Assembly: GCA_964542785.1 (NCBI GenBank)
Contig: CAZIUK010000003.1
Coordinates: 12,946 to 76,945, forward strand
Length of the DNA: 64,000 bases
Origin: an uncultured Planctomycetales bacterium
Lineage (GTDB): Bacteria > Omnitrophota > Gorgyraeia > Gygaellales > Profunditerraquicolaceae
Direction of reading: 5' to 3'
Shown here: positions 1 through 64,000 of the stretch, piece by piece
Numbering within the stretch: position 1 is the stretch's first letter
Layout: every line of letters starts with the position of its first letter
Program-made: the position numbers and the translations under genes
Notes under the pieces: generated by a model
What the model was told of the DNA's origin: nothing
What the model saw: only the letters and a program-made list of their open reading frames with translations
Databases searched by the model: none

Positions 1-6
1 ATTAGT

Positions 7-3000
7 ATGCGTTCTTTAGAAGATTTTAAGCTTAAAAAGAACCCACACGGGCAATACCGAGTAGATGATTTTTATTCTGTTTTAAAATATCTTAAATCTG
101 AATATCCCGAAGATATTTTATTTCTCTTTACCTCAACCGATTTAACTTCAAAATTTTATAGCCTAGTCCCTTATTACATCTTTGGCCGGGCGTGGATAGA
201 AGATAAAGTAATAGTTACCTCTATTTATCAATTCCATTCTTTTTCTGCTGAATTATTCAAAGAGCGTATTTATAAGCAGATTCTTCATGAATTAGGTCAT
301 ATATTAGGGCTTGATGATTGTCTTGATTCTAATTGTGCTATGCGTTTTTCTAGAAATATTATGGAATTGGATGAGAGAAAAAAAGAGTTTTGTAGCGGAT
401 GCAGGGGTTTTCTTAAGGTAGAATTAAGCAATTTCCGTGAGAATGACGGCGCTTATACCGCTAATAGTATTTATCTAATAGGGTCAGAAAAAGGCTTACA
501 GGGTGTTAGTTATTTTAGCCTTTATCTTTCGGGATCTGAGGATAAAGAAGGGTTTTTTGGCAATCTTACTAAGCAAGTGGTAGCTTACCATGGGTATAAA
601 GAGGTTGTAGAGTATGAATGTAGCCTGCAAGTTCATCAAAAAGCATTGCACGATATTTATGCAAAAGAGGTTAATTTTAAGACAGGATTAAGAAGGGATT
701 TAGAAACTTTAAAGAGACCTAGATTACCTAAAGAAACTAAAATAGAAAATGTATATCCTTTTAGGCTTTACAGCAAAGAGAGGATTGTAAGTAAGGCAGA
801 TATAGAAAACATAGAGTATTTAAAAGAAAGTCTAAAACGAAATATATACTACGTTAATGCTCCGTCGTTAAGAAAAGATCAGATTATTTTTAGGGTTAAG
901 GACCTTGTTAAAATAGTTTCGTTTATTAAAGCAGAAATAAACAAGCGTCTTCCCAAATTACAGATAATAAATATTTCTGTTTATGGGTCATATCTTTTTA
1001 GCGATGAGGAAGTTGTCCCAAGCGATATAGATATAATTGTTATTGTTGGCGGGAATTACTTTAGTACCGGCATTGAGATCCCGATTAGCCGTTTATGGAT
1101 ACCTTCTTTTGGCAATCTACGTTTGGCTAAGCAGTTTTCTATTTATGTTATGGGCGACGAAAATCTTAAGGACGGCATTTTGGATGAGACTGCAATTTTT
1201 AGCCCGCAGGAAAAAGTTAGATGGCTTGCAACGCAGAAGAGAGTTGTTGAGAATACCTCTTTTGTTTTATACAGAAGGAATGTTGTTTTAGACGGTTGTG
1301 ATTTTATAGCAAACGAAGAGATTTACCGCAGAAATATCTTAGCGCGTGTTTACGACCTTCTTTATAATGCCTACCGTAGGATGTATCTTCATCAACTTAA
1401 GACTAATGAAAAAGAGTTTGAAAGGTTTAAAATTGCTACTACTCGCTTATTAGACGCAGCATTATTTTTAAAAGACCATAAGCCTGTTAGTTTTGATTGC
1501 GAGGAGATATTTAACTTAAGAAAGAGGTTTGAAGAGACCTACGTGATAGACCGTAAGATGGCAAAGTTGGAAGTTCAAAGGGCATGGGTTCAATTATCAG
1601 AGGAATACTCTAGATTTTTAGGAGTTTCTAATTACCGCGATAATGGAGGCAGTTATAAAAATACAAAGCAGGGGTATAGTTGCCCTTTTTTTACAGTAGA
1701 TAGACATCAGGAGGCGTATACCCTAATTCAAGAGTATGTAAAGATAATTGATAAGCTACCTGTACTTATTAACTTTGATGCTCGTTTTGATATAGGGCAA
1801 ACAATTCCGCTTTTAATTGCAGGCCGTAATTGGATATCTTTCCTATTGGATAGTAAGCTAATCCGGAGTTGTTATTTTATTTCAAACAGGCCTAAGTATA
1901 GTAGCTTTATTTTGCATTATGACAATAAAGGAATGATTTTAAAGAGCAATAGTCTAAATTCTTTAGATTGCGCTGAAGAGAATGCTATTGTCAGCATTGA
2001 CTTAGACTATATTATTTCGAAAGATATTCCGGAAGAGATAGACGAAAGTAGGATAGCTTTAGTGGTTAATAGTATATTTAGAATTTTGCGGGAGAATAAT
2101 ATAAAGCCTTCTATGGTTATTGTATTGCGTTCTTCGGACTCCATTCTATCCGCTTTAGAGTGGAGAGCAAGGGCGAGGATTGAATCTTGTTTTCTAGAAT
2201 TTTTTGTGGAGATTAGAAGGAATACCGAATTAGAAAACGAGGCACAAGCTAGGCAGAAGGTTTTAAATAAGGCTACCCTTAAGAAGATAAAAGAGGAGGA
2301 TAATGCTAAGATAAGTATAGTCCTTGGTAATAAGTTAAGGACTTTTACTCTTTATAGATGGGTTAGGATATTTGATAGCATCCTTTTTTCTCTTGATAAA
2401 GAGAGTTCTTCCTTAAAGGGAATGGTTAAAGATATAGAAAGTTTCCGGTTTAGCAATAATTGCTTATCTAAAATACAGGGTTTTATGAATTTGGTAAAAG
2501 ACTCAAGGTTAGAGGAGAAAAAAGAGTCTTTCAGGAGGCTCCTTGTTGCTAAAGAGTTTATAGGGTTAGGAAGGGTTAATTTGGCGGTAGAATCAATGCA
2601 GGCGGTAGCTTTGTTAATAAGGTCGCGTATTGCTGATATTGAGTCTATGAGAGAGAGATTGTTTAAAGTTAGAAAAGAGCTTTTAACATTATCTAAAAAT
2701 AGATTGGAGAGGGTTCAAGGAGCTATTAGAGAAGTAACGGCAGGTTATTGCTATTCTAAAGATAGTAGTTATCTTAAGCAGTCTTTATTTCGGCTATTTA
2801 GATGGCCTTTTTTAGGGGAGCCGGATTTTATAGGGGTACGTAATCAGATTAAGCGCTTAGGAATAATCGTAAATAATCTGCAAAAGAATAAAGCTAGAGG
2901 GCTTCTTTTTGAAAGATTAAAGTTGATAGAGTCTATTTTATCTGAGGCGTTATTAGAGAATGAGTTTACAACAGATTATAGAAATAAGGTTAAATCTTTT

Positions 3001-3423
3001 AGCGGGAGGTTAGAAGAGTTTGATGTTTTATTTAAGGAGTGGGCCGTAAAAAATAGCCTTATTCGAGGCTCTCCGAGGTATTGGAGGGCGCGCCTCTTTA
3101 AGGCTCTCTTTATCTCGGAGAAATCCCCTTGTTTTGCTGCCTGCGATACTATGCTCTTAGTCATCAAGGTTACGAATTTTAGGTTGATTATTCATAGTTT
3201 AATTAAAAATAACCGCTCTAATCTTTTAGGGTTTATTCTTGGTTTTTTAAAATCAAACCCAGATATGCATTGCGCAAAAGATATTACCGGTAAAAATAGG
3301 AATCAATTCCTTATGGAGCTTATAGCAAATGCCTCTTCTGATTTTAATTTATTAGAAAAAGCCAAGGCAGAAGATATAGTAAACCTTTATAAGGCGTTTT
3401 TAATCAAGTTTCCTGGAAAATAG
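7..3423 (+). CDS. Multidomain fusion protein: archaemetzincin-like Zn-metallopeptidase N-terminus, Pol-beta-type nucleotidyltransferase core, possible ureohydrolase-fold relic and a long helical C-terminus
   Basis: 1138-aa ORF. Residues 94-133, HELGHILGLDDCLDSNCAM-x16-CSGC, fit the archaemetzincin signature HExxHxxGx3Cx4CxM...CxxC. Residues 327-342, GSYLFSDEEVVPSDID, fit the minimal NTase motif G[SG]-x(9-13)-DxD. RRMYLH (Rx4H) lies in the following helical segment. Residues 700-1138 are unassigned. Confidence 0.6.
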   Translation: MRSLEDFKLKKNPHGQYRVDDFYSVLKYLKSEYPEDILFLFTSTDLTSKFYSLVPYYIFGRAWIEDKVIVTSIYQFHSFSAELFKERIYKQILHELGHILGLDDCLDSNCAMRFSRNIMELDERKKEFCSGCRGFLKVELSNFRENDGAYTANSIYLIGSEKGLQGVSYFSLYLSGSEDKEGFFGNLTKQVVAYHGYKEVVEYECSLQVHQKALHDIYAKEVNFKTGLRRDLETLKRPRLPKETKIENVYPFRLYSKERIVSKADIENIEYLKESLKRNIYYVNAPSLRKDQIIFRVKDLVKIVSFIKAEINKRLPKLQIINISVYGSYLFSDEEVVPSDIDIIVIVGGNYFSTGIEIPISRLWIPSFGNLRLAKQFSIYVMGDENLKDGILDETAIFSPQEKVRWLATQKRVVENTSFVLYRRNVVLDGCDFIANEEIYRRNILARVYDLLYNAYRRMYLHQLKTNEKEFERFKIATTRLLDAALFLKDHKPVSFDCEEIFNLRKRFEETYVIDRKMAKLEVQRAWVQLSEEYSRFLGVSNYRDNGGSYKNTKQGYSCPFFTVDRHQEAYTLIQEYVKIIDKLPVLINFDARFDIGQTIPLLIAGRNWISFLLDSKLIRSCYFISNRPKYSSFILHYDNKGMILKSNSLNSLDCAEENAIVSIDLDYIISKDIPEEIDESRIALVVNSIFRILRENNIKPSMVIVLRSSDSILSALEWRARARIESCFLEFFVEIRRNTELENEAQARQKVLNKATLKKIKEEDNAKISIVLGNKLRTFTLYRWVRIFDSILFSLDKESSSLKGMVKDIESFRFSNNCLSKIQGFMNLVKDSRLEEKKESFRRLLVAKEFIGLGRVNLAVESMQAVALLIRSRIADIESMRERLFKVRKELLTLSKNRLERVQGAIREVTAGYCYSKDSSYLKQSLFRLFRWPFLGEPDFIGVRNQIKRLGIIVNNLQKNKARGLLFERLKLIESILSEALLENEFTTDYRNKVKSFSGRLEEFDVLFKEWAVKNSLIRGSPRYWRARLFKALFISEKSPCFAACDTMLLVIKVTNFRLIIHSLIKNNRSNLLGFILGFLKSNPDMHCAKDITGKNRNQFLMELIANASSDFNLLEKAKAEDIVNLYKAFLIKFPGK

Positions 3424-3588
3424 GGGGGTCTTTTTTGTAAGGGGGAAGGATTTGCAAGAAATTAAGAAGGGTTTTGTTTTTTATTTTAGAAGAGTAGTTG
3501 TTTGTTTCTGTTATATTGTATCGGAGTTTATGATATAATAATTTAGAGTTTAAGCAGGAAAAGCTACAGAGAGAAAGGATGTTAGAGT

Positions 3589-3945
3589 ATGGATGAGCGT
3601 AGAGCTTACCCTAGGATGAGAGTGGATAAAAATGCGGCTTGTACGATTGAAAACCGCTTTACTCCGCTTGCCTGTAATGTTGATGATATAAGTTTAAGTG
3701 GAGTAAGGATTACGATGTCAAAGAATCTTTTCCCGGAGGCTTTTTCTAATATAACCCTGGATATTCCGGAAACTTTATCTTTTAATGTCGGAACGCATGT
3801 CGCCTGGCATGATGAATACGAAGGAAAAAACACATATGGCCTTGCCTTCAATAGGTTAGATGATGGGGATAGAGATAAAATAGCCATTTTTATAAAAGAT
3901 AATTTGTTTAAGACTTTAAGTAAAGAATGGTGGAGGGGCTTATAA
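3589..3945 (+). CDS. PilZ domain protein (putative c-di-GMP receptor)
   Basis: 118 aa. Both PilZ motifs are present: RRAYPR (RRxxxR) and DISLSG (DxSxxG). Confidence 0.8.
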   Translation: MDERRAYPRMRVDKNAACTIENRFTPLACNVDDISLSGVRITMSKNLFPEAFSNITLDIPETLSFNVGTHVAWHDEYEGKNTYGLAFNRLDDGDRDKIAIFIKDNLFKTLSKEWWRGL

Positions 3946-3946
3946 T

Positions 3947-4633
3947 ATGTATGAACGCAGGAAGATATCCAGATGGCGCATTGATAAGCCGGCGAGGATT
4001 AAGTTTGAAGGATCCGTTTCTTTTATTGATTGCTTGGTCAAAGATATTAATTTTAAAGGCATGCAGATTGTAATGCCTTTAAGATTTAAGGCAGATACTT
4101 ATATAAAATTTAAGTTAAAATTGTCAGATCTTTTTTCTATAGAGAGTGAGGCATGGATAGCTTGGCATAAAAATAGCGATAGGCATAACATTTACGGCTT
4201 TTTATTTACAAGACTTACTGATGCAGATAAAGAAGTTATTTATAAATTTGTTTATCAGAGTGTCCCTGAAGCAATTTCGCATAATTTGTGGAAGGATGCT
4301 TTAAGGGAAGGAGGTGAAGATATGAATGACCGTAGGGTTTTCCAGAGGTTTAATATTCGTTTTTCTGTTAGGTTGTTTGATTTAAATAGCGGATATGAGT
4401 TTACCGGAGAGACAAGCGATATAAGCGCTAAAGGTCTAGGGGTATGGTTAAAAGACGATATACCTCCTAATACTCCTTTGGAGGCTTGGCTGAAGATCCC
4501 CGATAAAGGTGAACCTTTATACACAAGGGGGAGCGTGGCCTGGTCAAAGCCTGACCTTCAGGGTGAACACCGTTTAGGCATAAGCCTTGAACGGGCTGAC
4601 CTTATGGGTTTATCTAGGATATTGAGGATTTAG
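3947..4633 (+). CDS. Tandem PilZ domain protein
   Basis: 228 aa. Domain 1 has RRKISR and DINFKG (Ser replaced by Asn). Domain 2 has RRVFQR and DISAKG. The start lies 2 nt after the preceding PilZ gene. Confidence 0.8.
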   Translation: MYERRKISRWRIDKPARIKFEGSVSFIDCLVKDINFKGMQIVMPLRFKADTYIKFKLKLSDLFSIESEAWIAWHKNSDRHNIYGFLFTRLTDADKEVIYKFVYQSVPEAISHNLWKDALREGGEDMNDRRVFQRFNIRFSVRLFDLNSGYEFTGETSDISAKGLGVWLKDDIPPNTPLEAWLKIPDKGEPLYTRGSVAWSKPDLQGEHRLGISLERADLMGLSRILRI

Positions 4634-4670
4634 AAAAATATTTTAAAAATTTTAATCAGATTATAAAAAT

Positions 4671-5981
4671 ATGATAAGATCTAAGTTTTGCCTCTTTATT
4701 TTTGGTACTTTTTTTGCGTTTGCGATAGTATTATCAGGCTGTCTGCAAAAAAACAGGATAGATAAACCTACCCTTACTCTCTGGCATTGGATGACTGACC
4801 GAGAAACTCCCTTTAAAGAGTTAGCTAAAAAGTATGAAGCTAAGACAGGGATAAAGATAAACCTTGAGCTTTATGCGCCCTCAGAGGCTTATGCGCAAAA
4901 GGTGCGTGTTGCAGCACAAGGAGCAAACCTGCCTGATATCTTTGCCATCTTAGGGGAAAAGAGGGATCTTGCATCTTTTATTAAAGCCGGGCTTATCCTC
5001 GATCTTACCTCTTATATGCAAGAAGATTCCTTTAGGTGGGAGGGGCTTTTTTATCCTAAGGCGATAGCTGTAAATAGTTTTAGCAAGGATGACAGCTATG
5101 GAGTTAGTCCAGGGATTTATGGCGTGCCGATAGATATAATGACTATTCAAATGCTTTATAATAAGTCTTTATTTAAGAGCCTGGGGTTAAATCCGAATAA
5201 CCCCCCGAAAGATTTTACAGAAATTTTAAATATAGCAAAGAAGATTAAGGAAGAAGGTTTGCAAGGGTTTGTTTCCGGCTTTAGCGAGGTATGGTTGGTT
5301 TATTGCTTTGCCGAAAACTATGCCTTTAATATTATGGGTCCGGAAAAGATGTTAGCTACCATAAAAGGAGAGGTTCCTTATACTGATTCAGACTGGGTTA
5401 GAGTTTTAGAATTATTTAAGGATATGCAGGAATCCGGACTGTTGGCTAAGGGGATAGTTACTATGGTTAATAAGACCGCTGAACAGCTTTTTGCTAATGA
5501 GAAGGCGGTATTTGCTTTTAATGGCTCTTGGTCTGTAAATGTCTATAAAGCGATGAACCCAAAATTAAATTACGATGTTTTTTTTCCTCCTCGGGCAAGC
5601 TATAATTATCCTATGGTTATAAGGGGAGGGGCTGGTTCTTCATTTGTGGTTAATGCACGTTCGCCTAATAAAAAAGAGGCGGTAAATTTTTTACGTTGGC
5701 TTACTGAAGATGAGCAGCAGGTATATCTATCTGAAGCAACTAATAATCTTCCAGCGAATAAAAAGGCAACAGGTTCCCTAAGTGGAGTTTTAGCCGGTTT
5801 TGCCAAGGGTATAGATAGCGCCATACATCCTAATCTTTGGGAAGAAAGGGAATCGTCGTCGGTAATTGATGCTTTTGGCAGGGGGGTGCAGTCAATTATT
5901 ATAGGCAAGAAGACTCCTGAAGAGGCGGCTTTAGAGATCCAGAAGATAAAAGAGAAGGAGTTAATTAGAAAGCGCAAATAA
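4671..5981 (+). CDS. ABC transporter extracellular solute-binding lipoprotein (CUT1 sugar type)
   Basis: 436 aa. It has a signal peptide with a lipobox-like LSGC and overall sugar-binding-protein character. Two MalF/MalG-type permeases follow immediately. Confidence 0.8.
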   Translation: MIRSKFCLFIFGTFFAFAIVLSGCLQKNRIDKPTLTLWHWMTDRETPFKELAKKYEAKTGIKINLELYAPSEAYAQKVRVAAQGANLPDIFAILGEKRDLASFIKAGLILDLTSYMQEDSFRWEGLFYPKAIAVNSFSKDDSYGVSPGIYGVPIDIMTIQMLYNKSLFKSLGLNPNNPPKDFTEILNIAKKIKEEGLQGFVSGFSEVWLVYCFAENYAFNIMGPEKMLATIKGEVPYTDSDWVRVLELFKDMQESGLLAKGIVTMVNKTAEQLFANEKAVFAFNGSWSVNVYKAMNPKLNYDVFFPPRASYNYPMVIRGGAGSSFVVNARSPNKKEAVNFLRWLTEDEQQVYLSEATNNLPANKKATGSLSGVLAGFAKGIDSAIHPNLWEERESSSVIDAFGRGVQSIIIGKKTPEEAALEIQKIKEKELIRKRK

Positions 5982-5982
5982 G

Positions 5983-6864
5983 ATGAAGTTAGGGCCTAAT
6001 TTAGAAAATTATGCTTTGATTTTCCCGGCGTTATTGATCTTCTCTATATTTTATATCATTCCTTTTATATGGATTTTTCAGTTAAGTTTTTTTGATTGGG
6101 ACGGGATATTGCCCTATAAGTCTTTTTGCGCTCTGGCTAACTTCAAGGAGGTTCTTTTTGAGGATTTTAGTTTTTGGCAATCTATGCGTAACGCAGGGTA
6201 TATTACTCTTGTAGCGCTCTCTTTTCAGAATCTTTTAGCGTTCTTGTTAGCTTTGGCGTGTGACCGTCAGATACGTATGAAGAATTTTTATCAAGCGGTA
6301 TTTTTTATCCCCCCTATACTCTCTGAAATAGTTGTAGGTATAGTATGGCGTTTTATCATTAGCGATGTTGAAGGAGCTAATATAGTTAACCGTATCCTCT
6401 GCGGGATTGGGCTGCAAGAGCTTGCGCGCAACTGGTTGGCTGATCCTGATATTGCGCTTACCACTATATCTATAGTGCATAGCTGGAAGGGGTTTGGCTG
6501 GGGATTTTTAATCTTTCTTGCCGGGCTACAAACTATCCCTAAAGAGCTTTACGAGGCGGCGCGCATTGACGGGGCTAATGCTTGGGATTCCTTTAAAAAG
6601 ATTACCCTTCCTTCAATGGTGCCGGTAATAGTATTAGTATCAATATTAACAATTTTAGGGACGATGCAGGCATTTGCATTGATTATAGGGCTTGTAGGAG
6701 GGGAGTTTGCCGGGCATACCTCGGTTCCGGTTTTAAGGATATTAGCGGTTATGCGCGATTCATCGCGCTTTGGCTATGCCTGCGCACAAGGGTTGATCTT
6801 TGGGGCAGTTTTGGTAATAATCTCATTTATGCAATATAGGTTTTCTGGTAAATATCGTAAATAA
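5983..6864 (+). CDS. Sugar ABC transporter permease (MalF/UgpA-like)
   Basis: 293 aa and polytopic. The EAA-loop-like sequence is ELYEAARIDGANAWDSFKKITLP. Confidence 0.85.
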   Translation: MKLGPNLENYALIFPALLIFSIFYIIPFIWIFQLSFFDWDGILPYKSFCALANFKEVLFEDFSFWQSMRNAGYITLVALSFQNLLAFLLALACDRQIRMKNFYQAVFFIPPILSEIVVGIVWRFIISDVEGANIVNRILCGIGLQELARNWLADPDIALTTISIVHSWKGFGWGFLIFLAGLQTIPKELYEAARIDGANAWDSFKKITLPSMVPVIVLVSILTILGTMQAFALIIGLVGGEFAGHTSVPVLRILAVMRDSSRFGYACAQGLIFGAVLVIISFMQYRFSGKYRK

Positions 6865-7712
6865 TGGAAAGCGCTGTTTATTATAAAATAAAAAGATTTA
6901 TACAAGGTTTTTTTACGCACCTATTCCTTATCAGCGTGGCTTTAACCTGTCTGTATCCTTTACTATGGATATTCTTTGGTAGTTTTAAGACACAAGAGAG
7001 TATTTTTAATAGTATCTCGATTATCCCTGAAAAATTTCATTTTGAAAATTATTATTTTGCGTTAATTAAAAGTGATTTTAGCCGTTATTTTTTTAATAGC
7101 GTTTTCTATACTATTATCGTAGTAATTGCGGTAGTAATCATTTCTTCAATGGCAGGGTATGCCTTTAGCCGTTTGCGTTTCTTTGGGAGAAGGGCGGTAT
7201 TTTTAATATTTATAGCAGCGATGATGATTCCTTTACCCGGAAGTTTCGTAGCCCTATTTATCCTATTAAATAAATTGCATCTGCGCGATACTCCTTTAGG
7301 GTATATTTTATGTATGGTTAATGCCGGGCTGCCCGTAAGCATATTTTTGCTAAAGACATTTTTTGACACGATGCCTAAAGAGATTGAAGATGCCGCGCGC
7401 ATTGACGGTTGTTCTAAAATAGGTATTTGGCGGCATATAGCCTTGCCGCTTGCGCGGCCTGCCCTAGCGGTAGTAATTATTATTAACGTTTTAAATGTTT
7501 GGAATGAATATATCCTGGCTTTGGTAGTTTTTGACAACAAAAACTTTATGCCCCTTCAGCGGGCGTTAGTAGTTTTTCAGGGGGAGTTTTTAACTAACTA
7601 TCCGCTTTTAATGGCAGGACTTACCATAACAGTCATGCCCATAATTATTATCTATATCCTGATGCAAAAGCATATAGTCAAGGGGGTAACTTCCAAGGTC
7701 TTTTTTGGATAA
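6864..7712 (+). CDS. Sugar ABC transporter permease (MalG/UgpE-like)
   Basis: 282 aa and polytopic. The EAA loop is EIEDAARIDGCSKIGIWRHIALP. The start overlaps the upstream stop. Confidence 0.85.
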   Translation: MESAVYYKIKRFIQGFFTHLFLISVALTCLYPLLWIFFGSFKTQESIFNSISIIPEKFHFENYYFALIKSDFSRYFFNSVFYTIIVVIAVVIISSMAGYAFSRLRFFGRRAVFLIFIAAMMIPLPGSFVALFILLNKLHLRDTPLGYILCMVNAGLPVSIFLLKTFFDTMPKEIEDAARIDGCSKIGIWRHIALPLARPALAVVIIINVLNVWNEYILALVVFDNKNFMPLQRALVVFQGEFLTNYPLLMAGLTITVMPIIIIYILMQKHIVKGVTSKVFFG

Positions 7713-7720
7713 TAAATGTA

Positions 7721-7748
7721 TTTACAAGCATAGTAAATCTGTTATAAT
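7721..7748 (+). promoter_or_regulatory. Sigma70-like promoter for the symporter gene
   Basis: TTTACA (7721-7726), a 16-nt spacer and TATAAT (7743-7748), lying 77 nt upstream of the ATG at 7825. Confidence 0.5.
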
Positions 7749-7824
7749 ATATTTCTTAATTTTTGCCTATTTTGGCTTTACCTAATATATTAACTGTAGT
7801 TATAAGAGAAAGGACAGGCAACTT

Positions 7825-9336
7825 ATGAGCCAGCTGGAGGGTCAAGTTAAGCACCATCTTACAGCGCCAGAAGACCGTATCTCTATTTTTCAGCAGTTTA
7901 TTTATAGCTTAGGCGGGTTTGCAAATACTGCGCAGGCTGCTTTTATCGGGCAGATGGTTATTGTCTTAAACTTAGGTTTAGGGGTAAACCCAGCCTTAGT
8001 TGGTTTGGTAGGAGCTATCCCGCGCATAGTGGATGCTATCTCAGACCCTATAACCGGGTATTTTTCCGATAATTTACGTACCCGTTGGGGGAGGCGTAAG
8101 CCAATGATATTTTTAGGGGCTATAACCGGAGGGATTTGTTTTGCCTTGATGTTTCAGCTTTACAAAGGGTACAGCGAGATGTTTTACTTCTGGTATTTTT
8201 TGATATTCCAAATCCTTTATTTTATAGGGTTTACCTGTTTTTCTATTCCTTGGATAGCTCTTGGTTATGAGATGACCCCTGATTACCATGAAAGGACGCG
8301 GCTGCAAGGCGCAAGTAATATCGCCGGGCAGTTACCTTGGCTTATTGCTCCTTGGTGTTGGGCTATTATGCATAATCAAGCATGGTTCCCAGATATAGTT
8401 TACGGGGGGAGGGTTCTCTCGGTTATTATTGGGACCATTATCGTTATTTTTGGTATTATGCCGGCAATCTTTAATAAGGAGCGTTTTTATGCCTTGCCAA
8501 AGCCTGATGTAAGGGGTGCTTTAAATGTAACAAAGAGCTTTTTTTCCGGAGCCCTCATTACCCTTAAATGTAAATCTTTTCTTAAGCTGTGTTTAGCTAC
8601 CCTGCTTATCTTTGGCGGGTTCATGTGTGCCTCAGCTTTTACGATTTACGTAGTCTTCTTTTATGTTTTTCAGAATGCTCCTATTCTTGATCAGGCCTAT
8701 GCGAAGGGGGGAATTTTACTTGGATTCTACGGGACCTTCAGCGCTATTTGTACGATGGGGGTAATTTTTGTGACTACGTGGCTTTCTAGAAAGCTCGGCA
8801 AGAGAAACGCATTTTTTGTTACTATACCTATTTCAATTATTGGTTATGCCTTAAAGTGGATAGGCTATAATCCACAGTATCCTTATTTGCTTTTTGTTGC
8901 TGCTCCTTTTATCGTTTTTGGATTAGGGTCTCTTTTTACTCTAATGAGCTCTATGGTAGCTGATGTCTGTGACCTAGATGAGCTTAATACGACTACCCGG
9001 CGTGAAGGCATGTTTAGTGCAGTTTATTGGTGGATGGTTAAGTTAGGGATTGCGCTCGCCTCGATTATTTCGGGGGTACTCATAAATGCAACCGGCTTTC
9101 GTCAAGAGCTTGGTTTATTCCAGTCTGTAGATACCTTGCTTTGGCTTAGGATTTATGATATAGGTATCCCTATAGTAACTTCCCTTATTGCTATTTTTAT
9201 TATTATGACTTTTGATATTTCTGAGTCTAGGGCGTGCGATATCCGCCAGCAGATAGAAAGACGCAGAGGAGAAAGGCGTGCAGAAGAAGAGAAACATATA
9301 GAAGAAGAAAGGCGTAAGGGAGAAAGAAGGAATTAA
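7825..9336 (+). CDS. Glycoside-pentoside-hexuronide (GPH)/MFS cation symporter, MelB-like
   Basis: 503 aa with about 12 TM segments. The N-terminus (DRISIFQQFIYSLGGFANT...) is GPH-like. The charged C-terminal tail is RRRGERRAEEEKHIEEERRKGERRN. Confidence 0.75.
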   Translation: MSQLEGQVKHHLTAPEDRISIFQQFIYSLGGFANTAQAAFIGQMVIVLNLGLGVNPALVGLVGAIPRIVDAISDPITGYFSDNLRTRWGRRKPMIFLGAITGGICFALMFQLYKGYSEMFYFWYFLIFQILYFIGFTCFSIPWIALGYEMTPDYHERTRLQGASNIAGQLPWLIAPWCWAIMHNQAWFPDIVYGGRVLSVIIGTIIVIFGIMPAIFNKERFYALPKPDVRGALNVTKSFFSGALITLKCKSFLKLCLATLLIFGGFMCASAFTIYVVFFYVFQNAPILDQAYAKGGILLGFYGTFSAICTMGVIFVTTWLSRKLGKRNAFFVTIPISIIGYALKWIGYNPQYPYLLFVAAPFIVFGLGSLFTLMSSMVADVCDLDELNTTTRREGMFSAVYWWMVKLGIALASIISGVLINATGFRQELGLFQSVDTLLWLRIYDIGIPIVTSLIAIFIIMTFDISESRACDIRQQIERRRGERRAEEEKHIEEERRKGERRN

Positions 9337-9348
9337 GGTAATAGTACA

Positions 9349-11643
9349 ATGAAAAGATTAGAGAGTTTTTTAAGAATATTATTTATTTTCCCGCTGGCCT
9401 TGGCCCTTGTTAGTCTTTCTCAACCGGCGGTCAAAGTTTTAAAAGCCGGCGAAGAGCCTATTACAGCTTCCTCCGCAGAACTTATTAATAAGGCTTGGGC
9501 CGCGCATGGTAGGCGGAATATTGAGGCGACCTTTAAATACACCCAGCAGGTTATAGATCTTTATAAAGATAAGGCAGATAAAGACCAGGCGGGTTTAAGG
9601 TCGCTGCCTAAGAGCAAGGATGAGATAGAAGATGTAAGGGCTTTAAATGACGTAGCTACTGCTTATTTTATCCAGGCGGAGAGTTATCTGCGCCAAGATA
9701 AGCCTAAAGAGGCTAAGCAGTTGTTAGAATTGGTAGTTAGTAAGTATCCTTTTGCTCAAGCCTGGGACCAACGGGGATGGTTCTGGTCAATAAAAACAGC
9801 TGCGGAGCAAACGATTAAGAAGATAGAGACCGGTTCAATTGAGGTAGAAAAGAAAAAGAAGGTAAGCCAGTTAGTTACTGATATTAACCTTTATGATTCC
9901 GGGAAAGAGGATTTTTTAGATTATACCAAGTATGGGGAATTTAAGAATGTAGGGACAAAGGATTATAAGTATCATGTTACTGATCAGGCGGGTTTAATTG
10001 CCGCAGTAGGTGAAGGCATTTATCCTAACTCTACTTCTGTAAGGTGGGATCCTGCTTTTAAAAACGCATTAAAAGAAAAGAGACTTGAAGGGGAGCTTTG
10101 GGATTTTCTCCAATCCCCGGATTTAGAGGCTGCATTTTTTAAATGGGCCACAGCTTCAGAGCCGCAGGGGGTAAAATTATTCTATACGGCATTAATTTTA
10201 GAGAAGGCAGGTTTGATAAAACATGCGCTTAAATGTTATTATGCTATTGTTGTTCATTTTCCCGGGAGTTATGGGTGGACATACTTTAAGACCCCTTGGT
10301 ATGTAGGCCAAGCTGCTCTTTCTAAGATAAAATTTATTCTTAAGAATAATCCTCAGTTAGGGTATAAACTTGAGGGTGCAGATATAAAGATTGTTAATGG
10401 GTATGATAATAATGTTGCGAACGACATTGCAGTAGTAAGTCCGGGCAAGTTTGTTAAAGTCAAGAGAACTGAGGTATCTTCTAAAAATAGTATTAAGCCC
10501 TTGAAGATTAAAAGGCAGTCAGGGGCGGGCAAGGTTTATACAGTGCAGTATGAAAATGGAGACTGGCAACTTATGGTAGAAGGGAAACCTTATATAATAA
10601 AAGGGATTACCTATACTGCAACTAAGGTCGGGCAATCCCCAGATGAGGGGACATTGACCAGCTGGATGGAGGATGATTTTAATAACAATAAGAGGCCAGA
10701 CGGGCCGTACGATGCTTTTTTAGATACTAACCCTAATTTACCTATTGGGGATTTTAAATTAATGAAAGATATGGGGGTAAATACCATAAGGCTTTATCAT
10801 CATCCTGAGAAAGTAAATAAAGAGGTTTTAAGGGATATGTATAATACTTATGGTATCCGCGTAATTCTGGGGGATTTTTTAGGTAAATATGCTTTAGGCT
10901 CAGGTGCTGCGTGGGATCCGGGGACCGATTATAATAACGAGGAACATAAGAAGAATATGATTGAATCGGTTAAAAAGATGGTTTATGAACATAAGGATGA
11001 GCCGTATCTTTTATTTTGGGTTTTAGGAAATGAAAATGTCTACGGGTATGCGTGTAATGCTAATACTGATCCGGATGCTTTTTTTAAATTTGCCAATGAA
11101 GTGGCTAAGATCATTAAATCTATTGATTCTGACCATCCTGTGGCTATATGTAGTGGAGATATACTTTATCTAGATAGGTTTGGCAAGAGTTCTACGGATA
11201 TAGATATTTTTGGGGCTAATTCTTACCGCGGAGACTACGGCTTTGGCCGTTTCTGGAAGAGTGTTAAAGAGGAGGCAGGCATACCTGCCTTTATTACTGA
11301 GTATGGTTGTTCTGCATATGTAGAGGGGAAGTCTTTGCTTGAGGCAGAGGAGCTTCAGGCATCTTACCATAAAGGTTCTTGGGAAGATATAGCCTTTAAC
11401 ATGGCTTTTGGAGAAGGAGAAGGGAATGCTTTAGGCGGAGTAATATTTGAGTGGATGGATGAGTGGTGGAAGGGTTATGAGCCATTTATCCATGATACTA
11501 AAGGGCTTTGGGCAGGTCCATTCCCGGGAGGATATATGCTTGAAGAGTGGTTAGGCTTATGCGGGCAAGGGGATGGAAAAGAGAGCCCGTTTTTTAGGCA
11601 TCTGCGTAAAGCTTATTACACTTATCAAGAGATGTGGAGGTGA
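9349..11643 (+). CDS. Secreted clan GH-A (TIM-barrel) glycoside hydrolase with a TPR-like N-terminal region; family not assignable by eye
   Basis: 764 aa with a signal peptide. It carries NTIRLYHHP, the acid/base-type motif WVLGNENVYG, the nucleophile-type motif ITEYGCSAY and FEWMDEWWK. Confidence 0.65.
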   Translation: MKRLESFLRILFIFPLALALVSLSQPAVKVLKAGEEPITASSAELINKAWAAHGRRNIEATFKYTQQVIDLYKDKADKDQAGLRSLPKSKDEIEDVRALNDVATAYFIQAESYLRQDKPKEAKQLLELVVSKYPFAQAWDQRGWFWSIKTAAEQTIKKIETGSIEVEKKKKVSQLVTDINLYDSGKEDFLDYTKYGEFKNVGTKDYKYHVTDQAGLIAAVGEGIYPNSTSVRWDPAFKNALKEKRLEGELWDFLQSPDLEAAFFKWATASEPQGVKLFYTALILEKAGLIKHALKCYYAIVVHFPGSYGWTYFKTPWYVGQAALSKIKFILKNNPQLGYKLEGADIKIVNGYDNNVANDIAVVSPGKFVKVKRTEVSSKNSIKPLKIKRQSGAGKVYTVQYENGDWQLMVEGKPYIIKGITYTATKVGQSPDEGTLTSWMEDDFNNNKRPDGPYDAFLDTNPNLPIGDFKLMKDMGVNTIRLYHHPEKVNKEVLRDMYNTYGIRVILGDFLGKYALGSGAAWDPGTDYNNEEHKKNMIESVKKMVYEHKDEPYLLFWVLGNENVYGYACNANTDPDAFFKFANEVAKIIKSIDSDHPVAICSGDILYLDRFGKSSTDIDIFGANSYRGDYGFGRFWKSVKEEAGIPAFITEYGCSAYVEGKSLLEAEELQASYHKGSWEDIAFNMAFGEGEGNALGGVIFEWMDEWWKGYEPFIHDTKGLWAGPFPGGYMLEEWLGLCGQGDGKESPFFRHLRKAYYTYQEMWR

Positions 11644-11751
11644 AATCGGAGGAGAAAGGAGTGGAGAATAAACAGGTATATAAAAATAAAAAATATAAAT
11701 AATGGAGTAAGATATATATTAAGTTAAAAAGAAGGAAAGGAAGGTGCGGCA

Positions 11752-12888
11752 ATGAAAAAAATATTGGTAGTCTTGTTAATGTTAGGCTTGATTTTGCCTA
11801 TGGCTCATTCAGTTCAGGCACAGCCTAAGGAGTTTGTGGTTTATTTTGATAAGAACGCCAAGAATAATCATTATATCCCTGCCGGTTGGATGGGGGATAC
11901 AGGGGATATTACCCTTGATGATAATTCAGCAGATAATCCGTATTCAGGGACGACTTCTATGAAATTTGTTTATAGCGCCAAGAAATCCCAAAAACAAGGA
12001 TGGGCTGGAGTATATTGGCAGAGCTCTCCTAATAACTGGGGGAATAAGAAGAGTGGATTTGATCTCTCCGGTATGACCAAACTTACCTTTTGGGCGCGTG
12101 GGGCAAAGGGAGGAGAAGTAATACATAAGTTTGTAGTCGGAGGTTTAAAGGGTATTTACCCGGATTCAGCAACTATTGAGATGGGCCCTGTAGAACTAAC
12201 TAATTCTTGGAAGCAATATACTATTAACCTTGCCGGGAAAGACCTTACTTATATAAATGGCGGTTTTTCTTGGGTGACGAATGCGGATTTAAACCCCGAT
12301 GGTGCAACCTTCTACATTGACGATATTAAATTTGAAGCAGATTCTTCTATGAAACCGGAAGGAAAAAAAGAAGAAGCTATGCCTTTTTATGTTTTTTCTG
12401 ACAGGTCTTCTATGAACAATCATTTTATCCCTTCGGGTTGGATGGGTGATTTTGGCGATTTAAAGTATGATATATCTAAAGAAGATCCGTATTTAGGAGA
12501 TACCTGCATTAAATTATCTTATAGTGCTAAAAAGGCGCAGGGTGCTGGTTGGGCAGGTATATACTGGCAAAACCCGGCTCATAATTGGGGGACAGTTGAC
12601 GCAGGATACGATTTGTCTAAAGCTAAAAGCCTTACATTTTGGGCTAAAGGGGCTGAAGGAGAAGAGCGTATTGAGGAGTTTAAAGTCGGAGGAGTAATGG
12701 GAGAGTTCTCTGATTCTGATTCGGCAGTAATTGGCCCGGTTATTTTAAATAAGGAATGGACAAAATATACCATTGACTTAAAAGGCAAGGATATGTCCTA
12801 TATTATCAGCGGATTCTGCTTATCTGCTAACGCAGATAATAATCCTGAAGGCGCTGAGTTTTATTTGGATGAGATTAAATTCGAATAA
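11752..12888 (+). CDS. Secreted protein with two tandem CBM-like beta-sandwich repeats
   Basis: 378 aa with a signal peptide. There is an internal duplication of about 180 aa: NNHYIPAGWMGDTGD...WAGVYWQ...FYIDDIKFE versus NNHFIPSGWMGDFGD...WAGIYWQ...FYLDEIKFE. Confidence 0.6.
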   Translation: MKKILVVLLMLGLILPMAHSVQAQPKEFVVYFDKNAKNNHYIPAGWMGDTGDITLDDNSADNPYSGTTSMKFVYSAKKSQKQGWAGVYWQSSPNNWGNKKSGFDLSGMTKLTFWARGAKGGEVIHKFVVGGLKGIYPDSATIEMGPVELTNSWKQYTINLAGKDLTYINGGFSWVTNADLNPDGATFYIDDIKFEADSSMKPEGKKEEAMPFYVFSDRSSMNNHFIPSGWMGDFGDLKYDISKEDPYLGDTCIKLSYSAKKAQGAGWAGIYWQNPAHNWGTVDAGYDLSKAKSLTFWAKGAEGEERIEEFKVGGVMGEFSDSDSAVIGPVILNKEWTKYTIDLKGKDMSYIISGFCLSANADNNPEGAEFYLDEIKFE

Positions 12889-12897
12889 AAAAATCAG

Positions 12898-12949
12898 GGA
12901 CGGCTCTTGTGCCGTTTTAAAAGTGTCCCCTTTTTGTCTTTGGGGACAC
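12898..12949 (+). terminator. Two hairpins after the CBM-like gene (possible terminator)
   Basis: ACGGC-tcttgt-GCCGT followed by TTT (12900-12918), then GTGTCCCC-11 nt-GGGGACAC (12923-12949). Confidence 0.4.
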
Positions 12950-13021
12950 TTCTGCTTTATTTTTAGAGCCATCCCTATTTTTATTTTAGTTATTTTTAAT
13001 TTAGGCGCGGCTGTAAGGCCT

Positions 13022-14188
13022 ATGCCAAAAGCCTTTGTTAAAAAGTTAAAGAACAGCCATTACCAGCTCATCGTGGAAGGCAAGCCCTATGTTATAAAAG
13101 GTGTTTGTTATAATCCTATACCTATAGGCCAAAACCATGAATATAATTGGTGGGGTGATCCTAATAAGCCTTGGGAGATAGACGGCGAGCTTATGCAGAA
13201 GATGGGGGTTAATGCTATAAGGGTATATCAGGTGCAGGGCGAACCGGAAGAGGTAAAAAGAGTTATAAGGTATTTATATGAGAAGCACGGCATACGCACT
13301 ATATTAGGAGATTGGCTCGGTTTTTGGGAGTTTCCCTGTCCTTTTTATGGAGATAAAAGGTTTCAGAAGAAGATAAAAGAAGAGGTTTTAAATATGGTCA
13401 AAGAGTATAAGGACGAGCCCGGGGTCCTAATGTGGGTTTTAGGGAATGAGAATAATTATTCTTGTTTAGGGCATGTTAATCCTTGGGGTAATGAGGACAT
13501 TGACAAAGAGACCGACCCTCAGAAACAAAAGGCGATGCGCGCTAAGGTTTATTATTCTTTTGTAAATGAGATAGCGTTAGAGATAAAAAAGATTGATAAA
13601 GACCATCCGGTGGCGTTAGGGAACGGAGAGCTTGTGGGGTTAGAGTTTGCCAAAGAATATGCCCCGGATATAGACATAGTTGCTTGTATAATTTATCGCG
13701 GAAAAACCTTCGGCAACCTTTTTAACTCGCTTCGGCTTACCTTTGATAAGCCTATATTTTTATCTGAGTTCGGCGCGGATGCGTATGATGCGTATTTAAA
13801 AAAAGAAGACCAGAATATGCAGGCTTTTTTCTTAGAATCGCAGTGGCGGCAGGTTTATCAAAACTTAGCCGGCAATATAGATGGCGCGGGAAACTGCCTT
13901 GGTGGAGCAATGTTTGAATGGACGGATGAATGGTGGAAGCATGATGAACATAATCCGGATAGTTGGAGCGTGCATGATACCGGTTCAAATTGGTCTAATA
14001 GCAGTTATTATTTTGATATCAAGGCTGAAGGGAATAAGAATATGAATGAGGAGTGGTTCGGCTTGGTAGAGCTTTTAAAAGAAGAAGAGTGCGGGATAAA
14101 TAAAAGGCTGCCAAGGAAAGCGTATTATGTTGTAAGGGAATTTTGGAATGAGCCGGGCTTAAATAAAAATAAAAGGAATAAAAAATGA
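13022..14188 (+). CDS. Clan GH-A glycoside hydrolase, catalytic-domain-only paralog of 9349-11643
   Basis: It aligns by eye with the C-terminal half of the 764-aa protein (LIVEGKPYVIKGVCYNP, NAIRVYQ, WVLGNENNY, LSEFGADAY, FEWTDEWWK). The start is uncertain. ATG 13022 lies after the hairpins, in-frame GTG 12923 would add a hydrophobic N-terminus, and the ORF track starts at 12869. Confidence 0.65.
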   Translation: MPKAFVKKLKNSHYQLIVEGKPYVIKGVCYNPIPIGQNHEYNWWGDPNKPWEIDGELMQKMGVNAIRVYQVQGEPEEVKRVIRYLYEKHGIRTILGDWLGFWEFPCPFYGDKRFQKKIKEEVLNMVKEYKDEPGVLMWVLGNENNYSCLGHVNPWGNEDIDKETDPQKQKAMRAKVYYSFVNEIALEIKKIDKDHPVALGNGELVGLEFAKEYAPDIDIVACIIYRGKTFGNLFNSLRLTFDKPIFLSEFGADAYDAYLKKEDQNMQAFFLESQWRQVYQNLAGNIDGAGNCLGGAMFEWTDEWWKHDEHNPDSWSVHDTGSNWSNSSYYFDIKAEGNKNMNEEWFGLVELLKEEECGINKRLPRKAYYVVREFWNEPGLNKNKRNKK

Positions 14189-15780
14189 AAAAAATAACCT
14201 TATTTATTATACTTCTATTTTTTATTTTTTTTCCAAAGGTAAAAATTTTTGCCTTTGACTTAGATGAGTTAAAAAAATGCGCCTGCGAAGGAGTTTTGGA
14301 TAATAATCTTGTTAGAGGATGCCTTAATGAGGCTAAGAGCGGGTATCTAAAAGAGAATAGGTATTCGGAGTTTGTGGAGCTTCTAAAAAGCTTGTGCCCA
14401 AACAAAGAAGCAAATAGATTGTTAAATTACAATATAGCATTAGCGCGTTATGAGCAGTTAAAGTATTTAGAGGAGTCTAAGGGGTGGGATGAGTATTTTG
14501 CCATGGGGAATAATTACCGAAATGATATAGCAAGAGAAGCCGGTTTAGTTATTATCTCTTTACCTGAGGATAGCCGGGAGTCTCTTGAGGCGAGGCTCCT
14601 TCTTTATAGGTTCCATAAAGACCAGCAGGATTCTTTTGTTGAGGATGCGCTCTTAGACTTAATGGCCTCTGCACAAGGGTATGCAAAATTTGGCGATGAC
14701 CCAAGCCTTTTAAAAGAGGTTGCGGATACCCTTTTTTCTTACCAAGAGAGCTTCAGGTCTAAAGAGGCGTATAGGTTGTATGTTGCTTTACTTACAAGGT
14801 TAGATATAAAAGATGAAGAATTAAAAAAATTAGCGGTTCAATTTTATCAAGAAGGGAACTTAGAGTTAGCAGAGAATATTTATGATACCTATATGACAAG
14901 AATTAATGACTCTTTTCTGCAAGAGGATATTTTAAAAGAATTAAAGGAAGTAGCGAGGTTATTTTCTTATAAAGACTCAGGGCATTATGATTTAGATTAT
15001 GCTGAAAGTATTTTTCAGAAGATAGAGGACATAGACGGTATAGATGCTTTTGACGAAGATTTAATTTATATGCGTGGGTTTAACTTGGAGAAGAATAAAT
15101 CTTTTGAAAAGACAAAGAATATTTATTTAATGCTTTTAAAGGATTATCCTGAAAGCCGTTATGCTCAAGAGGTTATTTTTAAACTCGGCGTTATCTTTAC
15201 CTATGCCTTGAGGGACCCTAAAGAAGGGGAAGGGTATTTTAAGCTCCTTGCCGATAAGCAGGATTTAACTTCTTATTCTTTAAGTAGTTTATACCAGTTA
15301 GGATTAATAAAGCAGTGGGAGGCGGATACCGCTGCCGCTAAAAATTATTACAATAAATTAATTAGCAATTCTCAAATAAGTGAAGAAACGAACCTCGTTT
15401 TGGCGGCTAAGAAGAGATTAAAAGAGGTAGAGGATAAAGAGCCTATGGAGCATAACCTTAGATTTTTTATGGATGCTTCTCTTGGAAAAGAGTTTTCGGG
15501 TTTAGGCATGAGTAAGGTTGGTTTAAGGCCGAATATTTATATGCCTAAATTAACTGAAGACATAAATATAAGTTCTTACGTTTATCTTGCTGCAAGCGGT
15601 TGTTTTAATGTTGAGGTACAGTATCTCTGGTCAGGGGATTTAGGAGGGGCTGAACCCGGGGTAAAGGATCCCGGGTTTAACCTATCCTATAAAAATCCTG
15701 GGACAAAGATAGTAGGTCTGGTTTTAATCTCGCCAACAGGCATAACAGATTATGCCTTTGACTTTGTAGATGTCAGGTAA
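14185..15780 (+). CDS. Secreted TPR-like repeat protein
   Basis: 531 aa with a signal peptide and helical-repeat composition. An ATGA start/stop overlap links it to the upstream gene. Confidence 0.5.
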   Translation: MKKITLFIILLFFIFFPKVKIFAFDLDELKKCACEGVLDNNLVRGCLNEAKSGYLKENRYSEFVELLKSLCPNKEANRLLNYNIALARYEQLKYLEESKGWDEYFAMGNNYRNDIAREAGLVIISLPEDSRESLEARLLLYRFHKDQQDSFVEDALLDLMASAQGYAKFGDDPSLLKEVADTLFSYQESFRSKEAYRLYVALLTRLDIKDEELKKLAVQFYQEGNLELAENIYDTYMTRINDSFLQEDILKELKEVARLFSYKDSGHYDLDYAESIFQKIEDIDGIDAFDEDLIYMRGFNLEKNKSFEKTKNIYLMLLKDYPESRYAQEVIFKLGVIFTYALRDPKEGEGYFKLLADKQDLTSYSLSSLYQLGLIKQWEADTAAAKNYYNKLISNSQISEETNLVLAAKKRLKEVEDKEPMEHNLRFFMDASLGKEFSGLGMSKVGLRPNIYMPKLTEDINISSYVYLAASGCFNVEVQYLWSGDLGGAEPGVKDPGFNLSYKNPGTKIVGLVLISPTGITDYAFDFVDVR

Positions 15781-15821
15781 TCCTTACAACCTGGGCATTT
15801 CTCATTAATTCTTAATAATAC

Positions 15822-15850
15822 TTGACTTATGTTTTATTTAGTAGTATAAA
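15822..15850 (+). promoter_or_regulatory. Sigma70-like promoter for the ROK regulator operon
   Basis: TTGACT (15822-15827), a 17-nt spacer and TATAAA (15845-15850). Confidence 0.5.
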
Positions 15851-15892
15851 TAATTCAGTATATTTTGCCACGGAGATAAAGGAAATGTTTTT

Positions 15893-17059
15893 ATGCGCAA
15901 TTTTGATTTCGATAAAGAGGTCTCTAGCGAAAAAGGAAAACGCAATATTGAAATTTTAGATATTTTAAGAAAACGCGGTCCGCTAAGTAGGCCGGAGATC
16001 TCTAAGGATATGGGTATCAATGTCGTTACCATATCTAATTATATAAATGATTTTATAAAAAACAATTTGGTCTTTGAAAAAGAGCTTGATATCTCTGAAG
16101 GGGGCAGAAGGCCTTTGCTTTTAGATTTAAACCCGCAAGCCGGATTTGTTATCGGCGTGGGTTTAAATCTTACCAATATGGTCGGAGTATTAGTGGACCT
16201 TAAGGGGAATATAATTACTAAGACTCAAACCGCAAGACCAAAAGTTTTGGCTAAAGAGATATCTGAGTGTGCTCTGGAGATTATACGTGAAATACTGAGG
16301 CGCTCTAAAGAATATTCTTCCGAGATTAAAGGGATTGGCATTGGGGTTGCAGGGTTAGTTAATAAAGATACCGGCTTAATACACTGGCCCCAAAAGGCGG
16401 ATCGCTATTATACCTATCTTTCTTTAGACCTGCCTCTTAAAGAACTTATAGAAAAAGAATTCGGGTTTCCTTGTCTAATTGAAAATGATGCTACCAGCGC
16501 ATGTTTTGGGGAGCAGTGGTTTGGCGCTGGGCAGGGGTATAAGAATATTATATATATGTTCTCCGGAGTTGGTTGTGGCATAATGATAAATGGAGATGTT
16601 TACCGTGGGGCAAAAGGGTATGCAGGAGAGTTAGCTATTTATAGCCATAAAGAAGAGGATATCTTTAACTGTGATTTAGGCCCTGAATGTTTTGTTAAGC
16701 CTTGGGAGACAGATCTTAAGATGCTTAAAGATACGGGGAAACCAGATTTAAGGACTCTATTTAATCTTATTTGGCAAGGTGATGAGCAGGCTTCAAAAGC
16801 TATTATAAGAGCGGCAAAGAGGTTAGGGGTTAAAATAGCTTTTTTAGTGAATCTTCTTAACCCTGAGATGGTTGTTATTGGGGGAGGGCTAGAAGATGCA
16901 GGAGATAGTTTTTTAAAAGAGGTAAATAGTACTGTAAATGATTGGGCTTTTAGCGAATCTACCAAAGGCTTAAGAATAGTTTTTTCTCAATTGCGGGAAA
17001 ACTCAGTTGCCTTAGGAGCAGCCAGTATAGTAATACAAAGGGTTTTTGCGCAAGCATAA
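15893..17059 (+). CDS. ROK family transcriptional regulator (NagC/XylR-like)
   Basis: 388 aa. It has an N-terminal winged HTH (ILDILRKRGPLSRPEISKDMGINVVTISNYINDF) followed by a ROK sugar-kinase-like fold (GIGVAGLVN, ENDATSA). Confidence 0.8.
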   Translation: MRNFDFDKEVSSEKGKRNIEILDILRKRGPLSRPEISKDMGINVVTISNYINDFIKNNLVFEKELDISEGGRRPLLLDLNPQAGFVIGVGLNLTNMVGVLVDLKGNIITKTQTARPKVLAKEISECALEIIREILRRSKEYSSEIKGIGIGVAGLVNKDTGLIHWPQKADRYYTYLSLDLPLKELIEKEFGFPCLIENDATSACFGEQWFGAGQGYKNIIYMFSGVGCGIMINGDVYRGAKGYAGELAIYSHKEEDIFNCDLGPECFVKPWETDLKMLKDTGKPDLRTLFNLIWQGDEQASKAIIRAAKRLGVKIAFLVNLLNPEMVVIGGGLEDAGDSFLKEVNSTVNDWAFSESTKGLRIVFSQLRENSVALGAASIVIQRVFAQA

Positions 17060-17073
17060 ATTAAGGAGGATAG

Positions 17074-18228
17074 ATGGAGCAGAAGGAAAAGTTTATTATT
17101 GTAGGCCTCATTGGGGTTGCGGTTGTCTGCGCTTTTCTTTTAATTCAGTCAGCTGGCGATAGACAGCAGTTGACGCACGAACGAGACGAGCTAAAGAAGG
17201 AGAATGTAAGTTTAACTTTAAAGATAGACAGGTTTACTGCTGATTTGCGCGCCTATCAGGATAAGATAAATTCTTTAAATGCTGATTTAGATAAGGCTTA
17301 TCAGGATAAGGCGGAGTTTGAAAAAAAATATATATTAGTAAATAAAGCTCGGGAAGAGTTGGTAGAAAAATTAAAATCTCAAGCGCGCCCTGCTTTGGCA
17401 GTCCAAGAGACTCAACAGTCTTCTGCCCCACAGGCAAATGATGTTTATTGGGCAGATATACTAAAAACAAAGACTGACCTTGAGCTTCAGCTGAATAATT
17501 TAAGAGGAGAGCTTAAAAAGTTGCAGATAGATAATGAGCAGTTGCAAAGAGAAAAGGGTTCTTTTGAGTTAGAGCTAAATAATTTAAAGCGGGAGAAGGA
17601 CGATTTAAGCAGGCAGTTAGACTATAATAAAAAATTATTGGATAGTTTGGCGCAGGAGTTAGTAAGGGAAAAGAACGATAAAACTCAAATTCAGGATAGC
17701 TATAAACTTATACGTAATGAGAACTCTGTTTTAACCAGGCAGATAAATAGGCTTAACTTGCGCAAGGTAGATTTGGAGAGAAAGCTTCAAGAGGCAAATG
17801 AAGAAAGATCTAACCTTGAGCATAGGGCCCAAGAGATGGAGGTTATGCTTACCGAAAGGTTAAATCAGATTAATAACCTTAAAGAGAGGATAGAGAGTGT
17901 AAGGTCAGGCGAACCTCTTAAGGGGCAGAAGCAGGAATCGGTAAATTTGCCTGCTATAGTAGTAAAACCTAAAGATCCGGCTTACTACCATCAGGATGAT
18001 ACAGGCTCTAGCCTTATAGGAAAAATTATGGCGGTGAATAAGGAGAATAATTTTGTAATTATTGATTTAGGGGAAGAGGCAGGCGTGAAGGTAGGTGATA
18101 CGCTTAGGGTTTATAGGAATGATAAGCCTATTGCGAATATTGAGGTTACGCAGGTACGACGGAACATCTCTGCCTGTGATATAAAGCAGCAAGGTTCTAC
18201 AATAAAAATCGGCGATACAGTAAGGTAA
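17074..18228 (+). CDS. Membrane-anchored coiled-coil protein, function unknown
   Basis: 384 aa. It has an N-terminal TM segment, about 250 aa of heptad-rich sequence and a small C-terminal beta domain. Confidence 0.5.
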   Translation: MEQKEKFIIVGLIGVAVVCAFLLIQSAGDRQQLTHERDELKKENVSLTLKIDRFTADLRAYQDKINSLNADLDKAYQDKAEFEKKYILVNKAREELVEKLKSQARPALAVQETQQSSAPQANDVYWADILKTKTDLELQLNNLRGELKKLQIDNEQLQREKGSFELELNNLKREKDDLSRQLDYNKKLLDSLAQELVREKNDKTQIQDSYKLIRNENSVLTRQINRLNLRKVDLERKLQEANEERSNLEHRAQEMEVMLTERLNQINNLKERIESVRSGEPLKGQKQESVNLPAIVVKPKDPAYYHQDDTGSSLIGKIMAVNKENNFVIIDLGEEAGVKVGDTLRVYRNDKPIANIEVTQVRRNISACDIKQQGSTIKIGDTVR

Positions 18229-18235
18229 TTATTAA

Positions 18236-19261
18236 ATGGCACGCATTAAGAAGAATCCCACCGGAAGTATCTCTATAGAGGATGTTGCTAAAAGAGCAGG
18301 GGTTTCTATCACTACCGTCTCTAGAGTTATTAATAAGGTTGGGACGGTAAAGGAGAAAAACCGGCTTAAGGTTTTAAGCGCTATAAAAGAGTTAAAATTC
18401 CAACCTTCGGTTTTTGCCCAAAGGCTTGCTACGGGAAAAAGCAATGTGGTTGCTTTAATTATCCCTCGCTACGAAGGGGTATTTTATTCTTTTTATGCAT
18501 TAGAGTTAATTCGCGCTACGGGAAACCTCTGCGAAGTTTTTAATCTAGACCTTTTGCTTCATCTAACTGATAGCCATAAGAGAGCCCCGCTTAATTTAAA
18601 GGGCGTGGGGGGGGTTATGTTTTCGGATATTATCGGTACCCGTTTTCAGGTAGAAGAAGCAATAACTTCAGGCACACCAGCAGTTGTAATAAATAATTAT
18701 GTTAAAGACCTGCCGGTAAGTTGTGTGGCTATTGATAATGTAGGCGGCGCAGAAAACGCAGTTAATTATTTGGTAAGCCTAGGGCATAAAAAAATAGCGC
18801 ATATTACAGGAGACATAACAACGCAGGCAGCAGCCTTAAGGCTTGAGGGGTATATTCAGGCATTAAAAAAGAATAATATCCCGGTAAGAGAAGAGTATAT
18901 ATTAAAAACAGATTATTCTAGGGGGCAGGCTAGGTCTGCAGCAGAGACTTTATTTAAGCTTTCTAATATCCCTACGGCAGTTTTTGTGGCTTCAGATTCA
19001 ATGGCACTTGAGGTTATGACTTTAGCGCGCGAGATGGGCAAGAGTATCCCTACGGATTTATCTATTGTAGGATTTGATGATAACCCCTCAGGGCTTTACG
19101 GGCCCGTGGCATTGACTACAGTTAGACAGCCTTTAATTAAGATGGCGGAAGAGGGGGTAAAGGAATTAAATAGGTTGATGACCTTAAAAAAAGGAAGCCA
19201 AGTAAAAAAAGTTATTTTACCGACGGAACTAATCGTAAGGGAATCCTGCCGAAGCCTTTAA
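18236..19261 (+). CDS. LacI family transcriptional regulator
   Basis: 341 aa. The HTH is ISIEDVAKRAGVSITTVSRVIN, followed by a periplasmic-binding-protein-like sugar-sensing fold. Confidence 0.85.
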   Translation: MARIKKNPTGSISIEDVAKRAGVSITTVSRVINKVGTVKEKNRLKVLSAIKELKFQPSVFAQRLATGKSNVVALIIPRYEGVFYSFYALELIRATGNLCEVFNLDLLLHLTDSHKRAPLNLKGVGGVMFSDIIGTRFQVEEAITSGTPAVVINNYVKDLPVSCVAIDNVGGAENAVNYLVSLGHKKIAHITGDITTQAAALRLEGYIQALKKNNIPVREEYILKTDYSRGQARSAAETLFKLSNIPTAVFVASDSMALEVMTLAREMGKSIPTDLSIVGFDDNPSGLYGPVALTTVRQPLIKMAEEGVKELNRLMTLKKGSQVKKVILPTELIVRESCRSL

Positions 19262-19269
19262 TTTTTTTA

Positions 19270-19317
19270 ATACAATCAGTTGTATATCTATCGTTCTTAA
19301 AGCACAATATATTGTAA
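19270..19317 (+). promoter_or_regulatory. Putative tandem NrdR boxes upstream of nrdJ
   Basis: GCACAATATATTGTAA (19302-19317) matches 13/16 positions of the NrdR-box consensus acaCwAtATaTwGtgt. ATACAATCAGTTGTAT (19270-19285) matches 10/16. The centres are 32 bp apart. Confidence 0.45.
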
Positions 19318-19324
19318 TTTTTTA

Positions 19325-19354
19325 TTGACAAGTAAATGTCTCTTGTGTTATTAT
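19325..19354 (+). promoter_or_regulatory. Sigma70-like promoter for nrdJ
   Basis: TTGACA (19325-19330), an 18-nt spacer and TATTAT (19349-19354) preceded by TGTG. Confidence 0.4.
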
Positions 19355-19403
19355 TGTCTATAAAAATAAAATGTCTTTTTAATTTTTCTAATAGGAGATT
19401 GTT

Positions 19404-22400
19404 ATGAAGCCAAAATTATCCGAAAATGCATTGAAAGTTTTAGAAAGAAGGTATTTGAAAAAAGATGAAGAGGGGAAAGTTGTAGAAACCCCGCAAGAGC
19501 TTTTTAGAAGAGTGGCCTCTGCAATTGCTTCGGCAGATAGGTTATACGGAAAAACAGAAAAAGAGATTAAGGTGTTAGAGGAAGAGTTTTACAATATGAT
19601 GGCTTCTTTGGAGTTTCTCCCTAATTCCCCTTGCCTTATGAACGCCGGTAAGGATTTAGGGCAACTATCTGCTTGTTTTGTCCTTCCGATAGAAGATTCC
19701 ATGGACTCTATATTTGAGAGTCTTAAAGCAACTGCTATGATCCATAAGTGCCTTGTCCCAGAAACTATTGTTATGGTTGATAGCGGTTTAAAGGAATTAA
19801 AAGATGTTTCTCCCGGAGAGAGGATACTTACCGAAGAGGGGTATTATAAGGTAAGCGAAATACATAAAAATGGAACCAAAGATATTTTTGAAGTAGTTAC
19901 TGAAAAAGGATATGCAATTAGAGGCACTGCTAAGCACCGCCTATTTATTATTGATGAAAATGGCAATTATGCATGGAAAAAGATAAAAGATTTAAGCCCG
20001 GATGATTGGGTGGTTTTAAAGCCCGCTAAGTGGCATGGTAGAGAAGTAGTAAAGCTTTCTAATTTTAAGTATGATTATCATCCGGTTAATAACGGGTCTT
20101 TTAACTTAAAGAGGGTAAAGATTCCAAGCTTCCTCTCTGTGCAATTGGCAGAATTATGGGGGATGTATATAGGCGATGGCTCTAACCATCGCGACGGAAT
20201 CAGGTTTAGCGTTGGAGAAGAGAGCCGGGAGCTTGTTGATTACATCTCTAAAATCTCCTTAGAACTATTTAACAAAAAACCAAGTGTGAGTAGATATGAA
20301 AAGAAGAGTTGTTATGAGGTAGCTCTTCTTAGCGTTGAACTTAAAGAATGGTTTGCGTCTTTAGGCATAACCAAAGCCTCAGCGCGTAGCGCAAGGATCC
20401 CTAAGATTCTTAAAAACGCGGGAGAAGATTATATATGTGGTTTTTTAAGAGGGCTTTTTTCTACGGATGGCTGTATAAGGAAGAGCGGGCATATTGCTTT
20501 AAGTACTACATCAAGCGCTTTGGCAGAAGAATTACAGGTCATTATGCTTTATTTAGGGATACCTACGCAAAAAACATACCGTCCGGATACAGATAGTTAT
20601 CAAGTCTCAGTTTGTAATAAGTCAGGATTTGCTATTTTTAGGGATAAGATAGGATTTTTAATCCGCGCTAAGCAAGAAAGGTTAAGTTCCGTTAATATTG
20701 AGGAGATTTTTACTAAAGGGCAGATAATCCCGAACCAGAAGAATCGTTTAAGTTCTTGGTATAATAGCTTGGAAGATATCTTAGAAAGAAGAAGGGCGGC
20801 AGATTTTATAGAAGGAATAATCCATAGGCCATCCGGCTTTCGCCAGTTAACCCGGCAGAAGGCATTGCTTATGCAAGAAGATGGCTTAGGCCCCGAATTC
20901 CTTAAGCAGTTTTTACAGGATAACTTATTCTATACGAAAATAAGCAGTATAAAACATTGCGGCAAGAGCGTAGTGTATGACTTAACTGTTCCTTATAAAC
21001 ATTCTTATGTGGCGAATGGTTTTGTTAGCCATAATTCTGGTGGAGGGACGGGTTTTTCCTTTTCGCGCCTTCGGTCGAAAAATGCGGTAGTTAAGACTAC
21101 TGGGGGTGTTGCCTCGGGGCCTATATCTTTTATGCGCGTTTATGATGCGGCGACCGAAGCGGTAAAACAAGGCGGGACAAGGCGTGGCGCTAACATGGGC
21201 ATATTAAGGGTAGACCACCCGGATGTCTTAGAGTTTATTACCTGTAAAGATAATAATAAGCAGATTAATAATTTCAATATCTCTATCGCCTTAACCGATG
21301 AATTTATGCGCAAGTTAGAAAAGAATGAGGATTATGATTTGATAGATCCCCATACTCAAAAGGTAGTAGAGAAGGTTAACTCTAAGGAGGTATTTGACTT
21401 AATAGTAAAGCAGGCGCATAAGAACGGAGAGCCTGGGGTGATCTTTATTGACAGGATGAATGAATTTAATCCTACCCCTAAATTAGGCAAGTATGAGTCT
21501 ACTAATCCTTGCGGGGAGCAGGTCTTACTTCCTTATGAGAGTTGTGATTTAGGTTCAATAAACCTTTCTTTGATTTGCAAGCAAAGAGACGGGCTTTATG
21601 AGATTGATTGGAATAGGTTAAAAGAGGTGACGCATTTAGCTGTGTATTTTTTAGATAATCTAATTGACGAGAATAAGTTTCCTCTTTTGCAAATTGAAAA
21701 GGCGACAAAAGCGACCCGCAAGGTTGGGTTAGGGGTTATGGGTTGGGCTTCTCTGCTTATACGTTTGAATATACCTTATAATAGCGACGAGGCGGTTGCC
21801 TTGGCTGAGAAGGTTATGTCTTTTATTTTAGATGAAGCGGTTAAAAAATCTTTAGAGTTAGGCAAGGCAAAGGGTGCCTTTCCTGCATTTAAAGGAAGTA
21901 TCTATGATAAGAAGAACGCAACGGCTAAGATGCGCAATGCCACTCTTACTACGATAGCTCCGACAGGGACAATTAGTATTATTGCCGGTCCGTGCTCTTC
22001 TGGGATTGAGCCGTTGTTTGCGATATCTTATTACCGTAATGTAATGGACAATGATAAGTTAGTAGAGGTTGATCCTTTATTTGAAGAGGTGGCGCGTTTG
22101 CGCGGTTTTTATAGCCGTGAATTGATGGAGAAGATTGCTAAGAGCGGTTCCCTTGCGCATATTGAAGAGGTGCCTGAGGATGTAAAAAAGATTTTTGTTA
22201 CTGCCCACGATATATCTCCTGAATGGCATGTGCGTATGCAGGCGGCATTTCAGAGGTTTGTACATAATGCTACTTCAAAGACAATAAACTTTCCAGAGGA
22301 GGCTTCTATCGAAGATGTCCGTGAGGCCTATCTTTTAGCTTATGATTTAGGGTGTAAGGGGATAACTGTTTATCGCGATAAGAGCCGAGAGGAACAGGTC

Positions 22401-23003
22401 TTAAATATTGGTAGCTCTAAAGAAGACAAGAGCATAAAGACAGATACCTTTAAGCAGGATTTTAAGAAAGAGATTGCGCCTAGGCCTCGACCGGAGGTAA
22501 TTTTTGGCACAACGACAAAGGTCCCAACCGGCTGCGGGAATCTTTACGTTACTATAAATGTTGACGAAAAAGGAGAGCCATTTGAATTGTTTACTCAAAT
22601 GGGTAAAGCCGGGGGGTGCGCTGCTTCCCAACTTGAAGCCATAGGCAGATTAGTCTCTTTAGGTTTTCGTACAGGAGTAGAGGTCAAATCTATTATTGAA
22701 CAGCTTAGGAATATCCGCTGTCCGTCTCCTTCTTGGGAGAAAGGGCAACGTATATTTTCTTGTGCTGATGCTATTGCCAGAGTAATAGAGAGAAGGTTGG
22801 TAAATACGCAAACCTCAAAAGAAGGGCTTGAAGTAGCTCCAATAGCGATGAAGCACTCTTCTGATGATGAGCAAGTAGTAACTGAGATTAATAATAGCAC
22901 TAGCCGCGGGGATATTGTTGGAGTATGCCCTGATTGCGGGGGAGCTCTTCGCCATGAAGAAGGGTGTATGAAGTGTTATGCCTGCGGGTTTTCTAAGTGT
23001 TGA
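19404..23003 (+). CDS. nrdJ: Adenosylcobalamin-dependent (class II) ribonucleotide reductase, intein-containing precursor
   Basis: 1199 aa. Extein motifs are LPNSPCLMNAG, SGGGTGFSFSRLR, the thiyl-Cys context TNPCGEQ, and TIAPTGT. There is a C-terminal Cys4 ribbon (CPDCGG...CMKCYACG). Confidence 0.9.
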   Translation: MKPKLSENALKVLERRYLKKDEEGKVVETPQELFRRVASAIASADRLYGKTEKEIKVLEEEFYNMMASLEFLPNSPCLMNAGKDLGQLSACFVLPIEDSMDSIFESLKATAMIHKCLVPETIVMVDSGLKELKDVSPGERILTEEGYYKVSEIHKNGTKDIFEVVTEKGYAIRGTAKHRLFIIDENGNYAWKKIKDLSPDDWVVLKPAKWHGREVVKLSNFKYDYHPVNNGSFNLKRVKIPSFLSVQLAELWGMYIGDGSNHRDGIRFSVGEESRELVDYISKISLELFNKKPSVSRYEKKSCYEVALLSVELKEWFASLGITKASARSARIPKILKNAGEDYICGFLRGLFSTDGCIRKSGHIALSTTSSALAEELQVIMLYLGIPTQKTYRPDTDSYQVSVCNKSGFAIFRDKIGFLIRAKQERLSSVNIEEIFTKGQIIPNQKNRLSSWYNSLEDILERRRAADFIEGIIHRPSGFRQLTRQKALLMQEDGLGPEFLKQFLQDNLFYTKISSIKHCGKSVVYDLTVPYKHSYVANGFVSHNSGGGTGFSFSRLRSKNAVVKTTGGVASGPISFMRVYDAATEAVKQGGTRRGANMGILRVDHPDVLEFITCKDNNKQINNFNISIALTDEFMRKLEKNEDYDLIDPHTQKVVEKVNSKEVFDLIVKQAHKNGEPGVIFIDRMNEFNPTPKLGKYESTNPCGEQVLLPYESCDLGSINLSLICKQRDGLYEIDWNRLKEVTHLAVYFLDNLIDENKFPLLQIEKATKATRKVGLGVMGWASLLIRLNIPYNSDEAVALAEKVMSFILDEAVKKSLELGKAKGAFPAFKGSIYDKKNATAKMRNATLTTIAPTGTISIIAGPCSSGIEPLFAISYYRNVMDNDKLVEVDPLFEEVARLRGFYSRELMEKIAKSGSLAHIEEVPEDVKKIFVTAHDISPEWHVRMQAAFQRFVHNATSKTINFPEEASIEDVREAYLLAYDLGCKGITVYRDKSREEQVLNIGSSKEDKSIKTDTFKQDFKKEIAPRPRPEVIFGTTTKVPTGCGNLYVTINVDEKGEPFELFTQMGKAGGCAASQLEAIGRLVSLGFRTGVEVKSIIEQLRNIRCPSPSWEKGQRIFSCADAIARVIERRLVNTQTSKEGLEVAPIAMKHSSDDEQVVTEINNSTSRGDIVGVCPDCGGALRHEEGCMKCYACGFSKC
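19749..21035 (+). mobile_element. Intein (429 aa) with a LAGLIDADG homing endonuclease, inserted before the GGGTG motif of NrdJ
   Basis: It starts at Cys (CLVPETIVMVD), has block B TAKHRLF, and ends ...FVSHN with Ser as the +1 residue (SGGGTG). The two LAGLIDADG motifs are LWGMYIGDGS and FLRGLFSTDGC. The 1287-nt length is in frame. Confidence 0.85.
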
Positions 23004-23058
23004 TTTAGTTATTCGATTATTTTGTTTATCAGTTTGATAGTTAAATAAGGGGATTAAG

Positions 23059-24342
23059 ATGAAAAAAATTCTTTATGTAGTGCTTGATGGTTTAGGGGAT
23101 TTGCCGATAAAAGAGTTGGGAGGAAAGACCCCGCTTGAAGCGGCAGTTACTCCTAATATGGATAGGTTAGCGCAGTCAGGCAGAACAGGGATAGTTTATC
23201 CCGTAGGAAAAGGTATTGCCCCGGAGTCGGATGTAGCGGTAATCAGCCTATTAGGGTATGACGCGCATAAGTATTATACCGGACGCGGGCCATTAGAGTC
23301 TTTTGCCGAAGGTTTGAATATAAATGATGGGGATGTTGCTTTTAGAGTTAATTTTGCTACGGTAGGCGATGACCTAAAGACTATAAAAGACCGCCGCGTG
23401 GGGAGAAACCTCTCTACAGAAGAAGCCGCTGCTTTAGCTAAGGAGATAAATGCAAAGGTTACTTTGTCTAGCGCTACATTTGAGTTTAAGAGTACTATTG
23501 GACACCGCGGGATATTAGTGATAAGAGGGATGCATCAGAAGTTATCAGGTTGGATTACTAATACAGACCCTGCTTATGGCCGTTACGGAGTATTTGGCGT
23601 AGCCTTAGATGAGTTTGAAAATAGGGTAGCGGTATCTGTACCTATACAAGGACATGAGGAGGACTTAAGCGCTAAAGAGTCTTCTAAGCTTTTAAATGAA
23701 TTTACTGAAAAATCTATAAAGGTATTAAATGAATCAGCAATAAACAAGAAGAGGATTAGTGAAGGAAAGTTGCCGGGAAATTTAATCCTCTCGCGTGACG
23801 CAGGGGATCGGTTGCCTAAATTTCCTTCTATTTTAAGCATATTTAATTTAAAGTTTGGTTCTTTTGTGCAGATGCCTGTTGAGAAGGGAATAGCACTTTT
23901 AACGGGGATAGATGTTATTGAAGTTCCTCAATCAAGCGGCCATTTAGATGTGGATTATCCTATTTGGGCAAAGATAGCGTTAGATTCTATGCAAAAGTAT
24001 GACGGAATTTATGTGCATTTAAAAGGCCCTGATGAGCCTGCGCACGATGGAGATTTCTTGAATAAAAAAGAGAGTATAGAGGCAATAGACAAACATTTCT
24101 TCTCAAGTCTCTTACCTAAATTGGATATCGCTAATACTATTGTTGCTATAACCGCAGATCACTCTACTGCCTGCGCAATCAAAGCGCATACTGCAGATCC
24201 TGTTCCGCTATTAATATGCGGGGGGAATATTAGGCCTGATGGCTCAATGAGTTTTTCAGAGCGGGCAGCAGCCTTAGGCTCAATCGGAGAACTTTTAGGT
24301 AATCAGATACTGCCGTATTTAGTGGATTTATCTAAAGAGTAA
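23059..24342 (+). CDS. apgM: Cofactor-independent phosphoglycerate mutase, archaeal type
   Basis: 427 aa with VLDGLGD at the N-terminus and ITADHSTACAIKAHTADPVPLLI near the C-terminus. Confidence 0.8.
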   Translation: MKKILYVVLDGLGDLPIKELGGKTPLEAAVTPNMDRLAQSGRTGIVYPVGKGIAPESDVAVISLLGYDAHKYYTGRGPLESFAEGLNINDGDVAFRVNFATVGDDLKTIKDRRVGRNLSTEEAAALAKEINAKVTLSSATFEFKSTIGHRGILVIRGMHQKLSGWITNTDPAYGRYGVFGVALDEFENRVAVSVPIQGHEEDLSAKESSKLLNEFTEKSIKVLNESAINKKRISEGKLPGNLILSRDAGDRLPKFPSILSIFNLKFGSFVQMPVEKGIALLTGIDVIEVPQSSGHLDVDYPIWAKIALDSMQKYDGIYVHLKGPDEPAHDGDFLNKKESIEAIDKHFFSSLLPKLDIANTIVAITADHSTACAIKAHTADPVPLLICGGNIRPDGSMSFSERAAALGSIGELLGNQILPYLVDLSKE

Positions 24343-24363
24343 GGCATTGGTTTTATCTCTTAT

Positions 24364-24394
24364 GGGGCCGGAGTTATATCCGGCCCCTTTATTT
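24364..24394 (+). terminator. Rho-independent terminator after apgM
   Basis: GGGGCCGG-agttatat-CCGGCCCC followed by TTTATTT. Confidence 0.8.
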
Positions 24395-24426
24395 ATATAA
24401 TTATTTTAGGATTAGGTTTTTTAGCG

Positions 24427-26262
24427 ATGGAGAATTACGAGATTATAGTAATAGGTGCAGGGCATGCCGGGATAGAGGCTGGTTTGGCAGCTTCGCGGAT
24501 GGGGCGTAAGACAGCGATAGTTACCTTTAGAAAAGAGACCATTGGGCTTATGAGTTGTAATCCGGCGATTGGAGGAGTAGGCAAGGGGCAATTAGTCCGT
24601 GAAATAGATGCTTTAGGGGGAGAGATGGCTCATGCTATAGATTTTAGCGGGATACAGTTTCGCACTCTCAATGCTTCTAAAGGAGCGGCAGTTCATTCAT
24701 CCCGGGCTCAGGCAGACCGAAAGATTTATCAAAGATATATGCAAAAGAGGGTAACAAGTCAAAAAAATCTTACTCTTATAGAAAAGGAAACGACAGGTAT
24801 TATTAAGGAAGATAGGGCAGTTGGAGTTAGATGTGGTAAAGAGGTAATCCTCGCAAAAAAAATTATTCTTGCTGCGGGGACTTTTTTAAACGGAGTAATA
24901 CGTATTGGCTTAGATAAGTATAAAGGAGGCAGGGTTAATGAGCCTGTTAGTCAGAGATTGCCTTTAAGTTTAAAAAGTGCCGGGCTTAAAATGGGCCGGT
25001 TTAAGACTTGCACTACAATGTGCCTTGACAAAAGGACGATTGATTTTTCTAAGATGGCGCCCCAATTTGCAGATAGCAGGATAAGGCCTTTTTCTTCTGC
25101 TACCAAGAAGATAAATTTAAAACAAAAACCATGTTACTTAACTTATACTAATGATAAGACGCATAAGATAATCGCTTCCTCTTTAAAGGATAAAGAGTTT
25201 TTAGCTATCCTTAAAGAGGGGGTAAACCCGCGTTACTGTCCTTCTATAGAAGATAAGATCATGCGTTTTCCTGATAGAGAGAGGCACCAGGTATTCTTAG
25301 AGCCCGAAGGCATAGATACTGATGAGTATTATTGTAACGGGCTGTTTACTTTTCTGCCGAAAAATACACAAGAGGCTATAATCCGCTCTATTGTGGGGTT
25401 AGAAAAAGCCAAGATAACTAAGTTTGGTTATGGTATAGAGTATGATTACTTTGACCCGACTCAACTTTTTCCTACTTTAGAGGTAAAAAAAATTAGAAAC
25501 TTATATCTTGCTGGACAGATTAATGGCACAACCGGGTATGAGGAAGCTGGAGCGCAAGGGTTGATTGCCGGGATTAATGCGGCTTTAAGCATAAGCAAAA
25601 AAGAACCGTTAATACTTAACCGCGCTTTAAGTTATATCGGCGTCTTAATTGACGACCTTGTTACTAAGGGGGTTGAGGAGCCGTATCGTATGTTTACCTC
25701 GCGGGCAGAATACCGGCTTATATTAAGAGAGGATAATGCGGATATACGCTTAAGCAAAATAGGTTATGACTTAGGGTTAGTTAAAGATTGTCTTTATAAA
25801 AAGTCTTTAGTTAAGGCTGAAGAGATTAAAAAGGGGATACTTTTTTTAAGGGATACTCGGGTTAAATCTTTTAAAGCAGAGAGATTAAAAAAAGAGGCAA
25901 CGCTTGAAAGTTTATTAAAAAGGCCCGGTGTAGGGCTGGATGACTTTAAGGAGTATAACTATAAAGAGCTTAAAGGTGTAGAGGTTGATGTGTCTAAGGG
26001 CATAGAGATTGAGGTAAAGTATAGCGGGTTCATAAGCAGGCAGATAAAAGATGTTGAGAGGTTTATGCATCTTGAGAAGATAAAAATTCCTAATAGTATA
26101 GTTTATACTGATATTCCGGGGTTATCCAACGAGGCAAAGGAAAAATTAAGCAGGCTTAGACCTTTGACCCTTGGCCAGGCATCACGTATATCAGGGGTAA
26201 CTTTGGCGGCTATTTCAATATTGATGATCTATCTTAAGAAAGAGCGTTTAGGGGTAGTATAA
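24427..26262 (+). CDS. mnmG: tRNA uridine 5-carboxymethylaminomethyl modification enzyme MnmG (GidA)
   Basis: 611 aa. It has the FAD fingerprint VIGAGHAGIEAG, plus SCNPAIGGVGKGQLVREIDALGG and GQINGTTGYEEAGAQG. Confidence 0.92.
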   Translation: MENYEIIVIGAGHAGIEAGLAASRMGRKTAIVTFRKETIGLMSCNPAIGGVGKGQLVREIDALGGEMAHAIDFSGIQFRTLNASKGAAVHSSRAQADRKIYQRYMQKRVTSQKNLTLIEKETTGIIKEDRAVGVRCGKEVILAKKIILAAGTFLNGVIRIGLDKYKGGRVNEPVSQRLPLSLKSAGLKMGRFKTCTTMCLDKRTIDFSKMAPQFADSRIRPFSSATKKINLKQKPCYLTYTNDKTHKIIASSLKDKEFLAILKEGVNPRYCPSIEDKIMRFPDRERHQVFLEPEGIDTDEYYCNGLFTFLPKNTQEAIIRSIVGLEKAKITKFGYGIEYDYFDPTQLFPTLEVKKIRNLYLAGQINGTTGYEEAGAQGLIAGINAALSISKKEPLILNRALSYIGVLIDDLVTKGVEEPYRMFTSRAEYRLILREDNADIRLSKIGYDLGLVKDCLYKKSLVKAEEIKKGILFLRDTRVKSFKAERLKKEATLESLLKRPGVGLDDFKEYNYKELKGVEVDVSKGIEIEVKYSGFISRQIKDVERFMHLEKIKIPNSIVYTDIPGLSNEAKEKLSRLRPLTLGQASRISGVTLAAISILMIYLKKERLGVV

Positions 26263-26281
26263 TTTAAAGCAGAATATCTCC

Positions 26282-26310
26282 TTGACCCGGGATTTCCCCT
26301 AGTATATAAT
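26282..26310 (+). promoter_or_regulatory. Sigma70-like promoter immediately upstream of nadE
   Basis: TTGACC (26282-26287), a 17-nt spacer and TATAAT (26305-26310). The ATG lies 8 nt after the -10 element. Confidence 0.5.
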
Positions 26311-26318
26311 TCATTTTA

Positions 26319-27035
26319 ATGAAGAAGAAGATTGTAACTTGGATAAAAAAAAAGGTTAAGTCTGCAAGGGCTAGGGGGATTGTTTTAGGGTTATCCGGAG
26401 GGTTAGATTCAGCAGTTGTTGCCGAATTGTCTTTACAAGCAGTTGGGAGAGAGAATGTATTAGCTTTAATCTTACCTTGCAATAGCATAAGAGAGGATTT
26501 AAAGGATGCTAAGTTAGTTGTAAAGGCGCTTAAACTAAAGGCAAAAAATATAGACCTAACTAAGGTTTATGAGCTTTTTATAAAGCTTTTACCTTCGGCA
26601 GGCATCCTTGCTAAGGCTAATCTTAAACCTAGGCTGCGCATGACTGCGCTTTATTACTTTGCCAATAAGTTTAATTACCTTGTTTGCGGTACAAGCAATA
26701 AATCAGAGGTATCTATAGGGTATTTTACTAAGTTTGGGGATGGCGGGGCAGATATACTTCCTTTGGCGGGGTTGTTAAAATCTCAAGTAAGAGATTTGGC
26801 AAGAGAGCTAAATATCCCAAAGAGGATAATTTCTAAAGCTCCTAGTGCCGGACTTTGGAGGGGCCAAACTGATGAAGCAGAGCTAGGACTTACATACAAT
26901 GAGCTTGATGATATATTGATGCGGCTCGAGAAGGGGTTAAAGCAGTTGTCGTCTTTAGATAAGGTAAGAAAGGTAAAGAGTTTGATTTTACACTCTGCGC
27001 ATAAAAGAGGTAATGCGGCTGTTTTCCGTATTTAA
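26319..27035 (+). CDS. nadE: NH3-dependent NAD+ synthetase
   Basis: 238 aa with the PP-loop GLSGGLDSAV. No glutaminase domain is present. Confidence 0.85.
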   Translation: MKKKIVTWIKKKVKSARARGIVLGLSGGLDSAVVAELSLQAVGRENVLALILPCNSIREDLKDAKLVVKALKLKAKNIDLTKVYELFIKLLPSAGILAKANLKPRLRMTALYYFANKFNYLVCGTSNKSEVSIGYFTKFGDGGADILPLAGLLKSQVRDLARELNIPKRIISKAPSAGLWRGQTDEAELGLTYNELDDILMRLEKGLKQLSSLDKVRKVKSLILHSAHKRGNAAVFRI

Positions 27036-27050
27036 GCGAAAGGGGAAAAG

Positions 27051-27542
27051 ATGGATGAGATACTTAAGATATTAGAGAAAGATGCGCGCACAGCTCCTGA
27101 GGATATCGCTAAGATGCTTAAGAAAAAAAGGAGCCCTCAAGAGATAAGGGATAAGATTAAAAAGTATGAAAAAGACGGGGTGATTTTAAAATATAAGACA
27201 GTTTTGAATAAAGATTTAATTCGAAATAATGAATCATGTGTACGCGCTTTAATTGAGGTTAATGTCCTTCCGCAGAAAGATGTTGGTTTTGATAGGATAG
27301 CCGAGCGGATATATTCCTTTCCAGAGGTCTTAAGTTGTTATCTTATATCAGGCGCATACGACCTTCTTGTGATAGTGGAGGGTAAGAATATACATGCTGT
27401 ATCAAACTTTGTGGCAGAGAAACTTTCCTGCCTTGAGAATGTCCGCGAGACGACTACGCATTTTCTGCTTAAAAAATACAAAGAAGACGGAGTCGCCTTG
27501 AAGCGCAAAGAGGATAATAAAAGGATAGCTATCTCTTATTAA
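27051..27542 (+). CDS. Lrp/AsnC family transcriptional regulator
   Basis: 163 aa with an N-terminal HTH (ILKILEKDARTAPEDIAKML) and a RAM-like C-terminal domain. Confidence 0.7.
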   Translation: MDEILKILEKDARTAPEDIAKMLKKKRSPQEIRDKIKKYEKDGVILKYKTVLNKDLIRNNESCVRALIEVNVLPQKDVGFDRIAERIYSFPEVLSCYLISGAYDLLVIVEGKNIHAVSNFVAEKLSCLENVRETTTHFLLKKYKEDGVALKRKEDNKRIAISY

Positions 27543-27628
27543 TAAAATATTTTTTAGCTGCTATTTTTTTAAAAGGATTTTTATGCGAAAAGATAAGTTT
27601 TAGCAAGAAGCAATAATAAAGTAAAACA

Positions 27629-28789
27629 ATGAGAAATATCGTATCTAATAAAGTAGAGCAGATACAGCCTTCAGGCATCAGGGCTTTTTTTGATTTAGTC
27701 TTGGGAATGAAGGATGTTATATCATTAGGCGTAGGCGAGCCTGATTTTGTTACCCCTTGGGCGATACGTGAATCTGGGATAACTGCGCTTGAAGAGGGCT
27801 TTACTTCATATACTTCTAATAAAGGTTTATACAAGCTGCGCTTGGGTATAAGCCGTTATCTAAGGAGTAGATTCGGCATGGAGTATTCTGCGGATGAGGA
27901 GATTCTGGTTACTGTCGGGGTAAGTGAAGCTATGGATTTAGCTTTGCGTACGATTGTAAACCCTAATGACAAGATCCTAATACCTTCTCCTAACTATGTC
28001 TCTTACGGTCCGCTTGCGGAGTTAGCCTCAGGCATCCCCGTATATATAGATACGCAGAAGGATGGGTTTAAATTAACCGCCAAAAATCTAGAGAGGCATA
28101 TAGATGATAAGGTAAAAGGGATAATTTTTAATTACCCGTGTAATCCCACCGGAGTTTCTTACAAGAGAAAAGAGTTAAGCAGGATAAATGAGATTCTCTT
28201 AAAGAATAAGATTATATGTATATCGGATGAGATATACGGGGATTTAACTTATGATTTTGAGCATGTAGCCTTCCCCTCGTTGCCTAAGGCTAAAAAGAAT
28301 ACGATTTATCTTAATGGTTTCTCTAAGTCATACGCGATGACCGGCTGGAGGGTAGGTTTTGCCTGTGGGCCTAAAGATATTATCGCAGGAATGACCAAGA
28401 TACATCAATATACTATCATGTGTGTCCCTACAGTCTCTCAGATGGCAGCATCTGAAGCGTTGTATTCTGGGGAAAGGGAAGTTAGGGAGATGAAACGCGA
28501 GTATGCAAGAAGAAGGGAATTTATTATTGAAGGGTTAAATAAGTTAGGGCTTCTTTGCCATAAGCCGCAAGGAGCTTTTTATGCTTTCCCTAATATCAAA
28601 AAAACAGGGTTGACTGCTCTTGATTTTGCCCAGAGGCTTTTAAAGAAGAAGAGAGTTGCAGTGGTCCCGGGGACTGCCTTTGGCAGGGAATACAAAGACT
28701 ACCTTCGTATATCCTATGCTTCAAGTTTAGATAATCTTAAAGAAGCTTTAAAAAGGATCGGCGATTTTTTAATTAGCGGGGGTATCTAA
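27629..28789 (+). CDS. Class I/II PLP-dependent aminotransferase (aspartate aminotransferase-like)
   Basis: 386 aa with NGFSKSYAMTGWRVG, which contains the PLP-binding Lys. Confidence 0.85.
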   Translation: MRNIVSNKVEQIQPSGIRAFFDLVLGMKDVISLGVGEPDFVTPWAIRESGITALEEGFTSYTSNKGLYKLRLGISRYLRSRFGMEYSADEEILVTVGVSEAMDLALRTIVNPNDKILIPSPNYVSYGPLAELASGIPVYIDTQKDGFKLTAKNLERHIDDKVKGIIFNYPCNPTGVSYKRKELSRINEILLKNKIICISDEIYGDLTYDFEHVAFPSLPKAKKNTIYLNGFSKSYAMTGWRVGFACGPKDIIAGMTKIHQYTIMCVPTVSQMAASEALYSGEREVREMKREYARRREFIIEGLNKLGLLCHKPQGAFYAFPNIKKTGLTALDFAQRLLKKKRVAVVPGTAFGREYKDYLRISYASSLDNLKEALKRIGDFLISGGI

Positions 28790-28822
28790 AAAAAGGTTTA
28801 CGGAATAGAAGAGGAGATAAAG

Positions 28823-29209
28823 ATGGTAAAAAGACGTATTTTTATTGCAGATGACGAGCCGGAGGTCCTCTTTTTGCTAAAAGATTTTCTTACTGCTAAT
28901 AATTTTGATGTTAAAGTTTGCAAGGTATCTAAAAATGTTGTGCGCTTAATTCGTTCTTTTAAGCCCCATTTAATTCTCTTAGATTTATTGATGCCTGATC
29001 TAGGCGGTTTTGAGGTGTGTGAAATTTTAAATCACGATTCTTGTACTTGCGGGATACCGATAATTATTATTTCCGGGTTAGGCGACCCAAAGGATATTAA
29101 AAAAGCCTATAAATTGGGCATAGTGGGTTATCTGGTTAAGCCATTTTCTTTAGAGAGTATGCTTAAAAAAATTAATCAGGCCATTGCTAATAAGGAGAAA
29201 GTCTTTTAG
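28823..29209 (+). CDS. Single-domain response regulator (CheY-like receiver)
   Basis: 128 aa. The canonical residues are present: ADDEP, LILLDLLMP, IIIISG and LVKPF. Confidence 0.85.
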   Translation: MVKRRIFIADDEPEVLFLLKDFLTANNFDVKVCKVSKNVVRLIRSFKPHLILLDLLMPDLGGFEVCEILNHDSCTCGIPIIIISGLGDPKDIKKAYKLGIVGYLVKPFSLESMLKKINQAIANKEKVF

Positions 29210-29259
29210 CCTTTTTTTCCTTCACGACGGTAGATTTAAATAAAAATTAAAAATACTTC

Positions 29260-29307
29260 TTGACAAAAACCCCATTCTTTTATATCATTTGATATAGAGT
29301 TATATCA
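29260..29307 (+). promoter_or_regulatory. Promoter with an overlapping palindromic operator candidate upstream of the HTH/secretin operon
   Basis: TTGACA (29260-29265), a 17-nt spacer and TATCAT (29283-29288). The perfect inverted repeat TATATCA-tt-TGATATA spans 29281-29296, and a third TATATCA lies at 29301-29307. Confidence 0.45.
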
Positions 29308-29358
29308 AGTGCTATAACTTACCATATATCTATAATCCTTTTAACAGAGGAGACTCAA

Positions 29359-29586
29359 ATGGCCGAATCCTTAATTTCTCCCGCTGAAATAACTAAAATT
29401 CATAGCATATCTTATCAGACGGTTAACTACTATACTAACCTTGGGCTCTTAAAAGTCAAAAAGAGAGAGGCTAATAATCGTCTTTACAGCTCCAAGGAAG
29501 TCAGTTCTAGCTTAAAGAAGGTCTCTGAGCTTAAGAGCCGGGGGTATTCATTAAAGCTTATATGTGATTTATTAAGAAAGGGCTGA
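29359..29586 (+). CDS. Small MerR/excisionase-type HTH DNA-binding protein
   Basis: 75 aa. The HTH-like segment is ISPAEITKIHSISYQTVNYYTNLGLL, and the GAGGAG RBS lies upstream. Confidence 0.55.
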   Translation: MAESLISPAEITKIHSISYQTVNYYTNLGLLKVKKREANNRLYSSKEVSSSLKKVSELKSRGYSLKLICDLLRKG

Positions 29587-29590
29587 TGGG

Positions 29591-30415
29591 ATGAGCTATT
29601 ATTCCGCGCTGGGGTTAAAAAAGGAACCTTTTTCTAATAGCCCTGACCCCGATTTTTTCTTTGAATCCAATGAACATAAAGCTGCCCTTACCAGGCTTTT
29701 GATTGAAATACGTCTGCGTAGAGGCTTAAGCGTTATTTTAGGTGATGTAGGAGTCGGCAAGACTACTCTTTCCCGTAAACTTTTTCAAATGCTAAAAGAG
29801 CGTTTGGATATACTCTTCTTTATGGTCTTGGATCCAACCGCTGAAAGCGCAGAGTTATTCTTAGAGTCGTTAGTGCGTACCTTTAACCTGCAGGATGATA
29901 TCGGTGATTCTCCGACAATACTTGATTATAAAGAGGTTATTAAAAAATTTCTCTTTCAGAAGGGGGTGGAGGAGAATAAAACTATAGTTTTAGTTGTTGA
30001 TGAAGCTCAAAAGCTTAACCCCTTGTCTTTAGAGATCTTACGCGTCTTATTAAATTATGAAACTAATGATTTTAAGCTTTTGCAGTTAGTCTTATTGGGG
30101 CAGTTGGAGCTCTTGTCTAGAATAAAAGAGATTAAGAATTTTTATGACCGTATAGTCCTTAAATATGTAATAAACCCTTTAGATGAATTAGCGACAAGGG
30201 ATTTAATTGATTTTCGTTTGAAGCATTCTGGTTTTGATTCTGAACTAAAACTTTTTACAGAGGAAGCAGTTAGCGAGGTTTACCGTTATAGCCAAGGTTA
30301 TCCGCGCAGGATTAATTTAATTTGCCATAATTCATTAAGAAATTTTTTGATGAGCAAAAAAACTTTAATTGATGCAGATATAATTAGAGAAGCAATAACT
30401 AAAAGCGCCTTATAG
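29591..30415 (+). CDS. GspA/ExeA/MshM-like AAA ATPase (AAA_22 type)
   Basis: 274 aa. Walker A is GDVGVGKTT and Walker B is VLVVDEAQ. No peptidoglycan-binding domain is visible. Confidence 0.7.
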   Translation: MSYYSALGLKKEPFSNSPDPDFFFESNEHKAALTRLLIEIRLRRGLSVILGDVGVGKTTLSRKLFQMLKERLDILFFMVLDPTAESAELFLESLVRTFNLQDDIGDSPTILDYKEVIKKFLFQKGVEENKTIVLVVDEAQKLNPLSLEILRVLLNYETNDFKLLQLVLLGQLELLSRIKEIKNFYDRIVLKYVINPLDELATRDLIDFRLKHSGFDSELKLFTEEAVSEVYRYSQGYPRRINLICHNSLRNFLMSKKTLIDADIIREAITKSAL

Positions 30416-30417
30416 TT

Positions 30418-31077
30418 ATGGATAAACAGAGCTCTGACGAAAGACTCCTTAAGCTTATAGAAGGTCAATATAATACCACTACCTTAAAAGGACAGCAAAT
30501 CCCATTTCCCAAAGGACAGAAGCCCGCTATAGAGAAAATAGAGAGAAAATTTAACCTCAATAAATTATTATCTCAAATTAAGGAGCTAAAAATTGATTTA
30601 GTTTATATTAACAAAGGATTAATTTTAGCAGCTGTTTTTTTAGTTTTAGTTTTTTTATTTACTATCTTTACTCCTCCTGGGACTTCTCTTTTAAGCCTTG
30701 AGACTTTTAATAACGCTAGCTCTCGGCAGATAGAGCAGCTAATTAATATGGGGCAAAAGCAGGCGAGTTTGCGTAAATCTGCCTCCTTTAAGGATATAAA
30801 AAGGAATATATTTCTTCCTTTTAGCGCTCCTCAGGGTTTATTAAACCTACAGCAAGCTACAGAATTATCGGAAGAGATAAAAGCGTTAAAATTGGTGGGT
30901 ATTATTTGGTCGGCTGATCCTGAGGTTATGATTGAGAATGCAAAAGACACAAGGACTTATATACTTAAAAAAGGAGATACTTTTAATGAATCTTATAAGG
31001 TAAAAAATATAACACGCAATTCAGTAACCTTGCAGGTATCTACCCAAGATGGCCTAAAGGATTATGAGCTAAGATGA
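30418..31077 (+). CDS. Bitopic membrane protein with a GspB/GspC-HR/PilP-like C-terminal domain
   Basis: 219 aa with a central TM segment (LILAAVFLVLVFLFTIF). The C-terminus is LKLVGIIWSADPEVMIENAKDTRTYILKKGDTF..YKVKNITRNSVTLQ. Confidence 0.5.
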   Translation: MDKQSSDERLLKLIEGQYNTTTLKGQQIPFPKGQKPAIEKIERKFNLNKLLSQIKELKIDLVYINKGLILAAVFLVLVFLFTIFTPPGTSLLSLETFNNASSRQIEQLINMGQKQASLRKSASFKDIKRNIFLPFSAPQGLLNLQQATELSEEIKALKLVGIIWSADPEVMIENAKDTRTYILKKGDTFNESYKVKNITRNSVTLQVSTQDGLKDYELR

Positions 31078-32609
31078 GGATTTTATTTTATTTTTTCTTA
31101 TATTTATCTTTATTTTTATTTTATCCCGGGTTAATTTTATCAGGAGAGGAAGGTACGCAGGTAAGCGCAGTTAAGGAGGTTAAGTTAGACGGGGTAAATG
31201 ATGATAGTCAAGAGAGTATTGATAAGATTTCTTTGGATCTGAAAGGGGTTGATATCAATGAGCTTTTTAAGATAATTTCTGCAAAATCCGGAATCACCAT
31301 AGTTACCTCTCCTGAAGTAAGGGGCCGGGTTTCGGTTTTTATTGATAATTTAAGTTTTGATGATGCGTTAGACGTAATCGTGACCTTACAGGATCTTGCT
31401 TACGAGAAGAAGGGGAACGTAGTAAAGGTGATGACTATGGTAGAGTATGAGCGGGCCTATGGGAAAAAATTCGGGGAGAGGAAAGAGACCCGTACTATAC
31501 GGCTTACTTATGCTAAGCCTTCTAATGTCGTCAATGCAATTACCTCCTTAAAGTCTGACCTTGGCAAGATTATTGCCGATGAATCTACCGGGACTATTAT
31601 TATAACCGATACTCCGCAATCTTTAAGTGTCATTTTAGAAGCTATTAAAGAATTAGACCGTCCTTTAGAAACTTTAGTAATTGATATTAATTATGCGCGT
31701 TTTGGGGATATAAAAAATTACCTGAATGAATTAATTACCCCCGGGGTAGGGCAGATTATCTCTGATGATAGAAGCGGTAAAGTGGTGGTTTATGATTTTC
31801 CTCAAAGGTTGGCGCGCATTAAAAACCTTTTGCAGGAATTAGACGAACAGTCCCGTCAGGTGCTTATTACTGGAGAGATTATTGAAGTAGAGATAGGCGA
31901 TAAATTTCAAAGCGGTATTGAGTGGGAAAAAATATTTAAGTCTGTGCATATGGATAATTTGGATTTAGTAGCGAAATTTCCAGTTACCCCGGCTTTGGCT
32001 AATTACGGTAAAATTAGCATAGGAACCTTGACACAGGACCATTATAATATAATAATTAATATGATTAATGAATATGGAAAGACTAAGATACTTAACCGCC
32101 CTAGGATTGTGGCGGTTAATAAAGAAGAGGCTAGGATTCTTGTCGGGACTCGCGAGGCCTATGTTACCTCTAGCCAAAGCCAAAGCGAAACTTCTGTAGT
32201 TACCGCAGAGAACATCAACTTTGTAGATGTCGGGCTTAAGCTGGTGGTTATTCCTACTATTGGCTCTGACGGTTTTATTACTATGAAAATAAAGCCTGAA
32301 ATCAGCACAGTAAAGGAGTATTTAGATACTGAGGCAGGTGGCCGTGTGCCGATAGTTAAAACTGCTGAATCGGAGACTGTGGTTAAGGTAAAAGACGGAA
32401 ATATGTTAGTTATAGCAGGGTTGATGATAGATAGTGATTTAAAAGAGGCTAAGGGGCTGCCTGATTTGTCTAAGTTGCCTATTTTAGGCCATTTATTTTC
32501 TACGAAGACAAAGGAAAAGACAAAATCAGAAATAGTTATTTTTATAACGCCAACAATTATAAGCGGCACTAGTGATTTTGGGCGCGAGGAGAGAAATGCA
32601 ATCAGGTAA
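31074..32609 (+). CDS. Secretin (PilQ/MshL/GspD family), paralog 1
   Basis: 511 aa with a signal peptide and an N0/STN-like domain (ISLDLKGVDINELFKIISAKSGITIV...). The secretin core includes LNRPRIVAVNKEEARILVG, IPIVKTAESETVVKVKDGNMLVIAGL and VIFITPTII. Confidence 0.85.
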   Translation: MRILFYFFLYLSLFLFYPGLILSGEEGTQVSAVKEVKLDGVNDDSQESIDKISLDLKGVDINELFKIISAKSGITIVTSPEVRGRVSVFIDNLSFDDALDVIVTLQDLAYEKKGNVVKVMTMVEYERAYGKKFGERKETRTIRLTYAKPSNVVNAITSLKSDLGKIIADESTGTIIITDTPQSLSVILEAIKELDRPLETLVIDINYARFGDIKNYLNELITPGVGQIISDDRSGKVVVYDFPQRLARIKNLLQELDEQSRQVLITGEIIEVEIGDKFQSGIEWEKIFKSVHMDNLDLVAKFPVTPALANYGKISIGTLTQDHYNIIINMINEYGKTKILNRPRIVAVNKEEARILVGTREAYVTSSQSQSETSVVTAENINFVDVGLKLVVIPTIGSDGFITMKIKPEISTVKEYLDTEAGGRVPIVKTAESETVVKVKDGNMLVIAGLMIDSDLKEAKGLPDLSKLPILGHLFSTKTKEKTKSEIVIFITPTIISGTSDFGREERNAIR

Positions 32610-32628
32610 TATTATAAATGGTATAAAA

Positions 32629-32665
32629 GGGGACAGCGACTTTTTTATCAAAAAGTCGCTGTCCC
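32629..32665. repeat. REP-like inverted pair (hairpin) between the two secretin genes
   Basis: GGGGACAGCGACTTTTT-tatc-AAAAAGTCGCTGTCCC forms a perfect 16-bp stem. Confidence 0.95.
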
Positions 32666-32670
32666 TATTT

Positions 32671-34611
32671 ATGAAATGGGGTATCTGCCTATTTTTATTA
32701 TTTTTGCTGATAGCGCCTTTAGGGGCTTTTATTTTTGCGCAAGGCGATATTGATTATGATGAACAGATAGATAAGATTTCTTTAGATTTAAAGAATGTTG
32801 AAATTGTAGAGCTTCTGCGCATACTTTCTCTTAAGACAAAAAAGACAATTGTCCCCAGCAAAGATATCTCAGGGCGCGTTACTATTTACCTTAATAACGT
32901 CTCTTTTAATGACGTTTTAGATATAGTCCTTTTAACTCAAGGCCTGGCTTTAAACAAAAAAGATAATATTTATTATGTTATGAGCGAAGCTGAATTTAAA
33001 AAAATTTTCGGCCGGGATTACATTGACAATAGAAAGGTAGAGACGGTAAAGCTTGCTTATGCTAAGCCCTCGGTAGTTTTTAATGCCTTAGGCCAGTTAA
33101 AATCAGATCTGGGGAAATTAGTCGTAGATGAATCAAGCGGGACGGTTATTCTTATAGATATTCCCGAAAAACTTTCTCTGATGAAAAAGATGATAAATGA
33201 AATGGACCAGCCATTGACAACCAAGGTCTACAACCTTAACTACATTAAAGCTGCTGATGCTAAAACTCAAATAACTGCCGCTATTACGCAAGGCACAGGA
33301 GAGGTTATAGTAGATGAAAGAAGCAGTAAAGCTATTGTTTCAGATTTATCTAAGAAAATGGATAAGATAGGTATGCTTGTACGCGAGATAGACGAAGAAT
33401 CGCGCCAGGTTTATGTGGAGGCTGATATTGTAGAGCTTAGTTTAAGCGATAAGTTTGAGCGCGGCATAGATTGGGAGAAGGTTTATACCTCTGCGGCTAT
33501 GGATGGATTAACCTTTGCCGGTTATTTCCCTGCTACATTAGCGCAGTTTCAAAAAATATCCGTTGGCACTTTAGCCGTGGATCACTACAAGGCCATATTA
33601 AATTTTCTTAACACTTACGGCAAGACGAATATCATCTCTCAGCCTAGGATAGCAGTTGTTAATAATGAAGAGGCAAATATTATGATTGGCGTGCGTGAGG
33701 CTTATATAACACAGACGCAGAGTCAGGCTACTTCCACTACGGTTACTTCGGAAACGGTAGAGTTTATTGATGTTGGCGTTAAGCTTAAAATATCCCCAAG
33801 GATAGGCTCTGATGGTTTTATCACTATGAAACTTAAACCTGAGGTAAGCTCTGTAAAGGAGACAGTAGAGACTTCTTTAGGCAGCCGTATTCCGATAGTC
33901 CAGACTTCTGAGTCAGAGACGACGGTAAAGGTTAAGGATGGGACGATGATTATGATTGCCGGGATGACTAAGATTGAAAATGTAGATGCGATTAAGGGTT
34001 GGCCAGTGCTTTCTAAAATTCCCTTTCTTGATATATTCTTTGGCAATCGTACCAGCGAGAAAAAGAGAACAGAGGTTATAGTCTTTTTGACTCCGAGAAT
34101 AATGCGCAGTGATGAAGGCTTAAGAGGATTAGAGATTGCTAAGATTCTCCCTAAGGAATATCTGCCTGAGAAGCTGCAGGTTAAGATAGACAGGGACCAG
34201 AAGATAGATGACGCTTTGTTTGAGACTGAGGAGAATCCGCAGGAATTACTTACGGCGCGCGATTATTATTTTAAGGGGTTAGAGTCGCAGGCATCTTTGG
34301 ATAATAAAGAGGCCATACGTTATTTTAAGAAGGCTATAGAGTTAGATAGTAAATATGCCGCGGCTTATAACAATTTAGGAATTGCTTATGAGAAGGAGTT
34401 TATGCCGGAAAAAGCAGAAGAGGCGTATCTTCAGGTTATATCTATGGACCCTTCTTTTGTCTCTGCTTATTCTAATTTAGCCTTACTTAATGAAGACCGG
34501 CTTGATTATGCCCGGGCGCTTATTTATTGGAGAAAACGAGTCCTTTACGGAGACCCTAATGATGAGTGGACTAAACAGGCTGTTCAAAGGGTTAAGGAGC
34601 TTAGCCGTTAA
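32671..34611 (+). CDS. Secretin paralog 2 with a C-terminal TPR extension
   Basis: Domain order matches paralog 1, with roughly 45-50% identity by eye. It adds a TPR-like tail (AIRYFKKAIELDSKYAAAYNNLGIAYEK...). ATG 32671 directly precedes the signal peptide MKWGICLFLLFLLIAPLGAFIFAQG. The upstream in-frame ATGs at 32572 and 32596 read through the REP hairpin. Confidence 0.8.
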   Translation: MKWGICLFLLFLLIAPLGAFIFAQGDIDYDEQIDKISLDLKNVEIVELLRILSLKTKKTIVPSKDISGRVTIYLNNVSFNDVLDIVLLTQGLALNKKDNIYYVMSEAEFKKIFGRDYIDNRKVETVKLAYAKPSVVFNALGQLKSDLGKLVVDESSGTVILIDIPEKLSLMKKMINEMDQPLTTKVYNLNYIKAADAKTQITAAITQGTGEVIVDERSSKAIVSDLSKKMDKIGMLVREIDEESRQVYVEADIVELSLSDKFERGIDWEKVYTSAAMDGLTFAGYFPATLAQFQKISVGTLAVDHYKAILNFLNTYGKTNIISQPRIAVVNNEEANIMIGVREAYITQTQSQATSTTVTSETVEFIDVGVKLKISPRIGSDGFITMKLKPEVSSVKETVETSLGSRIPIVQTSESETTVKVKDGTMIMIAGMTKIENVDAIKGWPVLSKIPFLDIFFGNRTSEKKRTEVIVFLTPRIMRSDEGLRGLEIAKILPKEYLPEKLQVKIDRDQKIDDALFETEENPQELLTARDYYFKGLESQASLDNKEAIRYFKKAIELDSKYAAAYNNLGIAYEKEFMPEKAEEAYLQVISMDPSFVSAYSNLALLNEDRLDYARALIYWRKRVLYGDPNDEWTKQAVQRVKELSR

Positions 34612-35965
34612 CTTAAAACCAAAGAAGAGCTTTTTTCAGGAGAAACTCCTCCTCTTTTCTTTTTTCATCCTTATTTTTAGCACCTTTCTTATAGGATCTG
34701 TTGGTATATCCAAAATATATTGGTTTAATGCTAAAGTTAAAGATTTAGCCCAACATAACCTTAAATTAGAGTCCGCAGTTCTTGAGATGAGGATAAGGAA
34801 TGCTAATTTTGCGATGGGGGTGCGTAACTATGTTTTTTGGCGCGCTTCACGCTACTTGCAGTCTGTATCCATTGCCGGAGACTTAGATAAGATTTTTATT
34901 TCGGTAGAAGATTTTGAAGAGCATCTTAAAGCGTATCGCCAGAGTTCTTATCTAAAGGAGCAGAGGGATTGGGCAGATGAAGTAGCTTTAGCTTTTGATG
35001 GGGTTGTCCAGCAAGGCAAGAGGCTTGTTGAGCTGCTTGGAAAAGAAGAACCGGGAAAGATAAGCGAGCTTATAAACAGCCAGTTGATGAGCTTTGAGAA
35101 TAATGTTTACCGAATTGATGAATTTTTAGATAAGGCGATGGGCAAGTCTAATCTTGCTGAGGTAGAGCGCCAGATGCTTATTACAGCTCAGGATAAGGAG
35201 CAGGCTATTAGTTTTTTGAAGGTAAGCCTTATTGTATCTATTCTTATGGGGTTAGTTATTGCGTCTGTGGTATATCGCAGGATAGTCCGGGAAAAAGCTT
35301 ACCGCCAGAAACTCTTTGACCGGATTGTAAATCTTGAGGAGGACGAGCGTAAGAAGCTCTCTACCGCGGTTCATGATGAGATGGGCCAAGACTTAAGCGC
35401 CCTTAAGATTTATTTAGGGTTAATTTCTCAAGAGCTGCCGGATATAGCTGAAGATACTAAGAAAAAGCTTGATGAGTGCAAAAAGATCGCTTCCGGGCTT
35501 ATCGAGAAGAGCCATAATATTTCTTTTCTTCTCAGGCCCCCGGAGTTAGACGAGGTAGGGCTTTTAGAGAGCATAGAATCGCTTCTTCTTGAGGCTAAAC
35601 ATTTAACGGGGATAGAGTATTCATTTCAGAAGCCTAAGCTTTTGCTGGATTGTTCGGCAGAGAGGAGTCTTTTGCTTTACCGCGCCTCTCAGGAACTTTT
35701 AACCAATATGATAAAATATGCAAAGGCAAAAAATGTGGTTTTACGTTTAAATAGGATCGGTGATTCCGCTCAGCTTTTTTATTATGATGATGGTTGCGGG
35801 TTTGATCTTGCAAAGTTAAAGTATAAATTATTGCGCCGCAGAGAGGATAAGTTTGGCTTGGGGTTATTGGGCCTGAAAGAAAGGGTGGAGCTTTTAGGCG
35901 GGGATATAAAGATAAATTCGTCTTTGGGGGGAGGCACGACTATTATAGTCAATTTGCCGCTTTAA
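34559..35965 (+). CDS. Sensor histidine kinase (HisKA_3/NarX-DegS type)
   Basis: It has two TM segments flanking a sensor domain of about 190 aa. The H-box is AVHDEMGQDLSAL and an HATPase_c domain follows (ELLTNMIKYA, DDGCGF, GLGLLGLKERVELLGG). ATG 34559 has GGAG 6 nt upstream and overlaps the 3' end of the secretin gene. Confidence 0.8.
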   Translation: MMSGLNRLFKGLRSLAVNLKPKKSFFQEKLLLFSFFILIFSTFLIGSVGISKIYWFNAKVKDLAQHNLKLESAVLEMRIRNANFAMGVRNYVFWRASRYLQSVSIAGDLDKIFISVEDFEEHLKAYRQSSYLKEQRDWADEVALAFDGVVQQGKRLVELLGKEEPGKISELINSQLMSFENNVYRIDEFLDKAMGKSNLAEVERQMLITAQDKEQAISFLKVSLIVSILMGLVIASVVYRRIVREKAYRQKLFDRIVNLEEDERKKLSTAVHDEMGQDLSALKIYLGLISQELPDIAEDTKKKLDECKKIASGLIEKSHNISFLLRPPELDEVGLLESIESLLLEAKHLTGIEYSFQKPKLLLDCSAERSLLLYRASQELLTNMIKYAKAKNVVLRLNRIGDSAQLFYYDDGCGFDLAKLKYKLLRRREDKFGLGLLGLKERVELLGGDIKINSSLGGGTTIIVNLPL

Positions 35966-35967
35966 TC

Positions 35968-36609
35968 ATGCCTATAAGAGTCGCTATAGTCGATGACCAC
36001 GATATAATCCGTTTGGGGATAAAGAGTGTCTTAGAGAAAATCACAGATTATGAAATTTGCGCTGAAGGAGAGAATGGCGAAGAAGCCTTAAAGATCGCGC
36101 AAAGCTTATCTCCGGATATTATGTTGTTAGATATAACTATGCCTAAGCTTGGAGGGCTTGATATTATTTCCAGGATAAAACGTGCCAGTCCTAAAACCCG
36201 CATTGTGATTATTTCGGTGCATAAATTAGGGGCGTATGTTTTAAAGGCCTTAAGGCAAGGAGTAAGCGGGTATCTTAATAAGGAGAATGTTGCAGAAGAA
36301 CTACTTCTAGCACTTTCAAGCGTATCTAAGGGTAAGGTTTATTTTGGTCAAGAGATATCTCAGTATCTTGCAGAGACTGTTAAAAACCCGGACCAAAAAC
36401 CCTTGTCTCACAGCCTTCTGAGTGAAAAGGAATTGGATATTCTGCGTTTGGTAGTTGAAGGGAAGACAGCAAAAGAGATAGCAGAGGTTACTTTTCTAAG
36501 CCATCGGACAGTTGAAAATTATAAGAATAGTATTATGAAAAAGCTTAATTTACACAAGACAAGTGATTTGATTAAGTACTCATTAGAGAACAAAATACTT
36601 GATATTTGA
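35968..36609 (+). CDS. NarL/FixJ-family response regulator (REC + LuxR-type HTH)
   Basis: 213 aa with VDDHD, MLLDITMP and the C-terminal HTH TAKEIAEVTFLSHRTVENYKNSIMKKL. Confidence 0.9.
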   Translation: MPIRVAIVDDHDIIRLGIKSVLEKITDYEICAEGENGEEALKIAQSLSPDIMLLDITMPKLGGLDIISRIKRASPKTRIVIISVHKLGAYVLKALRQGVSGYLNKENVAEELLLALSSVSKGKVYFGQEISQYLAETVKNPDQKPLSHSLLSEKELDILRLVVEGKTAKEIAEVTFLSHRTVENYKNSIMKKLNLHKTSDLIKYSLENKILDI

Positions 36610-36616
36610 TCTTATA

Positions 36617-36644
36617 AATGTCCAATCTAAAATGTCCATTCTAA
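36617..36644 (+). repeat. Tandem 14-mer direct repeat
   Basis: AATGTCCAATCTAA is followed directly by AATGTCCATTCTAA, with one mismatch. The first copy starts 8 nt after the response regulator stop. Confidence 0.9.
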
Positions 36645-36656
36645 GGAGAAGGGAAA

Positions 36657-36670
36657 GGGGGACAGCGACT
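36657..36670 (+). repeat. Solo REP-like half-site
   Basis: GGGGACAGCGACT. Confidence 0.85.
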
Positions 36671-36791
36671 ATTTATAAGAGTAATATTTATAATAAAATA
36701 GAGTAGTTTTACGATTGTTATTTTAGGATAAATATAATATACTTAAGGTACAGGTTAAAAATAAAAAATGGCAGGTATAATGAAAATAATA

Positions 36792-36815
36792 AACAATAAC
36801 AATAACAATAACAAC
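36792..36815 (+). repeat. Hexanucleotide microsatellite (AACAAT)x3 + AACAAC
   Basis: Read directly from the sequence. It lies in the 5' leader of the DUF2341-like gene and produces the poly-Asn in the spurious ORF extension. Confidence 0.9.
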
Positions 36816-36818
36816 AAA

Positions 36819-36872
36819 GGGGACAGCGACTATTACTATTTTTGCGCTATGATAAAAAAAGTCGCTGTCCCC
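36819..36872. repeat. REP-like inverted pair with a 30-nt spacer, overlapping the start codon of the next gene
   Basis: GGGGACAGCGAC (36819-36830) pairs with GTCGCTGTCCCC (36861-36872). The ATG at 36849 lies inside the spacer. Confidence 0.9.
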
Positions 36873-39338
36873 ATTTTGGTTGCGTGTTTTTTTGTTGTCG
36901 CAGCGCAGGCAGAGGTCTTGGTAATTAAAGCTCCCTTAACTTGGGGGCTTGATAAATCCGCAGAATACCCTTTGCCAAAAGTATTAAACGGTATTTATAC
37001 AACTGACCAGTTTGTAGCTACTGAAGGACAAGTTAGCGCTATTACGATGAATTGGGAATCAAGGGGCGCTATATCAATGGAGGTAAGCGCTGATAATGGG
37101 CTGCATTATACTCCGGTAATAAATGGCGTTCCTTTAGAGAGCGGTTTTGTAAGTGGAGATAGGATTCGCTGGCGGGCACAAGCGCTAAATGAGGATGCGC
37201 AGTTAACAGCGGTGAATCTTTCTTATTCTGATACATCCGGAGTAATAGGGGATTTTGGCCAGCCACTTTTAAGCGGATTTATGTACCGTAAAGAATTTAT
37301 AGTGCGCAATGATTCTAGAGAAGATTTATACAATTATCAGATGAAGCTAAGAATAGGGGAAAGTGAATTAGCCAAGGATGCTGATATCTGCCTTTCTAAA
37401 AAAGCAAAAGAGGATTTTAGCGATATAAGAATTAGCGCATCTGATGGTAAGCGTATTTTATCCTATTATCTTGAAAGCATAGAAGGCGAGCTTCCAGGAA
37501 AGCGCAGTGCTGTAATTTGGGTTAATATTCCTCAACTGCCAAAAGAAAAAGATTTAAAGCTTTACCTATATTATGGGAATCCGCAGGCTTTAAGTTTATC
37601 AAGCGGCGAGCAGACGTTTGATTTTTTTGATGATTTTAAAGACCCTGCCAAGAGCAATGAGAAATGGATAACCTATACAGAAAAAAACGGTACCTTGCAA
37701 TTAAAAAATGGGGAAATTAAGCTTGATGCAGCCGAAGCCATTACAAAAGATTTTCTTTTTAAAGAAGGAATTGTTGAGTATCCCGTAGAGATTGAGAGCG
37801 GTTTTGAAAACAGTTTAAACTTGCGTGTCCAGAATGGTAACTCTTATGATATTCCGCTTTGGTCGGGTTATTCTTCTTTATACAAAGGTGCAGAGCATTG
37901 CATTGCTGTAGAGGGGACAGTAAGAAATAATGACACAACTGCTCTACCTTCTTTTGCCGGAAATAGGTATTACTACCGTTTTGAATATTTTAATGGTAAT
38001 ATAGTCTTTAGCCGTTTTGATGCTTTGACTAAAGAAAAGCAGGCAGAGGCAGTCTTTAAGTCTGATTCTTTGCAAAAAATAGGCTATCTGTCTTTGCGTT
38101 CCGGAGGTGACGGGAATGGCAAGAATGTTATTCGTTTTGGCGCTATACTTGTGCGTAAAGCTGCTTTAATCAAACCGTATTTTGTTTCAGCAGGAAAAGA
38201 AGAGCAACTCTCTTTGCCTATTTTTTCCGGTACAACTCTTTCTTCTTTTGGGAGCCTTACTTTGGCCAAAGGGGCAATGAGCGGGCATTATATTTCAAGT
38301 AATATCCGAAGCGAAGACCAGATAAGGATCATGATCCCTGACTGGGATATTGATTCTCTTGGAGGAGAGTTTATCTTACATCTTTCTGCTGATGCCGGCG
38401 GGTCATATAAGAAAGGCTGCGAAAAGGGGAAGTATTATTATGCTTCAAAAAAGGATTTTGTCCCCGGGAAAAACTTAAAGATACGCATTGACCTTTTAAA
38501 AGGGGCAGGCTCCGAAGTCGAAAAAGTCGCTGTCCCCTTTGTGAAGGTGGAGCATAGGGCAGGAAAGGTAAATATTATTTCACCTAATGGCAGAGAGGTC
38601 TGGGAGGTAGGAAGCAGTAAGAAGATTAGCTGGAGTGCCTTGGATTACGATGAAACTTATCTTTTTGATTTAGCTTACTCTGTCAATGGAGGAAAGGATT
38701 ATATTGAGATTATAGCCAATAAAGATAATGATGGAGTTTATACTTGGGTTGTCCCGGATAAAATTACTAAAATCGCAAAGATAAAGATATCTGATTCTTT
38801 GGATAAAGGTATTTATGATCTTTCCGATGCTTATTTTTCTATTGTAGCTAGAGAAGATTTAAGCATTCAGGAAGAGAAAAAAGAAGAAGCAGGGGTAGTA
38901 GTGCAGGCAGCGCTAAAAGATAAAGCCAGTAAAGAGAGCAAAGATAAGAAAGATAAAGTTACTAAAGAAAGCAAAAAGAAGAAAGATAAAGTTAGCAAAG
39001 AGAACAAAAAGTTGCCGGGGAAAAATCTTTATGATCTTTTAATTAAGATAGGCGATAGCAGGTCTTCCTACAGCGAGGGGGATATTGTTATCTTAAGGCC
39101 TTCAGGTTATATTTGGAGCGTTGAAGAGAGGGAGAAGTTTTTGATTGCGCAGGTATACCTAACTGAAAAGCAGGCTGAGGAATTAACCTCTCCTTTAAAA
39201 ACAAAGGATGGAGAGATATTAAGCCGCAGGAAATATAGGATTAACTTGCTTAAGCAGGGGCTTAAAGGTTTGACAGGGTCAATTAAAAGGCCAAAGGGCT
39301 CTTTTGAGGCAGGGGTTATTGAGGATAAGGCAAATTAG
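36849..39338 (+). CDS. Large secreted protein with a DUF2341-like domain, beta-sandwich modules and a Lys-rich segment
   Basis: The start is set at MIKKVAVPILVACFFVVAAQAEV (signal peptide). The DUF2341-like pattern is YRKEFIVRN...DFSDIRISASDGKRILSYYLES...AVIWVNIPQLP...LYLYYGNPQA. An IISPNGREVWEVGSSKKISW module is present. The K-rich repeat is KDKVTKESKKKKDKVSKENKK. Confidence 0.6.
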   Translation: MIKKVAVPILVACFFVVAAQAEVLVIKAPLTWGLDKSAEYPLPKVLNGIYTTDQFVATEGQVSAITMNWESRGAISMEVSADNGLHYTPVINGVPLESGFVSGDRIRWRAQALNEDAQLTAVNLSYSDTSGVIGDFGQPLLSGFMYRKEFIVRNDSREDLYNYQMKLRIGESELAKDADICLSKKAKEDFSDIRISASDGKRILSYYLESIEGELPGKRSAVIWVNIPQLPKEKDLKLYLYYGNPQALSLSSGEQTFDFFDDFKDPAKSNEKWITYTEKNGTLQLKNGEIKLDAAEAITKDFLFKEGIVEYPVEIESGFENSLNLRVQNGNSYDIPLWSGYSSLYKGAEHCIAVEGTVRNNDTTALPSFAGNRYYYRFEYFNGNIVFSRFDALTKEKQAEAVFKSDSLQKIGYLSLRSGGDGNGKNVIRFGAILVRKAALIKPYFVSAGKEEQLSLPIFSGTTLSSFGSLTLAKGAMSGHYISSNIRSEDQIRIMIPDWDIDSLGGEFILHLSADAGGSYKKGCEKGKYYYASKKDFVPGKNLKIRIDLLKGAGSEVEKVAVPFVKVEHRAGKVNIISPNGREVWEVGSSKKISWSALDYDETYLFDLAYSVNGGKDYIEIIANKDNDGVYTWVVPDKITKIAKIKISDSLDKGIYDLSDAYFSIVAREDLSIQEEKKEEAGVVVQAALKDKASKESKDKKDKVTKESKKKKDKVSKENKKLPGKNLYDLLIKIGDSRSSYSEGDIVILRPSGYIWSVEEREKFLIAQVYLTEKQAEELTSPLKTKDGEILSRRKYRINLLKQGLKGLTGSIKRPKGSFEAGVIEDKAN
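38521..38537 (-). repeat. REP-like half-site inside the coding sequence
   Basis: AAAAAGTCGCTGTCCCC is translated in frame as EKVAVPF. Confidence 0.85.
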
Positions 39339-39379
39339 GCAAAGGTATAACTTTTCTTCCTATTAAGGGGGTTTTTAAG

Positions 39380-40987
39380 ATGAGAAAGAAGTTATTAGTC
39401 TTCTGGGTTTTATTTTTTGCTTTAGTATTTTTAAAGAGTACCTTTGCCAATAATATAACTGTAAGCAACCTTTCGCTGGATAACCTGGATTCAGCTTCAG
39501 GCACAGTTGAGATAAAGTTTGATTTAGATTGGGAGAATAGTTTTTCCCCGGAACAAGACCCTGATGCTACAACATTTGACGCAGCGTGGGTATTTGTTAA
39601 GTTTTACAGCGGAGATCCTAAGAAGTGGCATCATGCGCGGCTAAGCGAAGGCGGGACCTTCCAGTTGTATAGCACGGAGACAAAATTAGGGATTACCGAG
39701 GATAGAGTAGGTGTTTTTTGCCGCCCGGGAAACAACCAAACCCTTATCTGGAACTATCGTGATGCAGGAGTCAGCTTGGAAGAGGAGGATATAAAGATTA
39801 AGGTCTTTGCCATTGAGATGGTATATATACCAGAGGGAGAGTTTTATATAGGTTCCGGTATGCTAGAAGCTTATTCGTTTTATGACGCCTCTGATCCTAC
39901 TCGGAGTCAGCCTATTAAAATTACTGCCTCTTCTCCCTGGCTCTCTGATAGGGCTAATGGCGCTGAAGGCACAGGAATACCAGGAGATATAGCGTTTAAT
40001 AAGACTACCAGTCCTGGCTATGGTAATCTGCCAGTAGTAAGAACCCAATTAAACCCTAACTATCCTACAGGATACAAGGGGTTTTATATCGCAAAGTATC
40101 CGATCTCTCAGGGTCAATACAGGGATTTTTTAAATACCCTGACTAGGGAAGAGCAGCATAGGCTGGTTGGGAAAACTATAAGTGACACTAACGCATCTTT
40201 CTCACTTCCTGACAATATCCCTCCAGGAACAACAGAGGTAACTAATGTATATGTAATGGAGAATTCTCCCGCCTTAACTAGGCGTGTTTCAATAAGATGC
40301 GATAGCCAGATAGATGCGTATGCTCCGGTAACTTTTTACTGCGACTTAAATGGAAACGGTATTCCTAATGAAGAAGATGATGGAGAGTGGCTCCCGATGA
40401 GTGACATCTGGTGGCACTTTAACGGAGCATTCTGTGATTGGGCAGGGTTGCGGCCTATAACTGAATTAGAATATGAAAAAGCCTGCCGCGGTCCAGTTTA
40501 TCCTGTCCCAGGGGAATTGGCTCATGGGCTTTCTAACGTTAATTATCTTTCGGTTTCCGCTGCCCAGGTAGGTAACCCCGGGCGAATTGATGAGTATGCA
40601 ACTAATAACGGGAACTTTCGTTGGATATATGGTACCTCGTGGATAATGCGGGTAGGTTTTGCCGCGACCCCTAATTCTACCAGGGAATCAGCAATTTCTT
40701 CTTATTATGGGGTAATGGATATGACATCCCAGGTTAGTACTCCTGTTGTAAGTGTAGTTGCTCTTACTTTTGACGGACAACATGGAGATGGAGAGTTAGA
40801 CGCGTCAGTAAACACAGTGCATAATGTGCCTAACTGGCCTACAGATCATGCAGGCTGGCGCTCCGGTGACAGGAATTATGTGAGTGCGGTTTCGTACCGT
40901 TATTCTGATAGCAATCTGGATCCTTTAGTATGGAAAAAGAATCGTACTGGAAATAGCAGTATACGTCCTTGCCGGACTGCTTATTAG
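39380..40987 (+). CDS. Secreted protein with a formylglycine-generating-enzyme (SUMF1/FGE-sulfatase) fold domain
   Basis: 535 aa with a signal peptide. It carries MVYIPEGEFYIGSG, YIAKYPISQGQYRDFLN and GLRPITELEYEKACRG. Confidence 0.6.
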   Translation: MRKKLLVFWVLFFALVFLKSTFANNITVSNLSLDNLDSASGTVEIKFDLDWENSFSPEQDPDATTFDAAWVFVKFYSGDPKKWHHARLSEGGTFQLYSTETKLGITEDRVGVFCRPGNNQTLIWNYRDAGVSLEEEDIKIKVFAIEMVYIPEGEFYIGSGMLEAYSFYDASDPTRSQPIKITASSPWLSDRANGAEGTGIPGDIAFNKTTSPGYGNLPVVRTQLNPNYPTGYKGFYIAKYPISQGQYRDFLNTLTREEQHRLVGKTISDTNASFSLPDNIPPGTTEVTNVYVMENSPALTRRVSIRCDSQIDAYAPVTFYCDLNGNGIPNEEDDGEWLPMSDIWWHFNGAFCDWAGLRPITELEYEKACRGPVYPVPGELAHGLSNVNYLSVSAAQVGNPGRIDEYATNNGNFRWIYGTSWIMRVGFAATPNSTRESAISSYYGVMDMTSQVSTPVVSVVALTFDGQHGDGELDASVNTVHNVPNWPTDHAGWRSGDRNYVSAVSYRYSDSNLDPLVWKKNRTGNSSIRPCRTAY

Positions 40988-41036
40988 GAAGTTAACAGGT
41001 TTTTGTAGGATTAAAGAGGATTTAAAAGAGGGAAAG

Positions 41037-43922
41037 ATGGAAAAGAAAGAGAGAATAAACATAATAATTTCAGTAATTCTTATTCTTACGGCAGCATCCC
41101 TGTTTTTTCCGCTTTCTTCTGCCTTTGCCGGCCAATTTACCGGAGGTATCGGCGACGGAGATGCTTGTGCAGAGGTCTCTCTCTCCTCTCTGGCTACGGT
41201 TCCAGAAGTAGTTTCAAAGATTATCCGGGCAGGGGAGGAGATATTATCTATCAGCCGCTTAAATAACAAAGTTACCGTTGTCTTGACTAACCCCTACCCT
41301 AATAATAACCTTAAACCCGGCCAGTATATTGTGATTTATACCGGGATCTCTGGGACTCCTTCTTTTAACGGCAGATTCTTAATTGATAGCGTCTTAAGCC
41401 AAAGCGAGTTTACCTATCAGCAGGGAGGCAGTAATGAGTCAGGGTCTATAGGAAGCTTTAGTTTTGCCGGAGGAGATTTTAGTACCCTTACTAGCTGGGA
41501 GGCTGATTTACCGTATGATTTAGCCAGTACAGGCACGCCGCATATCGCCGTATGTTATAATGATTGGGTATCAGGGCTTAAAGATAACCTTGTGGTTGAA
41601 GGACATACAACCACCCCTAAATATTATATAAAAATTACTCCTTTTAGGCTTGACCGAAATACTGGGAAACCAAAGTCAGGCTTTTTTATTGCTCCTTCAA
41701 GCGGAAATGCAATAATCCTCCAGGATAATGCTGATTTGGTGCTTGATAGTATTGAAGCTACTGCTCCGGTAGTGATCAATGCCGGAGTAGCCCGGGTTGA
41801 TGATCGTTCCATCTATTCAAAGTTAGAGGTAGGTAGCGGCGCGACCTTGGCTCTTAGCGGGGCGAATTTTGGTAATTTAAAAGAGATGGTTATAAACGCA
41901 GGTTCAACCCTTGAATATCTTGACGGTGATTCTTCTTCTTTAGACAACCCAATAGCCTTGCTTAACCAGGATCACCATCATCTTAAGCTTTCTAAGGGGT
42001 TTTTTAAGTTACCGGCAGATAATTTTACTATTATGGGTAATATTGATATCGGATCACAGGCAAGCTTGGATGCGACAGAAAATAATTATAATATCAAAGT
42101 TGCAGGAGATTGGTTCTGTTTGGGGAATTTTAATTCGCGCGTGGCAGGAGTGGAATTTAACGGAACTAACCAAAAGATATCCGGGTCAACTTCTTTCTTT
42201 AATTTTAGAAAAGATAACTCAGGCCCTGGTACCTTAATCTTGACCTTTGAAAGCGCATCTCTTCAGACTGTCAAAGGCAGGCTTGACTTAGGAAGAGGAA
42301 GCAGGGAAAATTTTTTAAAGTTGCGCAGCAGCCAGGAGGGGAGTCAGTGGGAGCTTGACCTTCAGGGAGATAGCTTAGCCGGGTTTGTAAATGTAAAGGA
42401 TTCTGATGCTTCCAGGGGAAATAAGGTTTATGCTACAGCTTCTTTGGATTCCGGGAATAATGATAATTGGGAGTTTAACAGCGCTGAAGGAGGGCCTATC
42501 CAGTCTGTGAGCGTTTCTCCTTCAAGCGGGTATCGAAAGATCGGAGAGAGTGTAGGGTTTACAATTAAAATCAAGCCGCAATATTCTAACAGCACTCTTT
42601 TGTATTATGAATCTTATTTTGGAAACCATTTAATTGAGCTAACCAGGGAAGAAGACGGTATAACTTTTAATGGTTCCTATATAGTTAAAGAGGGTGATCC
42701 TGATATAGCTGATCCTTCTTTGTCAGGCAGGCTTGAGATTATGCCTTTTGGGGGAGCTACATCTCTTTTTAGCGCGATTTTATCTAAAACCACTCTGTAT
42801 ATAGATGCTAATAAGCCGGTAGTAAGTAGTGGAAACATCTTAGTTACCACTAGTCCTGATAATGGTGAATTTTATCGCGCTGGCGAAGATATTACTCTTA
42901 CCTGGGATAATTCTGCTTCTGGAGACGGGAGCCATAATCCGGATATTGCCCTAGTTACCGCTGATTTTTCAGCTTTAGGCGGAAGTTCTGCTGTAGAGAT
43001 GTCAGAGAGCGAAGGTATTTATACCGCAAGCTATACAGTTTCTGCTGAGAGTATAAATGGTACCCATGATATCTTAGTTACTGTTACGGATAAGGCCGGC
43101 AACCAGACCTCTCTTGCCGCCCCTACAAAGGTAAGAGTTGTCTCTGGCTCTCTTACGCTTACCAGCCCCACTACCCCGGTAAGCTATGTTGCCGGAACAA
43201 CCCAGAAGATAACCTGGAATGCTTCTGGAGATATAAGTACGGTAAATTTAAAATATTCCATTGATTCAGGACAAAGTTATAAGACCATTAACACTGTAGG
43301 GTCTTTGACCGGGGGGAATACTTGTGACTGGGTAGTTCCTAGCGATATAACTTCTAAGGCCCGGGTTAAGGTTGAGGATACTGCCATTAAGCAGGTTTAT
43401 AGCGCCTCAAGCGTAGATTTTAGCATTGTTTATCCTTCTGTTACTATTACCAGTCCTAATGGAGGGGAGTCTTGGACAGCAGGCTCTAAACAGAATATTA
43501 CTTGGACAACGAATTCACCTTTAGTGACTCATCTTAAACTTGAATATTCTGTTGATGGAGGATCAAGCTGGAATTTAATTGCCGCAGCAGTTCCTAATAC
43601 AGGATCATATTTATGGAAACTGGATAACCTTTTTGCTGTAGATACTGTTAGGGTAAGGGCGACAGGCTTAGCCCGTAATCAAATGTTAACTTTAGGCGGA
43701 AGCGCTATGGACAAAGTTTCTTCTGGCGCTTGGCTGGAGGATAACTATAAGGTTTTAGCCATAGAGGTCTTAAGTGATTTTAACGCAGGAGACACTCTGC
43801 TGATATCTGGTCTAAAGTTCGGTAATTTTATTGTCTCTCCTGCGAATAACCTGAAGTTAAGCGCTGGAAGTAATTCTGTTATAGATGATAAGAAGATTAC
43901 AGTTATAGCGCCTTCTGTTTAG
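41037..43922 (+). CDS. Large secreted protein with repeated Ig-like/beta-sandwich modules
   Basis: 961 aa with an N-terminal signal/anchor. Repeated modules of the type ITSPNGGESWTAGSKQNITWT and LTSPTTPVSYVAGTTQKITWN are present. Confidence 0.55.
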   Translation: MEKKERINIIISVILILTAASLFFPLSSAFAGQFTGGIGDGDACAEVSLSSLATVPEVVSKIIRAGEEILSISRLNNKVTVVLTNPYPNNNLKPGQYIVIYTGISGTPSFNGRFLIDSVLSQSEFTYQQGGSNESGSIGSFSFAGGDFSTLTSWEADLPYDLASTGTPHIAVCYNDWVSGLKDNLVVEGHTTTPKYYIKITPFRLDRNTGKPKSGFFIAPSSGNAIILQDNADLVLDSIEATAPVVINAGVARVDDRSIYSKLEVGSGATLALSGANFGNLKEMVINAGSTLEYLDGDSSSLDNPIALLNQDHHHLKLSKGFFKLPADNFTIMGNIDIGSQASLDATENNYNIKVAGDWFCLGNFNSRVAGVEFNGTNQKISGSTSFFNFRKDNSGPGTLILTFESASLQTVKGRLDLGRGSRENFLKLRSSQEGSQWELDLQGDSLAGFVNVKDSDASRGNKVYATASLDSGNNDNWEFNSAEGGPIQSVSVSPSSGYRKIGESVGFTIKIKPQYSNSTLLYYESYFGNHLIELTREEDGITFNGSYIVKEGDPDIADPSLSGRLEIMPFGGATSLFSAILSKTTLYIDANKPVVSSGNILVTTSPDNGEFYRAGEDITLTWDNSASGDGSHNPDIALVTADFSALGGSSAVEMSESEGIYTASYTVSAESINGTHDILVTVTDKAGNQTSLAAPTKVRVVSGSLTLTSPTTPVSYVAGTTQKITWNASGDISTVNLKYSIDSGQSYKTINTVGSLTGGNTCDWVVPSDITSKARVKVEDTAIKQVYSASSVDFSIVYPSVTITSPNGGESWTAGSKQNITWTTNSPLVTHLKLEYSVDGGSSWNLIAAAVPNTGSYLWKLDNLFAVDTVRVRATGLARNQMLTLGGSAMDKVSSGAWLEDNYKVLAIEVLSDFNAGDTLLISGLKFGNFIVSPANNLKLSAGSNSVIDDKKITVIAPSV

Positions 43923-44022
43923 CAAGGCGGATTTGGGGATAGTTTTGTTTAGGTAAGGGGATTATAGAGGTTTTAAGATAAGAGTAGTTAGAGATGGTTA
44001 GAAGATGTGGGGTGAATAGATT

Positions 44023-47000
44023 ATGAAGAAAATACTCAAGGTATTATTAATAGGCGGGTTAGCGCTCTGGGGTTATTTTGAATCCGCATCCTTGGCTTTA
44101 GGAGCTAATCTTTCTATCTCAAGCGCGTCTGATCAGACCTTTATCTCTGAGGAAGCGCCTAAGGATGCGCAGGCTATAACCATTACTGATGTATCTGGAT
44201 CCGGCATAATCGTTTCAAGCGGGTTGAGGATACTTATCCCGGATTCTTTCGGGATGCAGTGGCATGGGGCTATGCTTAGGGATGATAGCGTGACTGATAC
44301 CTCTAACGCTGATTTTAGTGTTATTGCCGCGCAGATAATCTCTGCCGGGGTAACCTTGGAAAGTTCAGATGCCGGAGCAACCGGGAGCGTGGAGGTTAAT
44401 TTTACCAGTATAAACTCTATACCTGCTGATGCAAAGATAGTGATTACATTCCCGGATAATTTTGTTTTTAATTCTAAAAGCCCAACTCTTGCTTCTTCTG
44501 CCACAATGAGCGGGGATTTTAGTGTTAGTATTACTGGGCAGGTTATAACAGTTACCCGCAACTCAACTTCGGCTTCTTCTGCTGGAAGCCACTTAATTAC
44601 CTTAACTAATATTAAGAATCCGATTAGGCCGGGAACAACTGGGGCATATTCATTGAAGATCCAGACTCTGGCGGGGTTTGATATTGATGTGAATAATGAT
44701 TTAGCCGCTTCCACGATTGTCCCTGCGGCAACTTCCCGTATAACTTTAAATTCTCCGGATGATATGACTGCAGGCGCAGCGCGCGCAGCCTACACCTTAA
44801 CCCGTTATGATGAGTACGGTAATTTAAGTACACAAGAGGAAGAAGTCTTTGACATTTCAACTACCTCTACCGGGGATAATGCTGTTTTCTACAATGATGC
44901 TACTGCAAGCGAAGCCGGGAATATCATTACCAGTATCACTATCCCCCAGGGTTCTTCTTCGGTTAACTTCTGGTATGACGATACCAAGATGGGGGCGTAT
45001 ACAATTGCGGCTATTAAATCAGATCAGCCTGAGATTACCGTTTCTGATGGTATAAATGTAAAGCATGCTGAACCGGATCATTTAAGGTTTGTTTCTGATA
45101 TACCTACTGCGGATGCCAAGCAGGTCTCTGTGCAGTTTAACCTGCCTCAGCTTGCTGCTGTTGACCGTTATGATAATATACTTACTAATGACTACGGAGC
45201 TGCTGCTTATTCCGGGAATAAGGCTATAACCTATTCCTTAAGCGGTCAAAGAGACGCTCCCGACGGAAATGGGACAGATCTTTTTTATTCCGACAATGTA
45301 GCTTCGGCGAAGGTAAATTTTACTAACGGCCTCTCAACAAATGCCCTTAGCGCTAAGTTATACCGGGCGCAGAATACGGTTATATCCCCGGCGGATAGTA
45401 ATCTTCCCAGCGAGAGTCTTCCTTCTAACGAGATTATTGTTAACCCGGCTACAGCGACAAAACTGGTCTTTAAACAGCAGCCTTCTGGCAGTGCGATAGT
45501 CAACTCTGCCTTTTTACAACAGCCGGTAGTAGCTATCCAGGATCATTACGGCAACCAGACTTTGGATATATTCCCGATAAAGCTCTATGATTCTATCCGT
45601 TCGGAATTTCCTTATGCCGATGCTCCTGGAATTTTAACTTCTGACCACGAGGATAATACATTAAATGCCGTTGCAGGCGAGGCGTCTTTTAGCGGGGTTG
45701 AATATAATGCCTCAGGTGTAATATACCTGTATGCCCAAGGATTAGGCGCAGGCAGCAATGTTAACCCTGTTTTTTCAAATGAGATAACCCTGGCTACTTC
45801 CGTCACAACCATGGTTAAGGCCGCGGATACTCCTGTAGCTGACTTTAACCTAACTCCTACCAACGATACATTGGAAAAGAAGTTTAAGGTTTTAAAGTTT
45901 AAGGTAACTGATGCCGGAGAAGATAAGACTCCTACATTGATCGATCAGATTAAAATAGCAGTATCCGGCACCGGGGGTCATGCTTCTACAGATATTGCCT
46001 GGGCAGGTTTATATGTAGGAGAAGAAAAGGTGGCGGATGCTGCTTCTATAACAGATGACTTTATTACTTTTGGGCAGGAGCCTAACAGCGATTCTACTGC
46101 AGGTATCTACAGCGTGCCTGATAGTAGCTCTGTTGAATTTACCGTGTATATCCATATGAAGCCGGATAAGTTATCCGCCCTTGACGGCCAGTCGTATATC
46201 TTTACTACTGATGAAGATAGGGTAGGGGTTGACAGAGGGGCTTCTTCGCAAATGACGGCAAGCTCAGGCAGTATAGCCGCTGTTACCGGAACTATTAAAG
46301 TTGATATGACGCATCTTGAGATTGTAACTGAAGAAGGAGCCTCAACATTAACTGTCTCTGCTGGGGTGCCGGTAGAGCTGTTGGTGCGCGCTACCGACGC
46401 TAATAAGAACATAGATAGCGATTATAATGGTAGCCATACCTTAGTCTTCTCAGGGTTAAATAGTGTTGGTACCCTTTACCCAAAGATAGAGAGTGTCCTT
46501 TTTGGCTATAATATAACTATTTCTTTTTCAGGAGGTATTTCTGCTTCTCAAGGAGTTACCCTTACTCCTTATAAGAGCGAGGAAGGTATAATCGTTGTCC
46601 AGGAATCAGGAAAGTCTTACAGTCAGCATGGATTAACTGCCACGATTGTCCCTGCGGCGACTTCCCGTATAACTTTAAATTCTCCGGATGATATGACTGC
46701 AGGCGCAGCGCGCGCAGCCTACACCTTAACCCGTTATGATGAGTACGGTAATTTAAGTACACAAGAGGAAGAAGTCTTTGACATTTCAACTACCTCTACC
46801 GGGGATAATGCTGTTTTCTACAATGATGCTACTGCAAGCGAAGCCGGGAATATCATTACCAGTATCACTATCCCCCAGGGTTCTTCTTCGGTTAACTTCT
46901 GGTATGACGATACCAAGATGGGGGCGTATACAATTGCGGCTATTAAATCAGATCAGCCTGAGATTACCGTTTCTGATGGTATAAATGTAAAGCATGCTGA

Positions 47001-50000
47001 ACCGGATCATTTAAGGTTTGTTTCTGATATACCTACTGCGGATGCCAAGCAGGTCTCTGTGCAGTTTAACCTGCCTCAGCTTGCTGCTGTTGACCGTTAT
47101 GATAATATACTTACTAATGACTACGGAGCTGCTGCTTATTCCGGGAATAAGGCTATAACCTATTCCTTAAGCGGTCAAAGAGACGCTCCCGACGGAAATG
47201 GGACAGATCTTTTTTATTCCGACAATGTAGCTTCGGCGAAGGTAAATTTTACTAACGGCCTCTCAACAAATGCCCTTAGCGCTAAGTTATACCGGGCGCA
47301 GAATACGGTTATATCCCCGGCGGATAGTAATCTTCCCAGCGAGAGTCTTCCTTCTAACGAGATTATTGTTAACCCGGCTACAGCGACAAAACTGGTCTTT
47401 AAACAGCAGCCTTCTGGCAGTGCGATAGTCAACTCTGCCTTTTTACAACAGCCGGTAGTAGCTATCCAGGATCATTACGGCAACCAGACTTTGGATATAT
47501 TCCCGATAAAGCTCTATGATTCTATCCGTTCGGAATTTCCTTATGCCGATGCTCCTGGAATTTTAACTTCTGACCACGAGGATAATACATTAAATGCCGT
47601 TGCAGGCGAGGCGTCTTTTAGCGGGGTTGAATATAATGCCTCAGGTGTAATATACCTGTATGCCCAAGGATTAGGCGCAGGCAGCAATGTTAACCCTGTT
47701 TTTTCAAATGAGATAACCCTGGCTACTTCCGTCACAACCATGGTTAAGGCCGCGGATACTCCTGTAGCTGACTTTAACCTAACTCCTACCAACGATACAT
47801 TGGAAAAGAAGTTTAAGGTTTTAAAGTTTAAGGTAACTGATGCCGGAGAAGATAAGACTCCTACATTGATCGATCAGATTAAAATAGCAGTATCCGGCAC
47901 CGGGGGTCATGCTTCTACAGATATTGCCTGGGCAGGTTTATATGTAGGAGAAGAAAAGGTGGCGGATGCTGCTTCTATAACAGATGACTTTATTACTTTT
48001 GGGCAGGAGCCTAACAGCGATTCTACTGCAGGTATCTACAGCGTGCCTGATAGTAGCTCTGTTGAATTTACCGTGTATATCCATATGAAGCCGGATAAGT
48101 TATCCGCCCTTGACGGCCAGTCGTATATCTTTACTACTGATGAAGATAGGGTAGGGGTTGACAGAGGGGCTTCTTCGCAAATGACGGCAAGCTCAGGCAG
48201 TATAGCCGCTGTTACCGGAACTATTAAAGTTGATATGACGCATCTTGAGATTGTAACTGAAGAAGGAGCCTCAACATTAACTGTCTCTGCTGGGGTGCCG
48301 GTAGAGCTGTTGGTGCGCGCTACCGACGCTAATAAGAACATAGATAGCGATTATAATGGTAGCCATACCTTAGTCTTCTCAGGGTTAAATAGTGTTGGTA
48401 CCCTTTACCCAAAGATAGAGAGTGTCCTTTTTGGCTATAATATAACTATTTCTTTTTCAGGAGGTATTTCTGCTTCTCAAGGAGTTACCCTTACTCCTTA
48501 TAAGAGCGAGGAAGGTATAATCGTTGTCCAGGAATCAGGAAAGTCTTACAGTCAGCATGGATTAACTGCCACGATTAATGCGGGTGCTGCCAGTAATATT
48601 GCCCTATTAAGCGGCAATAACCAATCTGGAAAGATAGCCGCGCCTCTACTCCAGGCTTTTGTGGTGGCAGTTACCGATGTTTATGGTAATGGTATTGGAT
48701 CTGGGACCGGGGTTGATTTTGCTATTCTTAGCCAGCCTGAAGGTGCAACAGGAGCTTTATTAAGCACTATTTCTGGTGTAACTGATGCTAATGGCCATGC
48801 CTTTACAACCCTGACTGTAGGTAGCCTTGCTGGTGATTATCAGGTGACTGCTTCTTCAGCGGGGTTATCTGGTTCACCGGTAACTTTTATCGCTACGGGT
48901 TTACTCCCTAGTGCAATTCAGCTTTTAAGCGGAGATAACCAGTCTAAACAGGTAGTTTCTGCATTAGATGACCCTCTGGTAGTTAAAATAGTTGATTCAA
49001 CAGGTATTCCTATTCCTCGTGAGAAAGTGGATTTTACTATATCTTCTTATCCTGAAGGCGCGGTTGGGCAAGCGCTCTTGTCAGGCTCAGTGGTAACTGA
49101 TGATAACGGCCAGGCACAGACCAGCTTTACTTTAGGAGATAAGGCAGGGGTTTACAAGGTAACTGTTAATTGCGGTTCGCTTACTGCGGTTGATTTTAAT
49201 TTTAATGCTACTGCCAGGGCTCCTTATCAGGTAGCCTTAAGAGGTCCGGTTTCAGTCAAGGCAGGGGAGGTCTCTACCAAATTTACCGTCTCCATAGAGG
49301 ATGAATACAATAATCCTTCTAATTTATCCCAGGCAACTGTATTTTCATTAACCAATAATCCTTCTCGGCCAAGCGGAATATTTTATTCAAATAGCGACGG
49401 GACGTTAGCAATTAATTCTCTGACTGTAGCTAAGGGTACGAATAGCGCCAGTTTTTACTATAAGGATACAATAACTGGCATGGCGAATATTACGGCAACC
49501 CGTACTAGCGGGCAGTCTTTAATCCAGGGAATATCAAGCCAGGAAGTTACGGTTATCCCTTCGGATGCCTATCGTTTTACTATTGTTGGCAATACTGATA
49601 CTATAGAGACAGGGGAAAGTAAAGTATTGACCATAACCGCTTATGATAATTTAGGCAATGTAAAGAGCGATTATACCGGGAATGTTAATGTTCTCTTCTC
49701 TGGGGCTAGTGCTTCCCCAGCTCCTTCATCAAAGAAAGCCACAGCTTCTAACCATCTAAGTCAGGATATTGAATTTGGAAAGACTACCAGCCTAAACTTT
49801 ATTAATGGTGTAGCTGTTTCAACCTTGAAGTTTTATAAAGTAGAGGATGTGAATATAAAGATAACCAGCGGTTCAATAGTTACTGCTGAAGAGGATAGTC
49901 TAAGCTTTACCGTCAGGCATGGTCAGGCAGATCACTTGAAATTCGGCGGGAATCTTCCTGCTTTGCAGGAGGCGGGGGTAGAGTTTGATTTTGAAACTAC

Positions 50001-53000
50001 GCTGCAAGCGGTTGACCTTTATGATAATATCTGCAACGGCCTTAATGGTTCTTCCGGATTCTCTGGTTCAAAGAAGGTTACCTGGAGTTTAAGCGGAGCT
50101 TCTGATGGACCTGAGGGGAATGTTATTGATGAGTTTGTCAGTCCTGTAGAGTTTAGCTTAGGGGTATCCACTACTACTTTAAGCGCAAAGCTCTACCGTG
50201 CACAGGATACCACCATTACCGCTGCTATTTCTGCTTTAATAGGGGTAAATGTTGCTTCGAATACAATTACAGTTGAGCCTGGGGCAGTAGCAAAGCTAAG
50301 GTTCTCTCAGGAGCCTGCGGCTTCTTCCATTACCAGTCAGGCTTTAGAGGTACAGCCTAAGGTTGCGGTAAGTGATCAGTATGGTAACCCTGTTTCTACT
50401 ACCTCGGCTAACGTAAGCATTGCTGCTTCAACTAGCAATGATTCATTTGTACCTGTGGTTAATGGAGTATTAAGCGCTATTGGAGGACTTACAGCATCTA
50501 CAGTTAACGGAGTAGCTTCTTTTAGCGGAGTAACCTATAATTATCCTGAGACTATTTACCTTCGCGCCACAGTCGCAGGGGTAAGCCTGGTGCCGGTATT
50601 CTCTTCAGGTATAACATTTAGTACCGCTCAGGAAACAGCTCTCTCTGTTACTACACCAGGGCCTACTGCTATTTCTTCTCTTGCCTATACTACTGCAGAC
50701 AGAGTTGGGGTGCTTAATTTTAGGGTTGTTGATGGGGGGACTGATGGTTTCTCCAGTAAGATACGCCAGGTGATTGTAAAGCGCAACACCTCTGATACTA
50801 CCGGCGGGTGGACAAATTACCTGCAGGGAGTCTATATTACCGATGGAGCAACGCAGGTGGTTGGGAGGATAGAGGATGATCAGATTATTTTTGGCTTGGG
50901 GGGAAATGATATTTATGATGTTACTAACGGCACGACTAAGAATTTTACTGTGAGCGTATTTTTGAAGAATCCGCTCCCCTTAGATTCAGATAATAAGGTT
51001 TTGGGTTTCAAGCTTGATCCGGCTACAGATATAGTATTTGGTTCACCTAGCTCTAGGCTTGTCTCTTCTTCTGTGATGAGTTCAACTCCAAAGATCTCGG
51101 TTGTGGCTACTGATTTTGCTATTTTTGGCTCTCCTACCATGAATGCCGGAGATACCCAGCCGATTACGCTTAAGGCCGTAGATATACTGGGCAATATTGA
51201 TAAGGATTATGTTGGAGAAAAAACTTTAGTTTTTAGCGGACCAAGTATAACGAGTAAAGGAAATGAGCCCATCGAGACGACCTCAAATATTCCTTTTGGT
51301 ACGGATACCCCGGTTTCTTTTACCAACGGCCAGAGCTCATCTACCGTCGGGATTAAACTCTTTAAAGCCGAAACTGCTTATGTTAAGGCAGCCGATATTT
51401 CTGCGGGGATAACTACTCCTAATCAGAAAGCCTTGATTGTTACGGTTTACGGCGGAGCTGCCACGGGTTTAAGTTGGCTTACCCAGCCGGTGGGCGTAGT
51501 TGTCGAAAATGCCCCGTGGAAAGAGTTTAGTATTTCAGTTACCGATGCTTATGGCAATACCTCATCCAGCAGTACTGAGGTAACCGTAGCTCCTTCTAAC
51601 GGCAGTATCTCTACAGGTTCGCAGGCAACAGTTACCGCTCAATCGGGAATAGCCACATTCTATAATTTTGCGGTAAATGGTCTTAATGATGAAGAGAAGA
51701 TCACTTTAAGCGCATCAGCAAGCGGGGTAGCCGGTACCGGTCCTTCCAATGAAGTGCAGGTATTTAAGGTTTATAAGGTAACGGTCTTTGTAAAAGATTA
51801 TACTAGCGCTAGTAATCTTACTGAATGCGCTTTGGATGCCACATCTAACGGAGTAGTCGTAGATGGTTTTCCAAAGACAGGCAACAGCCCGTTTACTTTT
51901 AACTTGCCCTACGGGACGTATACCTTCCGGGTCTCTAAGGAAAAATATGTTGATGAAAACACCGAAAAGACAGCTGGTGTTGCCGCGGATTACCTGGACG
52001 GAGTATATGATGCAAAGATTACCTGGTCTTTGACTGCTACAAGTTTAGTTGAGGCTACTGCTGATTATAAAGCACAGAGCGCTTTTGTTTATGATGAAAG
52101 TACTGACAAGCTTTCTATCCGCGTCTGGCTGGAGAAGCGCGGGAAGATGGTAGTTAATGATGATGTTAATATTTTAGGTAATGCGGTTGTAGATATCTAT
52201 AATGATTCTACCGGGGGATGGCTTAAGTCAATTACCTTAGAGCCTCCTGCTGCGTCTAATACTGTAAATGGAGTTTATTTTAAGGAGATACCTAATGTAG
52301 TTTCTGTTGACGATGATTTTAACCTTGTTGCAGGCAAGACCTATTTTGCCCGTGTTGTCATTAATTATGGTGGGCTTACTGGTACAGGCAGAAGTTATGA
52401 AGGAGGAGCGACCTTTAGTGTTACTATAAACGAGAATCTGCGCGCAGTTACTAATTCTATTCAGACGGTTGCTACTAATATCGCCGGGCAGACTGCGGCA
52501 ATTCAAAAGACGATAAAGGATGAGATAGAAGGCCAGATTACTAGTGTTGTTGTGCCTAAGATTACTGATGTAAAGACTGAGACATCTAAGATTCTTTCTG
52601 CCACAGGCACAGAGTCTTTGCAGGATAAGATTGCCGAGGTAAAAACACAGGTAGTCCAGGAGGTTCAGCCGCATATTAAATCCGGTATATTAAATGGAGA
52701 GACTGCGGTAAGAACTGGCTCTAAACTAGCTGTTCGTTATCGAACTGATTCTGGACTTTCTCCAACGATATCCGTATATAGCCCCAAGAACAATCTTCTT
52801 ATCTCCGACAGGGCTATGGCAGAGATAGGGATAACGGGAATCTATGAGTATAATGTAACATTTTTACCGGCTTGGGGGAGGGGATCCTTTACTATTGTTT
52901 GTTCAGAGCCGGTAAAAGGAACAGCTGATGCCTTTGTGCTTAAGGTAAGTGATTCGGATATAGAGGATATATCAAGTAGTGTCTCTGCTGTTTTAGGTAG

Positions 53001-53370
53001 CACCTCTGGCATTACCAACCTTAAGAAAGTAACCGAAACCTTAAACGCGCAGTTTAGTGATATGGATAAGGCTATTGCCCAAATCAGCAAGAATATTACT
53101 GGAAAGGTTGAAGAGGTAAAAGGGGCTGCCGTTGAACTTGCCGGCGTATTTAAGCAGCTTGAGGATATGAGTAATACCATTAAGAGCTTAGGAGGGACAG
53201 CCGGTATAAATATTGATAAGATTTACGAGGTATCTAAAGATAAGCAGGAGGATATTAGTTATATTAAGAATAAGAGCGAAGAGCTTAAGGCGGCGATGGA
53301 GCTTAACCAAAAGATGATAGAGAATGTTGCTAAGAAGCCAGTAGTTCAAACCTGGTTTGAATTCAAGTAA
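44023..53370 (+). CDS. Giant (3115 aa) secreted surface protein with Big/Ig-like repeats and a coiled-coil-like C-terminus
   Basis: It has a signal peptide. Invasin/intimin-type Big-like units are visible (LLSGNNQSGKIAAPLLQAFVVAVTDVYGNG...DYQVTASSAGLSGSPVTF). A 643-aa module occurs twice almost identically, and a diverged third copy lies at about 49.5-51.5 kb. A carboxypeptidase-regulatory-like segment is also present (YKVTVFVKD...GTYTFRVSKEKY). Confidence 0.75.
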   Translation: MKKILKVLLIGGLALWGYFESASLALGANLSISSASDQTFISEEAPKDAQAITITDVSGSGIIVSSGLRILIPDSFGMQWHGAMLRDDSVTDTSNADFSVIAAQIISAGVTLESSDAGATGSVEVNFTSINSIPADAKIVITFPDNFVFNSKSPTLASSATMSGDFSVSITGQVITVTRNSTSASSAGSHLITLTNIKNPIRPGTTGAYSLKIQTLAGFDIDVNNDLAASTIVPAATSRITLNSPDDMTAGAARAAYTLTRYDEYGNLSTQEEEVFDISTTSTGDNAVFYNDATASEAGNIITSITIPQGSSSVNFWYDDTKMGAYTIAAIKSDQPEITVSDGINVKHAEPDHLRFVSDIPTADAKQVSVQFNLPQLAAVDRYDNILTNDYGAAAYSGNKAITYSLSGQRDAPDGNGTDLFYSDNVASAKVNFTNGLSTNALSAKLYRAQNTVISPADSNLPSESLPSNEIIVNPATATKLVFKQQPSGSAIVNSAFLQQPVVAIQDHYGNQTLDIFPIKLYDSIRSEFPYADAPGILTSDHEDNTLNAVAGEASFSGVEYNASGVIYLYAQGLGAGSNVNPVFSNEITLATSVTTMVKAADTPVADFNLTPTNDTLEKKFKVLKFKVTDAGEDKTPTLIDQIKIAVSGTGGHASTDIAWAGLYVGEEKVADAASITDDFITFGQEPNSDSTAGIYSVPDSSSVEFTVYIHMKPDKLSALDGQSYIFTTDEDRVGVDRGASSQMTASSGSIAAVTGTIKVDMTHLEIVTEEGASTLTVSAGVPVELLVRATDANKNIDSDYNGSHTLVFSGLNSVGTLYPKIESVLFGYNITISFSGGISASQGVTLTPYKSEEGIIVVQESGKSYSQHGLTATIVPAATSRITLNSPDDMTAGAARAAYTLTRYDEYGNLSTQEEEVFDISTTSTGDNAVFYNDATASEAGNIITSITIPQGSSSVNFWYDDTKMGAYTIAAIKSDQPEITVSDGINVKHAEPDHLRFVSDIPTADAKQVSVQFNLPQLAAVDRYDNILTNDYGAAAYSGNKAITYSLSGQRDAPDGNGTDLFYSDNVASAKVNFTNGLSTNALSAKLYRAQNTVISPADSNLPSESLPSNEIIVNPATATKLVFKQQPSGSAIVNSAFLQQPVVAIQDHYGNQTLDIFPIKLYDSIRSEFPYADAPGILTSDHEDNTLNAVAGEASFSGVEYNASGVIYLYAQGLGAGSNVNPVFSNEITLATSVTTMVKAADTPVADFNLTPTNDTLEKKFKVLKFKVTDAGEDKTPTLIDQIKIAVSGTGGHASTDIAWAGLYVGEEKVADAASITDDFITFGQEPNSDSTAGIYSVPDSSSVEFTVYIHMKPDKLSALDGQSYIFTTDEDRVGVDRGASSQMTASSGSIAAVTGTIKVDMTHLEIVTEEGASTLTVSAGVPVELLVRATDANKNIDSDYNGSHTLVFSGLNSVGTLYPKIESVLFGYNITISFSGGISASQGVTLTPYKSEEGIIVVQESGKSYSQHGLTATINAGAASNIALLSGNNQSGKIAAPLLQAFVVAVTDVYGNGIGSGTGVDFAILSQPEGATGALLSTISGVTDANGHAFTTLTVGSLAGDYQVTASSAGLSGSPVTFIATGLLPSAIQLLSGDNQSKQVVSALDDPLVVKIVDSTGIPIPREKVDFTISSYPEGAVGQALLSGSVVTDDNGQAQTSFTLGDKAGVYKVTVNCGSLTAVDFNFNATARAPYQVALRGPVSVKAGEVSTKFTVSIEDEYNNPSNLSQATVFSLTNNPSRPSGIFYSNSDGTLAINSLTVAKGTNSASFYYKDTITGMANITATRTSGQSLIQGISSQEVTVIPSDAYRFTIVGNTDTIETGESKVLTITAYDNLGNVKSDYTGNVNVLFSGASASPAPSSKKATASNHLSQDIEFGKTTSLNFINGVAVSTLKFYKVEDVNIKITSGSIVTAEEDSLSFTVRHGQADHLKFGGNLPALQEAGVEFDFETTLQAVDLYDNICNGLNGSSGFSGSKKVTWSLSGASDGPEGNVIDEFVSPVEFSLGVSTTTLSAKLYRAQDTTITAAISALIGVNVASNTITVEPGAVAKLRFSQEPAASSITSQALEVQPKVAVSDQYGNPVSTTSANVSIAASTSNDSFVPVVNGVLSAIGGLTASTVNGVASFSGVTYNYPETIYLRATVAGVSLVPVFSSGITFSTAQETALSVTTPGPTAISSLAYTTADRVGVLNFRVVDGGTDGFSSKIRQVIVKRNTSDTTGGWTNYLQGVYITDGATQVVGRIEDDQIIFGLGGNDIYDVTNGTTKNFTVSVFLKNPLPLDSDNKVLGFKLDPATDIVFGSPSSRLVSSSVMSSTPKISVVATDFAIFGSPTMNAGDTQPITLKAVDILGNIDKDYVGEKTLVFSGPSITSKGNEPIETTSNIPFGTDTPVSFTNGQSSSTVGIKLFKAETAYVKAADISAGITTPNQKALIVTVYGGAATGLSWLTQPVGVVVENAPWKEFSISVTDAYGNTSSSSTEVTVAPSNGSISTGSQATVTAQSGIATFYNFAVNGLNDEEKITLSASASGVAGTGPSNEVQVFKVYKVTVFVKDYTSASNLTECALDATSNGVVVDGFPKTGNSPFTFNLPYGTYTFRVSKEKYVDENTEKTAGVAADYLDGVYDAKITWSLTATSLVEATADYKAQSAFVYDESTDKLSIRVWLEKRGKMVVNDDVNILGNAVVDIYNDSTGGWLKSITLEPPAASNTVNGVYFKEIPNVVSVDDDFNLVAGKTYFARVVINYGGLTGTGRSYEGGATFSVTINENLRAVTNSIQTVATNIAGQTAAIQKTIKDEIEGQITSVVVPKITDVKTETSKILSATGTESLQDKIAEVKTQVVQEVQPHIKSGILNGETAVRTGSKLAVRYRTDSGLSPTISVYSPKNNLLISDRAMAEIGITGIYEYNVTFLPAWGRGSFTIVCSEPVKGTADAFVLKVSDSDIEDISSSVSAVLGSTSGITNLKKVTETLNAQFSDMDKAIAQISKNITGKVEEVKGAAVELAGVFKQLEDMSNTIKSLGGTAGINIDKIYEVSKDKQEDISYIKNKSEELKAAMELNQKMIENVAKKPVVQTWFEFK
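44711..48576 (+). repeat. Near-perfect in-frame tandem duplication, 2 x 1929 bp
   Basis: Copy 1 spans 44711-46639 and copy 2 spans 46640-48568. The shared 8-mer CCACGATT sits at all three boundaries (44711, 46640, 48569). I found one mismatch (A44730 versus G46659, synonymous). The translated copies are identical. Confidence 0.95.
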
Positions 53371-53390
53371 AAATAATGATAATGGATAAT

Positions 53391-53449
53391 GGGGACAGCG
53401 ACTTTTTTGATAAAAAGTCGCTGTCCCCCTAGAAAAAGTCGCTGTCCCC
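53391..53449. repeat. REP-like cluster (one forward and two reverse copies) after the giant gene
   Basis: GGGGACAGCGACTTTTT-tgat-AAAAAGTCGCTGTCCCC forms a 17-bp stem. A second AAAAAGTCGCTGTCCCC follows at 53433-53449. Confidence 0.95.
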
Positions 53450-53495
53450 TTTAAAAGGGTGACATATTTGAAAAATATGGTAAAATAAAATCAAG

Positions 53496-54200
53496 ATGAT
53501 AAAAATACTATTGAAGGGTAGGTTTAATTTTATTCTAATTATCTTTATTGCGTTATTTCTTTTTTTTGTTCCTGCGGAAGCTGGCATTACTATGCGCCTT
53601 ATGGCAGTAAACCCGGCTGATTCAGAGCAAACCGTTCCGATAAAGGTTTATCTTCCTGTAGAAGTCAAGCCCGAAGATATAATATATAAAGACGATTTAG
53701 ATGTAGCTTATGATACCCAGCAGGGAAGTTATTATGTTTTTGGAGAATTCCTCTTAGCCCCTAAAGAGGTATTAGAGAAAGAAATAGAGATAAAGGATAT
53801 CTGGGTTATAGATTTAAGCGAGGTTGAAATGTTACGCTTAGAGGCTAAGGATATGCTGAAGTCTTTTAAGAAGACAAAGTATTATGAACGCGCCCAGCTT
53901 ATTTATAATGGGATAGATAAAAAGCTTAAAGAGGTAGAAGAGGAGCAAGATTTGTCTTCTGCCAGCCCTGCTTATAAGATTTCAAATTATAGAAATTCTT
54001 TAAGTTTGATTGATTCTGTCAAGGCCGATCTTGTCTCAGCTAAAACCCTTTTATCTGAGGCTTTACCTAAAGGTATGGCTAAGCTTACTTGGGGAGTTAT
54101 TTTGTTTATTGTGCTTTTTTTAGGGGTTTTAGGGGGAGGATCTTTTTTTATTTGGCAACACCAGTCAAGGCTTGAATCTGAAGAGAAGACCAAGGAGTAA
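53496..54200 (+). CDS. Membrane-anchored hypothetical protein
   Basis: 234 aa with an N-terminal signal/TM and a C-terminal TM (LTWGVILFIVLFLGVLGGGSFFIW). I recognised no motif. Confidence 0.5.
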   Translation: MIKILLKGRFNFILIIFIALFLFFVPAEAGITMRLMAVNPADSEQTVPIKVYLPVEVKPEDIIYKDDLDVAYDTQQGSYYVFGEFLLAPKEVLEKEIEIKDIWVIDLSEVEMLRLEAKDMLKSFKKTKYYERAQLIYNGIDKKLKEVEEEQDLSSASPAYKISNYRNSLSLIDSVKADLVSAKTLLSEALPKGMAKLTWGVILFIVLFLGVLGGGSFFIWQHQSRLESEEKTKE

Positions 54201-54266
54201 ATAAAATAAATACAAATATTATCAGGACAGATAGGGCAAGCCCTTTTAATACCTAAACGTTAATTA

Positions 54267-55046
54267 ATGAAAAGGGAATTTGTTATTTTATTAGTAATTT
54301 TATTTTTTTTTGTGCATAGTTTAGGCGCGCAGGCTTCAGAAGGGCTTTGGAATACTGAAAAGACTCAGCATTTTATAATATATTACCAGTCTGCCCAGGC
54401 AAGTTTTATTCGGGATTTGGCTTATGCCGCTGAAAGGTATTATAACAGCATTATTGATGAGCTTGGTTTTAGGCGTATGGATTTTTGGAGTTGGGATAAC
54501 CGGGCTAAAATCTATATATACAATGGATTTGAAGATTATAAAAAAGAGGCTGACCGTAAAGATTGGTCTGGTGCGGTTGTTTTTGTGGATACCCGTACTA
54601 TTAAAAGTTTTTTAGGGCAGTTTGATTTTTTTGATTCTATCCTTCCGCATGAGATGACCCATATAATATTCAGGGAATTTGTGGGTAGAGAAGCAATCCT
54701 TCCTTTGTGTATAGATGAAGGAGTTGCAAGCTCTCAGGAGAAAGGCCATTTGCATGAGAGGTTATCTTTGATAAAGAAACTTATTTTGCAGGGAAAATAT
54801 ATGCATTTTGATAAATTATTCAATATCTACCAGGCTAAGGGTATAAGCCCTCAGGAGTTTTATGCCCAGTCAGCCTCGCTCGTTGTTTTTTTAATAAAAC
54901 AATATGGAAGAGAACGTTTTGTTGATTTTAGCCGTAAATTAAGGGACGGAATGCTTTGGGATAAGGCTTTATTAAGCGTATATAAGTTTAAGAGCTTTGC
55001 AGATATGGAGAATGAGTGGAAAGATTTTATTTTGAGAAATTTCTGA
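54267..55046 (+). CDS. Secreted gluzincin-type (peptidase MA-like) metallopeptidase
   Basis: 259 aa with a signal peptide. HEMTH is followed after 18 residues by E (HEMTHIIFREFVGREAILPLCIDEG), fitting HExxH-x18-E. Confidence 0.6.
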   Translation: MKREFVILLVILFFFVHSLGAQASEGLWNTEKTQHFIIYYQSAQASFIRDLAYAAERYYNSIIDELGFRRMDFWSWDNRAKIYIYNGFEDYKKEADRKDWSGAVVFVDTRTIKSFLGQFDFFDSILPHEMTHIIFREFVGREAILPLCIDEGVASSQEKGHLHERLSLIKKLILQGKYMHFDKLFNIYQAKGISPQEFYAQSASLVVFLIKQYGRERFVDFSRKLRDGMLWDKALLSVYKFKSFADMENEWKDFILRNF

Positions 55047-55075
55047 AATACTGCTATAATAAACAGTGATATAGT

Positions 55076-55711
55076 GGGGACAGCGACTTTTTGACTTTTT
55101 ATTTTTAGCTCTTTGATAATTTTTACTTAAATTTTTAAGTTAGATTTCCTTCCTTGCCGCGTCTATTGATAGTGAAGGTGATAGATGATATAGGGCCTAA
55201 AAGGAAGGGGTGGTATGGGGAGAATAGCCAGAATAGTAGGAGTAGGGTTGCCGCACCATATTACACAGAGAAGGAATTACCAATAATGTTGCTCATATGC
55301 GTTATTCGCAGTATTTTAATAATAAATTAAACCAGCGAGGGCATCTTTGGCAGGGAAGATTTTATTCTTGTATTTTGTCGCAAGCGCACCTTATGCTTGC
55401 TGCTTGCTATATAGAGCGTAATCCTGTACGCGCGGGTTTAGTAGATCAGCCATGGCATTGGCAATGGTCAAGTGCTGCCAGCCATACAAACCGTAAGATT
55501 GATGAGTTGGTTAATTCTGATGAGTTGTTAAAGCTTGTAGGTATGTCAAGCTCTTCTTGGGAGAAATATATAGAAACAAAGGAAGAAGAGAGTTTTTTGC
55601 AGGATATAAGGAAACATACTTTTACCAGTCGTTCTTTTGGCGTGGTTTAGGTTATTTTAAGGAGCAGGTCTAAGAAGGATAGGGTTGGGTTAAAAAAAAG
55701 TCGCTGTCCCC
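55076..55711 (+). mobile_element. Decayed REPtron: RAYT pseudogene bracketed by inverted REP-like half-sites
   Basis: GGGGACAGCGACTTTTT (55076-55092) and its exact reverse complement AAAAAGTCGCTGTCCCC (55695-55711) flank the RAYT remnant. Confidence 0.7.
55215..55650 (+). pseudogene. REP-associated tyrosine transposase (RAYT, IS200/Y1-like) with an internal deletion and frame break
   Basis: The N-terminal fragment MGRIARIVGVGLPHHITQRRNYQ* (55215-55286) resembles the RAYT N-terminus. The C-terminal fragment lies in another frame (55297-55650) and carries GHLWQGRFYS and YIERNPVRAGLV..WQWSS. The central segment of about 70 aa that normally carries the HUH motif (NHxHLL) is missing. Confidence 0.7.
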
Positions 55712-55735
55712 GTTTTAGTATGGAGGTTATTTAAG

Positions 55736-56614
55736 ATGCATAAAGATGTAGATATTTTAGTTATCAAAGGAGAAGAAAAAGCCACAGGGTTGATTGAATC
55801 TACGGTTCGTTCTGCAGGCTACAATGTTTGGTTGGCCAATGATCATAATGAAGGCTTGAAGCTTTTGCGTTCTAATACTTTCCCGATAGTAATTACAGAA
55901 GTACTTTCTGTAAAGATGGATGTTGCTCACTTTTGTAGAGAGGTCAACAAACTAAGCCCGTTGACTAACGTGATTGTTGTTGCCCTCTATTCTTTAATTA
56001 ATAACGCTATTAAGGCTATGGAGGCAGGGGCTTACGGGTATATTACTAAGCCACTAAATGTTTCTGAAATACGTATAGTCGTGGAGAGGGCAGTAGAGAG
56101 GTACTTTCTGTTTTCTGCCAGGGAAGATAAGGATTATTTTGTTGATTTAGCTGTAAGGGATGGGCTTACCGGACTTTTTAATCGGCGCTATTTTAATGAA
56201 TTAATAAAAATAGAGTTTAGCCGCATTAAGCGGTTACCGTCGTTTCTCTCTCTGCTAATTCTTGACATAGATAATTTTAAAAACTATAATGATACGCAAG
56301 GACATAGCGCAGGCGACATTTTATTAAAGAATGCCGCTAAAATTTTTAAGAGTTCTGTGCGTACCGTAGATATAGTTTTTCGCTATGGGGGAGAGGAGTT
56401 TGCAGTAATACTTCCTAGTACAGATAAAAAAGGGGCTCAGATTATTGCAGAGAGGATACGTATGCAGGTGAGCCTGTATCTACCTACTACTGTAAGTATA
56501 GGCATTTCTACTGCCCCAGAAGATGCCGAGGAGATAAGCCTATTGATAGAGAAGGCGGATAAGGCTTTGTATCAAGCGAAGAACAGTGGTAAAAATAAGT
56601 GGTGTGTTGCATGA
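55736..56614 (+). CDS. Diguanylate cyclase with a degenerate receiver domain (REC-GGDEF)
   Basis: 292 aa. The active site GGEEF has an RxxD I-site (RTVD) 5 residues upstream. In the REC domain the phospho-acceptor position reads IVITEV (Glu instead of Asp), and the acidic pair is replaced (ILVIKGEE). Confidence 0.8.
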   Translation: MHKDVDILVIKGEEKATGLIESTVRSAGYNVWLANDHNEGLKLLRSNTFPIVITEVLSVKMDVAHFCREVNKLSPLTNVIVVALYSLINNAIKAMEAGAYGYITKPLNVSEIRIVVERAVERYFLFSAREDKDYFVDLAVRDGLTGLFNRRYFNELIKIEFSRIKRLPSFLSLLILDIDNFKNYNDTQGHSAGDILLKNAAKIFKSSVRTVDIVFRYGGEEFAVILPSTDKKGAQIIAERIRMQVSLYLPTTVSIGISTAPEDAEEISLLIEKADKALYQAKNSGKNKWCVA

Positions 56615-56835
56615 GGGTTCTTATACTAGAGCCTAAAGGGACTATTTGGGAGGGGATAGCAGAGCAAGTGACCCTTCCGGCTAAAGAAGGTCAAATGTGT
56701 GTGCTTGATTTTCATCAGCCTTTTGCAGTTAGGTTGATAAATGGCAGCATTGTTTTTAGCAATAAAAGAATAAAAATAAAAGACGGGGTTGCTTATATGC
56801 GGTCTAACAATTTGACGGCCTTTGTGCAAACTTAA
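56611..56835 (+). CDS. atpC: F-type ATPase epsilon subunit, beta-sandwich domain only
   Basis: 74 aa from MRVLILEPKGTIWEGIAEQVTLPAKEGQMCVLDFHQPF.... This fits the pattern of the epsilon N-terminal domain, and no C-terminal helical hairpin is present. An ATGA overlap links it to the GGDEF gene stop. Confidence 0.6.
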   Translation: MRVLILEPKGTIWEGIAEQVTLPAKEGQMCVLDFHQPFAVRLINGSIVFSNKRIKIKDGVAYMRSNNLTAFVQT

Positions 56836-56840
56836 AAAAT

Positions 56841-57053
56841 ATGAGTAGTATAGGATTAATTATCGTTATGTTTTTAAGCACTGCCGGCCCGGCTGCAGTT
56901 ATAGCTTTTGTAGGATATGCTGCGGTTAAGGCGGTCGCGCGTAATCCTTCCGCGAGCCCAAAGATATTTACTGTTATGATTCTATCATTTATATTCGCAG
57001 AGGCGATAGCGATTTTAGCCCTTCTGATTATATATAATTTGTTTACCAAATAA
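56841..57053 (+). CDS. atpE: F-type ATPase subunit c
   Basis: 70 aa forming a two-helix hairpin. The loop is ARNP and the helix-2 carboxylate is in IFAEAIAILAL. Confidence 0.8.
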   Translation: MSSIGLIIVMFLSTAGPAAVIAFVGYAAVKAVARNPSASPKIFTVMILSFIFAEAIAILALLIIYNLFTK

Positions 57054-57060
57054 GATAAAT

Positions 57061-57774
57061 ATGTTGATTAACCTTTTGATTTTGCAAATTATTACCTTTA
57101 TAGGGGTTGTCTTACTTTTACGTTTTATATTTACCCGCCACTTAAAATCCGCGTTATCCAGGCTTAATGCCTTGCATGGGGAAAATTTATCTAAAGAAGA
57201 AGAGCTTAAGGAGGAGATCAGGCGTGTTAAGGAGCAAAGCGAAGCCTTTATTAAACAAAGCAGGGAAGAAGCAGAATTAATCATTGCTGAGGCTAATAAG
57301 AATGCTCAGAGAATTAGGATGAATATTGAGGAGCAGGCTAGAAATCAGGCAGAGAAGATCATCAGTGATTCTCGCATAGATAGCGAGAAAATTCAAAAGG
57401 AAGCACTTAAGAATATACAGGGACAGAGTATAGAGTTAGCCTTAAGGATGATTTCAGAATTGCTTACTGAAACAGATAAGGTAGCTTTGCAGTATGAGTT
57501 AGCCAACGGTATTATTGAAGAGATCTCCCGATTGCCTAAAGAACAGTTTAGTGTTCCCGGGGGGGAAGTCAACATTACTTCCAGCTTTCCGCTGTTAGAA
57601 AGGCAATGCAATAAAATAAAGAGTATTCTTACAGATAAATCAGGTTCGCCTGTAAATTTAAATCAAAAGTTAGACCCGGAGATTATCGGCGGGCTTATAG
57701 TTGAAATGGGGGGCATGGTCATCGACGGGACATTAAGAAGCAGGCTACAGAGGGTTGCTGAGGGGTTTAAATAA
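57061..57774 (+). CDS. atpF: F-type ATPase subunit b fused to a delta (OSCP) C-terminal domain
   Basis: 237 aa with an N-terminal TM and a charged helix typical of subunit b. The C-terminus VNITSSFPL...LDPEIIGGLIVEMGGMVIDGTLRSRLQRV matches the delta C-terminal pattern. Confidence 0.65.
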   Translation: MLINLLILQIITFIGVVLLLRFIFTRHLKSALSRLNALHGENLSKEEELKEEIRRVKEQSEAFIKQSREEAELIIAEANKNAQRIRMNIEEQARNQAEKIISDSRIDSEKIQKEALKNIQGQSIELALRMISELLTETDKVALQYELANGIIEEISRLPKEQFSVPGGEVNITSSFPLLERQCNKIKSILTDKSGSPVNLNQKLDPEIIGGLIVEMGGMVIDGTLRSRLQRVAEGFK

Positions 57775-57778
57775 GCTT

Positions 57779-59251
57779 ATGGCTGTTGAGGCGTTAGATA
57801 TTAAAGAAGTAGGCAAGGTTGAGGAGCTTAAGCAGGGGATCGTTAAAATTAGTGGTTTGCCTAATTGCGCCTTTGGGGATGTTATAACTTTTGATAATTC
57901 ATCTTTTAGCATTGATAGTATGCTTAAGGGGATGATTATTGAGTTTGATTCTAAATACGCCTTTGGCATTGTTTTTGGGGATGAGCATAGCATAAAAGTA
58001 GGGGATATTGTTTCTAGCCGTAAACATTTATTAAGCGTACCGGTTGGAGATAGTTTTATAGGTAGGGTGGTAGATGCCTTAGGTAATCCTTTGGATGGTA
58101 AAGGTAAGATAGAGAAGGATGAAGATTATCCGGTTTTTCGGCAAGCTGCCGGGATAATGGAACGCGAACCCATTTCTCAGACTTTGCATACGGGTATTAA
58201 AATTATAGATATGTTGATTCCTTTAGGCAAGGGGCAACGTGAGCTTGTTGTTGGGGATAGGCAAATAGGCAAAACTTCTATTGCCTTGGATATGATAATA
58301 AATCAAAAAGGCAGAGATGTTATATGTATATATTGCTGGATTGGAGGCAGTATATCTGCCTTTAATAAGGTTATTCAGACTATAAAAGAGCACGGGTGCA
58401 TGGATTTTACTTTAGCTGTTTGTGCTTCTGCCGGGTCATCGGTTAGCGAACAGTATATTGCTCCTTATACTGCCGCGGCTTTAGGCGAGTATTTTATGTA
58501 TAAAGGCAAGGATGTGTTAGTAGTTTTTGATGATTTGACTAAGCATAGCTGGGTTTATAGGCAGATGTCTTTGTTACTGGAGCGTGCCCCTGGGAGAGAA
58601 GCTTACCCCGGAGATATATTCTTTCTTCACTCTCAATTAATGGAACGTGCTGGGAGGCTTAAAAAAGAATTTGGCGGAGGAACTATGACTTTTTTACCTT
58701 TGGCTGAAACACTGCAAGGAGATATTACAGGCTATATCTGTTCTAATATCGTTTCAATGACTGACGGGCAAATCTATTTAAATACTGGGTTATTCCAAGA
58801 AGGTTTTAAGCCAGCAATTGATTTAGAGTTATCTGTATCTCGTATTGGCAGTAAGGTACAGTCTCCGGCCATTAAGAAGTTAAGCGAAGGATTGCGTTAT
58901 GAATATGTACATTACCGTTCTTTGTTGAGATTGACGCGCCTGCGGACAAAATTAAGCCCCGAGGCTACGCAACAGATTCAGCGCGGTAGGGCGCTCTATG
59001 AATTGCTTATACAAGAAAATTTTTCTCCTGTTTCTCAAGCAGAAGAGATTGTTTCTTTTTACGCTTTTCAACAAAAAATCCTCGAGTCGATAAATTTGGA
59101 CGAGGTAAAATTGTTTAAGAAAAACTTTTTCCCTTATTTAAGTAAAAATAATCAAGATTTGGTGGATATTTTGAATGATAAAGGTGAACTTACAGAAGAA
59201 GTCAAGCAGCTTTTAGACAAGGCGATAAAAGGTTTTTTTGCGCTTTCATAA
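57779..59251 (+). CDS. atpA: F-type ATPase alpha subunit (divergent)
   Basis: Walker A is GDRQIGKTS. Also present are DDLTKHSWVYRQMSLLLERAPGREAYPGDIFFLHSQLMERA. The start is set at ATG 57779, just after the b-delta stop, whereas the ORF track starts at 57755. Confidence 0.85.
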   Translation: MAVEALDIKEVGKVEELKQGIVKISGLPNCAFGDVITFDNSSFSIDSMLKGMIIEFDSKYAFGIVFGDEHSIKVGDIVSSRKHLLSVPVGDSFIGRVVDALGNPLDGKGKIEKDEDYPVFRQAAGIMEREPISQTLHTGIKIIDMLIPLGKGQRELVVGDRQIGKTSIALDMIINQKGRDVICIYCWIGGSISAFNKVIQTIKEHGCMDFTLAVCASAGSSVSEQYIAPYTAAALGEYFMYKGKDVLVVFDDLTKHSWVYRQMSLLLERAPGREAYPGDIFFLHSQLMERAGRLKKEFGGGTMTFLPLAETLQGDITGYICSNIVSMTDGQIYLNTGLFQEGFKPAIDLELSVSRIGSKVQSPAIKKLSEGLRYEYVHYRSLLRLTRLRTKLSPEATQQIQRGRALYELLIQENFSPVSQAEEIVSFYAFQQKILESINLDEVKLFKKNFFPYLSKNNQDLVDILNDKGELTEEVKQLLDKAIKGFFALS

Positions 59252-59264
59252 ATGGGATAAATGA

Positions 59265-59337
59265 AATGGGGGACGAAATGGGGGACAGCGACTTTTTTCT
59301 AAAAAAAGTCGCTGTCCTCCCATAAAGTCGCTGTCCC
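59265..59337. repeat. REP-like cluster between atpA and atpG
   Basis: A partial head AATGGGGGAC is followed by GGGGACAGCGACTTTTTT (59281-59298). Reverse copies are AAAAAAAGTCGCTGTCC (59301-59317) and AAAGTCGCTGTCCC (59324-59337). Confidence 0.9.
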
Positions 59338-59349
59338 TCCCATTAAAAG

Positions 59350-60192
59350 ATGATACCGGTTGGGAAGCTAAAAGTAAACCTGCAGTTTAATAAGAACCTC
59401 GGCAATTTAGTTGAGGTGATGAAGTTGGCGGCGACCTCGCAGTTTAATCAATTTCGTTTAAAGGGGGAGCCGTCTTCTGAGTATGTAAAGCTGCTTGGTG
59501 ATTTCTTTGGAACCCTTTTAAGTATTGGTATTGGCAATGATTTATTAAGGCCCAGGGAGGGCCTGCCGTCTCTTTTAGTCTTAGTAAGTTCCGATGAAGG
59601 TTTTTTAGGAGAGCTTAACTTTCTTTTAGTTAATAGTCTTCTTAATACTTTAAGGCGAAATGATATCATTGCTTGTTCAGGAACCTTAGGGGCCAACTAT
59701 TTAAAAGAGGTCCAAATTGACTTTTCTTATTTTGATTCTCCTGGAGAAAAGCTTGATACAAAAGCCCTATCTTCCTTAAGGGATTATATATTAAACCTTT
59801 ATTTAAAGAAGAAGGTTGGCAGGGTTTATATAATTTACTCTAAGTTTATAAACATCGGCGCTCAACAGATTGAGGTAGAGACTATATTGCCTTTGTTTCA
59901 AGATTACCAGATGCAAAGAGTCCCCATTCAAAATTTTTTAATTGAGCCTAACCTTAAGTCGGTAATAGAAGGATGGGTTAAAAGCTGGCTGGATTTTCGC
60001 CTTTATCAAATTTTTTGGTTAAGCAAGCTCTCAGAGTTTGCCGCTAGGATTATGCATTTAGAGGGTAGTGTCCAAGAGTTAAAAAGGATAAATGGCCGCT
60101 TGAATATAGAGTATTTTAAATATTTACATGCCTTATCTGATAAATCGATTAGGGAGATTACTGCGGCGCGTTTAATTAATAAATATAGGTAA
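59350..60192 (+). CDS. atpG: F-type ATPase gamma subunit (divergent)
   Basis: 280 aa, positioned between alpha and beta. The N-terminus (NLGNLVEVMKLAATSQFNQF) and C-terminus (LSDKSIREITAARLI) resemble the terminal helices of gamma. Confidence 0.6.
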   Translation: MIPVGKLKVNLQFNKNLGNLVEVMKLAATSQFNQFRLKGEPSSEYVKLLGDFFGTLLSIGIGNDLLRPREGLPSLLVLVSSDEGFLGELNFLLVNSLLNTLRRNDIIACSGTLGANYLKEVQIDFSYFDSPGEKLDTKALSSLRDYILNLYLKKKVGRVYIIYSKFINIGAQQIEVETILPLFQDYQMQRVPIQNFLIEPNLKSVIEGWVKSWLDFRLYQIFWLSKLSEFAARIMHLEGSVQELKRINGRLNIEYFKYLHALSDKSIREITAARLINKYR

Positions 60193-61599
<1,407 letters not shown>

Positions 61600-61601
61600 A
61601 T

Positions 61602-63227
61602 ATGTCTAATAAATTATTAGGAGAGATGTTGTTGAGGAAGAAGTTTATCAGCGAGGAACAACTTTCTCAGGCATTAATGGCTTGTTCTCAGAATGAATCT
61701 ATGTTGGGGGCATACTTAGTGGAGAAAGGTCTTATCAGGGAAGAGGAGCTTTTAAGTGTCTTGTCCGAACAGTTTAATATTCCTTTTCTTTCTAATTTAA
61801 GAGAGGTTAAGGTTTCTACTGAAGCGATAAAAGCTATCCCGGCAAAATTAGTACAACACCACGGGTTTATCCCCATAAGTTTAGATGGCCAAGTTTTAAC
61901 GGTTGTGGTTTTTAATCCCATGGATTTATGGCTTGCGGAAAATATTAAACTTAATTTAGGCTTTCAAATTAAGAGGGTACTCTCTACGCGAAATGAAGTA
62001 GAGAAGGCAATACACAAGTATTATGGTGCTGTTGCCGGTACTGTGGATAAAATCATGGAAGGAAGATTTAGGCCCGGGATAAAGATTGAAAAAAGAGAGA
62101 CCATAGAGGATATTGAAAAAAACTCCGATGAGGCCTCAGTGATAAAGCTGGTGAATCAGATTATTTCAGAGGCAATAAAAATAAACGCGACTGATATTCA
62201 CATTGAGATTTATGAGAAGAAGATAGAGTTGCGTTACCGCATTGATGGAGTTTTACGTGAAATGAAGTTGCCCCAGGATGCTTATTATATCGGCCCGGCA
62301 ATTGTATCCAGGGTTAAAATTATGTGCCGTTTGGATGTTGTAGAACACCGCTTGCCTCAGGATGGCAGGGCAAGGGTGCGTTTAATTAGCGGGCAAGAGG
62401 TAGATTTAAGGGTTTCGGTTTTACCCAGTTATTTTGGAGAGAATGTTGTTATTCGCATACTTCCTTCGGGAGTTTTGCTTTGTTTGGATAAGATAGGTTT
62501 TTTCCCCGAAGATCTAAAGAAGATAAAAATGCTTTTGCAAAAACCGCACGGGATAATCCTTATTACAGGGCCTACCGGAAGCGGCAAGACTACCACGCTC
62601 TATGCTTCTTTAAGCCAATTAAACCGTAAAGAGGTAAAGATAATCAGTATAGAAGATCCGGTTGAATATGCAGTAGAGGGAATTACCCAAATCCATATTA
62701 ATCCTAAAATCGGGCTTACTTTTGCCAGCGCATTACGCAGTGTATTAAGGCATGATCCGGATGTTATGATGATAGGGGAGATCCGAGATCCTGAGACTGC
62801 GGATTTAGCGATACGTTCTGCATTAACCGGCCATTTGGTATTCTCTACGCTTCATACCAATGATTCAGCATCTGGGGTTGCCCGTCTTATAGATATGGGG
62901 ATCGAGCCGTATCTTTTAGCTTCCTCAATTGAGGTAATTATAGCGCAGAGGTTAGTGCGCTTGCTCTGTACTGCTTGTTCAGGAAAAGGTTGCGAGGCTT
63001 GCAGTGAAACAGGGTTTAAGGGGAGAAGGCCGGTTTATGAGATTATGATTATAGATGATGAAATTCGTAATATGATTATATCTCGTAAAAGTTCGCAAGA
63101 AATAAAGGCTAAGGCGCGGCAGAACGGGATGCTTACCCTTATGGATAACGGCATGCTTTTAGTTGAACAAGGTTTAACTAGTAAGGAAGAGATTTTACGC
63201 GTTGTGGAGTTAGAGCAGGAAGGTTAA
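61602..63227 (+). CDS. GspE/PilB/MshE-family secretion ATPase with an MshEN-type N-terminal domain
   Basis: 541 aa. Walker A is GPTGSGKTTT. An Asp box, a His box and a tetracysteine cluster (CTACSGKGCEAC) are present. The N-terminus has two 24-aa MshEN-like motifs separated by 5 residues. Confidence 0.88.
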   Translation: MSNKLLGEMLLRKKFISEEQLSQALMACSQNESMLGAYLVEKGLIREEELLSVLSEQFNIPFLSNLREVKVSTEAIKAIPAKLVQHHGFIPISLDGQVLTVVVFNPMDLWLAENIKLNLGFQIKRVLSTRNEVEKAIHKYYGAVAGTVDKIMEGRFRPGIKIEKRETIEDIEKNSDEASVIKLVNQIISEAIKINATDIHIEIYEKKIELRYRIDGVLREMKLPQDAYYIGPAIVSRVKIMCRLDVVEHRLPQDGRARVRLISGQEVDLRVSVLPSYFGENVVIRILPSGVLLCLDKIGFFPEDLKKIKMLLQKPHGIILITGPTGSGKTTTLYASLSQLNRKEVKIISIEDPVEYAVEGITQIHINPKIGLTFASALRSVLRHDPDVMMIGEIRDPETADLAIRSALTGHLVFSTLHTNDSASGVARLIDMGIEPYLLASSIEVIIAQRLVRLLCTACSGKGCEACSETGFKGRRPVYEIMIIDDEIRNMIISRKSSQEIKAKARQNGMLTLMDNGMLLVEQGLTSKEEILRVVELEQEG

Positions 63228-64000
63228 ATGATATTTAGATATAAAGCTAAAAAAAATCTTAACGAGGCAGTAGAAGGAGAAATCAAGAGTGAAAGTTTAG
63301 AAAAAGCCCTAGCTAGCCTTCAGTCTGAAGGTTTGGTCCCAGTTTATATTGAACCTGTTAGCCAGGATATTCCTATTGAGCAGTTAGAGGTTAACCCTAA
63401 GAAAAATTTTGGCAAGTGGCAACAGAAGCAGTTAATTTTATTTACACAGAAGCTTTATAATTTAGTTAATTCTAATGTAGAATTGTTAAGGGCATTAATG
63501 CTTTTAGAGGAGGATTGCCGCAATCTTACGGAAAAGGTATTAATTGGAGAAATTATAAGGAGTATTAAAGATGGGGCTACTTTCTCTGCTTCTTTAAGCT
63601 TGTACCCGCAATATTTCCCTGCTATTTATGTTAATATGCTGCGCGCAGGAGAATCAACCGGGAGGATTAAGGATGCACTTTTTCAGGTCTTAGGCTACCT
63701 CTGTAGGGTTGAAGACTTAAAAAGTAAGGTTAAGCAGGCTTTGGCTTATCCGCTATTTATGGTGATAGTAGGGACGGGGACTATATTTTTAATGCTTACC
63801 TTTGTTTTACCCCGTATTGCCGGGATGTTTGAAGATTTTCAGGCAGAACTTCCTTTCCCTACGCGCGTACTCTTATCTACCTCTGAATTTATTAAAACCC
63901 ACTGGTTTTTTTTGTTACTTTTTGCTTTTCTTTTAGTTTTTATTATCGGGAAAAAAGGCAAAAAAGGAATTTTTGCCAGTATTAAATACCGCCTCCCCAT
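63228..64000 (+). CDS. GspF/PilC-family inner-membrane platform protein (3' end beyond the window)
   Basis: I translated this manually from ATG 63228, which directly follows the gspE-like stop, and the frame stays open to the window end. Motifs include LYPQYFPAIYVNMLRAGESTGRI and ALAYPLFMVIVGTGTIFLMLTFVLPRI. It is absent from the ORF track because it has no stop. Confidence 0.8.
   Translation, partial: MIFRYKAKKNLNEAVEGEIKSESLEKALASLQSEGLVPVYIEPVSQDIPIEQLEVNPKKNFGKWQQKQLILFTQKLYNLVNSNVELLRALMLLEEDCRNLTEKVLIGEIIRSIKDGATFSASLSLYPQYFPAIYVNMLRAGESTGRIKDALFQVLGYLCRVEDLKSKVKQALAYPLFMVIVGTGTIFLMLTFVLPRIAGMFEDFQAELPFPTRVLLSTSEFIKTHWFFLLLFAFLLVFIIGKKGKKGIFASIKYRLP

Follow-up and report, generated by a model that had tools for sequence, protein, structure and literature searches.

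The 17-nt repeat GGGGACAGCGACTTTTT, which recurs in a 64,000-nt stretch of a Candidatus Omnitrophota genome (the whole stretch analysed, hereafter the window), is most probably the terminal inverted repeat (TIR) of a TIRtron and has also become dispersed through non-coding DNA in this lineage. We favor this reading because inverted copies of the repeat bracket a transposase gene, because the transposase is 47% identical to GSU2396, and because the repeat starts with GGGGWSAS. A TIRtron consists of a gene, present in single copy, that encodes a TIR-associated tyrosine transposase (TIRYT) and lies between two inverted TIRs (Di Nocera, De Gregorio & Rocco 2013, PMC3733652). The TIRs studied here occur as single units, as head-to-head dimers that form 16–19-bp hairpins, and as small clusters.

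Repeat copies in the window

With up to two mismatches allowed, GGGGACAGCGACTTTTT matches the window 14 times, nine of them perfectly; shuffled sequence gave a mean of 0.01 matches, and none of 100 shuffles reached 14. Six copies are on the plus strand (32629, 36658, 36819, 53391, 55076, 59281) and eight on the minus strand (32650, 36856, 38521, 53412, 53433, 55695, 59303, 59322). A first-pass annotation of this DNA had the count and every strand right, and most positions as well, with four off by 1–5 nt (36657, 36861, 59301, 59324). All copies lie between 32.6 and 59.3 kb, and 12 of them are in non-coding DNA, which makes up 6.4% of the window (P ~4e-13). As that annotation also noticed, the first 32 kb contain no copy of the 17-mer, and matches there to its 11-mer core at two mismatches are not above chance. 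The empty half is not statistically striking, because non-coding DNA is unevenly split between the halves (1429 bp in the first, 2694 bp in the second), which gives P ~0.08 for all six intergenic sites falling in the second.

The gene context is as first described: between two secretin genes, 3′ of a giant gene, between atpA and atpG, and around a transposase remnant. The dimer at 32629–32666 (32629 plus, perfect; 32650 minus, one mismatch; 4-nt loop; −31.7 kcal/mol, z −8.0) lies 19 nt past the stop of one secretin gene (31074–32609) and 4 nt upstream of the ATG of the second (32671). The cluster at 53391–53449 has three perfect copies (+ − −), a hairpin at 53391–53428 (−41.1 kcal/mol) followed by an extra minus-strand copy; the 3115-aa gene stops 20 nt before it, and an ORF at 53496 begins 46 nt beyond it. 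The cluster in the atpA–atpG gap (59281–59338; + − −, with 0, 1 and 2 mismatches; hairpin 59281–59319, −43.3 kcal/mol) starts 29 nt past atpA and leaves 11 nt between its final copy and the atpG ATG; a partial, stuttered copy, GGGGGACGAAAT, is immediately upstream of it. A solo plus-strand copy with one mismatch (36658–36674) is found 48 nt past the stop of a LuxR-type response regulator gene. Genes for secretins and type II/IV secretion are numerous at the locus.

The first-pass annotation was silent on the two copies in coding sequence. The perfect minus-strand copy at 36856, which is paired across a 20-nt spacer with the two-mismatch plus-strand copy at 36819 (36819–36872), encodes codons 3–8 (KKVAVP) in the signal peptide of a DUF2341 gene with its ATG at 36849. 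A perfect solo minus-strand copy at 38521–38537 lies further within the DUF2341 coding sequence and is read in the same frame, as EKVAVPF.

A transposase between inverted copies

The copies at 55076–55092 (plus) and 55695–55711 (minus) would be the left and right TIRs of the TIRtron. Between them is a plus-strand pseudogene of a TIRYT (Y1/HUH) transposase, at 55215–55650, so that the RAYT-like remnant reported amid the repeats is indeed a Y1 tyrosine transposase remnant between two inverted copies. A promoter-like site, TTGACT-18-GATAAT (55091–55120), begins at the inner edge of the left TIR, and the right TIR is 24 nt upstream of a GGDEF response regulator gene. The N-terminal fragment (55215–55286) reads MGRIARIVGVGLPHHITQRRNYQ and then a stop; a 161-bp frameshifting deletion at 55283/55284 has taken out the NHVH (HUH) motif, so the local gene is dead. 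The C-terminal ORF, 55297–55650, retains WQGRF and the tyrosine motif YIERNP, and this same truncated ORF is present in four independently assembled contigs.

JBASUY01, a sister Candidatus Omnitrophota MAG that is syntenic with the window at 82–90% DNA identity, has an intact 225-aa transposase gene at the corresponding locus, enclosed by the same TIRs, the left one identical. Its ORF continues through the right TIR to end in KKVAVPILGA, and its protein carries NHVH, WQ and YIERNP motifs, reaches 51 bits with Pfam Y1_Tnp, for which the cut-off is 23, and matches NCBIfam REP_Tyr_transpos over its full length.

Approached from the protein side, 58 of the 64 metagenome homologues whose flanks were long enough lie between inverted repeats on the same or a related core, and at dozens of loci the Y1 transposase is the only gene between them. 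The core is GGGACAGCGAC in closer relatives, within a TIR consensus AATA-GGGACAGCGAC-CATTTTT, and it shifts as the protein diverges, to GGGACAGCGCC or GGGGACAGACACC at ~52–63% identity, GTGACAGGCTAC at 44% and GGGACGGACGAG at 41%. In these TIRtrons a TTGACA promoter directly adjoins the left TIR, and the ORF runs at its 3′ end into the right TIR; the window’s layout, a TIR followed by a TTGAC-type site, recurs in many of them. Longer loci (L122, L151, L135, L145) carry additional dimers away from the gene. The arrangement of terminal inverted repeats around a short non-coding interior could also describe MITEs of a DDE-type insertion sequence with 17–22-bp terminal inverted repeats, an idea we consider exceedingly improbable: the only gene found between such repeats encodes a Y1 enzyme, no DDE transposase was seen in the window, and the dimers have no direct target-site duplication around them, their flanks being complementary (A-rich 5′, T-rich 3′).

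The same bracketing bears on whether the 17-mer could be a host protein-binding or DNA-uptake signal, selected at fixed positions and linked to a transposase only incidentally. Neisseria and Haemophilus uptake sequences likewise form inverted-pair hairpins, and such a signal would suit the orthologous positions in window and sister species, the secretion genes of the locus, and the finding of an identical 17-mer in genomes of 40% and 49% GC alongside sequence dialects (GGGGACAGCCATTTTTT, GGGGACAGGCATTTTTTT). An unrelated signal would not lead one to expect homologous transposase genes between copies of the motif or of a relative that co-varies with the protein; nor does the avoidance of coding DNA fit, since uptake sequences are common within genes. 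Conservation of the 17-mer is itself unexceptional, because the intergenic flanks are ~90–95% identical between the two species. We therefore hold a host signal to be very unlikely.

A TIRYT-type enzyme

Judged by motif signatures and pairwise identity, not by phylogeny, the transposase is of the TIRYT type, a class that corresponds to Bertels group 1 RAYTs (PMC5581495) and to TnpA-Y1 subclass 2.1 (PMC6006769). Published TIRtrons include those of Geobacter sulfurreducens (GSU2396), Koribacter versatilis (Aba_2776) and Stenotrophomonas maltophilia (Smlt1152/4509) (PMC3733652). Identity is 47% to GSU2396 over the full length, 43% to Pca_3049 and 41% to Aba_2776, compared with 23% for E. coli RayT. 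Pfam revealed neither an HTH nor a DnaA_C-like domain in the C-terminal tail. The start of the repeat, GGGGACAG, fits the TIRYT repeat consensus GGGGWSAS (PMC3733652, PMC6006769).

The first-pass annotation read the repeats as a REP family of the REP/BIME kind, mobilized by RAYTs; in canonical form the enzyme would be a classical RAYT, of Bertels groups 2/3 or subclasses 2.2/2.5. Its broader outline stands, in that a dispersed, mostly extragenic repeat is tied to a RAYT-like Y1 transposase; extragenic inverted pairs, a transposase remnant flanked by inverted copies, and REP_Tyr_transpos as the top NCBIfam match all agree with it. The canonical form of that reading is quite unlikely, for the repeat unit is not self-complementary and lacks a GTAG or CGTC foot, and the proteins reach 67–71 bits against the NCBIfam RAYT equivalog, short of its 80-bit cut-off. 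They are far nearer to published TIRYTs (197 bits) than to E. coli and Pseudomonas RAYTs (28–46 bits), and the pairwise data point to subclass 2.1 and away from 2.2/2.5. On these sequence grounds, the system is related to RAYTs and is not a canonical GTAG REP/BIME.

Hairpins, dimers and their probable copying

Eight of the 14 copies in the window are paired. Three pairs form tight hairpins (32629–32666, 53391–53428, 59281–59319) with stems of 16–17 bp or more, loops of 3–5 nt and folding energies between −31.7 and −43.3 kcal/mol (z-scores from −7 to −8); the fourth, 36819/36856, has a 13-bp stem around its 20-nt spacer. Copies standing alone show no tendency to fold (z 0.2 and 0.75). The inverted-pair hairpins first described are thus real, while the statement that most copies form perfect hairpins with 4-nt loops went too far. 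Likewise, AAT was said often to precede the G-run; it does so at 3 of 14 copies and AAA at 4, and a general A-richness of the 5′ flank does agree with the AATA of the wider consensus. The T-rich sequence reported after the hairpins is weak. Among these hairpins, a terminator scan flagged the 32.6-kb one alone, on its minus strand, and made no call at those at 53.4 and 59.3 kb, which leaves a terminator role unsupported on the transcribed strand; the hairpins in the window are not canonical intrinsic terminators.

The motif had been proposed as a lineage-specific family to be sought in related genomes, and it is present in JBASUY01 and in JAUYEC01, an Omnitrophota MAG that is less closely related; the related genomes also carry it in gene surroundings that differ considerably. 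Restriction to one lineage does not hold, since JAUYEC01 (49% GC) has the identical 17-mer in abundance and dozens of metagenome contigs have the 11-nt core beside homologous genes. JAUYEC01 encodes a 213-aa transposase homologue (60% identity) with complete hairpin elements on both sides of the gene, and has at least 75 copies of the 17-mer (75 in 121 kb of fetched loci, 73 of them perfect, with 35 dimers). In a pseudopilin operon there, four genes in a row are each followed by a gap with one element in it, and a fifth cluster, a variant, extends over the predicted 5′ end of the ORF that comes next.

Dimers might be the remains of independent TIRtron insertions that later lost their interiors, with only the full TIRtron having moved. 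Shrinkage does occur, as the window’s TIRtron has lost 161 bp internally and another, L021, is down to ~270 bp with only N-terminal codons remaining, and the dimer loops of the window and JBASUY01 are short and heterogeneous. In JAUYEC01, at least 30 dimers share just two conserved loop families of 24–26 nt, each in both orientations, which argues for copying of whole dimers rather than for repeated independent deletions, and at one locus (L035) a variant dimer is nested within the loop of another. TIRYT genes also occur singly at their loci, and the mean number of group 1 RAYTs on a replicon is below two (PMC5581495). Deletion as the general origin of the dimers is, in our view, unlikely.

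That the transposase mobilizes the repeat is inferred by analogy only, because we know of no biochemical activity of any TIRYT on its own TIR. If the HUH/Tyr enzyme behaves like IS200/IS608 TnpA and E. coli TnpA-REP, it would act on single-stranded DNA, and its likely substrate would be the stem made by a plus-strand TIR pairing with a minus-strand TIR, because neither TIR folds alone. In a TIRtron this stem would be a long panhandle across 0.6–0.8 kb; dimers form this same stem around a 3–26-nt loop and would thereby be minimal non-autonomous substrates.

An apparently static population

Every intergenic site in the window has an orthologue in JBASUY01, and only the number of units per cluster differs: the 32629 site has three units there, the 36658 solo copy is kept, the 53391 cluster has an orthologous cluster, and the atpA–atpG site is a dimer only. 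In the coding sequence, the 36856 unit has a 24-nt in-frame duplication in JBASUY01, and the 38521 motif is missing from the orthologue (59% amino acid identity), where there is just a 1-aa gap, so that simple insertion does not explain it. No new intergenic insertion site was found in the ~38 kb aligned, nor any indel in six contigs of the window’s own population, and mobility is therefore not directly evidenced here. With all intergenic sites orthologous and the local transposase dead, there is no sign of recent transposition, and the family here gives the impression of an old population that is static at present, its only visible changes being gains or losses of 21–24-nt units within clusters. 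The hairpins are predicted to be very stable RNA structures at gene boundaries that could shield the 3′ ends of upstream mRNAs; those 4–11 nt before a start codon (second secretin, atpG) could reduce translation or read-through.

Comparison with known systems

Genes here tolerate repeat units in frame, as they do Rickettsia palindromic elements and intragenic REPs; the cases are KKVAVP in a signal peptide (36856), EKVAVPF (38521) and the in-frame duplication in JBASUY01; we know of no dedicated study of in-frame repeats of this kind. The present family differs from the Rickettsia elements in that only two of 14 copies are intragenic and in its unit length of 17–24 nt rather than 100–150 nt.

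REP/REPIN–RAYT systems of Escherichia and Pseudomonas (Nunvar 2010; Bertels & Rainey 2011, PMC3116915; Messing 2012, PMC3479197) share with this one a Y1 transposase that is inherited vertically, is present in single copy and has its cognate repeat on its flanks, repeats that are mostly extragenic and often inverted doublets forming long hairpins, orthologous sites that persist between related species, and an assumed action on single-stranded DNA. They differ in having a palindromic unit with a GTAG guide tetranucleotide, and their proteins belong to subclasses 2.2/2.5, whereas ours is of subclass 2.1 and under the NCBIfam RAYT equivalog threshold. Subclass 2.1, or group 1, enzymes (PMC6006769, PMC5581495) have the same NHVH HUH motif, WQ motif, low gene copy number and Y-x-x-x-NP tyrosine motif (YIERNP here, consensus YIELNP), and a median length of 238 aa, compared with 213–225 aa here. 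The flanking repeat here is clearly amplified, which is atypical for the class, because Quentin et al. saw no REP-like repeats near subclass 2.1 genes (PMC6006769) and Bertels et al. counted only ~12 copies of group 1 flanking 16-mers genome-wide (PMC5581495).

The closest match is to the TIRtrons of PMC3733652, which have a Y1/HUH transposase of the same sequence group, a gene between inverted repeats of which the right one overlaps the 3′ end of the ORF, the GGGGWSAS repeat start, and further repeats dispersed as singles, dimers and clusters. The differences are a host phylum, Candidatus Omnitrophota, outside that survey, the very short loops (3–5 nt) of the window’s dimers, the very high density in JAUYEC01, with an element in most intergenic gaps of one operon, and the reduction of the window’s gene to a deletion pseudogene. 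The element is thus of a kind already described, a TIRtron with dispersed TIRs, and the case is an ordinary one.

The repeat family in the window

The repeat under study is a 17-mer, GGGGACAGCGACTTTTT, with an 11-nt core, GGGACAGCGAC. The first-pass annotation claimed 14 copies, and exactly 14 sites in the window match at two or fewer mismatches, where 0.01 are expected from dinucleotide shuffles; nine of them are perfect. Plus-strand copies lie at 32629, 36658, 36819, 53391, 55076 and 59281, and minus-strand copies at 32650, 36856, 38521, 53412, 53433, 55695, 59303 and 59322; every strand had been assigned correctly, but four coordinates were off by a few bases. The copies at 55076 and 55695 are the ends of a TIRtron, a transposase gene bracketed by two inverted terminal repeats (TIRs), and beyond these the window holds 12 more copies at six sites, as dispersed singles, dimers (head-to-head pairs) and clusters. 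The reported absence of the repeat from the first 32 kb holds, with only chance-level 11-mer near-matches there. Confinement to the second half is nevertheless not significant (P ~0.08) given the unequal split of non-coding DNA between the halves. Non-coding DNA makes up 6.4% of the window and contains 12 of the 14 copies (P ~4e-13). The reading of the 17-mer as an uptake (DUS/USS) or binding signal is contradicted by this avoidance of coding DNA and by the empty first 32 kb, where a dense, even, intragenic spread would be looked for and is not seen, and also by the association of the repeat with the transposase.

The 17-mer lacks internal complementarity and is not a palindrome. Three tight head-to-head dimers have folding energies of -31.7 to -43.3 kcal/mol (z-scores -7 to -8), and a 20-nt spacer separates the pair 36819/36856. 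Taken singly, the solo copies 55076 and 55695 gain nothing in folding over shuffled sequence (z 0.19 and 0.75). Many TIRs are bordered on the outside by stuttered partial copies of their outer 8-12 nt, for example GGGATAAATGAAATGGGGGACGAAATG before GGGGACAGCGAC; they occur at 59243-59280 in the window and also in unrelated retrieved loci (L129, L141, L144, L126, L157, L101), and could have arisen as footprints of cleavage and rejoining or could serve as iterated binding sites. Rfam at gathering thresholds has no match anywhere in the window, and a CRISPR array was rejected as the spacing is not regular.

A Y1 transposase gene, dead in the window and intact in a sister species

A transposase remnant had been noted amid the repeats, and it proves to be a Y1 remnant lying between one plus copy (55076) and one minus copy (55695). 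The ORF at 55297-55650 corresponds to the C-terminal third of the NCBIfam model REP_Tyr_transpos (E 1e-8; 35.2 bits, under the cut-off), and 55215-55286, in another frame, encodes MGRIARIVGVGLPHHITQRRNYQ*, an N-terminus typical of this transposase type. JBASUY01, a sister Candidatus Omnitrophota MAG, shares synteny with the window across 25.9-63.5 kb (82-90% DNA identity), and at the same locus, between the same two repeats, it has an intact 225-aa gene with NHVH (HUH), WQGRF and a YIERNP tyrosine motif. Compared with that gene, the window has a 161-bp frameshifting deletion at 55283/55284, with loss of the HUH motif. Independent assemblies of other samples yielded four contigs with the same truncated ORF, each matching the window at 99.98-100% identity, so the deletion is real. 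Across six contigs from independent assemblies, identity to the window is 99.96-100% and no indels occur, which confirms the deletion and is uninformative on mobility. ORF 55297-55650 should be annotated as a transposase pseudogene, and contigs of the window's population may tend to break close to the 17-mer repeats.

The intact proteins score 51-59 bits against Pfam Y1_Tnp (cut-off 23) and match NCBIfam REP_Tyr_transpos (NF047646) end to end at 66.8 and 71.2 bits, under the 80-bit equivalog cut-off. No PDB sequence matches the transposase at E 0.1 or better. An IS200/IS605 identity is not borne out, as NCBIfam transpos_IS200 gives 18.5-24.5 bits against a cut-off of 55; unlike IS200/IS605 elements, each locus has one gene and no tnpB, the Y motif ends in NP where that of IS200-type TnpA has Q, and synteny is conserved between species. 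Nor do the repeats behave as a DDE-type MITE, for which neither target-site duplications nor a DDE gene were seen. The closest comparison is with the TIRYTs, TIR-associated Y1/HUH tyrosine transposases, whose sequences we took from Additional file 5 of Di Nocera et al. (PMC3733652). The JBASUY01 protein is 47% identical to GSU2396 of Geobacter over its full length (197 bits), 43% to Pca_3049 (164 bits) and 41% to Aba_2776 (156 bits), and scores 28.5 bits against E. coli RayT and 45.8 bits against a P. fluorescens RAYT.

According to Quentin et al. 2018 (PMC6006769), 20 of 26 TIRYTs fall in TnpA-Y1 subclass 2.1 (Bertels group 1), which is marked by NHVH, W[EQ] and YIELNP/Y[IV]HLNP motifs and a median length of 238 aa; the repeat consensus that they quote is GGGG[AT][CG]A[CG]. 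The proteins described here, of 213-225 aa, have NHVH, WQ and YIERNP/YVERNP, the last one position off the subclass motif; subclass 2.7 also shares NHVH and WQ, but its Y motif fits less well. On these signatures and pairwise identities, rather than on a tree, the proteins were provisionally assigned to subclass 2.1.

Gene neighbourhood and intragenic copies

Every large ORF in the window is on the plus strand, and the neighbouring genes that had been named are confirmed by Pfam. Secretin 1 (31074-32609, +) and secretin 2 (32671-34611, +; with C-terminal TPR repeats) are set apart only by a 38-nt hairpin, and the secretin 2 ATG (32671) lies 4 nt past it, without an obvious ribosome-binding site. 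Other neighbours identified by Pfam are a histidine kinase and LuxR-type regulator pair, a DUF2341 protein, a GGDEF response regulator, a T2SSE ATPase and the ATP synthase b/delta, alpha, gamma and beta genes. Within 55736-63227 the ATP synthase genes are flanked by the GGDEF response regulator and the T2SSE secretion ATPase; the b and delta subunits form one fused ORF (57061-57774), upstream of which gene calls on contig L198 place an epsilon-like gene. A giant ORF of 3115 aa (44023-53370) has no Pfam domain; it appears to be internally repetitive at a period of ~1.93 kb, as seen in the near-matches that pair 45448 with 47377 and in duplicated antisense ORFs (46107-46412 and 48036-48341).

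At three places the 17-mer is translated, each time in the same frame. Two are in the DUF2341 gene, as KKVAVP in signal-peptide codons 3-8 (36849-36872; MIKKVAVPILV…) and as EKVAVPF at an internal position (38521-38537), and the third is the C-terminus of the intact JBASUY01 transposase (…KKVAVPILGA*). The JBASUY01 DUF2341 signal peptide (L088/L027/L114) carries an in-frame 24-nt duplication that gives KKVAVPFL twice. Copy 38521 is missing from the JBASUY01 orthologue with the length of the protein alignment unchanged, and therefore simple insertion does not explain its origin.

Hairpins at gene boundaries

The hairpins had been described as followed by T-rich sequence and as possible terminators. 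A consensus terminator scan picks out the 32.6-kb hairpin, on its antisense side alone, and neither of those at 53.4 and 59.3 kb, so this description is weak on the transcribed strand; none of the hairpins in the window combines the GC-rich stem and sense-strand U-tract of an intrinsic terminator. In JAUYEC01, a more distant Omnitrophota MAG, the elements have A5/T5-8 flanks and the look of bidirectional terminators, so the feature may hold in that genome. The window hairpins are positioned 19-29 nt past stop codons, and the distance from the end of the hairpin or cluster to the next ATG is 4 nt for secretin 2 and 11 nt for atpG. As strong RNA structures they could protect mRNA 3' ends, and those ending 4-11 nt upstream of an ATG could reduce read-through into, or translation of, the downstream gene. 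Annotators should not take them for independent regulatory sites or terminators.

An apparently static family in this lineage

All intergenic sites of the window have orthologous counterparts in JBASUY01, the intragenic copy 38521 being the sole difference at the level of sites. What differs is mainly the number of units per cluster, window versus JBASUY01: two versus three at 32.6 kb, one versus two at 36.86 kb and three versus two at 59.3 kb. Nothing here thus points directly to recent transposition in the lineage, in agreement both with the death of the transposase gene and with reports that REPIN-RAYT systems behave slowly and are inherited vertically (PMC5581495 and related work). Perfect conservation of the 17-mer between the two species was considered as a sign of purifying selection and rejected; it is not exceptional because the intergenic flanks are themselves ~90-95% identical. 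The family in the window genome looks like a static relic beside a dead transposase gene.

Repeat and protein vary together

A metagenome protein scan with the two intact proteins as queries returned 80 loci, and in 58 of the 64 with enough flanking DNA the gene is bracketed by inverted repeats of the 17-mer kind. Stacked, these repeats give the consensus AATA-GGGACAGCGAC-CATTTTT. In the metagenome TIRtrons a TTGACA-type promoter adjoins the left repeat, and the ORF overlaps at its end with the right one; several of the longer loci (L122, L151, L135, L145) have extra dimers away from the gene. The core GGGACAGCGAC is kept in closer relatives and is still present at 52% protein identity (L154). 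Cores GGGACAGCGCC or GGGGACAGACACC accompany proteins ~52-63% identical to the query, GTGACAGGCTAC a protein at 44% identity and GGGACGGACGAG one at 41%. Since the gene is so regularly bracketed and the core changes with protein divergence, the repeat and the protein are a specific, co-varying pair.

The repeat in other genomes

We also scanned 596 Gb, one genome per species, for exact matches to the 17-mer. In unrelated phyla the single matches are for the most part about as numerous as chance predicts for a 17-mer in this much sequence and were disregarded, with the exception of Omnitrophota MAGs, UBP3, Firestonebacteria and a three-copy repeat in Desulfatirhabdium. Candidatus Omnitrophota MAGs are strongly enriched in the motif, which is not lineage-specific, as had been thought, but an element common to Omnitrophota. 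One exact match in 2.9 million viral contigs is at chance level and dismisses carriage by phages.

A dense population is present in JAUYEC01, whose GC content is 49% (40% in the window) and whose retrieved loci have only paralogue-level matches to the window genes (33-42% aa). It has a 213-aa homologue (60% identity) with a complete hairpin element on each side, and its retrieved loci hold 75 copies in 121 kb, 73 of them perfect (97%). The 35 dimers mostly have 24-26-nt loops that fall into two sequence families, with each direction represented. On one contig an element follows each of four consecutive pseudopilin-operon genes, and the following ORF has a fifth, variant cluster over its predicted 5' end. 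At L035 a variant dimer (GGGGACAGGCATTTTTTT) is nested within the loop of another element. In elements of 59-60 nt (such as L046 2388-2447 and L113 125-184) one loop family is TTCACGCTTGCTAACAGCGACGGGGA, which holds a permuted piece of the 17-mer repeat, ACAGCGAC then GGGGA.

Dimers could be nothing but decayed TIRtrons, and deletion series can indeed be traced in the window and in UBP3 bacterium UBA6266 (L021, DJVC01000051), where a gene copy is reduced to ~270 bp between TTGGACAGCGACTTTTT and AAAAAGTCGCTGTCCCC. Decay as their only source is contradicted in JAUYEC01 by the nested element and by how uniform the loop families are. The conserved loop families, the 97% perfect copies and the nested insertion are evidence that in JAUYEC01 dimers have been copied as units. 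At L021 3830-4370 there are two tandem remnants of transposase N-termini, one of them inside the ~270-bp element, and an adjoining hairpin of a variant repeat (AGGGACAGACACC); the arrangement looks like a decay series of the element.

Outside Omnitrophota, two Firestonebacteria MAGs (L038 4878-4983, L050 152-220) have the exact 17-mer in a 52-nt unit, twice in tandem and near contig ends; these are plain two-copy tandem repeats and were rejected as CRISPR. Desulfatirhabdium CAZJXF01 (L047, L063, L087) has it at the end of a longer repeat in at least three copies. Such occurrences may represent related elements or horizontal spread. Sporomusa acidovorans DSM 3132 (L051 716-1450) has a frameshifted TIRYT-like gene with a C-terminal helix-turn-helix tail between inverted repeats GGGGACGTTCCTTTT and GGAAAAGGAACGTCCC; the 17-mer match at this locus lies in coding sequence (EGDSDFL) and looks like chance.

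Proposed mechanism and comparison with known systems

The association of repeat and gene, the co-variation of core and protein, the stable stem formed by a plus/minus pair and the lack of structure in single repeats are directly supported. If it works like IS608 TnpA and E. coli TnpA-REP (PMC3479197), the HUH/Tyr enzyme would act on single-stranded DNA. The substrate it recognises would be the stem of two paired TIRs, either as a panhandle across the TIRtron or as the hairpin of a dimer, and dimers would then be minimal non-autonomous substrates. Core/protein co-variation and the one nested insertion (L035) suggest that the transposase may bind, cleave and mobilise its TIR.

Di Nocera et al. 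2013 described RAYT-like genes with long terminal inverted repeats instead of GTAG REPs, and named them TIRYTs and TIRtrons; many of these repeats share GGGGWSAS, and some families are moderately abundant, as singles, dimers and clusters (PMC3733652). The 17-mer starts with GGGGACAG, which agrees with GGGGWSAS at every position, whereas many metagenome relatives have A/T-GGGACAG, with three G instead of four. As in TIRtrons, the gene is bracketed by TIRs that do not fold on themselves, in the window (55076+/55695-), in JBASUY01 and in 58/64 metagenome homologues. The unit differs from canonical REP/BIME sequences in that it is not a 20-40-nt imperfect palindrome and lacks the GT[AG]G/CGTC foot, its feet being AAT/AAA-GGGG and CCCC-ATT/TTT. 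A canonical REP-RAYT family, as first proposed, therefore does not fit: the unit is no palindrome, it has no GTAG tag, the transposase scores below the equivalog cut-off, and its sequence is closer to TIRYTs than to RAYTs. The fit to GGGGWSAS, the identities to TIRYTs and the absence of both palindrome and GTAG/CGTC foot file the 17-mer system as a TIRtron with a dispersed TIR family, RAYT-related but not canonical REP/BIME. The REP/RAYT interpretation was right in outline, the element belonging to the already described TIRYT/TIRtron branch. In kind the finding is not surprising, this kind having been described already, and its interest is modest.

TIRYT-associated repeats have been little studied, and the Omnitrophota genomes offer a clean comparative case, in that the 17-mer is invariant, the gene is intact in JBASUY01 and JAUYEC01 and dead in the window, and the repeats of dozens of TIRtrons co-vary with the protein. 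They are a good system for testing whether TIRYTs act on paired TIRs, and in what way, and for following the fate of a repeat population after transposase death. We tentatively raise the possibility, which we consider somewhat less probable than its negation, that Candidatus Omnitrophota harbour a genuine REPIN-like population driven by a group 1/subclass 2.1 Y1 transposase. Its substrate would be the paired-TIR stem (TIRtron panhandle or dimer hairpin) and not a self-folding REP, with the 11-nt core constant down to ~52% transposase identity and with hairpins co-opted at gene boundaries (4-11 nt upstream of an ATG, as in-frame codons of a signal peptide, between atpA and atpG). In two large surveys of Y1 transposases, group 1/subclass 2.1 was not associated with REP-type repeats (PMC6006769, PMC5581495). 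If the proposal is true, repeat-transposase partnerships would number three, this one differing in mechanism from the REPIN-RAYT systems of groups 2 and 3.

Follow-up and report, generated by a model that had tools for sequence, protein, structure and literature searches.

A conserved Omnitrophota locus encoding a giant secreted protein and its candidate tail-anchor subunit

A conserved locus across Omnitrophota

The block at positions 36849-55046 of the window (the whole 64-kb stretch of DNA that was analysed; all features below lie on the plus strand) probably forms the core of a locus for a cell-surface fibre or adhesin that occurs phylum-wide in Omnitrophota. In it, a giant protein would be tethered by a 234-aa anchor; we hold this view with moderate confidence. 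Large Omnitrophota surface proteins beside T2SS/T4P genes are an already known kind. The anchor family is previously undescribed, and a lectin-fold protein of the locus is diversified by a diversity-generating retroelement (DGR) in several relatives.

The phylum-wide order is ExeA-like ATPase, twin secretins, two-component system, DUF2341 protein, FGE/C-type-lectin protein, giant and anchor, followed by MA peptidase, RR-GGDEF, ATP synthase and PilB/GspE(MshEN)-PilC-PilM. This order is retained in Omnitrophota lineages down to about 32-38% DUF2341 protein identity, and L052/L053, at 38%, still have the entire stretch from secretins to ATP synthase in the same order. A lack of synteny with the secretins had been named beforehand as something that would count against a surface or adhesion apparatus. 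Where the sequence of a DUF2341-family lineage extends at least 6 kb upstream, the ExeA-like ATPase/secretin module adjoins in 12 of 13 cases; L058 has DUF2341 and giant genes without a nearby secretin. The locus order conserved across lineages thus supports the surface or adhesion apparatus of the preliminary description and, as judged from sequence, a functionally linked locus. The ATP-synthase operon is as tightly syntenic as the rest of the locus, so the conserved order may in part reflect inertia of genome architecture and not function.

Secretin module and two-component system

The conserved secretin module opens with a MerR/HspR-like HTH protein of 75 aa (29359..29586). It has an NCBIfam HspR-like match under the cut-off (E=7e-7), its orthologue has MerR Pfam matches in L008 and L011, and the gene keeps its position in L054, L062, L065-L067 and L071. 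The following 274-aa ATPase (29591..30415) is ExeA/GspA/MshM-like, with 65 bits to Pfam AAA_22 and 172 bits to NCBIfam TIGR03015, under the cut-off of 324.5. Its counterparts in relatives are 52-81% identical and invariably lie upstream of the secretin(s). Between ATPase and secretin lies a 219-aa bitopic membrane protein (30418..31077) with a single hydrophobic segment seen in the sequence and a faint PilP match (E=0.018). Its gene has the same position in all secretin-module loci, and the protein is a candidate GspB/PilP-like secretin partner.

Secretin 1 (511 aa, 31074..32609) matches Pfam Secretin (146 bits), Secretin_N and STN/N0, and its top NCBIfam matches, PilQ and GspD, are both under cut-off. 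Secretin 2, 679 aa as called (32572..34611), also scores 146 bits against Pfam Secretin and carries a pilotin-like C-terminal extension (TPR_1/TPR_11) similar to Tgl/PilW. The GTG start at 32572 probably over-extends this gene and the true start probably lies after 32665, since the gene as called contains a REP-like pair (32630-32665).

A sensor histidine kinase (34490..35965; Pfam HisKA_3 and HATPase_c) and a LuxR/GerE-type response regulator (35968..36609; Pfam Response_reg and GerE) follow. Relatives keep the kinase gene in this place, after the secretins and ahead of the DUF2341 gene. The response regulator gene was detected in 17 distinct related loci, and in 10 of these the DUF2341 gene follows it directly. 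In the other seven, one to three ORFs or a remnant separate the two genes; the interval holds a toxin-antitoxin pair in L008, a small ORF in L052 and a Y1 transposase in L061 and L066, with larger gaps in L072. This pair, encoded inside the locus, may control its expression.

Secreted proteins upstream of the giant

The preliminary description spoke of four giant secreted proteins. The sizes of 829, 535, 961 and 3115 aa stand, and all four have Sec-type N-termini (basic-hydrophobic-AxA, judged by eye), but only the 3115-aa protein is truly giant. The domains named there are partly recovered: DUF2341 and FGE are above cut-off and the 'SPNGGE' modules near or below it, but in the window's giant Pfam reports just a weak PEGA match and no Big/Ig domain.

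The 829-aa protein (36849..39338; MIKK start, with an alternative start at 36768 giving 856 aa) matches Pfam DUF2341 with 80 bits versus a cut-off of 23.4. It also has one SPNGGE-type Ig module (Kre9_KNH/Big_7, sub-threshold in Pfam), a Lys-rich linker and a C-terminal domain. There are 81 homologues, about 55 of them full length, and they are from Omnitrophota in every case where a source names the organism. Published proposals make DUF2341 a part of type IV pilus-like systems and a tip adhesin (PMC4858521; PMC11809585). These proposals would fit a reading in which the block encodes only type IV pilus accessories, PilY1/MshQ-like tip or shaft-associated adhesins with no fibre of their own, and the DUF2341 protein and the giant ride a pilus built by the flanking secretin and PilB/PilC/PilM genes. 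The MshEN-type ATPase downstream and the pseudopilin genes just upstream of the same secretin module in L009/L010 also favour it. However, none of the four large proteins has a class III (prepilin) N-terminus, the giant appears to have its own membrane anchor, and pilin genes are not found within the window, which makes this reading very unlikely.

The 535-aa protein (39380..40987) matches Pfam FGE-sulfatase with 39 bits versus a cut-off of 23.3, and the match covers profile positions 35-132 of 255 only. Its gene has an orthologous position in L011, L052, L054 and L072. In relatives, bAvd and RT are present with DGR-targeted FGE-like genes, and the two adjoin FGE-like genes in L052, L063 and L072. 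In L018 and L029 the FGE-like protein carries the VR and is the target of the DGR, and all VR/TR mismatches there are at TR adenines. VR regions of DGRs map to C-type-lectin folds (PMC8144416). The FGE fold named at first is thus matched, but because of the DGR targeting in relatives the protein is best read as a putative C-type-lectin-fold binding protein. Neither TR nor RT was found within the window, and the gene stands here without a DGR.

The 961-aa protein (41037..43922) has an N-terminal 'head' followed by Ig-like SPNGGE modules, which match Kre9_KNH, Big_7 and Big_13 at or just around the Pfam threshold. Giants in L062, L071 and L072 have N-termini that match its residues 10-484, and its residues 580-900 match the giants' repeat unit in L035, L038, L042, L043 and L048.

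The giant protein and its C-terminal module

The 3115-aa giant (44023..53370) consists of a signal peptide, a variable beta-sandwich passenger and a conserved C-terminal module. Its Ig-like character is indicated by an AF2 model covering the last 576 aa, by generic Ig/macroglobulin fold matches and by a Big_1 match in a relative. The passenger contains a near-perfect tandem duplication (44708..48565), in which the 1929 bp at 44708-46636 are repeated at 46637-48565, so that aa 230-872 equal aa 873-1515. Away from the repeat ends the copies have a single mismatch, at 44730; a third copy, at about aa 1740-2520, has diverged. The length of 3115 aa depends on a correct copy number in the assembly, given this repeat; in the 93%-related L013, the contig begins inside copy 2, at window position 48251.

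The C-terminal module of about 540 aa (about aa 2579-3115, 51757..53367) is supported by an alignment, an AF2 model and a profile search. It comprises two beta-sandwiches, a ~79-residue helix, a further beta-sandwich, a helical region of ~125 residues and a terminal strand. The sandwiches are modelled at pLDDT 80-93, the helices and tail at <50. The profile search matched 817 proteins (300 at E<=1e-30), most of them 2-7 kaa long and carrying the module at their C-terminus or close to it. As shown by these matches, the giant belongs, on sequence grounds, to a large family of 2-7-kaa proteins with a common C-terminal module. The homologues' passengers differ in 13 word-indexed matches, and these beta-sandwich/Ig-like arrays are variable and shuffled between lineages.

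The ending ...VVQTWFEFK, noted earlier, was confirmed in the translation. In the family alignment the terminus is a near-invariant KKPVVQTWFEFK-COOH (53332..53367), the proposed docking strand, with the pattern ...P-V-V-x-x-W-[FY]-E-[FY]-[KR]-COOH. The W[FY]E[FY][KR] ending is present in 89 of 159 family representatives, and many more have related PVV..W.E endings. The last 11 residues are unstructured when modelled alone by AF2.

These features bear on a very unlikely reading in which giant and anchor stay in the envelope as an inner-membrane-tethered periplasmic scaffold or envelope-spacing structure, and the secretins, pilus genes and ATP synthase are tied to them by genome order alone. The sole anchoring element found is an inner-membrane-type helix, Pfam and NCBIfam reveal no outer-membrane-crossing device in the giant, and the equal synteny of the ATP-synthase operon makes order alone weak evidence of function. 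Against this, the passengers are hypervariable and shuffled, their regions carry recent tandem duplications, and DGR-diversified lectin-fold proteins lie beside giants. Exposed surface proteins that bind ligands and evolve under diversifying selection typically show such features. In addition, at least 2,500 residues of beta-sandwich domains far exceed the periplasm width.

A candidate tail-anchor subunit

The preliminary description saw no recognisable sorting or anchor motif, and Pfam and NCBIfam likewise find no T9SS CTD, PEP-CTERM, LPXTG, autotransporter barrel or RTX in the block's six proteins. Its further statement that anchoring is not evident no longer holds, since relatives reveal the 234-aa protein (53496..54200) as the partner of the giant's C-terminal module, fused to it in one clade. 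As first described, this protein is bitopic and is followed by an HExxH-x18-E peptidase. It has an N-terminal signal-like helix, a six-stranded beta-sandwich, three helices, a C-terminal TM helix and a charged tail. Its AF2 model (pLDDT 79) has just six strands before the helices and TM helix. No Pfam or NCBIfam match was found, and fold searches with both AF2 models gave generic helical-bundle or Ig-like matches only. The family has 290 homologues, with 62-100% identity among the 120 matches listed, and the TM helix and its flanks are strongly conserved in the alignment.

A separate 234-aa gene with a giant-C-terminal ORF upstream was found in 30 of 39 genomic loci. The two genes are directly adjacent in 28; a small inserted ORF splits them in L006-like cases and L032. 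The KKPVVQTWFEFK-type terminus closes 24 of 26 ORFs upstream of 234-aa genes. In 7 further loci of the 39, the two proteins are one ORF with the junction ...NEPV[IV]QTWYEY-[GR]S-[VI][VI]LKAI.INPS..., in which a 2-residue linker joins the giant's last strand to the 234-aa protein at its mature N-terminus. In the NJ tree these fused forms group as one clade. Because this clade has both as a single polypeptide, the 234-aa protein appears to be the giant's tail-anchor subunit.

In the fibre reading that we prefer, both proteins would first be exported by Sec, and the giant's terminal strand would then complete or dock onto the six-stranded sandwich. The TM helix would tether the giant to the cytoplasmic membrane, and the short charged tail would lie on the cytoplasmic side. 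The conserved stalk (helical bundle, sandwich, helical region, another sandwich and the ~79-residue helix) could span the periplasm with its roughly 30 nm, a rough estimate because the helical parts have pLDDT <50, and the variable Ig arrays would be displayed beyond the outer membrane. The gene neighbourhood suggests the co-conserved twin secretins as the most likely export route, with the ExeA-like ATPase and bitopic partner at the head of the locus as their assembly module. The DUF2341 and FGE/C-type-lectin-fold proteins may be accessory ligand-binding parts of the apparatus, whose likely role would be attachment to prey or host cells. A counterpoint is that an alpha-helical tail anchor puts the giant in the inner membrane of a diderm, and at least 2,500 residues must then cross the outer membrane. 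To our knowledge, a tethered single polypeptide occupying a secretin is without precedent. The window also encodes neither pilins nor a prepilin peptidase that would define the machine served by the secretins.

Peptidase, c-di-GMP genes and downstream operons

The secreted MA-clan (gluzincin) metallopeptidase of 259 aa (54267..55046) matches Pfam Peptidase_MA_2 with 59.8 bits versus a cut-off of 32.4, and its translation reads HEMTH, 18 residues, then E. HExxH-x18-E is intact in all 28 orthologues of at least 200 aa, from both split and fused loci. About ten loci, among them all second copies, lack the gene. Its neighbourhood suggests that it may mature, trim or shed the fibre.

An intact secreted peptidase beside both forms would also make sense if cleavage or release were needed, especially in the fused clade. 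It could thus belong to a rather unlikely scheme in which the large proteins are T2SS-type cargo that folds in the periplasm, and the 234-aa protein is a transient inner-membrane staging or chaperone receptor. Dissociation or the MA peptidase would release the cargo, a pseudopilus powered by the products of the GspE/GspF/PilM genes downstream would push it through the secretins, and the final state of the proteins would be free or in loose association with the surface or prey. The Sec signal peptides on all large proteins agree with this scheme, as do the conserved twin secretins and ExeA-like module upstream, GspE/GspF/PilM downstream, and the link already drawn between Omnitrophota giants and T2SS-like loci (West-Roberts et al., section 11; bioRxiv 10.1101/2023.11.21.568195). 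In contrast, the fused clade implies that a permanent covalent link to a TM helix is viable, the conservation of the TM helix and flanks would be unusual in a transient receptor, the peptidase is missing from second-copy cassettes, and no pseudopilin genes are found within the window.

The gene for the response-regulator diguanylate cyclase (RR-GGDEF, 55736..56614; Pfam GGDEF, 155 bits, and Response_reg) immediately follows that of the peptidase or anchor in most loci. Further downstream, 61602..64000 holds a PilB/GspE-type ATPase with an MshEN N-terminus and then the start of a PilC/GspF gene. The ATPase matches Pfam T2SSE (433 bits) and the c-di-GMP-binding MshEN, and carries an MshE-type c-di-GMP motif (NCBIfam NF053729, 53 bits versus a cut-off of 38). 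Through this ATPase and the RR-GGDEF, activity of the proposed fibre may be coupled to c-di-GMP. The PilC/GspF platform gene (T2SSF) starts at 63228 and runs to the window end, and PilM comes next in L038, L040 and L051.

Organization of the block

All genes in the 64-kb window lie on the + strand. The preliminary description of the block was accurate: it consists of six consecutive ORFs, and the domains seen with Pfam and the HEMTH-x18-E motif agree with it. The first ORF (36768/36849-39338, + strand) encodes the DUF2341 protein, which has 856 aa, or 829 aa when read from the MIKKVAVP start. It is followed on the same + strand by ORFs for an FGE-like protein (39380-40987, 535 aa), a 961-aa protein (41037-43922), the giant protein (44023-53370, 3115 aa), a 234-aa protein (53496-54200) and a 259-aa peptidase (54267-55046). 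The GC content of the window is about 0.39 and reaches 0.44-0.45 within the giant gene. The Pfam matches of the 'SPNGGE' modules (Kre9_KNH/Big_7) are near threshold, and the only Pfam match of the giant is a weak one to PEGA.

Within the giant gene, a stretch of 1929 bp is duplicated in tandem (44708-46636 and 46637-48565). With the repeat boundaries set aside, the two copies differ at position 44730 alone, and residues 230-872 of the giant are identical to residues 873-1515, giving two units of 643 aa. A third, diverged copy lies at about residues 1740-2520; these internal repeats were mapped by windowed BLAST, while a BLAST self-comparison of the whole protein showed the diagonal alone. The contig of a 93%-related MAG (L013) starts within copy 2 of the repeat, as is expected if that assembly broke at the same place. 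Either the gene has expanded very recently, or the copy number is an artefact of the assembly. The block was also scanned for promoter-like sites (51, against a shuffle mean of 41.2 ± 6.0, about 1.6 sd above) and terminator-like sites (13, fewer than the shuffle mean of 17.7). Since these counts are near or below those of shuffled sequence, the scan gives no information on operons.

A C-terminal module shared by the giants

The C-terminal 576 aa of the giant had 13 word-indexed homologues, and all those with a named source came from Omnitrophota. When the C-terminal modules of about 540 aa were aligned, the module was found to be common to proteins with unrelated passengers, that is, the variable rest of each protein. 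Its most conserved parts are a beta-sandwich (…SGILN…RYRT.TGLSP…GIYEY…GWG.GDFTV.CSE.TKGTVDALVI) and the extreme terminus AKKPVVQTWFEFK-COOH. Among 1.84 billion cluster representatives, a profile of the module matched 817 proteins (300 at E<=1e-30), and the family comprises at least 300 clusters at 50% identity. According to the profile matches, most of these proteins have 2,000-7,000 aa and carry the module at their C-terminus or close to it. The ending W[FY]E[FY][KR] is present in 89 of the 159 family sequences checked, and many of the others have an ending related to P-[IV]-V-x-x-W-[FLM]-E. Neither the module nor the 234-aa partner is recognized by Pfam or NCBIfam models. In the structural model of the module, the sandwiches are confident, the helices at 264-342 and 441-565 are of low confidence, and the last 11 residues are unstructured.

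Parts of the passengers are also found in a neighbouring gene product. The N-terminal ~480 aa of the 961-aa protein match the N-terminal 'head' of giants at three related loci (L062, L071 and L072), and its Ig modules match the repeat unit of giants in other lineages. These matches indicate that passenger parts are exchanged among genes, whereas the anchor module is constant.

The 234-aa protein as probable anchor subunit of the giant

The 234-aa protein has 290 homologues, with 62-100% identity among the 120 matches listed, and no match of any kind in Pfam. Its alignment was scanned against one genome per GTDB species, which gave 39 loci. Most of these (34) are titled Omnitrophota, including Ca. 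Makaraimicrobium. The remaining five, four TPA MAGs labelled Planctomycetia or Planctomycetales and one 'Parcubacteria' MAG, show the same synteny as the others, and their labels are probably mistaken.

Genes at the 39 loci were mapped by blastp, and the junctions between giant and 234-aa genes were checked separately. At 30 loci, an ORF with the giant C-terminus lies upstream of a separate 234-aa gene, directly adjacent in 28 of the 30, and the terminal motif ends 24 of the 26 scorable ORFs at this position. At seven loci (L042, L046-L051), giant and 234-aa protein form a single ORF, with junctions of the type …NVANEPV[IV]QTWYEY-[GR]S-[VI][VI]LKAI.INPS…YDTQQGSYY…TM…. In these fused forms, two residues separate the last strand of the giant from the strand that comes first after the signal peptide in the split form (AEA|GITMRLMAVNP). 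Such a short linker is tolerable only if both termini are neighbours in the assembled structure. The seven fused forms made one clade in a neighbour-joining tree of the anchor domain, so that one event suffices, and midpoint rooting favours fusion. The model of the 234-aa protein (pLDDT 79) contains a signal helix, six beta-strands (30-100), three helices (107-189) and a C-terminal transmembrane (TM) helix (193-233). From the Rosetta-stone fusion, the adjacency and the conservation, we infer that the 234-aa protein is the anchor subunit of the giant.

Two loci have a small ORF between the giant and anchor genes (L006:2191-2553 and L032:2658-3218), and the one in L006 encodes a 120-aa 23S_rRNA_IVP/bAvd-like protein. 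Some genomes carry two giant and anchor cassettes (L018, L022, L025 and L029 versus L024, L021 and L036). One of them is located by the ATP-synthase operon together with the peptidase gene, and the second lies elsewhere and lacks the peptidase gene. The second cassettes of L018 and L029 carry a diversity-generating retroelement (DGR).

Known sorting signals are absent from the block proteins

The preliminary description had seen no recognizable anchor motif in the block, and this was confirmed: none of the six proteins matched a T9SS C-terminal domain (CTD), PEP-CTERM, LPXTG, autotransporter or RTX model of Pfam or NCBIfam. T9SS cargo carries a CTD of about 80-100 aa (Por_Secre_tail/TIGR04183) at its C-terminus, and none was found in the six proteins at E<=0.01 (Pfam) or E<=0.1 (NCBIfam). 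For autotransporters, which have an N- or C-terminal outer-membrane beta-barrel translocator, the six proteins gave no Autotransporter, YadA_anchor or IAT_beta match (classical, trimeric and inverse types), and the AF2 model of the C-terminal module consists of sandwiches and helices. T1SS substrates are marked by RTX nonapeptide repeats or a C-terminal T1SS signal and by ABC/MFP/TolC genes; no HemolysinCabind/RTX match was present in the six proteins and no T1SS genes in the window. No model match was obtained for LPXTG followed by a TM helix and a positive tail, and the tail of the 234-aa protein (PKG...TM...WQHQSRLE) lacks LPXTG. PEP-CTERM cargo combines a C-terminal PEP motif, a TM helix and a basic cluster with an exosortase gene. 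The block proteins had no match to an NCBIfam PEP-CTERM model, and the window ORFs scanned included no exosortase.

Two other readings were considered and rejected. The layout PKG-TM-charged tail, together with a weak TIGR03015 match of the ATPase encoded upstream of the block (172 bits, cut-off 324.5), had raised the possibility that the 234-aa protein is an exosortase/PEP-CTERM-like cleavable signal, which was rejected owing to the lack of a PEP motif model match and of an exosortase gene. The giant was rejected as an S-layer protein, its sole anchor being an inner-membrane helix.

Secretins, pilus-type genes and conserved synteny

Upstream of the block are genes for a MerR-like HTH protein, an AAA_22 ExeA/MshM-like ATPase, a 219-aa bitopic protein (p219), two secretins, a HisKA_3 kinase and a LuxR-type regulator. 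Downstream are a truncated REP-associated Y1 transposase gene, an RR-GGDEF cyclase gene, the ATP-synthase operon, and genes for a PilB/GspE ATPase and a PilC/GspF platform protein, beyond which PilM is found in relatives. Each of the two secretins matches the Pfam Secretin family with 146 bits, and the ATPase and platform protein match T2SSE and T2SSF with 433 and 79 bits. The NCBIfam GspE and PilB equivalogs scored 559 and 558 bits, each under its cut-off. The ATPase also has the MshE-type c-di-GMP motif NF053729 (53 bits, cut-off 38) and Pfam MshEN, and is thus a predicted c-di-GMP receptor of the MshEN type.

With secretin, T2SSE and T2SSF proteins encoded around the block, its large proteins might be classical T2SS cargo that is staged transiently. 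Beside this stands the predicted anchor subunit with its TM helix, and the cargo explanation is considered doubtful. That the block proteins are pilus-borne adhesins is very unlikely. Earlier work has suggested that DUF2341 forms part of type IV pilus-like systems (PMC4858521; PMC11809585), and N_methyl/T2SSG/T2SSJ genes lie upstream of the secretin module at two related loci (L009/L010). The scan of window ORFs with 100 aa or more showed no prepilin peptidase and no pilin or pseudopilin bearing a class III signal.

The gene order recurs in relatives. DUF2341-centred loci of several lineages have the order MerR, AAA22, p219, secretin(s), kinase, regulator, DUF2341, (FGE), giant, and a metagenome scan with the DUF2341 alignment found 19 further family loci. 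The full order of secretins, giant (6171 aa), anchor, peptidase, GGDEF gene and ATP synthase is reproduced in L052/L053, two overlapping loci with the same giant, whose DUF2341 protein is 38% identical to that of the window. The preliminary description had linked the block to the upstream secretins and named missing synteny in relatives as evidence against this link; the secretin module is next to the DUF2341 locus in 12 of the 13 lineages with at least 6 kb of upstream sequence (exception L058). Its wider interpretation was therefore partly supported: the secretin synteny and the absence of sorting domains from the model matches agree with it, whereas the anchoring, which it had regarded as not evident, became evident once relatives were compared.

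The C-terminal TPR region of secretin 2 (32572-34611) is similar to Tgl and PilW, which are pilotin/assembly lipoproteins. At L009/L010, a single secretin gene is followed by a gene of its own, of 248 aa, for the TPR part. A REP-like 12-mer, GGGACAGCGACT, occurs 14 times in the window (0.07 expected), often as inverted pairs in intergenic gaps, at 32630-32665, 36659, 36820-36871, 38525, 53392-53448, 55077, 55699 and 59282-59337. Since the pair at 32630-32665 follows the secretin 1 stop codon, the start of secretin 2 (32572) has probably been called too far upstream. One copy overlaps signal-peptide codons 4-8 of the DUF2341 gene, and others flank the truncated gene of a REP-associated tyrosine transposase (55297-55650), whose counterparts in L005, L013 and L019 occupy this position at full length. 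The ATP-synthase operon (56599-61599) has the unusual order epsilon, c, 237-aa protein, alpha, gamma, beta. The 237-aa protein matches both b and delta (OSCP) subunits, and an a-subunit gene is not apparent in the operon. In nearly all relatives, this operon lies between the adhesin block and the PilB/PilC genes.

Accessory proteins and the peptidase

The DUF2341 domain (PF10102) covers residues 216-301 of the 856-aa ORF and scores 80.1 bits (gathering threshold 23.4). About 55 of the 81 homologues of this protein are full length, and nothing was found in the literature joining DUF2341 and Omnitrophota. No PDB sequence was matched by the DUF2341 protein, the FGE-like protein or the peptidase. 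The FGE-sulfatase match of the FGE-like protein reaches 39 bits (threshold 23.3) and covers only profile positions 35-132 of 255. Formylglycine-generating enzymes (FGE/SUMF1) are oxidases that have the complete domain and a pair of catalytic Cys residues.

In relatives, DGRs are located between the FGE-like and giant genes (L018:1-2600, L029:1-2650, L052:13359-19792, L063, L072). The second-copy cassettes of L018 and L029 have bAvd, the template repeat (TR) and the reverse transcriptase (RT) gene after the FGE-like gene. The last ~130 nt of this gene form the variable region (VR), which differs from the TR at TR adenines only; this marks the two DGRs as bona fide. For L052, L063 and L072, the assignment refers to gene content, with bAvd and RT genes beside FGE-like genes; TR/VR pairs were inspected in L018 and L029. 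The 64-kb window contains no TR matching the 3' end of the FGE-like gene, no bAvd and no RT, so its FGE-like gene is a fixed variant. DGR variable regions map to C-type-lectin folds (PMC8144416). Considering this fold and the DGR targeting in relatives, the FGE-like protein is best read as having a predicted ligand-binding, C-type-lectin role.

The 259-aa protein matches Peptidase_MA_2 (59.8 bits, threshold 32.4) and contains HEMTH-x18-E, where the downstream Glu would act as third zinc ligand. The HExxH-x18-E motif is kept in all 28 peptidase orthologues of at least 200 aa, as is, judging from the N-termini, the signal peptide. The protein is thus a predicted gluzincin peptidase of the MA clan. 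Its gene accompanies fused and split forms alike, and is absent from about ten loci, including all second copies.

A model for display of the giant

Omnitrophota are ubiquitous, uncultured and ultra-small, and are thought to be predators or episymbionts. Family membership, adjacency and fusion, conserved order and catalytic motifs are established at these loci, and the following model is put forward beside them. The giant and the anchor would be exported via Sec. The terminal strand of the giant would dock on, or complement, the six-stranded anchor sandwich, and the anchor TM helix would tether the giant to the cytoplasmic membrane. The conserved stalk would span the periplasm, with a length of ~30 nm estimated from helix and domain lengths in low-confidence models, and the variable arrays would be displayed outside the cell, most plausibly via the twin secretins. 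The accessory proteins may bind ligands alongside the giant, the peptidase may mature or shed the fibre, and regulation may involve the two-component pair and c-di-GMP.

The giant could alternatively form a purely periplasmic scaffold with its anchor. An inner-membrane helix as sole anchor would fit such a scaffold, which is nevertheless quite improbable. A more far-reaching reading, in which the giant is a single-polypeptide, pilus-like fibre, tail-anchored via the 234-aa subunit, with its stalk passing through a twin-secretin channel to a prey-binding tip, is based on synteny and is speculative and rather unlikely. If true, one covalent chain would reach from the inner membrane to the outside, which would be a new display mode across the diderm envelope, and retraction or shedding of the fibre could be under the control of the MA peptidase and c-di-GMP.

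Comparison with known systems

Multi-thousand-residue Ig-like arrays are displayed on the diderm surface by retained T1SS adhesins of the LapA/MpIBP type and by other giant Ig-repeat adhesins such as SiiE and SprB. Retention of LapA-type adhesins depends on a plug in a TolC-like pore and is controlled by the LapG protease and LapD/c-di-GMP. The locus here shares with these systems, as judged from its genes, the very long Ig-like arrays, a dedicated protease and c-di-GMP components. In contrast to LapA-type systems, it has no RTX/T1SS signal or T1SS genes, anchoring would be through an inner-membrane helix on a partner subunit instead of a plug in a TolC-like pore, and the peptidase is a predicted MA-clan metalloprotease, whereas LapG is a cysteine protease. 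As in donor-strand complementation of chaperone-usher pili, the six-stranded Ig-like sandwich of the anchor model, which looks incomplete, is plausibly completed by the …VVQTWFEFK strand of the giant, and the two strands are contiguous in the fused clade. However, there are no chaperone or usher genes, and a single heterodimeric junction is expected rather than a polymer.

The arrangement of an AAA_22 ATPase, a small bitopic protein and then secretin(s) resembles secretin assembly assisted by GspA/GspB (ExeA/ExeB) or MshM in T2SS and MSHA systems, and secretin 2 here has a fused TPR pilotin-like segment. It differs from GspA/ExeA in the two tandem secretins, the short ATPase (274 aa) and the lack of a detected peptidoglycan-binding domain, and all NCBIfam equivalog scores of these assembly genes are under the cut-offs. 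The FGE-like genes of L018 and L029, with their VR, bAvd and RT, resemble the DGR-diversified Treponema TvpA and Legionella LdtA (surveyed in PMC8144416), whereas the window FGE-like gene has no DGR.

Giant proteins of Omnitrophota near T2SS/T4P-like loci are described by West-Roberts et al. 2023 (bioRxiv 10.1101/2023.11.21.568195) and Nielsen & Lui 2026 (bioRxiv 10.64898/2026.06.07.730766). These studies deal with genes from 25 kb or proteins from 10 kaa upwards, which have several TM helices and contain SecA-DEAD, dockerin or enzyme domains. The common features are the phylum, the very large secreted or membrane-associated proteins with adhesion-type repeats, the recurrent secretin, GspE and GspF neighbours and the nearby c-di-GMP components. 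In contrast, members of the family here are smaller, at 2-7 kaa, and have one conserved C-terminal module together with a tail-anchor subunit that is either fused or encoded separately; their place between the twin-secretin module and the ATP-synthase operon is constant. The C-terminal module, the 234-aa partner and the DUF2341/FGE/DGR association were not found in the available portions of either preprint. The main advance lies in recognizing the anchor subunit and a locus architecture that extends across the phylum; giants near T2SS/T4P genes had already been described.

These results define a conserved, phylum-wide predicted attachment locus and give a large unannotated family a concrete proposed anchoring mechanism, derived from gene fusion. 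They also connect this locus with twin secretins, with c-di-GMP signalling and with lectins made hypervariable by DGRs, and offer annotators two new family definitions, the C-terminal module and the 234-aa partner.

A probable second giant locus lies at the window start, about 30 kb upstream of the block. The genes at 7-15780 (two PilZ proteins, a solute-binding protein with ABC permeases, GH2) agree with the pattern 'downstream of a giant gene' of West-Roberts et al., by analogy with which a much larger giant gene probably ends at 3423. The first ORF of the window, which is read from 7 but open from base 1, begins with a truncated Peptidase_M54 domain, and an MFS sugar transporter is also encoded within 1-15780. 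Between this region and the secretin module, an intein that carries a homing endonuclease domain of the LAGLIDADG type (Intein_splicing and LAGLIDADG_3, residues ~149-544) interrupts the ribonucleotide reductase large subunit (19404-23003).

Follow-up and report, generated by a model that had tools for sequence, protein, structure and literature searches.

Does a long, near-identical tandem repeat within a bacterial surface-protein gene record a recent gain of protein domains, or was it created during assembly? The question arises from one gene in the window, by which we mean the whole 64,000-nucleotide stretch of Omnitrophota DNA analyzed here. We consider it likely that the repeat is real and that it arose recently in evolutionary terms, within this lineage, when a five-domain module (module A, 643 aa) was duplicated in tandem and in frame in a surface-fibre gene conserved in Omnitrophota.

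The two copies were compared position by position. Shifted by 1929 nt, window positions 44711–46647 matched positions 46640–48576 at every base but one. The matched stretch of 1937 nt consists of one 1929-nt unit plus 8 nt, and the two adjacent units agreed at 1928/1929 positions. The offset proposed in an earlier note on this DNA was exact for every position from 44711 to 46647 except 44730, and the base-by-base alignment that the note had called for returned the same single synonymous difference and identical translated copies (codon-aligned units, aa 231–873 and aa 874–1516). The sole mismatch, A44730 versus G46659, occupies the third position of an Ala codon (GCA/GCG), and dS between the copies was 1/452 = 0.0022. 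Chance is not an issue for identity at this level. Because 1929 = 3 × 643, the reading frame is kept and the ORF at 44023–53370 is unbroken. In total, 41% of the host gene's coding sequence lies in the near-identical tandem.

We next examined the boundaries of the unit. CCACGATT was found on the + strand of the window at exactly three sites (44711, 46640, and 48569), and the junction between copy 1 and copy 2 reads ...GGATTAACTG then CCACGATTGTCCCTGCGGCG. This agrees with the earlier observation that the 8-mer lies at the start, junction, and end of the tandem. A random duplication junction would show 8 bp or more of microhomology with a probability of ~1.2e-4, and the 8-bp repeat flanking the duplication fits a microhomology-mediated event, as had been suggested. 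The features of the gene are listed in the table below.

Table. Features of the fibre gene and its tandem repeat (window coordinates)
Feature	Position	Strand	Basis or remark
Host gene, 3115-aa secreted multi-Ig-like fibre protein of an Omnitrophota bacterium	44023..53370	+	Single ORF, homologues, synteny
Signal-peptide-like N-terminus (MKKILKVLLIGGLALWGYFESASLALGAN)	44023..44109	+	Inferred from translation: basic n-region, hydrophobic core, A-L-G-A site
Copy 1 of the 1929-nt unit (module A, 643 aa, ~five beta-sandwich domains)	44711..46639	+	Offset comparison, AF2
CCACGATT microhomology, left boundary	44711..44718	+	Codons tCC ACG ATT = S-T-I
Only differing position, A (G at 46659)	44730..44730	+	Synonymous Ala, 20th base of unit
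Copy 2 of the 1929-nt unit	46640..48568	+	Equal to copy 1 except G46659 versus A44730
CCACGATT at the novel copy 1/copy 2 junction	46640..46647	+	gCC ACG ATT = A-T-I
CCACGATT right boundary	48569..48576	+	First 8 nt of next Big_1-type domain (A-T-I-N-A-G-A-A-S...)
A-A' spacer, 324 aa, two Big_1 (invasin/intimin-type) Ig-like domains	48577..49548	+	Pfam
Module A', ancient paralogue of A, ~30% aa identity	49549..51426	+	In almost every family protein with intact core
Conserved C-terminal region: PEGA-like beta-sandwich, second beta-sandwich, long helix, third beta-sandwich, helical segments, end motif ...KKPVVQTWFEFK	51748..53367	+	
Palindrome GGGGACAGCGACT...AGTCGCTGTCCCC right after the stop codon, repeated intergenic hairpin family	53388..53428	+	Repeat search families D2-D5, I1

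An NCBI protein (P0001, from a 101,391-bp contig) is identical to the fibre protein, and its homologues are Omnitrophota proteins. The protein is a string of Ig-like beta-sandwich domains behind the signal-peptide-like N-terminus. Module A had no match in Pfam or NCBIfam, and its AF2 model was all-beta (pLDDT 77), with about five beta-sandwich domains predicted to be folded. In this model, the unit start (TIVPAATSRITL) is the first strand of a beta-sandwich and the unit end follows the last strand of the fifth sandwich, while the Ig-like domain that follows in the right flank opens with that same motif, T-I-x-x-x-A-A-x-S. Both unit ends are thus placed by the model in inter-domain linkers. A Pfam scan of the whole protein gave only a weak PEGA match. 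In the spacer, two stretches matched Pfam Big_1 (53 bits; cut-off, 34.9), and Invasin_D3 scored 28.9 bits, under its cut-off of 33. The PEGA score in the C-terminal region was 19.7 bits, narrowly under the cut-off of 20.8, and the AF2 model of this region (pLDDT 63) contained beta-sandwiches and long helices. Residues P3106, W3111, and E3113 were invariant in the full-length alignment (A2), and the C-terminal region was 91% identical to that of the closest genome (L001; JBASUY01, isolate MFD13470), compared with 82% over the gene. Sequence and profile scans of the fibre protein turned up neither a beta-barrel nor a transmembrane segment, and no LPXTG motif or known adhesive tip.

A diverged third copy of the module, noticed earlier, was located at aa 1843–2468 (nt 49549–51426), with ~30% protein identity. 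The accompanying claim that the module had expanded before held: the step from A to A' did occur. It is ancient and phylum-wide, and does not itself point to ongoing expansion. At the DNA level, A and A' share no usable similarity (longest exact run, 12 nt), and recombination between the two modules was rejected for this reason.

To place the tandem in its family context, we used 28 genome loci (L001–L028) found from the whole-protein alignment A2, together with the orthologues P0002–P0009. The fibre gene is conserved across the phylum Omnitrophota with conserved synteny and sits within a secretin/type IV pilus/F-type ATPase locus. When the window neighbours were searched against the 28 loci by tblastn, the gene order was kept: DUF2341 protein, FGE-sulfatase-like protein, Big_7 protein, fibre gene, 234-aa protein, Peptidase_MA_2, and GGDEF response regulator. 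The core order of the family proteins is A, two Big_1 domains, A', a PEGA-like domain, and a coiled-coil C-terminus ending in ...P-x-x-x-x-W-x-E. The window protein follows this order, with invariant columns throughout the core and C-terminal end in A2, and its sole departure is the extra A.

All other family proteins examined had one A and one A' (~27 proteins with both modules, and 10 complete genome loci), and A-A-A' was found only in this genome. The census, of orthologues in which the region is intact, took in P0002/P0026/P0027, a sister clade with 61% identity, as well as P0003–P0009 and cluster representatives (50% identity) from a set of 15 billion proteins. A single A was present in 10/10 complete genome loci, including that on the closed chromosome of V. 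archaeovorus LiM (NZ_CP019384, locus L014). In the MAFFT alignment A2, the orthologues aligned to copy 2, with copy 1 appearing as an insertion. On these sequence comparisons, with a single A in every orthologue and cluster representative examined, the duplication appears to be lineage-specific and is probably recent. The sequence of L001, which has 82% aa identity, is cut inside module A and is therefore uninformative on copy number. Its contig starts 326 nt before the unit end, which is beyond k-1 of its k127 assembly, so the break point gives no evidence either way on a repeat-induced break. Other recent intragenic repeats were found in the family, namely an exact repeat of 350 bp in the L007 orthologue and one of 130 aa in P0008.

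We then considered whether the genome might hold only one A module, with the second made by the assembler, scaffolding, an unmerged contig overlap, or chimeric reads (e.g. through template switching during amplification). A duplicated consensus sequence would look like the near-perfect identity with one difference seen here, and the duplication is absent from all relatives. In a preprint survey of Omnitrophota genes for proteins of at least 10,000 aa, strictly identical nucleotide tandems never reached 10% of the coding sequence (10.64898/2026.06.07.730766); identical tandems this large, and a tandem share of 41%, are atypical by this measure. The fibre gene is also hard to assemble, since ~12/28 orthologous loci end inside it at contig breaks in metagenome-assembled genomes, and a copy number of two with near-identity could result from a short-read assembler walking a loop. 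However, an end-to-end overlap join has random ends, for which the chance of 8-bp microhomology is again ~1.2e-4; a length that is a multiple of 3 brings in another factor of 1/3, and the linker position of both ends lowers the chance further. In addition, the mismatch at unit position 20 is tied to different upstream contexts, which indicates that two distinguishable junction contexts were present in the data. Because assembler k-mers are all far longer than an identity of 8 bp, a de Bruijn graph lacking junction reads should be unable to make an edge from unit end to unit start. Taken together, the 8-bp microhomology, kept frame, and domain-precise ends argue for a microhomology-mediated duplication over an unmerged contig overlap. 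We therefore regard the artefact alternative as weakened and rather unlikely.

The position of the mismatch is a counterpoint to a real two-copy duplication. The sole difference lies 20 nt from the unit boundary, and the chance of a position within 20 nt of either end is ~2%. A short-read assembler that passed twice through a graph loop and merged the differences inside it would leave this pattern, as it can phase a position only when a unique flank lies within k-mer reach. The minimum path covering an assembly-graph loop is two copies. With the only mismatch this close to the unit edge, two copies and 99.95% identity are perhaps assembly minima or consensus values. The array might thus be real but contain more than two, or more divergent, copies that were collapsed by short-read assembly. 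The duplication might also be real but not recent, with its copies kept identical by gene conversion, as conversion tracts fail at repeat edges and the exact dispersed repeats in L007 and P0008 suggest intragenic conversion in the family. On the other hand, a single copy is found in the sister clade P0002/P0026/P0027 and in every more distant lineage, so any older origin would be confined to the terminal lineage, and there was no sequence sign of more than two copies. We give an older or differently arrayed duplication a low probability.

If the duplication is real and recent, the ancestral allele would have been L-[CCACGATT-A]-[CCACGATT-R], with its 8-mers separated by 1929 nt and placed at matching points in the linkers (...S/A-T-I...) of two Ig-like domains. 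The 8-mers may then have served for template slippage or illegitimate exchange, giving L-A-A-R. Because the breakpoints lie in inter-domain linkers and the unit is a multiple of three, the product would be a folded protein longer by about five beta-sandwich domains, which was probably tolerated. With extended domains, the added reach is estimated at ~20 nm. RecA-dependent unequal exchange can act on two near-perfect direct repeats of 1.9 kb, so the array should be unstable, gaining or losing units. A copy-number-variable adhesin, as proposed earlier, would be a plausible reading.

We also looked for the same strain in other data. Look-ups with NadE and the 234-aa downstream gene placed it (99.9–100% nt identity) in four JGI samples and two SRA runs (SRR12447094 / SRR12447105), in which its JGI and Logan contigs were 1–4 kb long and none extends to the repeat. 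A search of JGI metagenome contigs for the opening 40 nt of the unit, with the variable site written as R, gave 0 matches for a pattern that covers both the flank-to-unit and unit-to-unit contexts, and a search with the module protein gave 0 relatives. Exact-protein look-ups for an independent assembly (fibre protein, P0001, and the 961-aa upstream protein) found none on record. Users of this metagenome-assembled genome should distrust the gene length, copy number, and inter-copy identity until reads have been mapped.

Among known systems, periscope proteins offer a close comparison. In these proteins, very high DNA identity of adjacent repeats has been linked to intragenic recombination and rapid change in repeat number (Whelan et al. 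2021, PMC8201768). Like SasG/Aap, Rib/alpha-C, Sgo_0707 SHIRT, CdrA, and Esp, the fibre protein is an elongated beta-sandwich array predicted to be secreted, and it has a high-identity tandem encoding domains predicted to fold, in the minimum case of two copies. Its unit is, however, a 643-aa supermodule of five different domains, whereas the periscope unit is a single domain of ~80–130 aa. The fibre orthologues in other species are uniformly single-copy. Periscope proteins vary in repeat number between closely related strains; they are anchored to the cell surface at one end and project a functional or ligand-binding domain at the other. The fibre protein has a signal-peptide-like N-terminus and a C-terminal region of beta-sandwiches and long helices, and the scans picked up no defined tip-binding domain or wall/membrane anchor. 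Two Pfam Big_1 domains, in the spacer just after copy 2, are shared with invasin/intimin-type proteins. An inverse autotransporter of this type, which has an N-terminal outer-membrane beta-barrel followed by a Big_1 array, was rejected, as scanning the whole protein revealed neither a barrel nor a LysM domain or C-type lectin tip. A T1SS RTX giant adhesin (LapA, SiiE, MpIBP) was likewise rejected because there was no RTX/HemolysinCabind match and the N-terminus looks Sec-type; in place of the RTX adhesin neighbours (ABC transporter, membrane fusion protein, TolC), the locus has secretins and the DUF2341, FGE-sulfatase-like, Big_7, and Peptidase_MA_2 proteins.

In classical bacterial genetics, tandem duplications of gene segments can form at short direct repeats and then amplify or vanish by RecA-dependent unequal exchange. 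The fibre gene likewise has an 8-bp repeat at both ends and the junction, with kilobase-scale perfect homology, but unlike classical duplications, the event is intragenic and domain-boundary precise. Domain duplication has been put forward as a way in which the giant genes of Omnitrophota lengthen (Seymour et al. 2023, PMC10066038; West-Roberts et al. 2023, 10.1101/2023.11.21.568195; 10.64898/2026.06.07.730766), and a type 4a pilus/F-type ATPase locus has been linked to symbiosis (Seymour et al. 2023, PMC10066038). The fibre gene belongs to the same phylum, encodes a large predicted surface protein with few annotated domains, and lies in a similar pilus/ATPase locus. At 3115 aa, however, the protein is far under the giant-gene thresholds of 20 kb or 10,000 aa, and its family is distinct in being well conserved with a fixed core (A, two Big_1, A', and C-terminal region). 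The surveyed very long Omnitrophota genes are without large identical nucleotide tandems, whereas the fibre gene has one.

If the duplication is real, it would represent the growth of a domain array caught in the act, with a five-domain block copied at its linkers via 8-bp microhomology in a protein that otherwise keeps one core architecture throughout the phylum. The fibre would then be a candidate length-variable surface structure in a locus proposed for host-cell attachment. A further step, in which the fibre is a length-adjustable host-contact structure and supermodule recombination switches its reach within a population, is a speculative suggestion that we hold to be improbable. Were it so, the periscope principle would operate at supermodule scale in an ultra-small bacterium of a phylum for which a largely host-dependent way of life has been proposed. 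Repetitive surface-protein genes are a familiar place for recent tandem duplications. As an ordinary kind of event, this duplication has limited wider significance, although it is unique to this genome among the relatives examined. The palindrome downstream of the fibre gene, which was not among the predictions of a simple terminator scan, likely marks the transcript end.

We compared the two 1929-nt units of the fibre gene base by base. At an offset of exactly 1929 nt, positions 44711-46647 and 46640-48576 were equal at every base except 44730 (A) and 46659 (G). As this mismatch is in the third base of an alanine codon (GCA/GCG), it leaves the translation unchanged: aa 231-873 and 874-1516, the codon-aligned units, are identical. 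Because 1929 = 3 x 643, the ORF (44023-53370, 3115 aa) stays open, with the near-identical tandem making up 41% of the fibre coding sequence. The + strand of the 64-kb window has three occurrences of the 8-mer CCACGATT, one at either end of the tandem and one at its junction (see table). A diverged paralogue of the unit (module A), referred to as A', was located at aa 1843-2468 (nt 49549-51426); it shares ~30% protein identity with the unit, and no DNA similarity was found between them, the longest exact run being 12 nt. The earlier note had reported the 1929-nt offset, a single synonymous difference with identical translations, the 8-mer at the start, junction and end, and a diverged third copy at about 49.5-51.5 kb, and its description of the duplication was correct in every detail.

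As judged from the sequence and an AF2 model, the first strand of a beta-sandwich marks the start of the unit (T-I-V-P-A-A-T-S-R-I-T-L), and the same pattern (T-I-N-A-G-A-A-S-N-I-A-L) opens the next Ig-like domain in the right flank of copy 2. The 8-bp identity thus falls in corresponding linkers of two domains of the ancestral allele. The tandem is most simply explained by slippage, or by illegitimate exchange, between the two 8-mers, 1929 nt apart in that allele; either would have yielded a duplication that keeps the frame and begins and ends at domain boundaries. The 8-bp repeat at the boundaries, for which the probability at a random junction is ~1.2e-4 (microhomology of at least 8 bp), agrees with the earlier proposal of microhomology-mediated or unequal recombination.

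To judge from the relatives, the A/A duplication is confined to the terminal lineage. Censuses by blastp and hmmsearch gave one A and, ~330 aa further on, one A' for each family protein whose core was intact; the order A-A-A' was seen in the window protein only. These censuses covered P0002, P0026 and P0027, which form the sister cluster (61% identity), the family proteins P0003-P0009 and 50%-identity cluster representatives from ~15 billion proteins. Both query copies matched one single subject interval at all loci with a complete gene (10 of 10), and copy 1 was an insertion relative to all orthologues in the full-length alignment. The nearest genome, L001 (82% nucleotide identity in the fibre gene), is uninformative on sharing within the genus, as its contig begins 326 nt before the unit end. 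Since every relative with an intact core has one A and one A', the split between these modules is ancient and fixed; the module had thus expanded before, as the earlier note held, but long ago, in an event shared across the phylum.

The reading in the earlier note, either a very recent duplication implying a copy-number-variable adhesin or an assembly artefact, is supported in part. It is very likely that the duplication is real, and likely that it is real and recent as assembled; it is lineage-specific and probably microhomology-mediated. Taken at face value, a dS of 0.0022 (one synonymous difference in 452 synonymous sites) would make it a very young event. That the tandem is purely an assembly artefact seems improbable, as an unmerged contig overlap is not expected to give 8-bp microhomology, a multiple-of-3 length and linker-precise ends. 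Two further points also count against a false junction: the A and the G at unit position 20 each go with an upstream context of their own, and an 8-bp identity is too short to create an assembly-graph edge at any usual k-mer size. Caution over the assembled repeat is nevertheless warranted, because strictly identical tandems never exceeded 10% of the coding sequence in Omnitrophota genes for proteins of at least 10,000 aa (preprint 10.64898/2026.06.07.730766), compared with 41% here.

The assembly could also have affected copy number and identity. As two copies are the minimum walk through an assembly-graph loop, the genome could hold more than two. The copies could likewise be less alike than assembled, because inter-copy differences beyond k-mer reach would merge into a single consensus. 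The lone mismatch lies 20 nt from the unit edge (a position with ~2% chance), which fits consensus merging and, equally, gene conversion. A real duplication that is older, homogenised or mis-counted is unlikely. Contigs of the same strain turned up in four JGI samples and in two SRA runs, all of them 1-4 kb long and from elsewhere in the locus; scans of JGI metagenome contigs with the unit's first 40 nt and with the module protein gave 0 matches each.

In metagenome-assembled genomes from short reads, the fibre gene is a place where assemblies break. At about 12 of 28 species-representative loci (L001, L002, L005, L006, L009, L012, L013, L018-L020 and L026-L028) the contig stops within the orthologue, several times in module A, and no clustering of the stops at one position was evident. 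In keeping with a plastic locus, exact, non-tandem repeats were observed in the variable N-terminal part of two family members: a 350-bp repeat (100% identity) inside the L007 orthologue, at 8105-8454 and 9197-9546 of locus L007 (1092 nt, or 364 codons, apart), and a 130-aa repeat in P0008, at aa 1116-1245 and 2049-2178 (933 aa apart). These could reflect intragenic gene conversion or assembly chimeras.

Tandem duplication is a known kind of event. Of the concepts described so far, periscope proteins come closest: in these, a high DNA identity of adjacent repeats accompanies rapid repeat-number change (PMC8201768); the fibre gene shows their 'highly identical tandem repeats encoding folded domains' in minimal form. 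If real, the duplication adds about five beta-sandwich domains to the fibre protein and a 1.9 kb perfect direct repeat to its gene. Long perfect direct repeats are unstable substrates for RecA-dependent unequal exchange, and a population mixed for one, two or three unit copies is therefore a reasonable prediction. Identities as an inverse autotransporter or an RTX adhesin were rejected because their defining parts are absent; an adhesin role is thus a hypothesis that rests on fold and context.

An NCBI protein encoded on a 101,391-bp contig matches the fibre protein exactly, and the related loci and homologues with a source name are mostly labelled Omnitrophota. The N-terminus of the fibre protein, read by eye from the translation, looks like a Sec signal peptide. 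Pfam and NCBIfam gave almost no matches, except two Pfam Big_1 domains in the 324-aa spacer 3' of copy 2. The C-terminal 540 aa (predicted model, pLDDT 63) comprise two beta-sandwiches, a long helix, a third beta-sandwich and further helices, and end in a family-wide conserved motif (...P-V-V-Q-T-W-F-E-F-K). Across the family this tail reads ...N-K-P-[VI]-V-x-[TS]-W-[FLY]-E-[FY]-K (window 53106-53367), with P3106, W3111 and E3113 invariant in the alignment; it matched no Pfam or NCBIfam model and may act as a signal for sorting, anchoring or partner binding. Single domains of module A are widespread, above all profile positions ~232-350 with a QQP...D.YGN motif. The module profile retrieved 5380 cluster representatives at E <= 1e-3, some proteins having 20-46 copies. 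No Pfam family covers the QQP...D.YGN domain, which may merit its own family definition.

Features of the fibre locus (window coordinates; single values are starts)
Feature	Position	Strand	Remark
ExeA/MshM-like ATPase	29591	+	
Secretin	31074	+	
Secretin with TPR	32572	+	
Two-component system	34490, 35968	+	
DUF2341 protein	36768	+	
FGE-sulfatase-like protein	39380	+	
Big_7 protein	41037	+	
Fibre gene	44023	+	
CCACGATT	44711	+	start of copy 1
CCACGATT	46640	+	junction copy 1/copy 2
CCACGATT	48569	+	first 8 nt after copy 2
234-aa protein	53496	+	
Peptidase_MA_2	54267	+	
GGDEF response regulator	55736	+	
F-type ATPase operon	57061-61599	+	
MshE/PilB-type ATPase	61602	+	
Palindrome/half-sites	32626-32670, 36645-36674, 36806-36893, 38520-38549, 53388-53461, 55671-55732, 59268-59343		repeat search

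The window is a bacterial chromosome segment (~39% G+C) with all genes above ~200 aa on the + strand. The DUF2341-to-GGDEF stretch is syntenic across Omnitrophota loci, including the closed V. archaeovorus LiM genome. The fibre cluster is flanked by the secretin pair (segment 29591-34611) and by the F-type ATPase operon followed by the MshE/PilB-type ATPase (57061-63227), an arrangement that appears to resemble the co-located type 4a pilus/F-type ATPase loci of Omnitrophota that Seymour et al. associated with symbiosis (PMC10066038). The two secretin genes adjoin, with an ORF overlap of 38 nt, and the second has TPR repeats. In V. archaeovorus LiM (NZ_CP019384), two FGE-sulfatase-like paralogues lie upstream of the fibre orthologue (1712-3261 and 5468-7032 of locus L014; 95% identical, 3.77 kb apart). 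A palindrome with a 13-bp stem, GGGGACAGCGACT-(T/A run)-AGTCGCTGTCCCC, recurs whole or as half-sites, several copies lying directly 3' of stop codons, including those of the first secretin, the fibre gene and the ATPase alpha subunit. The family looks like REP-like or terminator hairpins; the copy 3' of the fibre gene was absent from the list of a simple terminator scan. A ribonucleotide reductase large-subunit gene (19404-23003) contains an intein with a LAGLIDADG homing-endonuclease domain inside. Near its C-terminus, the DUF2341 protein has a 33-bp in-frame tandem repeat (38916-39014; about three copies, 84% matches) encoding a lysine-rich KDKxxKExK stretch.
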